Shown here: positions 1 to 40,955 of the stretch, piece by piece
Position numbering within the stretch: the first letter of the stretch is position 1
Layout of the letters: the number at the start of each line of letters is the position of its first letter
Source of the DNA: Acidimicrobiales bacterium
GTDB lineage: Bacteria; Actinomycetota; Acidimicrobiia; Acidimicrobiales; Bog-793
Reading direction: 5' to 3'
Length of the DNA stretch: 40,955 bases
Assembly: GCA_035533675.1 (NCBI GenBank)
Contig: DATLTI010000322.1
Coordinates: forward strand, 1-40,955
The notes under the pieces: model-generated
What the model was told of the DNA's origin: nothing
Database searches by the model: none
The model's input: the letters and a program-made list of their open reading frames with translations, nothing else
Made by a program: the position numbers and the translations under genes

Positions 1-570
1 ATCGATCGGACCCCGATTTGTCCACGCAACATTGTTCAAAAGACCAAACATCCCATCAAGATTGATCTTGCGCGGCTCGACATGGCGAAGTGAGAGCAAA
101 TGAAGTCGCAGATAGGCATCTGAGGCAGACTTCGGAGGCAGCGCCGGGTCTTCAATGACAACGAGAACCGGGACGCGCGATCGGGTCTCGCCTGCGATGA
201 ATTCGGGATCTTCATGCACAAGCGAACCGAGAACGCGCAGCGCATCAATATTCCCGTGGCCCTCTTCGTTCATGAACGCATGAAGCCGTGCCTCAATGTG
301 CTCGTAGAACTCGGCATTATCAAGTTTGACGGTCTCGGTCATCGTCTCGATCGCGTCATAAAGCACCGCCCAGGTGCCAAAGTTCTCGTCCACATTGATC
401 GCAGCGAACCGGGTGTCAAGCACCTTTGGCTCGTCTCCGATCTCTCGCTGCCAACAGGTCGCAACCCCTAGCGCAAAGGCAAACGGACGTGAGTACCCCG
501 GGCGCTTCTCTACCTCCGTTACAAACTGCTGAAACTCTTCTTTTGTCTTCAACACGAGATGAGAGGCCAT
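1..570 (-). CDS. dapD: 2,3,4,5-tetrahydropyridine-2,6-dicarboxylate N-succinyltransferase, N-terminal part (gene continues past the left window edge)
   Basis: Absent from the ORF track because it runs off the edge. Minus-strand ATG at 570 follows a GGAGGA RBS, and the frame is open for 190 codons down to position 1. The translation [13 protein letters not shown]...[40 protein letters not shown] matches my recollection of actinobacterial DapD (AWLRLHLLSHR...INLDGIFGLLNNVVWTN.GP). Confidence 0.75.
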
Positions 571-720
571 TCCTCCACTCTAGTAGTGCCTTTCTCCTGG
601 CCATAAGCCCGGCAATTGATCGCCTTTTCTCTGGCTCAGCCCAATGTCGATCATGATTCGCGAACTGTCACTCTTTGGAGATATCCGGTGATCGACAAGA
701 GCTTCCGATACCGTGCTGTT

Positions 721-1410
721 ATGTGTTTCTCGCCCCAGGCAGACCTTGTCGGCGGTGTTGTCATTGGAGCGATAGGTATCGACGCCCTTCGACACGTCGA
801 GAAAAGGGCAAGTCACCTCGCGATTGCGGCGCTTCCGGTGGTTCTAGCGGTCCATCAACTTGATGAGGCATTCATCTGGCTCGGGCTTGAGGGCCATGTT
901 AGAAGCTCTGTCAAGCATTTCGCACTTTGGATCTACCTACTCATCGCTTTCGTGCTTCTACCGATTTATATTCCGCTCGCAGTTATGGGATACGAACCAA
1001 CCGCGCGTCGAAAATGGGTGATGTCTCCATTTGTTGTGATTGGTGCGTATGTCTCGGTGGTGCTCTCTCTTGCAATGCTGCGTGGACCGTTTGGCGTCAC
1101 GATGCATCCACTTCAGCTCTCGTATAACCTACGCCTTGGGCACGCGACCATCATCGTCGGTCTGTATGTCATCGCCGTTTGCGGGGCGTTCCTTTTTTCG
1201 GGTATCCGTCCGATGGTCGTCTTTGGTCTGATCAACCTTGTCGCCGTGATCGTCATCGTGTTCCTCTCGATCGATGGTTTTGCTTCGGTGTGGTGCGCCT
1301 GGGCTACGATCTCAAGCGGGGCAATTGCGCTTCGCCTTCGTCTGCAAGAACGACATCGACTCGCATCGGCTGGTGCGCATGACCAGCATTATCAGCCCCA
1401 CCCCACGTAG
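721..1410 (+). CDS. Polytopic membrane protein, DUF6629-like
   Basis: ORF 616..1410. The internal start MCFSPQADLVGGVV at 721 resembles the typical N-terminus of the DUF6629 family. About 6 hydrophobic helices. Confidence 0.55.
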   Translation: MCFSPQADLVGGVVIGAIGIDALRHVEKRASHLAIAALPVVLAVHQLDEAFIWLGLEGHVRSSVKHFALWIYLLIAFVLLPIYIPLAVMGYEPTARRKWVMSPFVVIGAYVSVVLSLAMLRGPFGVTMHPLQLSYNLRLGHATIIVGLYVIAVCGAFLFSGIRPMVVFGLINLVAVIVIVFLSIDGFASVWCAWATISSGAIALRLRLQERHRLASAGAHDQHYQPHPT

Positions 1411-1647
1411 CCACAGTCACCTGCCGCTGCGGGTCGACTCAAGAGCCGAGTCACCTCTGACGGCGAAATCCAGCACCGTCCACTGCCACATTCTTCATTC
1501 GATTGTTCGCTTTGCATCTCCATCGGGGCAATAGGTGCGCCGTGGTGCTGCAAAAACCTCACCCGCATCTACCGGGTGGGTTTAATATCTGCCTTGATAT
1601 TTCCAACGACCGGCGAGAGCTGGCGTCTGTCATGAGGTGGGGGCTCC

Positions 1648-2256
1648 ATGGTTGATGTCGCTGAAGCAGCACATGTTCCGTCGAATGTTGAGGGAGCGCT
1701 CCGTCCCAAAATCCAGATTGTTCCGGTTCGGGGGCTGCCCATTGCGGCAATCGCGCTGATCGGCCTCATTGTTGCGATTGCGAGTAACTCGTTCTGGGCA
1801 CTCGACTTTTTCCATGTTGTCAGCGGCGGTCTCTGGACAGGAATTGACCTGTTCGTTGGTTTCATCATTGGACCAATTCTCGGGCGCCTCTCAATTCCTG
1901 CTCGAGCTGAATTCTCTGCGCGGTTTATGCCAAAGATGGTGATCGTCATGCCGACGCTCGTCATCATGACGCTCGCCTCTGGCTGGCAGGTAGCACGGCG
2001 CCAGCACACGATCCTCACCTCGTACTCGCACCACGGATGGGTCGTCGCCTCGATGATTGTGGTCGGGGTGATGGCAGTTATTGCCATCGGACTGTTGGAG
2101 CCCGCGAACCTTGCGGTGCTTTTTGAGATGGACAAGCCTCACCCAAATGGACAGCTGATTGAAAAACTCATGAAACGATTCATCTATACCGCTGGCATCA
2201 CGGGGGCAATGCAAGTTGCGACACTGGTCATCATGACGAAAATTGCAAGCGTCTGA
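1648..2256 (+). CDS. Hypothetical integral membrane protein (4-5 TM)
   Basis: 202-aa ORF preceded by a GAGGTGGGGG RBS. Hydrophobic helices throughout. Its TGA stop overlaps the next ATG (TGATG at 2254-2258). Confidence 0.6.
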   Translation: MVDVAEAAHVPSNVEGALRPKIQIVPVRGLPIAAIALIGLIVAIASNSFWALDFFHVVSGGLWTGIDLFVGFIIGPILGRLSIPARAEFSARFMPKMVIVMPTLVIMTLASGWQVARRQHTILTSYSHHGWVVASMIVVGVMAVIAIGLLEPANLAVLFEMDKPHPNGQLIEKLMKRFIYTAGITGAMQVATLVIMTKIASV

Positions 2257-2684
2257 TGACAGAGAACGCGACAACTTCCATCATCCTTGGCGATCGAAAA
2301 CTGCCTCCGATCGCCGAGATGATCATTGTTTCGATGGCGCTTGTCATCACGAGCGGAATCTATCTCGCCTCTCATCTTCCCAAAAGCGCATCTCTCGCAC
2401 CGGCAACCGTGCTGCTCGTGCTCGCCGAGGTCTCGACCGTGAGTGCGGTATTCACCGTAAGCCGGTTAAGGGACTTCAACTGGAAGGTGTTCTTCCAGGT
2501 CTGGAGATGGGCAATGTTGGCCTATATCGTCATCGGTGGAATTCTCGAGTTCGTCTTTATCTTCGACCACACGCGCGGATCCATGCTGCTTGTGTTTACG
2601 CTCTCTCTGGCGATCTTTGCCCTTGATATTCCCCTGCTGCTCTCCTTCTCTGTCGCACGATATCAAGAGATCAAATCTTCCTAG
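2256..2684 (+). CDS. Hypothetical integral membrane protein (4 TM), translationally coupled to the upstream gene
   Basis: 142-aa ORF with a 1-nt stop/start overlap with 1648..2256. Hydrophobic profile. Confidence 0.6.
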   Translation: MTENATTSIILGDRKLPPIAEMIIVSMALVITSGIYLASHLPKSASLAPATVLLVLAEVSTVSAVFTVSRLRDFNWKVFFQVWRWAMLAYIVIGGILEFVFIFDHTRGSMLLVFTLSLAIFALDIPLLLSFSVARYQEIKSS

Positions 2685-2893
2685 TCGTCCTCATCTCCTG
2701 ACACGATCGACACAGCGGATCGTGTCGCACAGCCAACATGTTCGTCACCGCAACAAAACTTGGCCAATTCGCTCACGTGCTTCGCGCGCTGGCATTACAC
2801 ACCCATAACAGCACCTATCAGACACATAACAAAGCGGATGAGATATTTAGCACGCGCCCTTCTGGGCAAGACAAACCAAAAGGGGGAGATGCG

Positions 2894-3604
2894 ATGAGCA
2901 CCAAGCTTCTCCAAGTTGGAATTGCCTCAGCAATTTTCGGCGGAGCATTTGCAGTTCTTGTGCCGGATATCACCTCAGCGAGCGTGCGCCCACACGGTTT
3001 CCTGTCCAGTCAACACACGCTAGAGACACAGCTCGCCATCCGGGCAAGCCAGCTCAACCGGCTCGGTACCGACATCACCGGCGCAAAATCACTCATCGCG
3101 GCCCATGCGGCAACGCTCAGCGCAAACGTCTCATCCGCGCTGACAAACATCAACGCGCTTGTCACCAAAGTTCCAACAGACACCACCAATGTCGAGCTCC
3201 GGACAGACGAGATCTCAATGGTCAAGCAGAATCGTGTCTTTGCAGTCTTGACTCCTCAGGTCTTTCTCACCATTGAAGCAGACAACGTCGCAGGTGAGGT
3301 GACCTCGCTCCACGGGGAAGAGCCGAGCCTGCTTTCGACTGTCAACGGCCTTGTCGGACAGCACGGCTATACGAACGCGCTCAATCGCTACACGGACTTC
3401 GTCAAACTGGTAAACCGGGCAAGCCTCGATGCCACTGATGTGGCTGCCAGAGTGATTGCTCAGACTCCAGCGGAATTTCCTGGTGACACCGGATTGTTTG
3501 TTCACACGAATAGGGCTTTTCTCGACGCAAACATCGTACTCGCGCATGCGAACTACGACGCGAGCATCATCGGGCTTTCCTCTGGTGGCTATATCGGCGG
3601 ATGA
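2894..3604 (+). CDS. Secreted hypothetical protein (helical, Ala/Leu/Thr-rich)
   Basis: ORF 2738..3604. The internal ATG at 2894 follows AAAAGGGGGAGA. The N-terminus MSTKLLQVGIASAIFGGAFAVLVPDITSA looks like a signal peptide. Confidence 0.6.
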   Translation: MSTKLLQVGIASAIFGGAFAVLVPDITSASVRPHGFLSSQHTLETQLAIRASQLNRLGTDITGAKSLIAAHAATLSANVSSALTNINALVTKVPTDTTNVELRTDEISMVKQNRVFAVLTPQVFLTIEADNVAGEVTSLHGEEPSLLSTVNGLVGQHGYTNALNRYTDFVKLVNRASLDATDVAARVIAQTPAEFPGDTGLFVHTNRAFLDANIVLAHANYDASIIGLSSGGYIGG

Positions 3605-3717
3605 TCACGGCTCAATAGGCAAGCTCACCAAAACAGACAAGAGGGAGACCAGTGACGGGCTCGGTCATTGTGCAAGGTAAAACCAAAAACCTCTGATCCA
3701 AGGCGATCTGCAGAGGG

Positions 3718-3759
3718 TTCGAGAGGTCCATTGACCCTCCGAACAATGGACCTCTCGAA
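3718..3759 (+). terminator. Perfect 16-bp stem / 10-nt loop hairpin between two same-strand genes
   Basis: ttcgagaggtccattg (3718-3733) is the exact reverse complement of caatggacctctcgaa (3744-3759). No clear U-tail follows. Confidence 0.4.
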
Positions 3760-3804
3760 TCGAGGCGGGCACGCGCGAAAGATGAGCCGGAAAAACATGA
3801 GACG

Positions 3805-5661
3805 TTGATGAAGAATTCTGATCGCGGCAACAACAAAATGGCGTTTCGCACTACCGTCGATGCCGTGCACTCTCGTCTTCAGCCACTCTTTGCCACAACT
3901 GCCGCTCTCCTGCTTATCGGAGGCGTCTCTGTCGTCTCGTCGATCGCTTCAATGGGCATAGCTAGTTCGGCCTCGCTTTGTACAACGCAGAGCTCTCTGA
4001 CGCCGAGTTCCGTCGGAGGACCTGCGTACTACCTTTTTGAATCAAACGGTATGGTCGTCTCTTGTGGTGGGGCGCCACTGCATGGCTCAAGACCAAGAGA
4101 ACGGCTGTCGAATCCGATCGTGACGGGTGCAGCAACGACGGCTGGGGCTGGTTACTGGCTGGTAAGCGCGCTTGGCGATGTTTTTGCCTTTGGGAATGCC
4201 GCGATTTTTGGCTCACCTGCGCACCTTCACCTGCGCTCGCCAATCGTTGATCTCGCTCCAACTCCGGACGGCAACGGCTACTGGGTTGTGAGCGCAAGTG
4301 GCAACCTTCTCCATTTTGGGGACGCTGGATTTTACGGTTCAACCGTCCATGACCATAGAGATGGCAACGTCGTCTCCATTCTTCCGACGCCAGATGGAAA
4401 TGGGTATTGGATCGTCTCGACCTTAGGGATCGTGCAAAATTTTGGAGATGCCCCGCCGGTCGGTTCACTCAAGTACAAGCGTCCGCAGGTTATCGCTGCG
4501 AGCGCCAATCCCGACGGCCGCGGCCTCGTGATTCTCACCAAGGACGGTGGCGTACACAATCTTGGAACAAGCGGATACTTCGGCTCGTTGATCCATCGGC
4601 GGCTACCACGCCCGCTCACCTCCGTCGCCTCGACCCCCGATGGAAACGGATATCTCCTCGCAGACGCTGCAGGAGGCACCTTCACCTTTGGCGACGCGGT
4701 GTTTGACGGATCGCTTGCAACGTCGCCTCCGAAGAGGCCAACACGGGTCGTTGCAATCGACGAGATCACGCTCCCGACGCCCGCAACCCTAACGAGCACA
4801 CTTATCGCACCAAGCTCGCTCTTGCCGCGGGGAGCCCTTGGCTATGACGTCTCGAACTTCCAATGTGCAACTCCTGGTTCAAATGTGGCCTCCTCAAAAC
4901 TGCCGAGTGTCTCCACCTTTTCCGTCATCGAGGCTGCAGGCTGGCTCGATAGCTCGCAGAACACCTGCCTCGCATCAGAGGCAGCTTGGGCAAATGCCGC
5001 GGCTGGCGCGGCGCGAGCCCACTACAGCCTGTATCTGTTCACCAATTCGCCAGACCAATCCGCGCCAGCGAACGCCCTCGATGCGAATGGTCCAGCGGGA
5101 AGTTGCGCCTCGCTCACCGCGGCCTCCGTACCGCTCTCCCAGGCGGCATGTATGGCGTACAACTACGGCTACGAGGGAGCGCTCACCGCCTACAACGGCT
5201 CGTTGGCCGTCGGGGTCTCATCTTCACTGTGGTGGCTTGACGTGGAGGGCACAAACCTGTCGGGTAATCAGTATTCGAGTTTCTCTACGGGAAAATATTG
5301 GTCCAATTCTCCAGCGTTAAACGACGACACCATCCAGGGCGCGATTGACGCATTGCGAAGCGAGGGCATCACAGTCGGCATCTACTCATCAAGTGTGCAG
5401 TACCCAACAATCGCGGGGTCGTACGTTCCCACGGGAAACCAGATCCCGCTCTGGGTTGCCGGAGCGCCGTGGACGAATCCTCCATACACCGAGAGCGGTC
5501 TCCCTGCTCCAAGCATCCTCTCGGGATGGTGTGCAGGAACATCGGGGTACAACACCACCTATGCGGGTGACCTGTTCGCTGGCGGAGTTCCGTGGATGTT
5601 GCAGGAGACTCCTGGGAATGAGCCCTCACCCTACGGAATCGATCCGAACTACACCTGTTAG
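3805..5661 (+). CDS. Secreted or anchored protein: about 6 propeller-like repeats (GYW[LVI]V..G....FGDA.F.GS) plus a C-terminal GH25/DUF1906-like glycoside-hydrolase-like domain
   Basis: 618-aa ORF with an N-terminal hydrophobic segment (LFATTAALLLIGGVSVVSSIASMG). Repeats such as PTPDGNGYWVVSASGNLLHFGDAGFYGS. The C-terminal part (ALGYDVSNFQC...WWLDVEG...GIYSS...WMLQET) resembles the GH25 / Rv2525c-like TIM-barrel pattern from memory. Confidence 0.7.
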   Translation: MMKNSDRGNNKMAFRTTVDAVHSRLQPLFATTAALLLIGGVSVVSSIASMGIASSASLCTTQSSLTPSSVGGPAYYLFESNGMVVSCGGAPLHGSRPRERLSNPIVTGAATTAGAGYWLVSALGDVFAFGNAAIFGSPAHLHLRSPIVDLAPTPDGNGYWVVSASGNLLHFGDAGFYGSTVHDHRDGNVVSILPTPDGNGYWIVSTLGIVQNFGDAPPVGSLKYKRPQVIAASANPDGRGLVILTKDGGVHNLGTSGYFGSLIHRRLPRPLTSVASTPDGNGYLLADAAGGTFTFGDAVFDGSLATSPPKRPTRVVAIDEITLPTPATLTSTLIAPSSLLPRGALGYDVSNFQCATPGSNVASSKLPSVSTFSVIEAAGWLDSSQNTCLASEAAWANAAAGAARAHYSLYLFTNSPDQSAPANALDANGPAGSCASLTAASVPLSQAACMAYNYGYEGALTAYNGSLAVGVSSSLWWLDVEGTNLSGNQYSSFSTGKYWSNSPALNDDTIQGAIDALRSEGITVGIYSSSVQYPTIAGSYVPTGNQIPLWVAGAPWTNPPYTESGLPAPSILSGWCAGTSGYNTTYAGDLFAGGVPWMLQETPGNEPSPYGIDPNYTC

Positions 5662-5831
5662 CACCACTATCCGCGCTTACCCGGTGTCTCATGGCTGAGT
5701 GCGCGTCTTGAACCGTGCAATGGACTGGATCTGTATGACGAACATCGCCCCCATCGGATCAAAGGTCTGGCTCTCGTGAATAAATTGCAACGAGGCCAAT
5801 CGCGATTGAAGCGCGTTCTGTCAAGACAGGT

Positions 5832-7112
5832 TCAGGAGTTCGTGTCTCGGCCACTGCTCTTAGTCTGAACAAATGGGCGGGGATTCAAGATTCGAACTGT
5901 CTGAATACTCTGGCGTCGTACCTTTTCTACGATCAGCGTCGCGTCACCTATTGCAATCGTGTCGCCAGCCTTGGGTATGTCTCCGAGTACCCCGTAGACA
6001 TACCCACCAATGGAGTCCGCGTCGACGGACTCAAGTTGCAGGTGAAGCAGCTCCTCGACATCTCCGATCGGAAATCGAGCGTTCAATAGGACCTCCGAGT
6101 CCGAAATGAACTGGATATCCTCAATCTCGGCGACGTCGTATTCATCGCGAATCGGACCGACAATCTCTTCGATCAGATCTTCCATCGTCACGACTCCGGC
6201 GGTTCCTCCATGTTCATCAACAACAATGGCGATATGCACGCGCCGCTCACGCATCTCACTGAGCAGTTCACCAACGTGTTTCAGCTCAGGGGTAAAATAG
6301 GCCTCGCGCACAAGCTCTCTCAGAGAGGCTTGGCTGCTTCCTCGAATACCTGGACGAAGTAGGTCTTTCGCGTAAACGACGCCAATTATCTGGTCAATGC
6401 GGTCCTCATAAATGGGAATTCTCGAATGTCCGTACTGGATCACCGTGTCAATAACCTCATCGAGGCTCTTCGTCACTTCGATCGCGATCACATCGACTCG
6501 TGGCACCATGACCTCTCTCACGGGCTTGTCGGTCATCTCAAGAACTCCGTGGATCATTTCCCGCTCTTCTTGATCGACAACTCCCTCTTGTTCACCGACC
6601 TCGACGAGCAACTTGAGTTCTTCCTCGGTTACAAATGGACCAGGTAACTTTCGCCCTGTAACTCGCAAAAGCAACACGCTGACGACCATAAGCACCGTCA
6701 CAATCGGTTTCAGCGCTCGCGTCAGAAACATCACCGGCCGAGCCATGAAAAGTGCGACTCGTTGGTTATAGCGAAGCGAAATCGATTTGGGGGCGATCTC
6801 ACAGAAGACAAGCACAACCACCGAAAGCACAACAGTTACTATCCAGGTGGGGACTGAGTGTGCATGTCTCGCGCCAATAAGCGTTGCCGCGGTTGACGCG
6901 ACGATGACCGCGACGGTATTGAGACTCAGGATCGTCGAGAGATAGCCGTTGGGATCATCATGCAGGCGCACCACTACAGCGGCGGAACGATTTCCCTCTT
7001 CGGCAAGACTCCGCATCCTAATTCGACTCACCGACGTCAGAGAGGTCTCGGCGGCGGCGGCAAATCCTGCGATGACAAGACCCAGCGATACCAGCAGAAT
7101 CAACCCAGTCAT
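5832..7112 (-). CDS. Hemolysin-family / CNNM protein (DUF21 membrane domain + CBS pair + CorC_HlyC)
   Basis: 426-aa ORF. The N-terminus LILLVSLGLVIAGFAAAAETSLTSVSRIRMRSLAEEG is the typical DUF21 opening. The CBS region and the C-terminal transporter-associated domain are recognisable. Confidence 0.9.
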   Translation of the reverse strand: MTGLILLVSLGLVIAGFAAAAETSLTSVSRIRMRSLAEEGNRSAAVVVRLHDDPNGYLSTILSLNTVAVIVASTAATLIGARHAHSVPTWIVTVVLSVVVLVFCEIAPKSISLRYNQRVALFMARPVMFLTRALKPIVTVLMVVSVLLLRVTGRKLPGPFVTEEELKLLVEVGEQEGVVDQEEREMIHGVLEMTDKPVREVMVPRVDVIAIEVTKSLDEVIDTVIQYGHSRIPIYEDRIDQIIGVVYAKDLLRPGIRGSSQASLRELVREAYFTPELKHVGELLSEMRERRVHIAIVVDEHGGTAGVVTMEDLIEEIVGPIRDEYDVAEIEDIQFISDSEVLLNARFPIGDVEELLHLQLESVDADSIGGYVYGVLGDIPKAGDTIAIGDATLIVEKVRRQSIQTVRILNPRPFVQTKSSGRDTNS

Positions 7113-7369
7113 AACGTCAGCGCCCGGTCCGCGGTGATAGATAACTCCACTTTCTCAATCGACAGTGACGAATATTTGGAACTGGCGTAATCAAGAGTCA
7201 ATGATGGCGACGTTTGACAGGTCACAGACGACGTCGCTAACAACGACGCGAGAGCGAGAATCGATCGCCCCCACATCCCAAAAAAGCTGTACTTGACATC
7301 GTCATCTTCCCGTAACGATACCTTGGGATCGCGTCGCGTTACCGGACTGTAGGAGATGATCGCCGGCAA
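7109..7369 (-). CDS. Small hypothetical ORF, ATGA-coupled to the CNNM gene (possibly only the MWGRSILALASLLATSSVTC... part is real)
   Basis: The stop overlaps the CNNM start (ATGA at 7109-7112). An internal Met is followed by a signal-peptide-like stretch. No recognisable family. Confidence 0.25.
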   Translation of the reverse strand: MPAIISYSPVTRRDPKVSLREDDDVKYSFFGMWGRSILALASLLATSSVTCQTSPSLTLDYASSKYSSLSIEKVELSITADRALTL

Positions 7370-7533
7370 ACGAGGGGTTGCGCGAGAACAGCACTGCGAA
7401 ATCTGACGGAACTTGAACCCATCGCAAGGTGGACACCCGGAATGAATCTCTCGGTTGGGCCTCGTACCTCATAGCTTCGAAGTGGGCCCGTAATAAGGAG
7501 GGCATCATAACCACTGATTGAATACGCCGGCCT

Positions 7534-7794
7534 TTACGGTCCACCGTCTTGACACAATCGGTGGCTGGCGACAAGGAGAGCTCGTGCCTCTTCCATATCT
7601 TGGGGATTGAATGTCCTATCGAGAAATATGGACTCTGCTCTTTTGCCAAATACAACATGAGGATAGGTGTGGAGTGTCGGATCAATCGGTGTGTCCAGTG
7701 GAGCTAACGGTGGGCCATACTGAGCCAGAGAACCGGTAGGAATGGCGCGAATGCGATAGGACATCATGCGAAGCTGTTCCAAGGCATCAGCCAT
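7534..7794 (-). CDS. Hypothetical protein, possibly the first fragment of a frameshifted gene
   Basis: 86-aa ORF with a GAGGAG RBS 8 nt upstream of the ATG at 7794. It overlaps ORF 7302..7685, which lies in another frame. Confidence 0.3.
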   Translation of the reverse strand: MADALEQLRMMSYRIRAIPTGSLAQYGPPLAPLDTPIDPTLHTYPHVVFGKRAESIFLDRTFNPQDMEEARALLVASHRLCQDGGP

Positions 7795-7953
7795 TCTTTA
7801 CCGCTCCTCTAGTCCATGCAATCAAGTGTGTTGCGACGGTCCTACGGTTACCAATAAATTGGTCTAAACGCTGAGTACAACAGCAGTCTGTTTTTGAAAA
7901 ATAGAGAGACCGTCTTGTCCTACTTTCCCTTCGAGGGCTCTTCCTACGAGATC

Positions 7954-8478
7954 TCATACCTGTCTCTTGCTATCCAAGCTCGGGTCGCTTTCGGCATTAC
8001 TCTCAAGAGCATGCGCTTTTTCGCGCCGGGCCCTTCTCCGTAACGCCAGACGAAGTTGTGTTGTGCGACTTACACCGACTGCAACTACGACAAATGCTCC
8101 AGCAAGCGATGCGGCGAGTAGGGCGACAGCCACCGGAATATACCCGCTGGCTGAGAAGAAATTAACTCGCACCGGATGCGTGTTCTCGACGATGAAATCG
8201 ACAAGAGCTACGCCGAGTACCACCGCAACGACGATCGCTGCCCACGCGCCGCTGATACGCGTGTGGCGAACATCTTCGCTGAGAGGATGCACCACATGCG
8301 ACTTCGCCTGCTCGTCATGGTCAAGAGGTGATTCACGGAGCTGCTCACTCTCTTCACGCGATGAGGAGCTTTCAAAAGCCTCGGTAGCTGCTATAGCCGA
8401 CGGCGCATCAGTATCTGAAAGTGTCGGTTGGGTTGAAGCGTCAAATGGTCTCGTCACATTGATTCCTTCGTTGTGCAT
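7954..8478 (-). CDS. LapA-domain (DUF1049) membrane protein with an acidic N-terminal extension
   Basis: The motif RISGAWAAIVVAVVLGVALVDFIVENTHPVRVNFFSASGYIPVAVALLAASLAGAFVV...QLRLALRRR fits the LapA_dom two-helix pattern. Confidence 0.7.
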   Translation of the reverse strand: MHNEGINVTRPFDASTQPTLSDTDAPSAIAATEAFESSSSREESEQLRESPLDHDEQAKSHVVHPLSEDVRHTRISGAWAAIVVAVVLGVALVDFIVENTHPVRVNFFSASGYIPVAVALLAASLAGAFVVVAVGVSRTTQLRLALRRRARREKAHALESNAESDPSLDSKRQV

Positions 8479-8519
8479 CTAGAGAACGAAGCCACTCAGC
8501 CCAGTTCGCGCTTCGCTCT

Positions 8520-8804
8520 TTACGTGATTGCAGGATCGACAAGAAGGTCAAGAACATCGCCGATCGTCAGCTCCCGACCGATCGCCTCTCCAAGCGGTTG
8601 TTGAACCTGAATCTCATACCGATTGCGACGACCCTCACGGTCTTTCGATACATAACCGGCCTGAGTCAAATCGGTGACAATACCAAAGGCAGTCCGCTCC
8701 GTGACTCCCAAACTCTCGGCGATATCACGAAGACGCGCCCCGGGGTCGTGGGCGATGCACACCAGCGCCCGCCCGTGATTCGTGAGGAAACTCCAAGTCG
8801 CCAT
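8520..8804 (-). CDS. Small winged-helix (MarR/ArsR-like) transcriptional regulator
   Basis: 94 aa. SFLTNHGRALVCIAHDPGARLRDIAESLGVTERTAFGIVTDLTQAGYVSKDREGRRNRY is a typical wHTH. Confidence 0.75.
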   Translation of the reverse strand: MATWSFLTNHGRALVCIAHDPGARLRDIAESLGVTERTAFGIVTDLTQAGYVSKDREGRRNRYEIQVQQPLGEAIGRELTIGDVLDLLVDPAIT

Positions 8805-8876
8805 AGTTGAATGTATACCACGTTTTCTGGTTATTCAGTACTATATTTATTTCTCTAGTTTTTATTTGCTAGCTTC

Positions 8877-8905
8877 TTGACACTAGAGTATGGTAATCGT
8901 ACACT
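8877..8905 (+). promoter_or_regulatory. Sigma70-like promoter candidate TTGACA-N17-TACACT inside an unusually AT-rich 85-nt intergenic segment
   Basis: ttgaca at 8877-8882, a 17-nt spacer, tacact at 8900-8905. It lies between the divergent wHTH gene and the long leader of the DUF3494 gene. Confidence 0.35.
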
Positions 8906-9102
8906 CCAGCGAGCAGGGAAATTGGGACCGGATATCTCTAACCTCGCCTGACGAAAAGCCAGGGGAACGGACCAAGATGGGTATCATTGATCTCATGGGT
9001 ACGGACTGCTTCACAGCTCTCACAACGGTGCACATGGGGCGCTCCAAAAGCGTCCTCCAGCATCATGGTTCAGGCTTTAGGCGAGTCTTTGAAAGCGAAC
9101 TG

Positions 9103-9131
9103 ACCATTGTCGATGATTCATCGACAATGGT
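9103..9131. promoter_or_regulatory. Perfect palindrome (13-14-bp arms around one central nt) in the leader of the DUF3494 gene; operator or hairpin candidate
   Basis: In accattgtcgatga-t-tcatcgacaatggt, every arm position pairs. Confidence 0.6.
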
Positions 9132-9281
9132 GCACAAACAGGTCACGACCTCACACAAAGGGTTTCGTGGCGGTGATCGCACCTGCAAGGCCTTTCCTCT
9201 TTGGAGCCAAAGGCGCCTTCTAACAACACATGTGTGCCGACACAACTCGGTGGTGAGTGTCAATCGAAAGCAGGACTGAGA

Positions 9282-10172
9282 ATGAGCGTTTCCAAATACT
9301 TGCGAAACACGAGGCGCGCGCGTTTTGGCGTGGTTTCGTCGGTGACAGGGCTCATCGCTCTTACGTTGAGCCTGACGGTAGTTTCAACCGCTGCCCATGC
9401 GGCAACGGATCCGGGCCTTGGGCTCGCAAATACGTTCGGCATTCTTTCGAGCACGTACACCAATACGGCGATCGGGACAACGATTACTGGAGATCTTGGA
9501 TACACCACCGGTCCCGCGGTGGCACCCACAGTCAACGGCACGACCTATGTGGCTTCTGGATCGTATGCCCAGGCCGGGATTGATCAGGGATCTGCATTGA
9601 CAAATCTCAATAGCCAGCCATGTACCTTCACCTTCCCAGCCGGCCCGGTCGATCTTGCCACTGACACCTCACATGGCACGATTGGTAATTATGCCCCTGG
9701 GGTCTATTGCACCACAGCAAGCAGCGCTGCATCCATTGGAACTGCAGGCATCACACTGACCGGCAGCGGGACATACATCTTCCGCGTTGAGGGTGCACTG
9801 ACAACAGTTGCCAATTCCGCTGTCCGATTTGCGAGCGGAGCCTCAGCCTGTGACCTCTGGTGGACTCCTACAGCAGCCACCACGCTCGGAGCGACGTCAA
9901 CCTTCGCTGGCACAAACATTGATGCCTCCGGGATAACCATAGGCACCACGATTAACTGGACTGGCAGGGCTCTGGCATTTGGCGGAACAGTCTCAACAAC
10001 GACAGACACCATCACCGTCCCGACCTGCAGCGCTCCGACCACAACGACCACAACGACCGTCGCTCCGACCACAACGACCGTCGCTCCGACCAAAAAGGCC
10101 ACGTCACCCACGACGACTCCTACCGCGCCAACGAGCCCAATCGTGCCCGGATCAGTCTCTGTAACTGGCTGA
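9282..10172 (+). CDS. Secreted ice-binding-like family protein (DUF3494) with a Thr/Pro-rich C-terminal tail
   Basis: ORF 9201..10172; the ATG at 9282 gives MSVSKYLRNTRRARFGVVSSVTGLIALTLSLTVVSTAAHA (signal). LGLANTFGILSSTYTNTAIGTTITGDLGYTTGPAV...PGVYC...GTYIFRVEGALTTVANSAV...CDLWW...GRALAFGGTVS follows the DUF3494 beta-solenoid pattern. The tail is TTTTTTTVAPTTTTVAPTKKATSPTTTPTAPTSP. Confidence 0.75.
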   Translation: MSVSKYLRNTRRARFGVVSSVTGLIALTLSLTVVSTAAHAATDPGLGLANTFGILSSTYTNTAIGTTITGDLGYTTGPAVAPTVNGTTYVASGSYAQAGIDQGSALTNLNSQPCTFTFPAGPVDLATDTSHGTIGNYAPGVYCTTASSAASIGTAGITLTGSGTYIFRVEGALTTVANSAVRFASGASACDLWWTPTAATTLGATSTFAGTNIDASGITIGTTINWTGRALAFGGTVSTTTDTITVPTCSAPTTTTTTTVAPTTTTVAPTKKATSPTTTPTAPTSPIVPGSVSVTG

Positions 10173-10185
10173 CATCAGCTGACAG

Positions 10186-10237
10186 CACCTCCATCACCGG
10201 AGCCTTGGTCGAGCCAAACGCCGAGGTGATGAGGGTG
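10186..10237 (+). terminator. Imperfect stem-loop (11/13-bp stem) just after the DUF3494 gene stop
   Basis: cacctccatcacc ... ggtgatgagggtg begins 14 nt after the stop. Confidence 0.3.
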
Positions 10238-10440
10238 CAGCCATTCGAGATCGCGCATAATTGCATCATTGGCGCACGCGGGCACCTGTTCGAACATCTG
10301 CATTGAAAGTGTCGTGCTTCGGACAGATGGTTAAACTAACGGTACGGAATCACCCGGGATGAGAGAACTGTGAGTGCCCTTCGAATTCAAGAGACGTATT
10401 GGTGCGGGTCATTGTGACTGCACGATTGCACCGGGCGTCG

Positions 10441-11187
10441 ATGAAATCGTCAACAAAGTTTGCGCTCATCGGTCTTGTGATAACTGGCCTCGCGGCGATC
10501 GGGGCATTTGTTGGATTCGGTCTCAAATCAGCCTCCAACGTAGGTCGTCCAGCACCTCCTCGCGTACCTTCCACCTCAGCTCCAGCGTTGCATACGACGC
10601 TTATCGCAGCCCTCGTAAAGACGACAGCCGCGTACCTCTCTCCTGGTGGCCCTGCAACAGCTCCGATTGCGGCCTCATGGCATGGATCTCCTCTTGATCT
10701 CCCGGTCATTGCCTTACGAGATGGGTACCTTGAGGTACGACTGCCATCACGACCAAACGGCTCAACAACCTGGATACGCCGCAACAATGTCCACCTCCTT
10801 GAAACGCCATACAAGATCGTGATCGACCTTTCGACACGACACCTACTTCTCTATCGCGATGGGAAACTCACGCTGGACGCCCCGGCAGGTATCGGCACTG
10901 TCGCAGATCCAACACCAACAGGGCACTTTTTCGTTGCCTTCTTCGCAGAGGCGCCCTCGGCCGCGTGGGGACCCTTTGTCATTATTACCTCTGCACACTC
11001 GAACGCGATCAGCGACTGGGAAGAATCCGGCGATGCAATCGTCGCCATTCACGGCCCGCTCGGAGAGGACCAGGCCATCGGAACTACCGGAGCTCAGGTC
11101 TCGCATGGTTGTGTGCGTCTCCATGATGTTGCCCTTGTTCAACTCCGTGCAGTACCCGATGGTTCCCCGGTGGAGATCATCTCCTGA
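10441..11187 (+). CDS. L,D-transpeptidase (YkuD domain), membrane-anchored
   Basis: ORF 10399..11187; the start MKSSTKFALIGLVITGLAAIGAFVG is at 10441. The catalytic motif HGP....(x)..SHGCVRL is present (IVAIHGPLGEDQAIGTTGAQVSHGCVRLHD). Confidence 0.85.
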   Translation: MKSSTKFALIGLVITGLAAIGAFVGFGLKSASNVGRPAPPRVPSTSAPALHTTLIAALVKTTAAYLSPGGPATAPIAASWHGSPLDLPVIALRDGYLEVRLPSRPNGSTTWIRRNNVHLLETPYKIVIDLSTRHLLLYRDGKLTLDAPAGIGTVADPTPTGHFFVAFFAEAPSAAWGPFVIITSAHSNAISDWEESGDAIVAIHGPLGEDQAIGTTGAQVSHGCVRLHDVALVQLRAVPDGSPVEIIS

Positions 11188-11231
11188 CAAGACAACTCCG
11201 ACGTTGGGTAAATCTTGCCCAGCAGCGAGTC

Positions 11232-12176
11232 TTATAACCTCAAGAGCTGCTCAGCATTTAGATGAGCAATCTTTTCCCGGTCACCTGGGCTGATCGGGGC
11301 GTCGCGAAGAAAGGCCGTCGCTTCCATGCTGTCAGCAAACGGATGGTCGACGGAAAAGAGAATCCGGTCAGCACCAAAAACCATCAGCGCGCAGAGAAGC
11401 GGTGGATCCGTGAAGTACGCAGCAGTCGTGATATGAACCTGTTCGATTATGGTCTCCGCAACAGAACGTTCGAAGCCCGTCAAACGGCTCAACCGTTCAT
11501 CTGCGCGTGCAAGAGAAAATGGAAGATTCTCGCCCATGTGTCCAACGATGACGCGAAGACGCTGATAACGATCGAAGGTTCCATTGACCGCGAGCCTCAA
11601 CACATGGAGGCCACACTCCGCGTGCCACCCCCATCCTGCGGTTGCCAACATCTGGGCGACCGCAGGTTCAAGGCCGGAGAAGTAGGCATCCCGCACCGCT
11701 GGAGGAGGCTCTGCAGGATGGAGATAGATCGGCACATCGAGATCCTGGGCGGCTTCGAGAACGGGAGAGACCGATAGGTCATCAAGGAATACGCCATTGG
11801 TCTGTCCAAATACCATGGCGCCGACAAAACCAAGATCATGAACAGTCCTTTGCAGTTCAACAGCTGCTGCGACCGGATCCGACATCGGTAGCGTGGCAAA
11901 CGCGCGCAATCGATCCGGATGCGCACGGACTGCTCCCGCCATTCGATCGTTGGCCTCTCGCGCTAGTGCAATCGATTGTGCGGGCGAAAGTTCTTGTAAT
12001 TCATGCGCAATGAGCGAGAGGACCTGAATGTCGATTCCTGCCGCGTCCATCAATTCAATTCGACCTTGTCCCATTTCATCGAGCGCGTTTGCGAGAGATG
12101 GAGGTAGCCCTACCTTCCCGGCGGCTATGGCGATATCTCGCGGAAGTACATGTTCTTCAAGCGCGATCGTTCTCAA
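11232..12176 (-). CDS. Amidohydrolase-2 family (ACMSD-like) metal-dependent hydrolase
   Basis: 314 aa with a TTG start. The N-terminus RTIALEEHV is typical of PF04909 proteins. Confidence 0.75.
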   Translation of the reverse strand: MRTIALEEHVLPRDIAIAAGKVGLPPSLANALDEMGQGRIELMDAAGIDIQVLSLIAHELQELSPAQSIALAREANDRMAGAVRAHPDRLRAFATLPMSDPVAAAVELQRTVHDLGFVGAMVFGQTNGVFLDDLSVSPVLEAAQDLDVPIYLHPAEPPPAVRDAYFSGLEPAVAQMLATAGWGWHAECGLHVLRLAVNGTFDRYQRLRVIVGHMGENLPFSLARADERLSRLTGFERSVAETIIEQVHITTAAYFTDPPLLCALMVFGADRILFSVDHPFADSMEATAFLRDAPISPGDREKIAHLNAEQLLRL

Positions 12177-12215
12177 CGTGGCCCCCCACCCAAATATTCC
12201 AGAGCGGGCTTTACC

Positions 12216-12839
12216 CTAAACCGGCGAACCGCCCAAAGAAAAGACTATGCCTCGTCGATCCTCTGTGTGGATCCTTCGCAACATGAAAGACAAGAATGCT
12301 TGAGAGATACCGTTCGTCTTGAATTTGATCTGTGAGATTGGCGAAAACGCGGTCTCACCGTGATGACTGAGATCAAGCCCGTAAAATTCATCCTCAGGAC
12401 TGGCGCGCAGACCAACAAATCGGACGAAGAGCTCTGCAATGCCGTAATTGAATCCGAAGGCGTATGCGACCGTAACAACTGCTGCGAGAAGCTCCAAATC
12501 AATGAGTCGACCTTTTCAAGAGCAGCGGCGGTTGCCTGCAGAGACATTCATAGCGTGTTCGACAAAACATCCGAGCAGCATCATTCCGACCACTCCACCG
12601 ATTCCATGAATCCAAAGTACGTCGAGCGAATCGTCATATCCGTAACGGAACTTCCACGGTACGGATACGGCACAGATAATTCCGGCAGCAACCCCTACCG
12701 ACAGAGCAGGCATTGGACCTACGAAACCCGCACACGGAGTAACCGCGACCATCCCGGCGTAAGAGCGTGCGGGTCGCGGCGCCATGAACAATTCAAGAGC
12801 CGCGCACAAGAGAACCCAGACAGTGTCTCTCGCGTAGAT
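12216..12839 (-). pseudogene. Ammonium transporter (Amt) remnant: start codon lost, about 240 codons deleted internally, frameshift and stop loss in the C-terminal third
   Basis: It aligns codon by codon with the intact amt at 27036..28265. ATC-TAC-GCG-AGA-GAC-ACT-GTC-TGG-GTT here matches ATG-AAC-GCG-GGA-GAC-ACT-GCC-TGG-GTT there. ...YAGMV is joined directly to AVTPCAGFVGPMPAL (intact gene: YSGMV-RSKN... and ...VAGMV-AITPCAGFVGPMPAL). ORFs 12516..12809 and 12216..12497 carry the rest in two frames. Confidence 0.85.
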
Positions 12840-13188
12840 GAGCCCCCCGTTTCATATTGGTCAAAAAGCAACGAACTCTTTAACGACGATGCGAGACAAA
12901 CGCGATCACCGCTCAAACAGCAGACCTCCTCATCCGGAAACAGCACAGATTGGACGGAACAGCGTATCGTTCAACTCAATCGGACCCCACGGGAATCTGC
13001 CTTTGGAAAAGGCACATTCCGGGCTGTCAGTCTCGATAGACCGAGATGAAATGAGACCCTCTGACAAAGGACTTTTCAGATCCACCGCATGATCCGCCCG
13101 TATTGCTAACTCATGAGCACAATGTGCGCCCTCCGTTATTTCATTGACCCAACCCTCGAGTTCAAAGGTTGAGAAGTAGTCTGAGCCG

Positions 13189-14160
13189 ATGCCATTCGAT
13201 TCCAGCGAACTCGCCTGGGCGACGGAAATCGTCGCGAAGCACATGGCCCCGACGCCACAATATGTATGGCCGTTGATCTGTGAATTGGCAGGGGCAGAGG
13301 TATGGGTGAAGCACGAGAACCACACGCCGATTGGTTCATTCAAAGTCCGAGGTGGGCTTGTTTATTTTGAACGGCTGCGCAATGAACGCCCTGAGATAAA
13401 AGGCATCATTACCGCTACTCGTGGAAATCACGGACAGAGTATGGCGTTCGCTGGCCGAGCCGTAGGAGTTGAAGTTGTCATTGTCGTACCGAAAGGAAAC
13501 AACCCGGACAAGAACGCATCGATGCGAAGTCTTGGCGCGGAACTGATTGAACACGGACATGACTTTCAAGAATCCGTTGAATTCGCGCAGGCACTCGGGA
13601 TTGAGCGCGGACTCGAGATGGTCAGTCCCTACCATCCCGATCTTGTTCTTGGCGTCGCCACATATTCAAAAGAGCTTTTCGATGCTGCTGGTGAGCTCGA
13701 TGTCGTTTACGTACCAGTAGGGATGGGATCGGGAATATGTGGCATGTTGAACGTGCGAGATCTTCTTGGATTCAAAACCGAAGTTGTTGGTGTGGTGGCC
13801 AAGGAGGCTCCGGCGACAGCACTTTCATTTGCAGCTGGGCGCCTTGTCTCGACGGACACCGCCAACACATTCATTGACGGGGTTGCAGTTCGGACGCCAA
13901 ATTCAGAGGCGATATCACTCATAATCTCTGGCGCCTCTCGGATCGTGAAGACCAGCGAGGAAGAGGCGGCTGAAGCCATGAGAGAGCTCTATCGGACCAC
14001 ACATAATGTCGCCGAGCCCGCTGGCGCTCTCGCTTTCGCCGGACTGCGTGCTGATCGCGACCTTGTGCATGGAAAACGTGTCGGCATCATTCACAGCGGT
14101 GGTAACGCTGACACCAAGCACTTGGTCGAAGTGCTTGGTGGGCACACCCCTGCCCCATGA
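13189..14160 (+). CDS. PLP-dependent threonine/serine dehydratase (PALP family)
   Basis: 323 aa. HENHTPIGSFKVRGG contains the PLP lysine motif, and GMGSGICG is the glycine-rich phosphate loop. Confidence 0.85.
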   Translation: MPFDSSELAWATEIVAKHMAPTPQYVWPLICELAGAEVWVKHENHTPIGSFKVRGGLVYFERLRNERPEIKGIITATRGNHGQSMAFAGRAVGVEVVIVVPKGNNPDKNASMRSLGAELIEHGHDFQESVEFAQALGIERGLEMVSPYHPDLVLGVATYSKELFDAAGELDVVYVPVGMGSGICGMLNVRDLLGFKTEVVGVVAKEAPATALSFAAGRLVSTDTANTFIDGVAVRTPNSEAISLIISGASRIVKTSEEEAAEAMRELYRTTHNVAEPAGALAFAGLRADRDLVHGKRVGIIHSGGNADTKHLVEVLGGHTPAP

Positions 14161-14168
14161 AGAAGGAT

Positions 14169-14773
14169 TCAAATCATGCTGGGCCAGGGGGTTGGTGGAT
14201 CTGAAGGAACAGCACCCGACCCGTTCCCTACTAGCCGAGGGAGCAGAGTTTGCGCTGACCCCTTGAAACCGCCTACATATTCATTGAGGTAATGGTGGTT
14301 ACAGGAGTGGTTGGGATTTGGATGGAGGATGATGAGAAGTGACCACGCCGGCGCAGTTGGGTCGTACGCGTGGTCGGCGAAATCGTCTAGCAGGTCACGC
14401 AGCTTGGCCCGGAAGGCATCCATATCGGCTGGGGAAACGCGCGGACCGGCCTGAGTGATGTCGGCGTTCTCGGCGGGGACGAAGGTGATTTCGGCCAGCT
14501 AGGCCTCGAGCATGACATGGCTACTTCCCGGGGTGCTGAGCCGTCAGGCCTTCTTCGTCGCGAGGGAGGGCATCTCACCGGCCCCACGTGTGCCTCGCCG
14601 CTCCTGCTGGGCCTCGAGAAACCCCGTTCGCACGAGGGTCCTGACCTGGTGCAGGGTGCTCGCCGGATCCCGCGCGAGACGCTCGGCTATCTCCTTGTCG
14701 GTGCGGGCGTCTCCGACAAAGATGCGCGGAATATCTCATCCACTCGCGGATGACACAATTTGAGCGACAGCAT
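14169..14773 (-). pseudogene. Winged-helix (ArsR-like) regulator pseudogene: N-terminal frameshift plus in-frame TGA and TAG
   Basis: Minus-strand reading gives ...ARTDKEIAERLARDPASTLHQVRTLVRTGFLEAQQERRGTRGAGEMPSLATKKA*RLSTPGSSHVMLEA*LAEITFVPAE...MDAFRAKLRDLLDDFADHAYDPTAPAWSLLIILHPNP, all in one frame. From memory, homologs have W and F/Y at the two stop positions. Confidence 0.6.
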
Positions 14774-14781
14774 TTCTGAGG

Positions 14782-15519
14782 TCATTGGCCCTCCTTCTTG
14801 GAGATGAAAATCAGCTCACGACCAGGTCTGTCACTTGCTCCTCGGACTTCCTCAACGAAGAGGTCCGCCGCCTGCAACAAGTTTCGAACCTCATCTTCAG
14901 TCCTGAATCGCAACGTAGATTCCGAGGTGATCACTCGGCCGGATCCGAAGGCAAATGTCGATAGAAATGAGACAAACGGCTCTCGGACCGCAGTCATCTC
15001 CACCCAAGTCTCAAGAAAACCAACCTCTGGCAGGTCAACCCTTTTGTAGGATTTTTCTCGGGTCCAATCAAGCCAGGCCTTCTTCGCTGGATCTCTAACT
15101 TCAAACACCAAGCGACCACCCGGCCTAAGCGCGACGCGCGAACTTCGCAGGACCGACATGAACTCCTCATCGGTCAAGAACACCTGGCCGACATTGCCCG
15201 TCATCGTCACAAGATCAACCTGAAGCGGAGGAAGTGCCGTTGAATCACCTTCGATCCAGCGCACTTTGTCGGCATCCGACTTTCTACGGGCGACATCCAA
15301 CGACGCGTTTGCTGGGTCGAGGGCGATCACATTATGGCCTTGGCTGGCGAGAAGACACGCGAAGGTGCCAGTTCCACATCCGATGTCCAGCACTGAGCAT
15401 GCATCGAACTCCTTCACCAGGTCCACATATACATCGAGATCTCTGCGATCGGGGTCCAAAGGATCGTAAAGTGCAGCGAGGTCGGCATCTGAATACAATC
15501 GATCGACGTCGGCCATCAT
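14782..15519 (-). CDS. Class I SAM-dependent methyltransferase
   Basis: 245 aa. VLDIGCGTGTFACLLASQGHNVIALDPANASLDVARRK is the motif I / post-I region. Confidence 0.85.
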   Translation of the reverse strand: MMADVDRLYSDADLAALYDPLDPDRRDLDVYVDLVKEFDACSVLDIGCGTGTFACLLASQGHNVIALDPANASLDVARRKSDADKVRWIEGDSTALPPLQVDLVTMTGNVGQVFLTDEEFMSVLRSSRVALRPGGRLVFEVRDPAKKAWLDWTREKSYKRVDLPEVGFLETWVEMTAVREPFVSFLSTFAFGSGRVITSESTLRFRTEDEVRNLLQAADLFVEEVRGASDRPGRELIFISKKEGQ

Positions 15520-15757
15520 TGACTTCCCAGTTCATTTCTTCTTATCGGGACTTTTACTTCGCTCTCTTTCCATTGTCTCACGGCCATACTGAAACTCGAA
15601 AAAGATTCGGAGACAAGCCACAATCAGTTCACGGGTTTCTGGTCACCTTTGGAAGGTCCCCATTTCCTATGCCACGTGGCTCAGTTCAGAGGAATCCTTC
15701 CAAACCCATCAACTAGGCGGTAATTCTTTGGTGGCTTTTGCAAATCAATCATGCACG

Positions 15758-15872
15758 ATCGCGCACGACAAGCACGAACATACCAAGGTGAACCGAGGAA
15801 GACATACTGTCAGCAGGTGACACGTGATGGACGTGAGCGGACTCGAACCGCCAAATTCCACGATGCGAACTT
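15758..15872 (-). repeat. Copy A of the motif-X + tRNA-Ala(CGC) 3'-half-like repeat (degenerate)
   Basis: Plus strand: atcgcgcacgacaag, 56 nt, then ggacgtgagcggactcgaaccgccaaattccacgatgcgaac. Minus strand: GTTCGCATCGTGGAATTTGGCGGTTCGAGTCCGCTCACGTCCA. Confidence 0.7.
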
Positions 15873-16098
15873 GACCCGGAGCACTTCTTGAGGTGGGGCA
15901 ATTTGAAAAATTCCTGATCAGAGTAACAATGCATCTCAGCCAGTCTCACAAAGTCGCACTCGGTTTCACGGAGATCGCGCACGCAAAGCAACTCTTCAAA
16001 AGAAATTATTGATTCAAAAGCATCTTTATTGCTTTACAACACATCTCAACAAACTGAAGCGCGCGCCCGGATCTTCCCACGGATGCGAGACTGCATCG

Positions 16099-16617
16099 AT
16101 GAAGATTCGACCTGCGACCGAAAGAGACGCCGAGGAGATCGCCTCAGTTCACGTTCGATCGTGGCAATCGGCTTATCAAGGACTCATCCCTCAGAGTTAT
16201 CTCGATCAGCTCAATATCGAGCAGCGGAAGACTTCGTGGGAGCGTTATCTGCGAAATACGACCGGGAACCGCGAGGGATGCGTAGTGGCTGAAGAAGACG
16301 AGACGATCATTGGATTCGCTAATTTCGTGCCCTCACGCGATGAAGACAGCGATCCGATGGTGACAGCTGAGCTTGCCTCGATCTATCTATTAGCCGAAAG
16401 ATGGAACCAGGGCATTGGTCGGGCTCTCTTTCAACAAGTGGTCGAATTATGGCGACTTTTCGAATTTCAAGAGGCGACACTATGGGTTCTCAATTCGAAC
16501 ATGCGGGCAATGAACTTCTACGAACGCTTGGGCTGGTTCGTCGACGGCAAAGAAAAAAGTGAGAGTTCTTCTGGCGTTGTGCTCAGTGAATCTCGATATC
16601 GATACAAGATTATTTGA
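16099..16617 (+). CDS. GNAT family N-acetyltransferase
   Basis: ORF 16009..16617, start MKIRPATERDAEEIASVH at 16099. An acetyl-CoA motif is present (WNQGIGRALFQQVV). Confidence 0.85.
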   Translation: MKIRPATERDAEEIASVHVRSWQSAYQGLIPQSYLDQLNIEQRKTSWERYLRNTTGNREGCVVAEEDETIIGFANFVPSRDEDSDPMVTAELASIYLLAERWNQGIGRALFQQVVELWRLFEFQEATLWVLNSNMRAMNFYERLGWFVDGKEKSESSSGVVLSESRYRYKII

Positions 16618-16700
16618 GAATGTGAGACGCTCAAATTGTAAGCAATATCAATGAGGGCATCCATCGAATTCCTTGATCTTCGGTACGCGATGATGAACCT

Positions 16701-17234
16701 GTGCTGATCACCATTCGTTCCGGCGTGCCTTCGGATGGCCCATCCCTTCAGGCGATCGAAAGATTGGCAGGGGAGAAATTCCGGCTAGTCGGTTTGGATC
16801 ACGTTGCCAACGACGAACCACCCTCGGTAGAGAGCCTCGCGAATTACGCTGATGCTGGGCGCAGCTGGGTGGCGATCGATGAAACTGGGGATCCAATTGG
16901 ATACGTCATCATCGACGAAATTGATGGTAACGCGCACATTTCCCAAATGAGCGTGCACCCGGATTGGCAAGGGCGCGGCGTGGGCCGCATGCTCTTGAGC
17001 CGAGTACAAACTTGGGTGATCGACAACGGCAAGGGTGCTATTACGTTGACCACCTTTGACTTAGTTCCGTGGAATAGGCCGCTCTACGAACACCTTGGAT
17101 TTCGCGTTTTGACCGCCGAGGGCATCGGACCTGAATTGAGTGCGATCCAAACTTCTGAGACAGTTCGAGGGCTTACTCCCAGTGAAAGAGTATGTATGCG
17201 TCTTGATGTCCACGCTGGTTCAAAGGCACCTTGA
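16701..17234 (+). CDS. GNAT family N-acetyltransferase
   Basis: 177 aa with a GTG start. The motif is HPDWQGRGVGRMLLSRV. Confidence 0.85.
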   Translation: MLITIRSGVPSDGPSLQAIERLAGEKFRLVGLDHVANDEPPSVESLANYADAGRSWVAIDETGDPIGYVIIDEIDGNAHISQMSVHPDWQGRGVGRMLLSRVQTWVIDNGKGAITLTTFDLVPWNRPLYEHLGFRVLTAEGIGPELSAIQTSETVRGLTPSERVCMRLDVHAGSKAP

Positions 17235-17305
17235 ACCAGCAAAATCGTTGCACGAGGAATTTCCCACCACCGCAAGGCAAACGTGACCGATGTCATAATG
17301 AGGCA

Positions 17306-18091
17306 ATGGAAGAGGTTCTTTTTGGCGGTGTGGCCAACGCCGGAAAAGTCACACGGCACGGTCCGTTCGTCCTGCGTCCGAGCAATCTTTACTCTGCTTC
17401 GATCCACGCGTTTCTAAAAACACTCCGAAAAACCGGGTTTGAAGGTGCTTCATTGCCCATCGAAATCCAAGAGGATGGTCGCGAACGTCTGGTATTCATT
17501 GAGGGCGAAGTACCCATCCCGCCATACGCCACATGGGCCCAATCTGACGATGTCTTAGCATCGGTGACGCGGCTGATCTCCGATTTTCACCTGGCGTCAG
17601 CAACCGTGGATCGTTCAATGGAAACTTGGAATCATGAGATGTCGGATGCTTCCGGAGGTTCGATCATCTGCCATAACGATGTTTGCTTGGAGAACGTCAT
17701 TTCCCGAGATGGCAAAGCCATCGCGCTCATCGACTTCGACTTTGCTGCGCCCGGGCGGCCGACATATGACCTCGCGGCATTCGCGCGTATGTGCGTCCCT
17801 ATTGACGATGACATCAGCTCCGAACGCCTCGGTTGGTTGGAATCAGATCGTTCAGGTCGGCTCAGGCTCGTTGCCGATGTATACGGTCTCGATGCAAAAG
17901 GACGAAGAGAGCTCCTCGAATTTCTTGATGGCGCCATCCAAGGTGGTGGAACCTTTGTGCAACGACGCGCCAATGCCGGTGATACAAACTTCATTCAAAT
18001 GCTGGAAGAGATGGGCGGTATGGAGCGCTATGAACGACGTCGACGCTGGTGGATCGAGAGCAGAGAGCAGTTCCTCGCAGCGCTCTCGTAG
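17306..18091 (+). CDS. Phosphotransferase enzyme family protein (APH/kinase-like)
   Basis: ORF 17231..18091; the ATG at 17306 follows GAGG. Catalytic motifs are ICHNDVCLENV (HxDxxxxN) and LIDFDFA. Confidence 0.8.
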   Translation: MEEVLFGGVANAGKVTRHGPFVLRPSNLYSASIHAFLKTLRKTGFEGASLPIEIQEDGRERLVFIEGEVPIPPYATWAQSDDVLASVTRLISDFHLASATVDRSMETWNHEMSDASGGSIICHNDVCLENVISRDGKAIALIDFDFAAPGRPTYDLAAFARMCVPIDDDISSERLGWLESDRSGRLRLVADVYGLDAKGRRELLEFLDGAIQGGGTFVQRRANAGDTNFIQMLEEMGGMERYERRRRWWIESREQFLAALS

Positions 18092-18224
18092 AAAGCTTGC
18101 GGCAATCTCTTTCAATCTGGCGAAATCAATAAGCACGGATGATTGCCGCGCGACAGAGGGGAACCCTAATGAACCCCACTTTCGAATCCTCTGGTCAGTC
18201 AACACATGTCGATAAGGGAGATCA

Positions 18225-18341
18225 ATCGCGCACGACGAGCCCGAATTTGTCACAGAATTGCGAGGAAAACGCACTACGAGGGGAAACGTGGTGGAGGTGA
18301 GCGGACTCGAACCGCCGACTTCCACGTTGCGAAAATGGATT
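18225..18341 (-). repeat. Copy B of the motif-X + tRNA-Ala(CGC) 3'-half-like repeat (best preserved, encodes the CCA end)
   Basis: Minus strand: AATCCATTTTCGCAACGTGGAAGTCGGCGGTTCGAGTCCGCTCACCTCCACCA. It contains the anticodon loop TTCGCAA, the T-arm GGCGG-TTCGAGT-CCGCT, and the acceptor 3' strand CACCTCC with U70. Positions 18291-18341 are 51/51 identical to 26506-26556. Motif X (atcgcgcacgacgag) lies 53 nt away. Confidence 0.8.
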
Positions 18342-18455
18342 GGAGAACTCTGATACCAGCGCTCTTGAGAGATCACCGCGGCGACGGAAGGCAATCCGCG
18401 ACATTGGGTGGCGCCCTAACGAAACATCGGCCGAATCGAACGCTGTCTGCGTTGA

Positions 18456-18773
18456 TCAGGTATCAGGGTTTGGCGCGCCAAGCTCCCGTATAACCAAGAC
18501 GTGGTGAGCGAGCCGAAGGAGCCAACAGGCGGCGACCAGTTGACCGATATTCTTGGCCACCTCGTCGAAATTCCCTATCCTGACAAGATCTTCTCTCCCC
18601 AAGTTATTGCGATCAAGTTCGAGCTTGTTGCGAACTACCTCCCAGATCGCCGATGTGCTATCAACGGATGCGTACGACCGCCCAGGCACTGCTAGAAGGC
18701 CTTCCGCACGGTACCGGTGGCCCAGAGCGCCCCATAATCGCCGAAGTATGTCGTGCCCTCCAACAAGTGCCAC
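18456..18773 (-). CDS. Hypothetical protein (GTG start 3 nt after the upstream stop)
   Basis: 105-aa ORF, in frame with 18777..19256 and separated from it by a single TGA plus one codon. No recognisable family. Confidence 0.4.
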   Translation of the reverse strand: MALVGGHDILRRLWGALGHRYRAEGLLAVPGRSYASVDSTSAIWEVVRNKLELDRNNLGREDLVRIGNFDEVAKNIGQLVAACWLLRLAHHVLVIRELGAPNPDT

Positions 18774-18776
18774 ATC

Positions 18777-19256
18777 TCATTCATCGAGTTCTGCTAATAC
18801 CTCACCGATAATTTTTGTTGTCTGGTGGGCAGGGAGCGGATCCCCGCCTTCCGCTTGCGCAACCTCAGCCGAGAAAGCTTCGACGGCATGAACTCCGCCG
18901 ACAAGCACATGCCGTAGTGCTTCGCCGCTCGCTTGGGGATCTTCGAGTGCCTCCACTGCCCGGGCGACCGCATGGTCGGGAGAGGTTGAGACAGCATGAA
19001 CAACGCTCATTGCTTCTTCTCGACCGGTCGCTGTTGAAACGACCGACTCTCGACCAGGGTTTTGCTGAAGGTCCCACTCGACTAGCGCTTCGTCGTATCC
19101 ACCTTCACCTGGATGGAGCAAATGGGTCGCGGGAACCGCGCTCGGCTCAGCATCATCGCCTCCTGAAGACGAACCCGCGACGGCGTCGACTTCGTGATGT
19201 CGGACCGCGCGCACAGGAACGACCAAGCTTCCATCTGCATTACGGACAATGTCCAT
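18777..19256 (-). CDS. Hypothetical acidic protein
   Basis: 159-aa ORF with an AAAGGAG RBS 8 nt upstream of the ATG at 19256. Confidence 0.45.
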   Translation of the reverse strand: MDIVRNADGSLVVPVRAVRHHEVDAVAGSSSGGDDAEPSAVPATHLLHPGEGGYDEALVEWDLQQNPGRESVVSTATGREEAMSVVHAVSTSPDHAVARAVEALEDPQASGEALRHVLVGGVHAVEAFSAEVAQAEGGDPLPAHQTTKIIGEVLAELDE

Positions 19257-19796
19257 ATTGCGACGCTCCTTTGAGTGGCCCCATATAAGGGGCTATGAGA
19301 ATCACTATACCCGCAGTGACTTTCGATGAGTAGCGCTAAGAGGCCCCAACCACACACCGCCAAGGCTCCATACCGAAGTACGAGGGCCCGTGGTTCTCTA
19401 TCGTCGATTTCACGCCAGGAAAGAACTGCGTCGAGCGCTCTCGATGAATCGCAGATCTACGTTCGGAGCGCTTGTGACGAATCCTGATAAGAAGATGCAT
19501 TCATCAGAGTCGCGATCTGTCTGAACCATTGCGAATGAGTGGGTTGCCTTACGTGTCACCAATCCGCCATGCATTACGACGTGTTTCCGCTTCAATTGTA
19601 GAATGCCTCACGCACGTGCTTTGGTTCTGGAGGTCTTGTCGTTGTCAACAACATGTTCACAACTCTTGCCACCTTTGTATTCACGCGTTAAGAGTCGCCG
19701 CGGGTTTACTGAAGACGTGGCGAATCATTGTGAGTAGGTCGGGCTAGTGCCAACAATGTGGGTCGAGCATCAACTGTGACCCCTGGGAGTATCTGC

Positions 19797-20387
19797 TCAG
19801 CCATCATCCTTGAGCGCTATGCGGAGGTCCTTTCTGGCTCGCTCGATCTGCTTTCGCACTGTTGACTCGGCGATATGGAGCGTGCCCGCAGCATCTTTTG
19901 TCGACATTCCAACGATGAGACAGAGCACAGCACAGCGTCGACGAGCAGCCGGCATCGTCTTCAGTCCCATTTCGATCCCAACATGCAGTGTCGCCTCGTC
20001 GTCGACAGTGGGCGTCGCGTGCTCTTCCACGAGCGGGGGCTTGCGAAATGACGAGCGCCGCGTCAGACGGAAAGCGACGCGGTAGACGTAGCCGGCGGGA
20101 TTGGTGCCACTGCGAACCCGATCCCAGTGAACAAGGGCTCTGGCGAACGCCTCTTGGGCCACATCTTCTGCGCTCGGTCGGCTCGCGCCCGAGAGCTCGA
20201 GCGCTCTCACGAGTCGCGGATAGTGTGCCTTGTACGTCGCGACGAAGTCTTCATCGACGGCGTCGAAATCTACGAGTGCATCACCAAGATCATCTCCTTC
20301 GGAGGAGCTCTCGGCGACGGAGGCTTCGTCCATAATTGCTAGCTGAGCACGTCTCCGGACGTTCGTCGCGTCATCGAACGCGTTCAT
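19797..20387 (-). CDS. ECF-type sigma-70 family RNA polymerase sigma factor
   Basis: ORF 19797..20456. The ATG at 20387 overlaps the upstream stop (ATGA at 20384-20387). Region 2: YKAHYPRLVRALELSGASRPSAEDVAQEAFARALVHWDRV...NPAGYVYRVAFRLTRR. Region 4: MPAARRRCAVLCLIVGMSTKDAAGTLHIAESTVRKQIERARKDL. Confidence 0.85.
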   Translation of the reverse strand: MNAFDDATNVRRRAQLAIMDEASVAESSSEGDDLGDALVDFDAVDEDFVATYKAHYPRLVRALELSGASRPSAEDVAQEAFARALVHWDRVRSGTNPAGYVYRVAFRLTRRSSFRKPPLVEEHATPTVDDEATLHVGIEMGLKTMPAARRRCAVLCLIVGMSTKDAAGTLHIAESTVRKQIERARKDLRIALKDDG

Positions 20388-21499
20388 TTCGAGCTTGTCG
20401 TCGGCTGACCGGCGCTGGGTCCGGTCTGGGATTGACCTCCAATCGGCGCCAAGCACGCTTGAGGTTGCGCGATTGCGTCATCGTCATTGATGGTCGCGGT
20501 GGCGATTGTGTTCCCGGAGCTGTCAAGAGCGGTAACGGCCGCTGGCAGGGGCGTACTACCGTCGTCCGCGAACACGGCCCAGCCACTTACGACGGCCATC
20601 TGTTTTGATATCCCGTCCGAGAAGCTCGCCTGCACGCTGCTCACGTCTGATGCGACGTGGACAGTCAACACCTCGATCGGCGATGCTTCGGAGACGCCGA
20701 CAGCTGAGCTGTCGAGGATCTCGAAGGGTTGACTCGGACCCGAAATGGAGATCGACGGCAACGGCACCGTCACCGCGCCAACTGCGCCGGGATTCGACAC
20801 CTCGACAACCAGTGCTTGACTGGATTCGCATGAGGTGTATATCGGTACGATCCCTGGAGATGAACGAGCCGTGTTCGACGGCATGCTCAGATTTGGCGAA
20901 GCCGCTGATGACGAAGTCGGCGGGGCCAACCCATTCGAGGCGTACGGCTGGGGTACGAAGTTGGGCGTCGTCTCCTGAAACGCTCGCACAGTGACATCGC
21001 CGAACGTTTGGACAAAGAGCTTGATCAACGGACCACTTAAACCAACCGGATAGGTGTTACCGCAGCCCTCGACCGTGCAAAGACCTGGCGCCGGCGGGGT
21101 GGCCGCAATGTTGGCGCCCGACGAGCTCGCTCCCGTGCTGGTGCTCGGAGCGGTCGTTTTCAACCACTCGAGCCCTTTCGGTGCTGGACCGAGCGCGCGG
21201 TGTTGCTTGGTCCAACCCGAGTTGGCGAGTGGGGCTTGGCCGGATTCAGACGGAGGCCCGATCGCGTTGGGCTTGAATGCCGAGGTTGTACTGCTCGTCA
21301 CTCGGGTGATCCCCGCGACACTCGCTCCGGCGAGGGCGAGGAGAATAGAGATGCCCGTGATGACCTTCAACCGACGCTCGCGGTGCCGTCGCGATCGAGC
21401 GACGATCGATCCGAGCGTGGCTGCGGTCGCTTTTCCATCGGCTTCGTCGAGAAGGCTGGAATACTCTGCTCGCTGCGTGTCCTGGTCTTCGAAGGTCAT
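20384..21499 (-). CDS. Single-pass membrane protein upstream of, and coupled to, the ECF sigma gene (candidate non-canonical anti-sigma or sensor)
   Basis: 371 aa. About 45 cytoplasmic residues, then the TM VITGISILLALAGASVAGI, then an extracytoplasmic domain of about 300 aa rich in Ser/Thr/Pro. ATGA overlaps at both ends. No HxxxCxxC motif. Confidence 0.6.
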   Translation of the reverse strand: MTFEDQDTQRAEYSSLLDEADGKATAATLGSIVARSRRHRERRLKVITGISILLALAGASVAGITRVTSSTTSAFKPNAIGPPSESGQAPLANSGWTKQHRALGPAPKGLEWLKTTAPSTSTGASSSGANIAATPPAPGLCTVEGCGNTYPVGLSGPLIKLFVQTFGDVTVRAFQETTPNFVPQPYASNGLAPPTSSSAASPNLSMPSNTARSSPGIVPIYTSCESSQALVVEVSNPGAVGAVTVPLPSISISGPSQPFEILDSSAVGVSEASPIEVLTVHVASDVSSVQASFSDGISKQMAVVSGWAVFADDGSTPLPAAVTALDSSGNTIATATINDDDAIAQPQACLAPIGGQSQTGPSAGQPTTSSK

Positions 21500-21972
21500 C
21501 GCGTCAGCGCCCTAGCTCGTACACAACTTCTACTTGAACCGACAGTCGTTCGGCTCCCTACTCGACCGAAATCGCGGATTTCGCCGCCGTCTGCGGAAGC
21601 GTCGAAGCTCTCGGACAATGAAGGGGCTGTCATCTGCTCCTCGTCGGTGATCTTCATGACCGGGCAATGTCGTGGAAAGTGACGGTTGCGTGTGCCGCTG
21701 ACCCTGGACTGCTCGCAACTGCCGCGCCATTCGCCAGCAGAATCTCCGAGCATTGCTCCGCTCGCGTTGAGCCTGCTGCGATTAGGGCTGCGGGCCTCCA
21801 TCAAGGACTCTGTTCGGTGGTGAATCATGTGCTTTCGGCTTTCTAGACAGTCGGAGAACTTCTCCTTCACTACTAAAAAGCCCCGAGTGACCCTGTTCGC
21901 GTACAGGTACCTGAGCATTCTGATCAAGATGCCAGTCGGTGACGGCGGCGAGAGGATCGCCGCACCGAACAT
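21496..21972 (-). CDS. Doubtful ORF, ATGA-coupled to the membrane protein gene
   Basis: 158-aa ORF whose composition is not protein-like (Arg/Ser-rich) and which has no convincing RBS. Only the stop/start overlap at 21496-21499 supports it. Confidence 0.2.
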   Translation of the reverse strand: MFGAAILSPPSPTGILIRMLRYLYANRVTRGFLVVKEKFSDCLESRKHMIHHRTESLMEARSPNRSRLNASGAMLGDSAGEWRGSCEQSRVSGTRNRHFPRHCPVMKITDEEQMTAPSLSESFDASADGGEIRDFGRVGSRTTVGSSRSCVRARALTR

Positions 21973-21976
21973 CGGC

Positions 21977-22228
21977 TCATCGAGGATGGAACGTCATGCC
22001 ATGACAACGGCTGGGCGCGTCCAGAGCCGGCGAGGGAATCATCGTTGGGTTAGAAGGACGATCCCAATCTCCGTTCTCTATCAGTGGCTTCGCGCCCGTA
22101 GAGCGTCCGAGTAGTAGTTTCAATGTTGCGGGGCACGCCTGGCACGCTGTGACGTGCGTCACTCTGGTGGAGGTTCGTGGGTCGTATTCGAACTTCACTG
22201 ACCTAAAGAAACGCGTCAACGCGCTCAC
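21977..22228 (-). CDS. Doubtful 83-aa ORF carrying an HxxxCxxC (zf-HC2 anti-sigma-like) motif; it overlaps repeat copy F
   Basis: GTG start at 22228. The peptide is FEYDPRTSTRVTHVTACQACPATL. The same DNA is a degenerate member of the D/E/F repeat family, so the motif may be fortuitous. Confidence 0.25.
   Translation of the reverse strand: MSALTRFFRSVKFEYDPRTSTRVTHVTACQACPATLKLLLGRSTGAKPLIENGDWDRPSNPTMIPSPALDAPSRCHGMTFHPR
22089..22198 (-). repeat. Copy F of the motif-X + tRNA-like 3'-end repeat (degenerate, D/E subtype)
   Basis: Plus strand: ttcgcgcccgtagagcgtccgag, 65 nt to ggaggt, then tggtggaggttcgtgggtcgtattcgaacttcac. Confidence 0.6.
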
Positions 22229-22248
22229 ATCTGACTCGTCACATCACG

Positions 22249-22274
22249 AACGATAAGTGAAATAACGCAGTTCC
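22249..22274 (-). promoter_or_regulatory. ECF-type promoter candidate GGAAC-N17-CGTT
   Basis: Minus strand: GGAAC(22274-22270)-TGCGTTATTTCACTTAT-CGTT(22252-22249), 20 nt upstream of the GTG at 22228. It overlaps a 7-bp hairpin (AACGCAG/CTGCGTT, 22264-22286) that could instead terminate the giant gene. Confidence 0.45.
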
Positions 22275-22303
22275 TGTACCTGCGTTGCTCCGGATAAGCG
22301 CCG

Positions 22304-25300
22304 TCAGGCTACCCCAACGATCGATGCGCGGGGGATGACACGACCCGTCGAGATGGGGCCATATCGCCGAGCATCGCCGAAGGCGAATACTTCGCCGTTC
22401 GCGTCGACGAGCCAGTAGCCCTTGCCGTCTGGAGTCGTTACAACTCCAGAGATCTGGCGATGCTTCTTCGCAGGGGTTGAGCCGAAGAAGCTCGCGTCGC
22501 CGTACGCAGACACCCCGCCGTTCACGTCGACGAGCCAGTAGCCCTTGCCGTCTGGCGTTCTCGCGATCGCGTCGATCGGCGCTGACGGGCGGAGACCGCT
22601 CGATTGAAGCGAGCCGTAGAAGCTCGCGTCGCCGAACGGGTAGATGCCACCCGTCGAGTCGACGAGCCAGTAGCCCTTACCGTCTGGCGTCGTCGCGATC
22701 GCGACGACCGTCGCGAGCGGCGCTGTTGTGAGCGAGCCGTAGAAGCTCGCGTCGCCGAAGGCGAACACGCCACCTACTCGTGTGACGAGCCAGTAACCGC
22801 GTCGATCTGGAAGCGCTGCGATCCCGGCAATCGGGTCCATGGGACGAAGGTCACTCGTCGGTAGCGAGCCATAGAATCGGGCATTGCCGAGACGGTGCAC
22901 CGCACCGTTGGCACCGGCGAGCAGCAGGTGAGCGCCTCCGAGGTAATGGCTCGGGACGACGAACACCGTGCCGACAAGCTGTCCGAGGTTCGGCGCGCTC
23001 TTGCGAGTGACCGTCACGGTGGTGCACGATCCGCGACCGCTCGGCGGACTCTGATGAAATGCTCGGCGTACGCCGCGATCGTGGGCATCCCACCACAGCA
23101 CCTTGAGCCCCCTCGGCAGCCCACAGAGCGTGACGCTCACCCGGGAAAACGCGCTTCCCGGAAGGATGGAGAGGTCGTAGTACGTACCACCGGTCGCGAT
23201 TGCCGGAATCGGGTTGCTCAGATACTTCCCGGCGGCGAGGGTCCCCTTACCCGTGCCTTCGGCGCGGACAGAGCCTCGGACACCCCCTCTGCCGATCGAA
23301 ATGGTCACGGTTTTCCTCGGTGAACTCGACGTCGCCTGCTTGTAGCTGTCGAGCGCGGCGCCAACAGGTACAACCTCGTTCGAGGAAGCCACCGCGCCTG
23401 TCCCGATCAGGGTGGTCGCAGCAACGCGGAAGGTGTAGACGTCGCCAGCGGCGAGACCGCCGATCGTCACCGTGATCGTCGTCACGACGACTTTTTGGCC
23501 AGCGGTCGAAGTCGTCAGGTCGAACGGGACAACGGCGTACGAGATCACCGGGCTGCCCCCGTCGATGCTCGGCGGATCCCAGCTCACGACCGCACGGTCC
23601 ACGAGGGACTCGCCCGAGGTCGCGAGGGCTTGCACGTCAATCGGGGCACTGGGCACGCTGCCATAGCCGAACTGATCTGCCGACGAGGTCACCGAGGTGC
23701 CGTTGGCCGTCGTGACCGTGAGGTTCACGGTCCCGGTGCCGGCCGGGCTCGTTGCGGTGATCGAGGTAGCTGAGACCACGACAACGCTCGTGGCCGCGGT
23801 TCCGCCGAAGGAGACGGTCGCGCCCGAGGCGAAGTTCGTCCCGGTGATCGTGACGCCCGTCCCACCGCTCGTTGTCCCGGCGTCGGGCGAGATCGCGGTC
23901 ACGGTCGGAGCTCCGTAGGAGAACAGGTCCGCCCCTGAGGGCGGGGAGGGTCCGTTGCTCGTCGAGACGGTCACGTCGACCGTCCCGGTGCCGGCTGAGC
24001 TTGTCGCGGTGACCGCAGTAGCAGAGACGACAACAACGCTCGTCGCTCTGATCGAACCGAAGAACACGGTCGCGCCCGAGGCGAAGTTCGTCCCGGTGAT
24101 CGTGACGGCCGTCCCCCCGTTCGCTGGCCCGGCATCGGGCGAGACCGCGGTCACCGTCGGACCGACGCTGCCGTAGGTGAAGAGGTCCGTCGCCGAGATT
24201 GCCGAAGTGCCGTCGTTTGTCGTCACCGTGACCTGGACGGTGCCGCTCCCCGCCGGGGGGCTGGTCGCGGTTATGAAAGTGGACGAGTCAAAGACAACGT
24301 TCGTCGCTCTGATCGAACCGAAGAGAACGATCAACCCCGAGGCGAAGTTCGTCCCGGTGATCGTGACGGCCGTGCCGCCCGAGGTCGACCCGGCGTCGGG
24401 AAAGACCGCGGTCACCGTCGGTGCCCCATAGGAGAAAAGGTCCGCCCCCGAGGTCACCGAGGGGCCGTTGGCCGTCGTGACCGTGACGTTGACGGTCCCG
24501 GTGCCGGCCGGGCTCGTTGCGGTGATCGAGGCGGCAGAGACGACGACAACGCGCGTCGCCGCGGTTCCGCCGAAGGAGACCGTCGCGCCCGAGGCGAAGT
24601 TCGTCCCGGTGATCGTGACGGCCGTGCCGCCCGAGGTCGACCCGGCGTCGGGAGAGACCGCGGTCACCGTCGGTGCCCCATAGGAGAAGAGGTCCGCCCC
24701 CGAGGTCACCGAGGTGCCGTTGCTCGTCGTGACCGTGACGTCGACCGTCCCGGTGCCGGCCGGACTCGTCGCGCTGATCGAGGTGGACGAGTAGACAGTG
24801 ACGCCCGTCGCCGCGGTTGCGCCGAAGGCGACGATCATGCCCGAGGCGAAGTTCGTCCCGGTGATCGTGACGGCCGTCCCGCCCGAGGTCGACCCGGCGT
24901 CGGGAGAGACGGCGCTCACCCCAGGGATAGTGCCGTAGAGGAAAAGGTCGCTCCCCGAGACCGCCGAGGTGCCGTTGCTCGTCGTGACCGTGACGTCAAC
25001 CGTCCCCGAGGAGCCAGCCGGGCTCTTCGCGGTTACCGAGGTCGACGAGACGACGGTGACGCTCGTCGCTGCTCTCCCGCCGAAGGACACCGTTGCGCCC
25101 GAGGCGAAGTTCGTCCCGGTGATCGTGACGCTCGTGCCGCCCGAGGTCGACCCGGCGTCGGGAGAGACGGCGCTCACGGTCGGTGGCGCCGTGCCGTAGA
25201 GGAAAAGGTCGCTCCCCGAGGTCACCGAGGTGCCGTTGCTCGTCGTGACCGTGACGTCGACCGTCCCGGTGCTGGCCGGACTCGTCGCGCTGATCGAGGT

Positions 25301-25849
25301 GGACGAGTTGACGACGACCCCCGTCGCCGCGGTGGTGGCGAACTTCACGGTCGTGCCCGAGGCAAAGTCCGTCCCGGTGATCGTGACGGCCGTCCCGCCC
25401 GAGATCGACCCGGCGTCGGGAGAGACCGCGCTCACCGTCGGTGTCCCGTAGGAGAAGAGGTCTGCCCCCGAGGTCGCCGAGGTCTGACCGCCGACGATGA
25501 CGGTCACGTCGACGGTGCCGCTCCCCGCCGGGCTCGTTGCGCTGCAGCTCGTCGTCGAAGCACAGCTCACGCCCGTGGCGGGCGCGGTGGCGAAGTCGAC
25601 GGTCGTCGCACCGCTGGTCGTCGAGAACCCGGTCCCGGTGATTGTCACGCTCGTCCCACCCGAGGTCGATCCGGCGTCAGGCAAGACGGAGCTGACGGTC
25701 GGTGGCGGAGCGGCACTGGCGGGCAGAACGTCTACCAGTGCAGGAGCGACAAGCGCGACGAACAGGATCGCGATGAGAGCGATGCCGCGCCGTCTCCGCT
25801 GGTAGCCGCCGAACGAGCGCTCGAACATGATCTGAATACCGCTCGCCAT
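22304..25849 (-). CDS. Giant cell-surface protein: signal/TM + 8 IPT/TIG repeats + FN3 + unknown domain + about 5 propeller-like GYWLV..FGDA.FYGS repeats
   Basis: ORF 22304..25954 (1216 aa); the likely start is MASGIQIMFERSFGGYQRRRRGIALIAILFVALVAPALV at 25849. There are eight repeats of P.V.AVSPDAGSTSGGTAVTITGTNFASGATV.FG...AT.V.VVS.TSITATSPAGTGTV.VTVTT.NG.S. The FN3-like segment is APIDVQALATSGE...VSWDPPSIDGGSPVISY...YTFRVAA. The tail contains TPDGKGYWLVDSTGGIYPFGDASFYGS. Confidence 0.9.
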   Translation of the reverse strand: MASGIQIMFERSFGGYQRRRRGIALIAILFVALVAPALVDVLPASAAPPPTVSSVLPDAGSTSGGTSVTITGTGFSTTSGATTVDFATAPATGVSCASTTSCSATSPAGSGTVDVTVIVGGQTSATSGADLFSYGTPTVSAVSPDAGSISGGTAVTITGTDFASGTTVKFATTAATGVVVNSSTSISATSPASTGTVDVTVTTSNGTSVTSGSDLFLYGTAPPTVSAVSPDAGSTSGGTSVTITGTNFASGATVSFGGRAATSVTVVSSTSVTAKSPAGSSGTVDVTVTTSNGTSAVSGSDLFLYGTIPGVSAVSPDAGSTSGGTAVTITGTNFASGMIVAFGATAATGVTVYSSTSISATSPAGTGTVDVTVTTSNGTSVTSGADLFSYGAPTVTAVSPDAGSTSGGTAVTITGTNFASGATVSFGGTAATRVVVVSAASITATSPAGTGTVNVTVTTANGPSVTSGADLFSYGAPTVTAVFPDAGSTSGGTAVTITGTNFASGLIVLFGSIRATNVVFDSSTFITATSPPAGSGTVQVTVTTNDGTSAISATDLFTYGSVGPTVTAVSPDAGPANGGTAVTITGTNFASGATVFFGSIRATSVVVVSATAVTATSSAGTGTVDVTVSTSNGPSPPSGADLFSYGAPTVTAISPDAGTTSGGTGVTITGTNFASGATVSFGGTAATSVVVVSATSITATSPAGTGTVNLTVTTANGTSVTSSADQFGYGSVPSAPIDVQALATSGESLVDRAVVSWDPPSIDGGSPVISYAVVPFDLTTSTAGQKVVVTTITVTIGGLAAGDVYTFRVAATTLIGTGAVASSNEVVPVGAALDSYKQATSSSPRKTVTISIGRGGVRGSVRAEGTGKGTLAAGKYLSNPIPAIATGGTYYDLSILPGSAFSRVSVTLCGLPRGLKVLWWDAHDRGVRRAFHQSPPSGRGSCTTVTVTRKSAPNLGQLVGTVFVVPSHYLGGAHLLLAGANGAVHRLGNARFYGSLPTSDLRPMDPIAGIAALPDRRGYWLVTRVGGVFAFGDASFYGSLTTAPLATVVAIATTPDGKGYWLVDSTGGIYPFGDASFYGSLQSSGLRPSAPIDAIARTPDGKGYWLVDVNGGVSAYGDASFFGSTPAKKHRQISGVVTTPDGKGYWLVDANGEVFAFGDARRYGPISTGRVIPRASIVGVA
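23662..25705 (-). repeat. Eight tandem coding repeats (period 252-261 nt) encoding the IPT/TIG domains
   Basis: The 30-mer gaggcgaagttcgtcccggtgatcgtgacg recurs exactly at 23826, 24078, 24339, 24591, 24843 and 25101, and as a variant at 25359. Confidence 0.9.
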
Positions 25850-26237
25850 TACCCGGTCACCGAGGTCCGGTGCCGCAGATACCTCACGCCGCGCCGAGAC
25901 CGACCACGACCTGTGGAGGGGAACGAATAGAGCTGGCCGAAATGGGTGTACCACGGCCGCTCAGATGTGAGCACCCCCAGTTGGCCTCGACGCGATCCGA
26001 CCGTGCTGCCAGCACGTCGTGCAACACGTGACGGCATCACGATTGACCAACCGGCATCGCATGGGGACAACACAGGGTGATCCCTCCGCGGGCTCAATCA
26101 AACGAGCGACGTGGGGCCTCGGTTTCGCCTCTAGCTCCCCAACAGACCGAAGGCGACCAATGGAGTCTATTGGATCAAAGCGTGCCCATCTACTCTGGTG
26201 ACCAGCGTACCAGAAGCGAAAGATTATCGTTCGTGGG

Positions 26238-26503
26238 GTGGACATAATCGAGGCAACGATGTGTCTCGTCGCCTCGGGATCGTCCCAGCAGCGCGAACCC
26301 GAGAAGGCGTCCATCGGAACAGCGCTTCGCTTCGCGACGCGCTTTGGTCGCAGCTACCGGCGCGCCAGCGATCGCACCCGCAAGGCGTTCAACGCCGCAG
26401 TCCTCGAAGAAGTCCGCGTCCGTGACGGCCACGTGGTCGAAGCGGTGTGCCAGGCACCGTTCAATCTGCTCTTTGCAATGCCCAAGTTCAAATACTGGTC
26501 ATG
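26238..26503 (+). pseudogene. C-terminal remnant of a recombinase gene (resembles the tail of actinobacterial large serine recombinases), reading into repeat copy C
   Basis: ALRFATRFGRSYRRASDRTRKAFNAAVLEEVRVRDGHVVEAVCQAPFNLLF resembles, from memory, the ...AY..A....RR.lNqAfFe.i.v.d..v..a.l.ePF..L tail of 'recombinase family protein' entries. No N-terminal catalytic part is present, because the giant gene starts only about 300 nt away. Confidence 0.45.
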
Positions 26504-26556
26504 TTGTGGAGGTGAGCGGACTCGAACCGCCGACTTCCACGTTGCGAAAATGGATT
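26504..26556 (-). repeat. Copy C of the tRNA-Ala(CGC) 3'-half-like repeat
   Basis: 51/51 identical to copy B, but ends ...CACCTCCACAA. Confidence 0.8.
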
Positions 26557-27035
26557 CGGGTTACTTCGTAAACTGGAGTTTCGCGGTTCAACCGTCTTCG
26601 AGGCCTGAATCCAGACGACATCACACGACAGAGGATTGAACCACAAATCACTTCCGACACACCGGTTCACGCCTGTGACGCGCCCGACTTTACGGCCGAT
26701 CAACCGGCGCATCATATTGATTGTCGCATCCATTACACGCCTGGTAATCGATATATTTACGCGAGAGGCGTCAACGCCTCATCCTTAGGACACCACATCT
26801 CGAAGTATTTCAGTGTGCCACCTGAAGCAACAGGTGAGACTGCTATCTTGTCCAACCCAATTCCGTAAACCACGGCGAACACCGCCGAATCTGGATCGGT
26901 CTAGGCAGAGATCATCCCTCCACTGGTTAGAAACACTGATCCCAATTCACCAGTCGTACCTTTAACTTTGATGCAGGCGTCTATCGACCGGGTCGCGAGG
27001 GCTTCCCGGCGCACTCTCTGGCTCACCAAATCAAT

Positions 27036-28265
27036 CTACGAGTTCGACGAGTATGCAGTCTCACCGTGATGACTGAGGTCCAATCCGCGATATTCGTCCT
27101 CAGGGGTGACGCGAAGACCAACAAACCGGTCGACAAATTTCGCGATCGCATAGGAGACCCCAAAGGAGTACGCGACCGTTACGACGACTGCGAGAAGCTC
27201 TAGACCAAAGAGTCGACCTCCCCCGAAAAAGAGGCCATTGCTTGCCGAAGCATTGACAGAGTGTTCGGCGAAACACCCAAGCAGCACCATTCCTGCCACT
27301 CCACCAATTCCGTGGATTGCAAGCACGTCGAGCGAATCGTCATATCCGTACCGGAATTTCCATCGTACGGCCATCGCGCAGACAACTCCGGCGGCAGCGC
27401 CAATCAACAGCGCGGGCATCGGGCCGACAAAACCCGCGCACGGAGTAATCGCAACCATTCCCGCGACCGCTCCGGAGACCGCTCCCAGCGCAGTAGCGAC
27501 ACGATCCTTTGCACCTTCAAAGATCATCCAGCCAAGAAGGCCGGCCGCTGCGGCGAGCTGGGTATTGATAAACGCATGCACCGCTGTTTCATTTGCGCCA
27601 AGCGCAGAACCCGCATTGAAGCCGAACCATCCAAACCACAAGATTCCCGCACCGATGATGCTCAGGGGAATCGAGTGAGGTGGCATTGACTCTTTAGGCC
27701 AACCGCTTCGTCGACCAAGCACAAGCACAAGAGCAAGCGTTGAGAAGCCCGAGTTGATCTCGACAACGGTCCCTCCCGCGAAGTCAATCACGCCAAGATG
27801 AGCAAGCCAACCGACCGGGCTGAACACCCAGTGTGCAATCGGTGAATAGACGAGCAACGTCCAGAGCACGATGAACACCGCAAAGCCCTTAAATCGCATC
27901 CGCTCTGCGACTCCACCGACAATCAATGCCGCCGTGATAATGACAAACATCATCTGAAAGATCATCACCGATCCCGACGAGACTGCGAGATGAGAGAACC
28001 CCGGCAAATTATGGGTCATCCCTCGGAGTCCTAGGAACCCGAGATTCCCGATCAGTCCATCGCCTGCGTCGGTTGAGAACACAAGGCTGAAACCAATGAC
28101 GGCCCATAGCACGGTGACGATGCCCATGACGAAAAAGGTTTGAACCATGATCGAAAGCACGTTCTTCGATCGGACCATCCCCGAATAGAAGAGTGCAAGG
28201 CCCGGAGTCATGAACAACACCAATGCCGCGCTGACGAGAACCCAGGCAGTGTCTCCCGCGTTCAT
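27036..28265 (-). CDS. amt: Ammonium transporter (Amt/MEP family)
   Basis: 409 aa: MNAGDTAWVLVSAALVLFMTPGLALFYSGMVRSKNV...DFAGGTVVEINSG...ITPCAGFVGP...DDSLDVLAIHGIGG. All hallmark Amt motifs are present. Confidence 0.95.
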   Translation of the reverse strand: MNAGDTAWVLVSAALVLFMTPGLALFYSGMVRSKNVLSIMVQTFFVMGIVTVLWAVIGFSLVFSTDAGDGLIGNLGFLGLRGMTHNLPGFSHLAVSSGSVMIFQMMFVIITAALIVGGVAERMRFKGFAVFIVLWTLLVYSPIAHWVFSPVGWLAHLGVIDFAGGTVVEINSGFSTLALVLVLGRRSGWPKESMPPHSIPLSIIGAGILWFGWFGFNAGSALGANETAVHAFINTQLAAAAGLLGWMIFEGAKDRVATALGAVSGAVAGMVAITPCAGFVGPMPALLIGAAAGVVCAMAVRWKFRYGYDDSLDVLAIHGIGGVAGMVLLGCFAEHSVNASASNGLFFGGGRLFGLELLAVVVTVAYSFGVSYAIAKFVDRFVGLRVTPEDEYRGLDLSHHGETAYSSNS

Positions 28266-28422
28266 GTTCCCCCCAATCTCTGATCGTCATGCAAACAACA
28301 ACGCGCCCAACGATGACGCGAGACGGGCGCGACCGTCGCTCAATCAGCAGACAGTGTCGCTTGGTGGCGACACAGAATGGACGGTGCAGTGTATCGCGCA
28401 CCTCAACCGCAACCATGGGGAA

Positions 28423-29070
28423 TCACCTGTGAAAGCACGATGTCTGATCCGGCGATCCCCGAAAGATGTGACCACAAAGGGCCCAATGGGAAAAAACGCT
28501 TCCGGACCACGGAGCATTCTGACGCGAGTGCGAACTCGTGGGTAACCTTCGCGGGCCCCAGGACGGGAGTACCGCATAGACGTATTCGAGAAATCGCCCC
28601 TCAAGGAGCACGACAGCCGCCGACGACGCTTGCTCACGGCGTTCAAGGGCTCGCAGGTGGAACTAGAGGCTCGGGCCACCGAATATCTCAACCTGTTCAA
28701 ACGTCCGAAGACTGTCATTGAAGCTGGCAATCAGCGCATCGACGTTCTTCCTCGCTATATCCGTCCGGGTAATTCTCCGGCGTGGAATTGAGCTGACTGG
28801 CACGATCGAGGGCGCAGGCATTACCACAGACGATTCGTCGGCAAGTCGATACAGACCTCTGGAGACCCGTAGCAAGCCCGGGTACATCCCTGCTGATGCT
28901 CCTCCAGCATTGATGCACATGTAGTTCATGATGTGAGTTCAAAGCGTCGAGCCACGGCAGAGGCAGCCCAACTTGCGGGCCTCGTCAATTAGCTCGATGG
29001 GAGAAAACGGCACCTGACCCTGATCGGTCAGTGCGGCGGCTGCCCGATTTATGTCCTCACGCGCGCTCAT
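28423..29070 (-). pseudogene. HARE-HTH-like / unknown-function gene with two in-frame stop codons (TGA 28939-28941, TAG 28660-28662)
   Basis: A single frame from the ATG at 29070 (GCGGAG RBS) reads MSAREDINRAAAALTDQGQVPFSPIELIDEARKLGCLCRGSTL*THIMNYMCINAGGASAGMYPGLLRVSRGLYRLADES...FEQVEIFGGPSL*FHLRALERRE...LEYVYAVLPSWG.... The ORF-track pieces 28663..28929 and 28423..28611 share this frame. Confidence 0.45.
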
Positions 29071-29799
29071 TGCCGCAGTACTCCGCTGGAAGTTGATGAA
29101 CTCACGAGGGCAACGAGAACAAACCTACTCTTGGCGCCAACCGAGACAGATCAAGTCTCCGCAGGCTGCCTTTGGCTCTATCGCACCTCCTCGGTAGGTC
29201 TTAGCGGCCATTGAGGTTTGTTTTGGCGTCTTTCGTAGCGTCCGTGGAACTGGAAACCGAACCCGCTAGCTCGGACACCCGAGTCTGAGACGCGCAATGC
29301 CTTGAGGGGGAGTCCACGACGTCAATGGTGAAGCCACTGCTGTTTCGATGCTGTGCTCTTGAATTCGCCCGATTGAAGGAGCGACCGCAGACTGATCGAT
29401 GCCGTCTTTGACATTGCAGACTCAGATGCGAAGATACGGCACACGTCAATTAAACAACTGGGATCAGTTCGAGTAGAGGTGCTGAATTTCCTAGGCGCGG
29501 CCGGTGTTGGCCGTCCGACGCGTAACACCCAGAATGCCGGGACCAAGGCGGGCCAGAACGTTCAGGGGATCCACCTCGCAGACCAGTCCGGACGCGCCCC
29601 GAGTCAGCGATCTGCTTTGGTCGTGCGATGGGGCGCGGTTCCACGCACCCCGCTCTTATCCGAAGTGCCGCAAAAACGGCCCGTAGTCCAATGACCGCTG
29701 AATGATGCCGAGTTACGCGTCTCCACTGAGCAGCAGATTGGTTCCCATGTCCCGAAACGTCGGATGACTGACGCGGATATCGCGACGTTAATCGTCTAA

Positions 29800-30123
29800 C
29801 TACGAGCGCTCTCGTTCATCTTCGATCTCACGAATCATGAGCTTTCTGGCCTCAACGAGGGCTCGGTCGAGATCGGGATCATTGAAATGCACAAAGAGCG
29901 AGGGCCAGTGCGGTAGCCAGATTTCAAGCGTGACGCGCTGCTCGAGACTTTCTCGGTGTTTGACCGACAGTCGGATGTCGACCTGTTCGGGGTTCCAGCG
30001 GGCCAGGTGGCGGTCGAGAGCGGTCAAGGCGGAAAAGACTCGCTCCCGATCGGCGTCTTGAAAACCGGGCCCAAGGCGTAGTCGTTGTTCAAGCGTCCCA
30101 GGGTCTTGGTCGCTACTTCTCAT
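29800..30123 (-). CDS. HPF/RaiA (S30EA)-like ribosome-associated protein (tentative)
   Basis: 107 aa with a strong AGGAGTAGGA RBS. VDIRLSVKHRESLEQRVTLEIWLPHWPSLFVHFNDPDLDRALVEARKLMIREI resembles the beta-alpha-beta-beta-beta-alpha core of short HPF-like proteins. Confidence 0.45.
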   Translation of the reverse strand: MRSSDQDPGTLEQRLRLGPGFQDADRERVFSALTALDRHLARWNPEQVDIRLSVKHRESLEQRVTLEIWLPHWPSLFVHFNDPDLDRALVEARKLMIREIEDERERS

Positions 30124-30468
30124 TCCTACTCCTATTGTCTCTGAGCCGAACTCGGCAAAGCGGAATTGAAGGAAAGCTCGATTCTGACCTAATTCGACCG
30201 CTCACGATTTTTTGTTCGCTGGCTTGACGATGACTTTCATCCTCTAGGGCCAAACGCATCGAGGTTTCAAGTAATCTTCGCATTCTTGTTGTCATCTGAC
30301 CGATGCTGACGCAAGAGTTTGGAATCGATATGGAAAAGAGCAGTCAGTAATTGCTATCACCTGTTCCAAGAAAATCACCCACGCTTTCAGCGAAATTGTG
30401 ACTCCGAGCCCAAGTGACCTGTTGAGAACTAATTCAACTCTCGCTCTCGCTCTCTTTACAACCCTCAG

Positions 30469-30675
30469 CTACTCCTCTTTAGCAGACAGAGCTTCGGGGT
30501 CGTCTAGCAATACACCAGCCTCGGCTGCCTCAATTACATCGATTGGAAGTTGGTCCCCTTCTTGTTCGTCATCAAAATCGATCTCACTGTCGTGCGGAGC
30601 GATTTGCGCAGCGTCCTCTGGCTCTAACGGATCTGGTTGCTCGACAACTGGCAAATCATCGTAGGGATCGGTCAT
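30469..30675 (-). CDS. Small highly acidic protein (DUF5709-like C-terminus EAAEAGVLLDDPE)
   Basis: ORF 30469..30693. The ATG at 30675 follows a perfect AAGGAG. 68 aa, about 40% Asp/Glu. Confidence 0.5.
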   Translation of the reverse strand: MTDPYDDLPVVEQPDPLEPEDAAQIAPHDSEIDFDDEQEGDQLPIDVIEAAEAGVLLDDPEALSAKEE

Positions 30676-31259
30676 TGTGCTCCTTCTCTTCACCCCTGTT
30701 TATCGCATCCCGACTTCGACAACTACACCCCCCAAATAGTCCAACGAAATTCGCAGTGTTCATCTTTTGGGTCTTCCATGGAATTAGGCCTAGGCGCTCG
30801 ACCTCAAGGGTGTTATCAGGCATTCAATTTTCTGCGGCACTATGCGGTCCTTGCCTGGGATCCATTCCGTAACTTTCGATTAATGGCTCTTCGGATCTCA
30901 ATGGGGTATGACCTTCGCGAGTAGGACCCAATGTGATTTTTCGGCATAGACAAGTGACCGGATCCGATAGTTGCGAAAGCTAGTGCAACAAAATGCTGCA
31001 CGCTCGACGCGTTTGATGAGAATGACAGCCTCGGTCGGACCGTTGCTGACATGGGCCCTGTGCCAGACGGCAATCCCTTCTCATCGAACCTTGCGACGTG
31101 CGGGCGAGACCAAATCTTCAAAGCCTTCGTACTCGTCTTCAACGAAACGGACTCGAAGTCGCAGTGGACGGCGCGTCCCGAGATGAAAGGGAGTCTGCTC
31201 ACAATTACCAAAACCAAGAGCGAAGTTCGTCCGCGAGACTGTCCCCATCGAACTTGCCA

Positions 31260-33662
31260 CTAAAGAATTCCGCGACGCTGGAGTACCAAGAACGAGAGCC
31301 AACCTGCAGGGATGGGCAACCAAAAGGTAGCGATACGAAATATCAGTACTGAAGGGATTGCTTCGTGTGCAGGAATGCCGATCGCGGTAAGGCCCGCGAC
31401 AAGCACCGCCTCCACTGCACCAAGGCCTCCAGGCGTCGGCGCAGCAGATCCAACGGCGTTGCCAGCAAGGTAGACGACTCCGGCAGGGATTATCGCCGGA
31501 TGGGCTCCGAGCGCGCGAAGTGCGGCGATGAACGCAACGAGGTAGCCAAATGTGAGCAAGAGATTGGCCCCGGTTCCAACAGCAAGTCGAAGCGGTTGGG
31601 ATACCGCATCAAGGAGTCGCGGCCAGAAACTTCGCAAACGTGGTAGTACGTGGTGATTCAACTTTGCTCGAGTTTGTGGCACAAGGAGCAGAATTCCACC
31701 AAGGGCAACGATCGTTGCGACTCCAGTGAGTAAATCCGAACTCGGCACGATCTTGAAGCGGCTAATCCCTGAGCCAGTCAGTAATCCAAAAGTGATCAAC
31801 AGCAACACCGTCGTGACGACATTCACGATCTGCGATACCGCAACGGCGGCAGCGATGGACCCCTCGTCAACATCTTGACGAGCCAGGTACCGAGCATTGA
31901 CGGCAATATGTCCAACCGTAGGAGGCATGGCGATCCCGACGAAGGCCGTTGAAAGTTGAACAAAAAAGCCACGAATGAGGGAAAGCCGCTTCGGAACAAA
32001 TGCGGCCAGATTCTCCGCGGCTGCGAAGTAGGTGAGTGCCGAACCAAGGATCGCAATCGCGAACCAGCCAAAATTGGTATGTCGAAGCGCCCCAAGAAGA
32101 TTGATCCTTGAGAGTTGACCAATGACCAGAAAAGCTGCAATCGTCAGAGCAACCGTGCTTGCAACGGTGCGCCATCGAAATCGCTCGAGTCGAGTGATGC
32201 GTTCGGTGATGTTCGTGCCGACCAGCTCACGGCGAACTTCGCTGATACATCCACGGGCTTCACGCATCGCCGACCAGCCCCAGGGTGCGAGCGCGATTGG
32301 CTGGAGGATAGCAGCGATGGCAGATTCATCGTTTGGTTGGTAGCCATTGCGGAGCGCTTGCACTGCCGTCGGCGCCCCAACGGCGCGGGCAAGTGTGGTG
32401 AGCAGTTGTGTGACATCGAGGCGACGAACAAGCTCACCTGCTCCGGGAAGCGCGGCATTGAGCGACGAGAACCCGGCGGCGCCGTGCCCTATGAGCAAAT
32501 TTCCTGGTCGCAAGTCCCGATGAGCGACGCCTGCGTCATGAAGTCCGCGCAGTGCGTGGAACAGCACATTTGCGCCCTCTGCATCTTCGCCGCCGATGAA
32601 TGTCTCCCCACGCGGTTTCGCTATCACGAGAACGAGCGTTTCTGGTGGCACTTCATTCAATAAAAGGACCGAAGGACTCAGTAATCCCGCGCCATTGGCG
32701 AGATAACTCGCGAGCGCGAGTTGCTCGAGCTGAGAGCGAGAACTCAACGCCGCATGACCGGCAACCATTGGTCGGAGACGAACGATCGCCCACACTCGTC
32801 GCATCAACCCTGCTCCGCGAGTGTCGCGATTCGCCATCCGCACTTCGATTTCCGTCCCATCATCGAGGGTTCCGTTAAGACGAGCGTGTCGTCGGTGATC
32901 GACGCTCTCAAGATGGTGGACTGGGACTTGGTGGGACAAAAGCCATGATTTGATATCAGTCGTGCTCGGCTGCTCCGATGCTGCCCCGAGGAACCAGCGC
33001 ACGAGCCAGCCAAAAAAGAGCGCTGCCAGTAATGCGACAGCCATCGCAAATGGCGTGAGCGCGTTGACAGCAAGGCCAGCGAGCAATAGCGCGGCCGCAG
33101 CGAGCACACACCAACGCAACCAGCGTGAGCGCCGAACGAGATCACTAGCGACGAGGAACGCAATGAAAGTAGTGACGACAATGAAGGTCGATGGATTCTT
33201 GTTATTGAGGACGGCCCGAGCGACTGAGCCCCGCTCGGCATGCCACGCGATCGATGAAGCGGTCGTCGCCAAGGCGGCGGCACCAGCGGCGGCGCCCGCG
33301 TTCAGCGCACCGCGGCGTTCGCTTCGCAAGAGAACTACCAGGGCGACCACGACGAGAGCGAGACCACCGATCGCGGCGACTACTTCGGCACTGGATGATA
33401 ACCAGCGCGGGATGTGGAGTAGCCAACGCGTGACCTCGCTCGAGAGCTCCGTGCTGCCAATTGGAAGCGTGCGGATAAGACCGAACACCATCGCGATCAG
33501 CCCCAGCGCGAACAATGCGAGTAATAAATCTGCGGGGCGGCGGACCCTTTCGAAACGTTTCGATCGTCGCTGCGTGCGATTTATCTCGACTTTTGGTTCA
33601 TCGCCAGCTCCCTGCTGTGCCCTCTCGAACTGTTGAGGGCGCTCACTCCCGCGCGCATTCAT
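31260..33662 (-). CDS. Large membrane protein: N-terminal TM block + protein-kinase-like domain (HRDLRPGNLL) + C-terminal UPF0104 / lysyl-PG-synthase-type flippase-like TM domain
   Basis: ORF 31260..33833. The start MNARGSERPQQ at 33662 follows AGGGGT and avoids overlap with the divergent gene. The kinase-like catalytic loop is LHDAGVAHRDLRPGNLLI. The C-terminal region ...AAPTPGGLGAVEAVLVAGLTAIGIPAHEAIPSVLIFRIATFWLPIPAGW is typical of PF03706. Confidence 0.8.
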   Translation of the reverse strand: MNARGSERPQQFERAQQGAGDEPKVEINRTQRRSKRFERVRRPADLLLALFALGLIAMVFGLIRTLPIGSTELSSEVTRWLLHIPRWLSSSAEVVAAIGGLALVVVALVVLLRSERRGALNAGAAAGAAALATTASSIAWHAERGSVARAVLNNKNPSTFIVVTTFIAFLVASDLVRRSRWLRWCVLAAAALLLAGLAVNALTPFAMAVALLAALFFGWLVRWFLGAASEQPSTTDIKSWLLSHQVPVHHLESVDHRRHARLNGTLDDGTEIEVRMANRDTRGAGLMRRVWAIVRLRPMVAGHAALSSRSQLEQLALASYLANGAGLLSPSVLLLNEVPPETLVLVIAKPRGETFIGGEDAEGANVLFHALRGLHDAGVAHRDLRPGNLLIGHGAAGFSSLNAALPGAGELVRRLDVTQLLTTLARAVGAPTAVQALRNGYQPNDESAIAAILQPIALAPWGWSAMREARGCISEVRRELVGTNITERITRLERFRWRTVASTVALTIAAFLVIGQLSRINLLGALRHTNFGWFAIAILGSALTYFAAAENLAAFVPKRLSLIRGFFVQLSTAFVGIAMPPTVGHIAVNARYLARQDVDEGSIAAAVAVSQIVNVVTTVLLLITFGLLTGSGISRFKIVPSSDLLTGVATIVALGGILLLVPQTRAKLNHHVLPRLRSFWPRLLDAVSQPLRLAVGTGANLLLTFGYLVAFIAALRALGAHPAIIPAGVVYLAGNAVGSAAPTPGGLGAVEAVLVAGLTAIGIPAHEAIPSVLIFRIATFWLPIPAGWLSFLVLQRRGIL

Positions 33663-33713
33663 ACCCCTAATGTTTATCTCACCGCACAACCGAACCATTC
33701 CAAGGTCAGTAGC

Positions 33714-33738
33714 CTGTCGTCTGTTAACCAGATGACAG
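33714..33738. promoter_or_regulatory. Imperfect palindrome centred on GTTAAC in the divergent intergenic region
   Basis: ctgtcgtctgttaaccagatgacag has arms that match 11/13 with one gap. Confidence 0.3.
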
Positions 33739-33796
33739 ATCGAGTAGGGATTCACTGTGCTCGCAGATCGAGCAGTAGACATCGAGGGGGTAGGCG

Positions 33797-34951
33797 ATGG
33801 GTTCCGATGACGACGGAGAGGGCAAAGAAGCACCTCAGGACGAGGACCTACCTCCTAATATTCTGATTCTCCCCGCATCCGTAGAGCGAGAACTCGATGA
33901 ATCCGACGAGTCGCTGGGCGCTCTCGGGCGACCATTCGATCATCGAGCGCCGTTTTTCCTCGGTCTATTTGGCGCGCTAGGAGTGGCCGTTGCCTACGTC
34001 ATCGCGCGGGGCATTGCCGATATCACGACGGTCCTCGTCATTATCGGACTGGCCCTATTCATCGCGATTGGCCTCAACCCGATCCTCGAGTTCCTCATCC
34101 ACCACGGTCGTTCGCGGGGATTCGCGGTCGGTGTGGTCACCCTTGGTTTCCTCGCTGTCATCGCGGTGTTCGTTTTCGCCGCGGTATCGCCCATATCTCA
34201 CGAGATTCAAAGCCTCGTAAAAAACTATCCCCACTACAAAGCCAATACCGCGGCGGGAAAGGGTTGGGCGGGAAAGCTGGCGGTCAAGCTGCATCTGACG
34301 GGTTATCTCAAGGGTAAAACGAAAATCAAAATCCCCGTCGGCGGTGTGCTCGGAGCAGGAAAGCTACTTCTTTCGCTCGGCGTCGCGACGATCAGTGTCG
34401 CTGCGCTAACAATCTACTTTTTGATTGCGCTTCCCGGTGTAAAAAAACTCTGGCTCTCACTCATTCCTCGCAGCCGCCGCGAGCGCACCGCACTTTTGAC
34501 CGATGAGGTTTTCAGCCGTGTTGGCGGCTTCATGCTTGGGAACCTTTTGACGTCACTGATCGCGGGAATTGGAACCTACATCTGGCTTCTGATTTTCGGC
34601 GTTCCCTATGCGATTCTGCTCGCGCTCATCGTCGCACTCTTCGATCTCATCCCAATGGTGGGATCCACGGTTGCCGGCATCATTGTGGCGCTCGTTGCGC
34701 TGACCAAAGGTATCCCGATCGGTGTCGAGACACTTGCGTTTTACATCGTCTATCGCTACCTCGAGGACTATCTTCTGAACCCGCGTGTGATGAAACATAC
34801 GGTCAAAGTAACGCCGGGATTGGTCATCATTGCCACTTTGATCGGCGGCACTCTCCTCGGCCTAATTGGAGCATTAGTCGCCATTCCCGTCGCGGCGACG
34901 ATCCATCTGCTTCTCGAAGAGGTCGCCATTCCTCGTCAGAATCAGCGCTAG
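33797..34951 (+). CDS. AI-2E family transporter (PerM/UPF0118)
   Basis: 384 aa with 8 TM. ...IGLNPILEFLIHHGRSRGFAVGVV... and the C-terminal block LIPMVGSTVAGIIVALVAL...LEDYLLNPRVM...LIGGTLLGLIGALVAIP are typical. Confidence 0.9.
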   Translation: MGSDDDGEGKEAPQDEDLPPNILILPASVERELDESDESLGALGRPFDHRAPFFLGLFGALGVAVAYVIARGIADITTVLVIIGLALFIAIGLNPILEFLIHHGRSRGFAVGVVTLGFLAVIAVFVFAAVSPISHEIQSLVKNYPHYKANTAAGKGWAGKLAVKLHLTGYLKGKTKIKIPVGGVLGAGKLLLSLGVATISVAALTIYFLIALPGVKKLWLSLIPRSRRERTALLTDEVFSRVGGFMLGNLLTSLIAGIGTYIWLLIFGVPYAILLALIVALFDLIPMVGSTVAGIIVALVALTKGIPIGVETLAFYIVYRYLEDYLLNPRVMKHTVKVTPGLVIIATLIGGTLLGLIGALVAIPVAATIHLLLEEVAIPRQNQR

Positions 34952-35027
34952 GTGAAAGGTGCCAGCGCGAAGACGACGCTCTGGGCAGCCCACTCTTGGT
35001 CGAGTCCAGACCTGTGGTGTATGACGA

Positions 35028-35340
35028 CTACCACACTAACCGTGAATCTCGGTTCTCACTGACGGCCTCCAGCTCCTCCGTCGTGCCCACCTCCTTCGCG
35101 TCGATGGCACCACCGGCGAAGGCCCTCGCGCAAGGATCATCGCAGTCGTGCTGTTCGGCAAGCACGGCACCGACGAGGCGGATGCAGGCTGCGCGGTTCG
35201 GGAAGATCCCGACGACGTCGGTGCGGCTGCGGATCTCCCGGTTCAGCCGCTCCTGGGGATTGTTGCTCCATATCTGGCGCCAGTGCTCGGGTGGGAACGC
35301 GCTGAACGCCAACAGGTCCCCCCGGCGTCTGTAAGGAGCT
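35028..35340 (-). mobile_element. IS256-family transposase, C-terminal fragment only (about 100 codons)
   Basis: [59 protein letters not shown] is the conserved C-terminal block of IS256/mutator-type transposases. The upstream part of ORF 35028..35669 is unrelated antisense sequence. Confidence 0.8.
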
Positions 35341-35364
35341 CGGCGAGGCGGGGAACTGGCTCTA

Positions 35365-36320
35365 GAGCTGGTCGACGACGCGACAAGTCCCGACCTGGAC
35401 AAGTGATCAGGCCTTGACGAGCCCCGAGCGGCCGCGATCGGCGGTGGTCCTGTCGGTTGCGAACTTGCCCAGACCTGCGTGCGCTTTGGTGTCAGGGTTA
35501 CGCTCGCCGAGCCCGGCGAGTATCTCCTCGCCCACAAAGAGCACACCATCGCCGAGGTGCTCGCCGACATGCTGCGTGCCGACGGGTTACTTTGCGGTTC
35601 GGTGCACGCGTCCACGCGGTCCATCGCACTACTCGAGGCGCGGAAGTTGCGTTCGATGACGGAACACACTCGCGGTCGTGCGGATCATCGTTGCCACCGG
35701 CCAGCACCCAAACAGCGACGGACTCGATCTCGAACGACTCGGTATCATATTGATAGACAAGAGGCTTACAACCAACCCTGATGACTGGGTTGTCGGGCAG
35801 AACAACTATGGGCGGCCGGTGACGTTACTGGCGTCGCTCCCTACACCCACCTCGCCAACTACCAGGCGCGAATCACCACCGCCAACCTGCTCGGGGGATC
35901 TACCGTCGGAGATCTCAGAGCCGTGCCTCGGGTCGTGTATACCGATCCCCCCGTCGCTGCGGTCGGTCTAACGGCCAAACACGCAGCCCAGCTGGCATGG
36001 ACGTGCAGACTGCCTCGACCGAGTTCGGCACCACAGTCCGCTCCGCCACCGGTGCCAGTCCAGTTGGCCGATTGTTCCTCGTTGCCGACCGGATGAAGGC
36101 GGTGCTTGTCGGCACCGCTGGTATCGGCGGCCACTGTGACGAATGCCTCGGTGAGTTGGCCCTTTCCATTCGTGCCAAGATTCGTGCCAAGATTCCTCTC
36201 AAGATCCTGGCGGATGTAATGCACGCCTTCCCGACGTCAGCGAGGTCTTGGAGTCGCCGCTGCGCGAGCTCGCTCAAGGCGCAACATGACCAATCCAAAC
36301 TGATGTCGATCTCTGGATAG
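35365..36320 (+). pseudogene. Pyridine nucleotide-disulfide oxidoreductase (mercuric/mycothione/dihydrolipoamide reductase-like), 5'-truncated and multiply frameshifted
   Basis: The pieces lie in three frames. The first is [52 protein letters not shown] (NAD Rossmann). The second is IVATGQHPNSDGLDLERLGI. The third is ...[18 protein letters not shown]... followed by the dimerisation-domain tail ...AFPTSA. The N-terminal FAD domain is missing where the IS256 remnant abuts. There is a 12-bp tandem duplication attcgtgccaag x2 (IRAKIRAK) near 36170-36195. Confidence 0.75.
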
Positions 36321-36476
36321 ATCGAAGGATTGAACATATCCGAGTGCGTTGGCGCGACTGGGAGAGCCGGTATTCGGGGCTCCTCAACCGCTTGCCTCAT
36401 CCGGGCGCTTTGGGTCTTGAGATTCGGCCAGCACCGACTGCGGTACAGTGCTGCCAACGGCAAGTTAGGAGCGAAC

Positions 36477-36695
36477 ATGGCTGTGGAGCGGACCGAACCG
36501 AGCGTGGCGACACGAGCAGAAGATGAAAAAGAATCCGCTGTTCCGGCAGGCGCAGATCGTACGCCTACTTCCGAGGAAGAGGAAGCCGCTGAAAGCGCTC
36601 AGCTAGACCAGGAAACAAAAGAGTCCGTGAGCAAGCATTACAAAGAGATGGCTGAGCTTGGCGCTGATGTGGAGGGCGAAGGGCACATCCCGTAG
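36477..36695 (+). CDS. Small acidic hypothetical protein
   Basis: ORF 36330..36695. The ATG at 36477 follows AGGAG. 72 aa, Glu-rich. Confidence 0.5.
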   Translation: MAVERTEPSVATRAEDEKESAVPAGADRTPTSEEEEAAESAQLDQETKESVSKHYKEMAELGADVEGEGHIP

Positions 36696-37256
36696 TCAAA
36701 GGCCTTCCCAGTCAACAAGCGGGAGGGCTCAAGTAGCGTCGCTATTCACCGAGTACCGGTTGTAGGTCCCAGACGTGCTCTTGAGTTTGTTCAAGCAAAG
36801 GACGAAGGGCTTCGGCGACGTCCGGCAAGACCGATATCGTTCGCTTGAGAGAAACGCTCGCTGTACCGTTCCAGCTGATCTCGTTCGAGCCGCAGGTCCT
36901 CATCCAATGCCTCGCGAGAGCTGTTGGTTGGGGGCATTGGCGAGAGCACGAACGACTCATTGTGAGCTGACGCGAAGCGACCCGCCAGCCTAACGCAGCG
37001 TTTTTCACATCGGGATTGGCTCGGGAATGTCTGGTGTGGGCGGGGGCTGAGGAAGCGTCGGTTCGTCTGGCGGAATGGTCATACTTGGACGCTACTGGCA
37101 ACCAACCAGACCTTCGCCTCATTTACATCCTGACCTGCTCGTATGGCTCCGTCAACAATCACTCAGGTGCCTCTGATACCTCTGGCGAGTGTGTAGGGTG
37201 CGGGTATGGAAATGTGACGACGTCGAGAAGTGGGCGCGGGAGAGGTGGAGAATCAA

Positions 37257-37562
37257 ATGACGGAGCACGTCCGGATAGCGAATCCGACACCGCTGCAACA
37301 GCAAAGGCGAGTCTGCGACGAGTGCGGTCGTCCGCTCGCGGACACGACCGATGCTGCCGGCACCCCTTACCGCGCCTGCGAAGCCCTTTTGGGAGAGATT
37401 GAGGCCGGGAAACGATGGAATGACGAGAGTTTGGACAGGCAGGCGGAGACCGACGAGCCTGAGGCGGAATCGCCCGATGAGTTGCCGGGAGAGGGTGCTG
37501 ATCAGGATCAGCCGGGTGTAGTTGTTCCGCATGCAGTCCCTAGCGATTCTCTCGGCGGCTAG
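37257..37562 (+). CDS. Hypothetical acidic protein with a CxxC...C segment
   Basis: ORF 37230..37562. The ATG at 37257 follows GGTGGAG. The N-terminus is MTEHVRIANPTPLQQQRRVCDECGRPL. Confidence 0.4.
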   Translation: MTEHVRIANPTPLQQQRRVCDECGRPLADTTDAAGTPYRACEALLGEIEAGKRWNDESLDRQAETDEPEAESPDELPGEGADQDQPGVVVPHAVPSDSLGG

Positions 37563-37880
37563 TGCCCTGACCACAAAGGTTCGCGCGCCTTGGTCGAAGC
37601 CGAAATGGCTACCCGTTGCGTGGACAGCTTGCTCGACAGTGCCACGCGGTGACCAGGGTCAGATCTTCCGAGTCTCAGGCGCGTCGGAGGGAATCGCTTG
37701 CCTCGAGCCGGTGTTGGTGTCCTCCAGGCGGCGCGTGCTGCTGAACGACCCCACCGGCGCTGACGTTCGGAGCGGATGCGGGCCCGTTCCTTTCGCTGTG
37801 CGGCGATGACGTCGGGGTGCTTCGCGTTGGCATTGCGCCGCCATTTGGACTGAAACGGCCACAAATATTTTGGTGCACAA

Positions 37881-38005
37881 TTTGGCCCGTTTCGTCGCGC
37901 CCGTAGAGCGCCCGAGGAATAATCACCGCCGGCTCGATAAGCCTCGCACATGCTCTTACCTGGTCTTCCTCAATGGAGGTGAGCGGATTCGAACCGCCGG
38001 CGTCC
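37881..38005 (-). repeat. Copy D of the motif-X + tRNA-like 3'-end repeat
   Basis: Plus strand: tttggcccgtttcgtcgcgcccgtagagcgcccgagg, 66 nt from gag to ggaggt, then tggaggtgagcggattcgaaccgccggcgtcc. Confidence 0.7.
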
Positions 38006-38514
38006 ATTAACTCATTATCGAGCTGTAGAAAACGCTCCTGTACCAATGTACGAGCGACCGGCAACGGGCCGACCAACCGCGATTCTTGTTGCGGTCTAGC
38101 GCTCATTGCGAGAAAGAGGCGCTCTTAAGGGCTGATCCGATTAAGTATCTGTAGCCATTCGGCCAACTGTTTTGGATCCGGTCTAGGCGCCTCTCTGCGT
38201 GCCGAAGCCCCGATCTCATGAAGAAGTATGGCTATCGCTGTGCCCCGCTCTGTATGGCCATCGCCTAGATCGAACCGCGCCTCAACAGCCCGAAAAAAAT
38301 TTCACCGAAGGGTTCATCTCAATGAACTCGCTCAGCGATACGACGATGGAGATCCGGCTGAAGGCGACGGACAACGACATGAAGTAATCCATGTCTCCGA
38401 CCTGGGATCCGTGGCTGTTGAGTAACCATGCATAAGTCGTCACTCTAGGCTTGAGCACGTGATGAGTTCACAGCTCCATTCGCAAATCTTTGGTCTCATC
38501 GGGGCGTATTAATT

Positions 38515-39228
38515 ATGTGCGGTCGCTTCACTCTCACCGAGAGCCGTTACGACCTCGAGAACTTCTTCGACGTCAAGCCAGATCATGTCCAATTGATGAA
38601 CGGACATATCAATCGAGCGACAACATTCCCCCATCGATCCGAATACCAGGTGCATCAATTGGGAAAGATGGCGAAAGACAACTCGACCTCTACCGTTGGG
38701 GTCTCATACCATCGTGGGTGGAAAACCTCTCAAGCTTCCAATCGACCACAAGCAACGCCGGGGCAGAGTCAGTTGCCGACAGGCCGATGTACCGAACTGC
38801 CTTTCGTAGTCGGCGCCTTTTGATTCCGGCCGAGGCTTTCTATGAGTGGAACCGTGCAGATCCGAAGAACAAACAGCCATACCTCTTCAAACGTTCGGAT
38901 GGCGCGCCGAGGGCCTTCCGCGGGACTCTACGAGTTTTGGAGGCACCCCGAGGGCGAATGGCCCACCTCCTGCACCATCATTACGACCTCAGCTAATGCA
39001 AACATGCCCATCCACGATCGAATACCGGTGATCCTAGAATCCGATGTGTGGGACCGATGGCTTGATCCAGAACCTCAAGATCGAGACGAACTTGAAGCGA
39101 TGCTGTCATCAGGCACACCAGGGACGCTGTTGCATTATCCTGTTGATACGCGTATGGGTTCAACCAAGAACGAAGATCCCTCGCTCATTGAGCCTGTTGA
39201 AGTGGCTGTCGCACAAACATTGTTGTAG
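38515..39228 (+). pseudogene. SOS-response-associated peptidase (SRAP/YedK, DUF159) with two compensating frameshifts
   Basis: It starts with the hallmark MCGRF (frame of 38515). The middle part NIPPSIRIPG...LDLYRWGLIPSW...NAGAESVADRPMYRTAF...LLIPAEAFYEW...KQPYLF lies in the frame of ORF 38490. The end GLYEFWRHPEGEWPTSCTIITTSANANMPIHDRIPVILE..WDRWLDP is back in the first frame (ORF 38842..39228). Confidence 0.8.
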
Positions 39229-39282
39229 GTGCGTGATATCCAGTGCTGAGTATTTCAGCTCGATTTGGGGGATTATCAAGAT

Positions 39283-39582
39283 ATGGGTGAAGCCGACGAC
39301 AAACCACGCAAACCAAGACATCCTCTGCAAAAGGTGCCTAAGTATCAGGAGCCCAACTCATTGCCCATCCCAGGGCTAGGTGGCGGAAGCATGTTTGGAC
39401 TACGGCGAGGTCGGTTCGGCCATGGGTCCGACGGCGAGAAGCACCACCGACCAGCGTGGCCAGGAAGAGTCTTTCTTTGGCTGCTGGGAATGCGCCCCAA
39501 AGACCCTGAAGCAGAGGAACCACGTACTCGGGAACATGAACCAGAAGAGTCCACTGAAGAGGGCACAATCCCCCATCTCTAG
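39283..39582 (+). CDS. Hypothetical charged protein
   Basis: ORF 39265..39582 with an ATG at 39283. No recognisable family. Confidence 0.3.
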   Translation: MGEADDKPRKPRHPLQKVPKYQEPNSLPIPGLGGGSMFGLRRGRFGHGSDGEKHHRPAWPGRVFLWLLGMRPKDPEAEEPRTREHEPEESTEEGTIPHL

Positions 39583-39691
39583 GTCTTCCTAGCACTCTTG
39601 TTCGTCCTGGACTCAGTTGACGTCTGCAACACCGCTCAAATCAGAAACCATTCACTCGTTATCAAGCGTGTAGTAAAGAGCTCATGTACCA

Positions 39692-40123
39692 ATGTCCATT
39701 ATGGAGACTGACGGAGTGCGCACACTCTTGTATCTTTTATGGCTCGTCTTTTCGAGAATCTGGCTTGCTTTCGGTTATGCGATTGCCGGCATATGCATGT
39801 TCCTGCTTGTCATCACAGTTCCATTCGGATTCGTGTCATTCGGTCTCGCCGCCTGTGTCCTATGGCCATTTGGAAGAAAGGTAGTAAAGCGGCCCAGCGC
39901 TGGAGCGATGTCAACGATGGAAAACATCCTGTGGTTTGTTCTTGCTGGCCTTTGGATGGCGACCGCTCACCTGTTTATCGGCGTGTTGTTGTGCTTGACG
40001 ATCGTTGGCATCCCACTCGTGCTAGGGAACTTCAAGCTTGCTTCTGTGGCCATTGCCCCACTTGGAAAAGAGATCGTTTCCACCCGAGACCCACGAGCCG
40101 CGATCGACACCATCTCTTTTTAG
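39692..40123 (+). CDS. YccF-domain inner membrane protein
   Basis: 143 aa with two YccF repeats. NILWFVLAGLWMATAHLFIGVLLCLTIVGIPLVLGNFKLASVAIAPLGKEIV is the classic PF03733 pattern. Confidence 0.85.
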   Translation: MSIMETDGVRTLLYLLWLVFSRIWLAFGYAIAGICMFLLVITVPFGFVSFGLAACVLWPFGRKVVKRPSAGAMSTMENILWFVLAGLWMATAHLFIGVLLCLTIVGIPLVLGNFKLASVAIAPLGKEIVSTRDPRAAIDTISF

Positions 40124-40300
40124 ACTCAGAGCCCTCCTGGCACCTTCTGGCGGCGGAGAAACTCATTTGCTATCCGCTTTGGTGCTCGCGATAACCTTGC
40201 CTCGTCGATAAGTGTTTCTAGACGAAATTTGGATATTCGATCGAGTCAAGCATGCACGGCGCTGAAGTCATCAAGTGCGGAGTTGTGGATGACAGACCAA

Positions 40301-40424
40301 TTTGGCCCGTTCCGTCGCGCCCGTAGAGCTCCCGGAGGATAATTCCAACGAAGAAGTACCTCTCAGCATATGCTCTGACCTGGGTGCTTTTGGTGGAGGT
40401 GAGGGGTACGTACCCGAACCGCGC
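40301..40424 (-). repeat. Copy E of the motif-X + tRNA-like 3'-end repeat (T-arm disrupted, CCA end present)
   Basis: Plus strand: tttggcccgttccgtcgcgcccgtagagctcccgga, 66 nt, then tggtggaggtgaggggtacgtacccgaaccgcgc. Confidence 0.7.
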
Positions 40425-40686
40425 TTTATTTGTTGATGGCACTGAGATTTCCCTAGTTGCAGCTTGTCTTTGAGCGCACTTTGTGGTCGTCGCGACCTTT
40501 GGAGGAGTGGTGCCAAAGGTGACTCGGAACAAGTGCAGTTTACGGTTCAAAGCGATCACTGAATGCACGCCCCGAGTAATCGAGCAGCATCGTCCCAGTT
40601 CGGGCGCATTTCGGACGATTATTTCTGCACACCATTCATCCGTTGAGACTTTGTTGGCACTTCGGATTTGAGGGGGGTCTGTTGAC

Positions 40687-40955
40687 TCAGCCCCAGAAGA
40701 TGGCAGTGGTGTCCTCGTCAATCGCAGCCAACATCTGATCAACCGTTCCGGGCTCGACGAGATCGAACAGATGCCATCGTCCATTACGGTCGCGCCAGTA
40801 GAGCGACCAGTTTCCAGCGACGGGGTCATATCGGATCTGGGCCACGTTATGACGCGACCACTCGGTGAGTGATTCGTGCCACGGCGCACGACACTCGACG
40901 ATCGTGACTGAGTTGCCGCGCGCTGACGACTCAATCCGCATCTCGTCGAGGAATC
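40687..40955 (-). CDS. DUF3024-domain protein, C-terminal part (open to the right window edge)
   Basis: GNSVTIVECRAPWHESLTEWSRHNVAQIRYDPVAGNWSLYWRDRNGRWHLFD fits the DUF3024 pattern. The frame stays open upstream of the listed Met (..FLDEMRIE..) to position 40955. Confidence 0.7.
   Translation of the reverse strand, partial: FLDEMRIESSARGNSVTIVECRAPWHESLTEWSRHNVAQIRYDPVAGNWSLYWRDRNGRWHLFDLVEPGTVDQMLAAIDEDTTAIFWG

Follow-up and report, generated by a model that had tools for sequence, protein, structure and literature searches.

Six tRNA-Ala(CGC) 3′-half remnants as probable scars of accreted mobile elements in an Acidimicrobiales genome

We analysed a stretch of 40,955 nucleotides from an Acidimicrobiales bacterium (contig DATLTI010000322.1; hereafter the window) and found that it carries six repeats that are back-half remnants of tRNA-Ala(CGC), all on the minus strand and none a functional tRNA. 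Each copy is probably an attachment-site (att) junction created when a mobile element entered the tRNA-Ala(CGC) gene of an Acidimicrobiia-like host, by site-specific integration within the 3′ half of that gene, and accretion of such integration scars, as proposed in the initial annotation, is still the best reading of the array after our analysis.

Results

Identity and orientation of the six copies

Re-examination confirmed all six same-strand units where they had first been annotated and bore out their identification as the 3′ half of tRNA-Ala(CGC). Compared with positions 32–73 of Acidimicrobiia tRNA-Ala(CGC) genes, and with an nhmmer profile built from 37 distinct tRNA-Ala(CGC) genes, copies B (18292–18336, minus strand, as for all copies) and C (26507–26550) match the reference at 42/42 positions (E = 4.6e-13 and 7.8e-13, respectively). 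Copy A (15828–15873), which begins at the anticodon loop and ends with the discriminator base, matches at 38/42 (E = 5.4e-10, model positions 29–74) and copy D (37974–38006), which comprises the T-arm and acceptor 3′ strand, at 30/33 (E = 2.7e-7). Copy E (40394–40422) combines a decayed T-arm with an intact acceptor 3′ strand and CCA; its match (23/29 with gaps, E = 0.47) is not significant on its own. Copy F (22168–22193) is a badly decayed tRNA-like remnant (18/26 with gaps) in which only ACCTCCACCA is intact and for which the profile returned nothing. The retained tRNA part of both E and F is a decayed T-arm plus ACCTCCACCA, and these two copies were assigned to the set because their flanks are homologous (E to D, F to E).

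No copy is a gene, as had already been suggested: the tRNA-Ala(CGC) profile detected no tRNA 5′ half across the whole window, and ARAGORN predicted neither a tRNA nor a tmRNA there. Rfam gave no match in the window at the gathering threshold; at a relaxed threshold, copies B, C and D produced only weak partial matches to the tmRNA model (tRNA/tmRNA clan).

The same tRNA gene in other Acidimicrobiia

The tRNA-Ala(CGC) gene is an integration hot spot in Acidimicrobiia metagenome-assembled genomes (MAGs). A scan of a genome collection with a T-arm/acceptor 25-mer recovered no fewer than 119 stretches, almost all of them Acidimicrobiia sequences, and the 114 matches with enough flank to be classed comprised 76 intact tRNA-Ala genes and 38 fragments. 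Those fragments that were read start at TTCGCAA, within the anticodon loop. Copies sharing a contig were co-oriented in 10/10 comparisons and, where an intact gene and a fragment occur on one contig, the fragment lies 3′ of the gene (L028, L045, L088/L077). Recombinase genes found up to 2.5 kb downstream (3′) of the gene or its fragments, nearly all of them convergent, encode tyrosine integrases (L009, L022, L033, L088) or large serine recombinases (L018, L039, L065, L070, L111, L114). The locus L088/L077 is a clean single island of 8.6 kb, with junction anatomy as in the window.

These observations bear on a second suggestion in the initial annotation, a novel tRNA-derived dispersed element, and more broadly on the idea that the copies are a SINE-, MITE- or REP-like repeat or functional tRNA-like RNAs with no link to integration. 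The copies are short and multiple, have a conserved flanking motif and each allow a minus-strand ORF to be drawn through them, all of which would suit such an origin. However, they lack terminal inverted repeats and target duplications, their orientation is as uniform in the window as in the comparisons elsewhere, and fragments always begin at or 3′ of the anticodon loop and are restricted to the 3′ side of the tRNA gene wherever that gene is visible on the same contig. The T-arms of E and F are broken, no Rfam family matches, Pfam is empty for ORFs through the copies, and A and B are read in different frames across the tRNA-like part, which is therefore not a conserved peptide. We consider a dispersed repeat or functional RNA barely credible.

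Motif X and the attachment-site arms

Motif X of the initial annotation, written as TCGCGCMCGWMRAG, has exactly five matches, against ~0.04 expected by chance, all on one strand and adjoining A, B, F, D and E; its distance from the tRNA-like end, ~53–66 nt, is as first annotated. Located ~60 nt past the tRNA end on its 3′ side, X consists of two direct repeats and forms the outermost conserved portion of the P′ arm. It reads GGGCGC-N5-GGGCGCG in D, E and F and CGTGC-N4-CGTGCGCGAT in A and B, with a repeat spacing of about one helical turn (11–12 bp and 9 bp, respectively).

The arms of these five copies fall into two families, type 1 (A, B) and type 2 (D, E, F). The type 1 3′ (P′-type) arm of A occupies 15758–15827 (minus strand), with X, as CGTGC-N4-CGTGCGCGAT, at its far end (15758–15776), and that of B occupies 18225–18291 (minus strand), with X at 18225–18243; the two are 73% identical over 128 nt, including the tRNA part. 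A second type 1 X core, CGTGCGCGAT, lies at 15974–15983 (minus strand) in the 5′ (P-type) arm of junction A. This sequence has three matches against 0.32 expected, all on the minus strand (A, B and the 5′ arm of A), and its presence in the 5′ arm of A gives the B-to-A segment the same motif at both ends, in matching arms.

Type 2 3′ arms, all on the minus strand, lie at 22089–22167 (F; X = GGACGC-TCTAC-GGGCGCG), 37878–37973 (D; X = GGGCGC-TCTAC-GGGCGCG at ~+60) and 40298–40393 (E; X = GGGAGC-TCTAC-GGGCGCG). Identity between D and E is 73% across 121 nt (E = 4e-14), and between the F and E arms 66% across 107 nt (E = 2e-6). The D–E homology ends sharply at ...GGGCCAAATTG; an end at the identical base is easier to see as a unit boundary than as the product of random decay. 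Closer to the tRNA part, the D arm carries CCAGGTAAG at ~+11 and the E arm CCCAGGTCAG at +11. The motif CNGGTC[AG] occurs at +10 to +14 in 11/75 intact genes; of 37 fragments, eight have it at that position and five at −27 from the anticodon loop, against a background of 0.0017 per position. In the window, E carries the motif, with variants of it at the same place in A, B, D and F.

Arms of these kinds recur in other genomes. The pattern GGGCGC-N4-6-GGGCGCG is found at +61 in L034, L068 and L080, matching D, E and F, while 5′ arms contain a triple GGGCGCG at ~−115 to −150 in L023, L035, L062, L068 and L080 (two junctions) and a double repeat in L075. At C, the 5′ (P-type) arm (26550–26705, minus strand) carries a decayed GGGCGCG triple repeat and matches a profile of five junctions (L023, L062, L068, L080) with E = 5.6e-10; it is homologous to an arm conserved in four other Acidimicrobiia MAGs.

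Most likely, a tyrosine integrase binds the X repeats as arm-type sites. In the initial annotation, X and its spacer had instead been taken for the degraded 3′ termini of recombinase genes, a reading that found no support: similarity to an integrase tail could not be demonstrated in X plus spacer by translated comparison, and the tandem direct repeat recurs in the opposite att arm. As the repeats occur in both arms, protein-binding arm sites fit better than a gene end.

A recombinase remnant at copy C

Junction C derives from a large-serine-recombinase element. The C-terminal recombinase remnant previously noted beside C proved real: ~55 aa of a large serine recombinase (26313–26477, plus strand) are convergent with and abut the copy, and share 45% identity over 55 aa (tblastn, E = 2e-9) with the C-terminus of a recombinase ORF in L100 that has a recombinase zinc-ribbon domain (Zn_ribbon_recom). 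A full-length relative in L111 has Resolvase, Recombinase and Zn_ribbon_recom domains, and in L111 and L012 full serine recombinase genes abut an intact tRNA in the same arrangement as at C. C alone among the six copies has such a remnant. Its supposed kinship with recombinases at the other copies did not survive, the remnant being of the large serine class whereas the arms of A, B, D, E and F are apparently of tyrosine-integrase type.

Segments between copies

The B-to-A segment (15874–18224, 2.35 kb) encodes two GNAT proteins and an APH, according to gene calls and Pfam. The F-to-B segment (18337–22088, 3.75 kb) encodes proteins of 158 and 371 aa, an ECF sigma factor and a 159-aa protein, its small ORFs being Pfam-negative. 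The C-to-F segment (22194–26506, 4.3 kb) holds the serine-recombinase tail, a riboswitch-like element, a 74-aa ORF and a TIG-repeat adhesin, and has a GC content of 62–69% versus 50–60% elsewhere. Genes for Amt, LPG_synthase_TM and AI-2E transporter proteins lie in the D-to-C segment (26706–37877, 11.2 kb) with an ISL3 remnant and a Mutator transposase fragment; the E-to-D segment (38007–40297, 2.3 kb) has SRAP and YccF genes and small ORFs. Gene calls in the B-to-A, F-to-B and E-to-D segments include no recombinase gene, the D-to-C segment has no site-specific recombinase, and a working recombinase is present in 0/5 segments. The array now consists of decayed or recombinase-less elements with accessory genes. 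Absence of an integrase from 5/5 segments is a lot to ascribe to independent loss.

The extension of A/B and D/E flank homology past the tRNA part, and same-orientation repeats that suit unequal recombination, could point to an array formed in place, with a single att region duplicated locally and multiplied by unequal crossing-over before divergence and gene shuffling. Yet arm pairs in the window (66–73% identical) are as diverged as arms compared across genomes (71–89%), three arm types coexist, one of them of serine-recombinase type, and cargo and GC content vary by segment. Furthermore, arm homologs occur in other MAGs, with type 2 and C arms appearing interleaved with those of other genomes, and we judge formation in place very unlikely.

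A different origin for the segments, as recombinase-less cassettes (cis-mobilisable or ‘hitcher’ elements) with complete P and P′ arms around variable cargo, inserted and removed by an integrase encoded elsewhere, is possible though doubtful. It would account for the five segments without a recombinase, three of them only 2.3–3.8 kb long, and for the common 125-nt unit of D and E with its sharp shared boundary. In other genomes, arms are 71–89% conserved while adjoining cargo is unrelated, distances between copies are short (L020, 2.0 kb; L061, 2.5 kb; L045, 1.3 kb), a 2.4-kb segment in L080 with a single UbiA gene has flanking junctions with near-identical 5′ arms, and cargo-less units of ~130 nt, with a P′ and a P arm between two fragments, occur in L080 and L034. 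Nevertheless, deletion between repeated att sites also yields short or empty units, the arms in the window are decayed, as expected of dead scars, and the profile has no match at the B 5′ arm. No excision product, empty site or presence/absence polymorphism was seen at the junctions, segment order being identical in all assemblies of the population, and the analysis turned up no cognate integrase with GGGCGCG arm sites. The recombinase-less segments of other genomes may also be apparent only, as the 8-kb tiles taken from those genomes may fail to cover the integrase. Were the segments such cassettes, tRNA-Ala(CGC) would be an integron-like cassette platform in Acidimicrobiia.

Discussion

Under accretion of integration scars, an incoming element would bring its own version of the tRNA sequence between anticodon loop and 3′ end, and a crossover in the anticodon loop would rebuild the gene with the element’s copy while displacing the previous 3′ half to the element’s far side. 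Repeated integrations would produce the order intact tRNA, element n, fragment, element n−1, fragment, all in the orientation of the gene, and on this order an intact tRNA-Ala(CGC) is expected beyond window position 40955. An internal junction would then consist of one element’s 5′ (P) arm, the tRNA 3′ half and the neighbouring element’s 3′ (P′) arm, with X copies in matching P and P′ arms as putative arm-type sites for a tyrosine integrase.

Some points sit badly with this accretion model. The window contains neither an intact tRNA-Ala(CGC) nor a complete recombinase. Recovered contigs of the population end at 40955, one running 217 nt further, so that anchoring of the array on a tRNA gene is seen in relatives and we infer it for the source genome. 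Copy E, the nearest to the predicted tRNA, is more decayed than B and C, which a simple order with the oldest copy farthest away would not predict. Copy A is followed by an element-type arm and not by native flank, leaving the far end of the array undefined. The missing integrases of all five segments and the common end point of the D–E homology also fit the model poorly.

Arm-type integrase sites are a feature of lambda-type attP, and integration at the anticodon loop of tRNA genes has reportedly been described. The junctions are like these in their identity block, which begins at the anticodon loop and reaches the tRNA 3′ end, and resemble lambda-type attP in having direct repeats in either arm, at distances of tens to ~150 bp from the core and with a spacing of about one helical turn; the putative arm sites differ in that GGGCGCG and CGTGCGCGAT are new repeat sequences. 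In Streptococcus thermophilus, ICE/CIME accretion (ICESt1/ICESt3) has placed att-flanked DNA devoid of recombination and transfer genes in tandem with integrative elements at one site, the 3′ end of the protein-coding gene fda, and mobility has reportedly been demonstrated experimentally. The present array likewise has recombination-gene-free att-flanked DNA at one site, but its target is a tRNA gene and any mobility is putative.

The initial annotation knew of no description of so dense a one-orientation array; in fact, both Dehalococcoides ssrA islands and Prochlorococcus tycheposon islands have been described in such terms (PMC3146451; 10.1101/2020.12.28.424599). The ssrA islands lie, many in tandem, 3′ of one small RNA gene, separated by one-orientation direct repeats of the gene’s 3′ end that are flanked by extra conserved motifs, and some segments without integration genes were proposed to be cis-mobilisable elements (McMurdie et al., 2011, PMC3146451). 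Our array shares the tandem one-orientation 3′-end repeats, flanking motifs and integration-gene-free segments, but the target is tRNA-Ala(CGC) with a repeat of up to 45 nt, where the ssrA islands have tmRNA and a 20-bp repeat. Our array also implies two or more recombinase classes, none complete, whereas a single serine family, DsiB, is found in many ssrA islands (PMC3146451). Tycheposons integrate at tRNA genes, with neighbours separated only by a partial tRNA, and their islands hold many partial tRNAs and broken integrase genes from older events and carry niche-adaptive cargo (Hackl et al., 10.1101/2020.12.28.424599). The tRNA-gene target and the partial tRNA copies between neighbouring elements recur here; the host phylum and target tRNA differ, and the particular tyrosine recombinases and replication modules that define tycheposons (10.1101/2020.12.28.424599) were not seen.

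Stacking of elements at a tRNA gene is a known route by which genomic islands are built up, and the array described here would place that route in a little-studied actinobacterial group.

Results

Six copies resembling a tRNA-Ala(CGC) half

The initial annotation had placed six same-strand copies of a tRNA-Ala(CGC) 3′ half in the window, and we confirmed both their coordinates and their shared strand: A (15758–15872), B (18225–18341), F (22089–22198), C (26504–26556), D (37881–38005) and E (40301–40424), in window order, all lie on the minus strand (6/6). Copies were compared with the Acidimicrobiia tRNA-Ala(CGC) directly and using nhmmer with a profile built from 37 distinct tRNA-Ala(CGC) genes among the matches listed. 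Over tRNA positions 32–73—anticodon loop to discriminator—identity was 42/42 for B (E = 4.6e-13), 42/42 for C (E = 7.8e-13) and 38/42 for A (E = 5.4e-10), while D matched at 30/33 (E = 2.7e-7); these identities and E-values establish A, B, C and D as solid tRNA halves. Copy E gave a weak, gapped match (23/29, E = 0.47) and F a weak, gapped similarity (18/26) with no nhmmer match; the T-arms of both are broken. Judged by sequence, E and F belong to the set solely through the homology of their flanks to D: D and E share 73% identity across 121 nt (E = 4e-14) and the flanks of E and F align with E = 2e-6. Going by the tRNA sequence, the host probably belongs to the Acidimicrobiia.

No copy had been read as a gene, and that view held: ARAGORN called no tRNA or tmRNA gene across the window, Rfam returned zero window matches at the gathering threshold and the 37-gene profile found no tRNA 5′ half anywhere in the window, which contains no intact tRNA-Ala(CGC). 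When the threshold was relaxed, Rfam matches in the copies were weak and partial, confined to B, C and D and all to the tmRNA model (tRNA/tmRNA clan). A functional tRNA or tmRNA gene is ruled out, as neither a complete cloverleaf nor a tag-frame tmRNA was found by ARAGORN, Rfam or the profile. The tRNA-like part was also rejected as a conserved peptide, because reading frames differ between A and B.

An integration hot spot in Acidimicrobiia

A genome collection scanned with the T-arm/acceptor 25-mer yielded at least 119 stretches, nearly all from Acidimicrobiia MAGs (L-numbers below denote stretches from other genomes or contigs carrying, or compared with, tRNA-Ala(CGC) sequence). Among the matches listed, ARAGORN called an intact tRNA-Ala(CGC) in most stretches, and 38 of the 114 classable matches, those with enough flank, were not intact genes; the fragments we read were 3′ halves starting at the anticodon loop, TTCGCAA. 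Copies on the same contig were co-oriented in 10/10 comparisons among the matches listed (L020, L028, L045, L061, L080, three consecutive tiles of CAVUFH010000003.1, CAVYKV010000003.1, CAVWMT010000002.1 and JBJKRZ010000001.1) and, where an intact gene shared the contig, the fragment lay 3′ of it in 3/3 cases among the matches listed.

Recombinase genes, almost all convergent, occur at most 2.5 kb 3′ of the tRNA gene or of fragments: tyrosine integrases (Pfam Phage_integrase) in L009, L022, L033 and L088, and large serine recombinases (Pfam Resolvase, Recombinase and Zn_ribbon_recom) in L018, L039, L065, L070, L111 and L114. L088/L077 provides the textbook case, running from intact tRNA through integrase and 8.6 kb of cargo to a fragment. 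Given the fragments, their co-orientation and neighbouring recombinases of two classes in related genomes, tRNA-Ala(CGC) serves both tyrosine and serine recombinases as an integration hot spot throughout the class Acidimicrobiia.

An element arriving at such a site would integrate by crossover in the anticodon loop, so that its own 3′ half would rebuild the gene and the old half would be displaced; after several such events, a tRNA half would stand at every internal junction, between one element's 5′ arm and the following element's 3′ arm. This stacked-integration model of att-site scars agrees with the window, and the earlier suggestion of an integration graveyard is supported by the tRNA halves, their single orientation and the hot spot in relatives. 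The other suggestion in the initial annotation, a novel tRNA-derived dispersed element, did not survive: a dispersed repeat or functional RNA is rejected on the uniform orientation, the location by tRNA-Ala, the T-arms being broken in copies E and F, and searches that gave no RNA-family or protein signal.

Three further candidates were set aside. A MITE/REP-like repeat is contradicted by the single orientation, by unit ends without inverted repeats and by the tie to the tRNA-Ala locus. An integron cassette array is contradicted by the lack of an integrase gene in the window and by repeats that consist of tRNA halves and direct-repeat arms, not attC-type palindromes. Phage origin was rejected as the T-arm/acceptor 25-mer had no IMG/VR match; the arm repeat had one chance match to phage sequence, within a gene read as structural (capsid-like).

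Junction arms carry repeated motifs

The conserved unit reaches past the tRNA half on either side. Among the matches listed, 11/75 intact genes and 8/37 fragments have the motif CNGGTC[AG] 10–14 nt beyond the tRNA end, and 5/37 fragments have it 27 nt ahead of the anticodon loop, against a background rate of 0.0017 per position; it is present at E, with variants at the same place in A, B, D and F. Motif X, described in the initial annotation, was searched as the pattern TCGCGCMCGWMRAG and has exactly five window matches, all on one strand and beside A, B, F, D and E, where about 0.04 would be expected by chance. Lying about 60 nt beyond the tRNA end, X is a direct-repeat pair, with the form CGTGC-N4-CGTGCGCGAT in A and B (type 1 arms) and GGGCGC-N5-GGGCGCG in D, E and F (type 2 arms). 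The window contains three copies of the type-1 core where 0.32 would be expected: A and B have one each, the third lies at 15974–15983 in the 5′ arm of A, and every one is on the minus strand.

The GGGCGC-type X recurs at +61 in L034, L068 and L080. Triple repeats of the same type, with an 11-bp period, lie about 115–150 nt 5′ of fragments in L023, L035, L062, L068 and both L080 junctions, and the 5′ arm of L075 has a double repeat. Between genomes, these triple-repeat 5′ arms share 71–89% identity across about 170 nt. A profile of them matches the 5′ arm of copy C (26550–26705, E = 5.6e-10), and X of E, D and F shows a weak alignment to its repeat segment. No conserved gene adjoining the 5′ arms was found in other genomes.

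In a lambda-type attP, arm-type integrase sites are one motif repeated in both arms, about one helical turn apart. By analogy, we infer that the X repeats, spaced 9–12 bp and present in both arms, are putative arm-type integrase sites. The initial annotation had interpreted X and its spacer as decayed 3′ ends of recombinase genes; X is instead a direct-repeat pair, and translations of the flanks have no integrase match. Searches of the flanks by blastx and tblastx found nothing past the 125-nt unit, and tblastn of integrase tails gave noise only. The idea that X encodes part of a DUF3024-like protein was rejected, as the translations of D, E and F match no family. A seventh X-like match (40789–40808) falls inside a real DUF3024 gene (40690–40955, minus strand, truncated by the contig end; LYWRD; Pfam E = 4e-24); at 16–20 nt and BLAST E 0.1–0.9, it was treated as chance.

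The arms also bear on whether the array might have arisen by in-place duplication. This is unlikely, as the window's arms have diverged from one another as much as those of separate genomes have, and they fall into three types.

Segments and cargo

Segment B-to-A (2.35 kb) encodes two GNAT proteins and an APH, with the type-1 motif at either end. Segments F-to-B (3.75 kb; ECF sigma module) and D-to-C (11.2 kb; Amt, LPG synthase, AI-2E transporter and IS debris) each have a type-2 3′ arm and a ATCCATTT-type 5′ junction, a junction also present in L023, L062, L068 and L080, with a close variant, CGATCCAAT, in L035; of the two such junctions in the window, the arm profile detects the wider 5′ arm of C alone. 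D-to-C is bounded by arms of one family. E-to-D (2.3 kb; SRAP, YccF) has a type-2 3′ arm.

C-to-F (4.3 kb), which carries a TIG adhesin, starts with a serine recombinase tail. The recombinase C-terminal remnant noted earlier by copy C proved to be a 55-aa serine-recombinase tail (26313–26477, E = 2e-9), which adjoins the fragment just as full genes adjoin the tRNA in L111 and L012. At the other five copies, gene calls, Pfam and translated searches found no recombinase gene or remnant, and the window has no complete recombinase. B-to-A, F-to-B and E-to-D contain no recombinase and in this resemble cis-mobilisable (CIME-like) elements, which have an att site at either end but no recombination or transfer genes between.

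Within D-to-C, an ISL3-family C-terminal remnant (30907–31080, minus strand) shares 49% identity across 59 aa with a 439-aa ORF of L034, itself read from sequence as a putative ISL3-family transposase, and a Mutator-family transposase fragment lies at 35028–35669 (minus strand; Pfam E = 7e-21). The Amt gene (27034–28274) shows 73–75% DNA identity to 12328–12848, indicating a diverged second Amt copy or fragment outside the array.

The adhesin ORF (22304–25954, minus strand) consists of 252–261-nt tandem repeats, which are TIG/fn3 domains, at 23661–25707, and its GC content is 62–69% against 50–60% in its surroundings. In assembly ERZ27256814 the adhesin is shorter (717 aa), with an opposite-strand 487-aa ORF without Pfam match at its 5′ end. 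The c-di-GMP-II-GAG riboswitch aptamer is matched over its full model at 26107–26194 (minus strand; E = 0.0011), scoring 36.9 bits against a gathering score of 40. A 74-aa ORF leading into this TIG-repeat gene follows about 35 nt downstream, and a candidate c-di-GMP switch ahead of the adhesin is plausible.

Limits of the array

All recovered contigs stop at 40955, where five contigs of this population break. The sole metagenome contig that passes this point, L131, adds 217 nt and no tRNA, and was rejected as an extension to an intact tRNA because it shares just the DUF3024 gene with the window and then diverges. That gene is 98% identical in L131 (sample Ga0307373_10031540, 153–485), where unrelated DNA follows it, starting at about window 40650, and so it occupies at least two contexts. 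In L131, the 150 nt upstream of it include a weak, non-significant tRNA-half-like stretch, GTTCGCACATGCG...CACCTCCAG. One arm of a 30-nt inverted repeat (29640–29669/40656–40685, 80% complementary) sits exactly where L131 and the window diverge; the repeat may mark either the terminus of a small mobile element or a site of recombination. Decay is further advanced in copy E, nearest the predicted tRNA gene, than in B and C.

Beyond A lies an element-type arm, not native flank. The native hairpin downstream of the tRNA, CGTTGT...ACAACG, follows the gene in L016 and L052 and a fragment in L080, L090 and L118 but is absent near A. Further out, 21-nt tandem repeats, CGACCACAACGACCGTCGCTC, occur at 10031–10100 (plus strand) inside ORF 9201–10172, next to a gene with an ice-binding domain observed in contig L128.

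A variant of the accretion model would make tRNA-Ala(CGC) a cassette platform of Acidimicrobiia, on which small recombinase-less units with conserved GGGCGCG or CGTGCGCGAT arms are shuffled in integron-like fashion by an integrase encoded elsewhere, via tRNA-half att sites and lambda-type arms. Cargo would be variable, down to cargo-less units of about 130 bp. Such empty att-to-att units occur in L080 (5296–5508, minus strand) and L034 (1484–1721, minus strand), where all that separates two tRNA-Ala ends is an X-bearing type-2 3′ arm and a short 5′ arm. D and E homology ends at the same base, and short recombinase-less segments occur elsewhere too, for example a single UbiA gene between two L080 junctions. 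The available assemblies showed no junction polymorphism. We consider this variant improbable; it is kept alive by the missing recombinase and tRNA, the contigs ending at 40955, the decayed E, the element-type arm at A, the shared D/E boundary and the short or empty units.

Discussion

Integration routinely leaves partial tRNA genes at the ends of islands (PMC9897764). The initial annotation knew of no comparable dense one-orientation array, a claim that precedents overturn. The ssrA islands of Dehalococcoides contain more than 12 one-orientation repeats in 100 kb, flanked by additional conserved motifs, and their integration-gene-free segments have been proposed to be cis-mobilisable (PMC3146451). 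In Prochlorococcus islands, just a partial tRNA separates elements, with older partial tRNAs and integrase fragments scattered among them (10.1101/2020.12.28.424599). Compared with both systems, the array described here involves a different phylum, a different tRNA and new arm motifs. The concept is not new, and the finding is ordinary in kind and modestly useful for Acidimicrobiia genomics.

Its use lies in pointing out, on this contig, a flexible island of about 25 kb whose cargo includes acetyltransferases, a phosphotransferase, a large adhesin, transporters and an ECF sigma module. Islands of this type are prone to breaking assemblies, and the conserved arm motifs can be used to delimit them in MAGs. 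Any wider interest might be confined to the recurring short recombinase-less segments with conserved arms.
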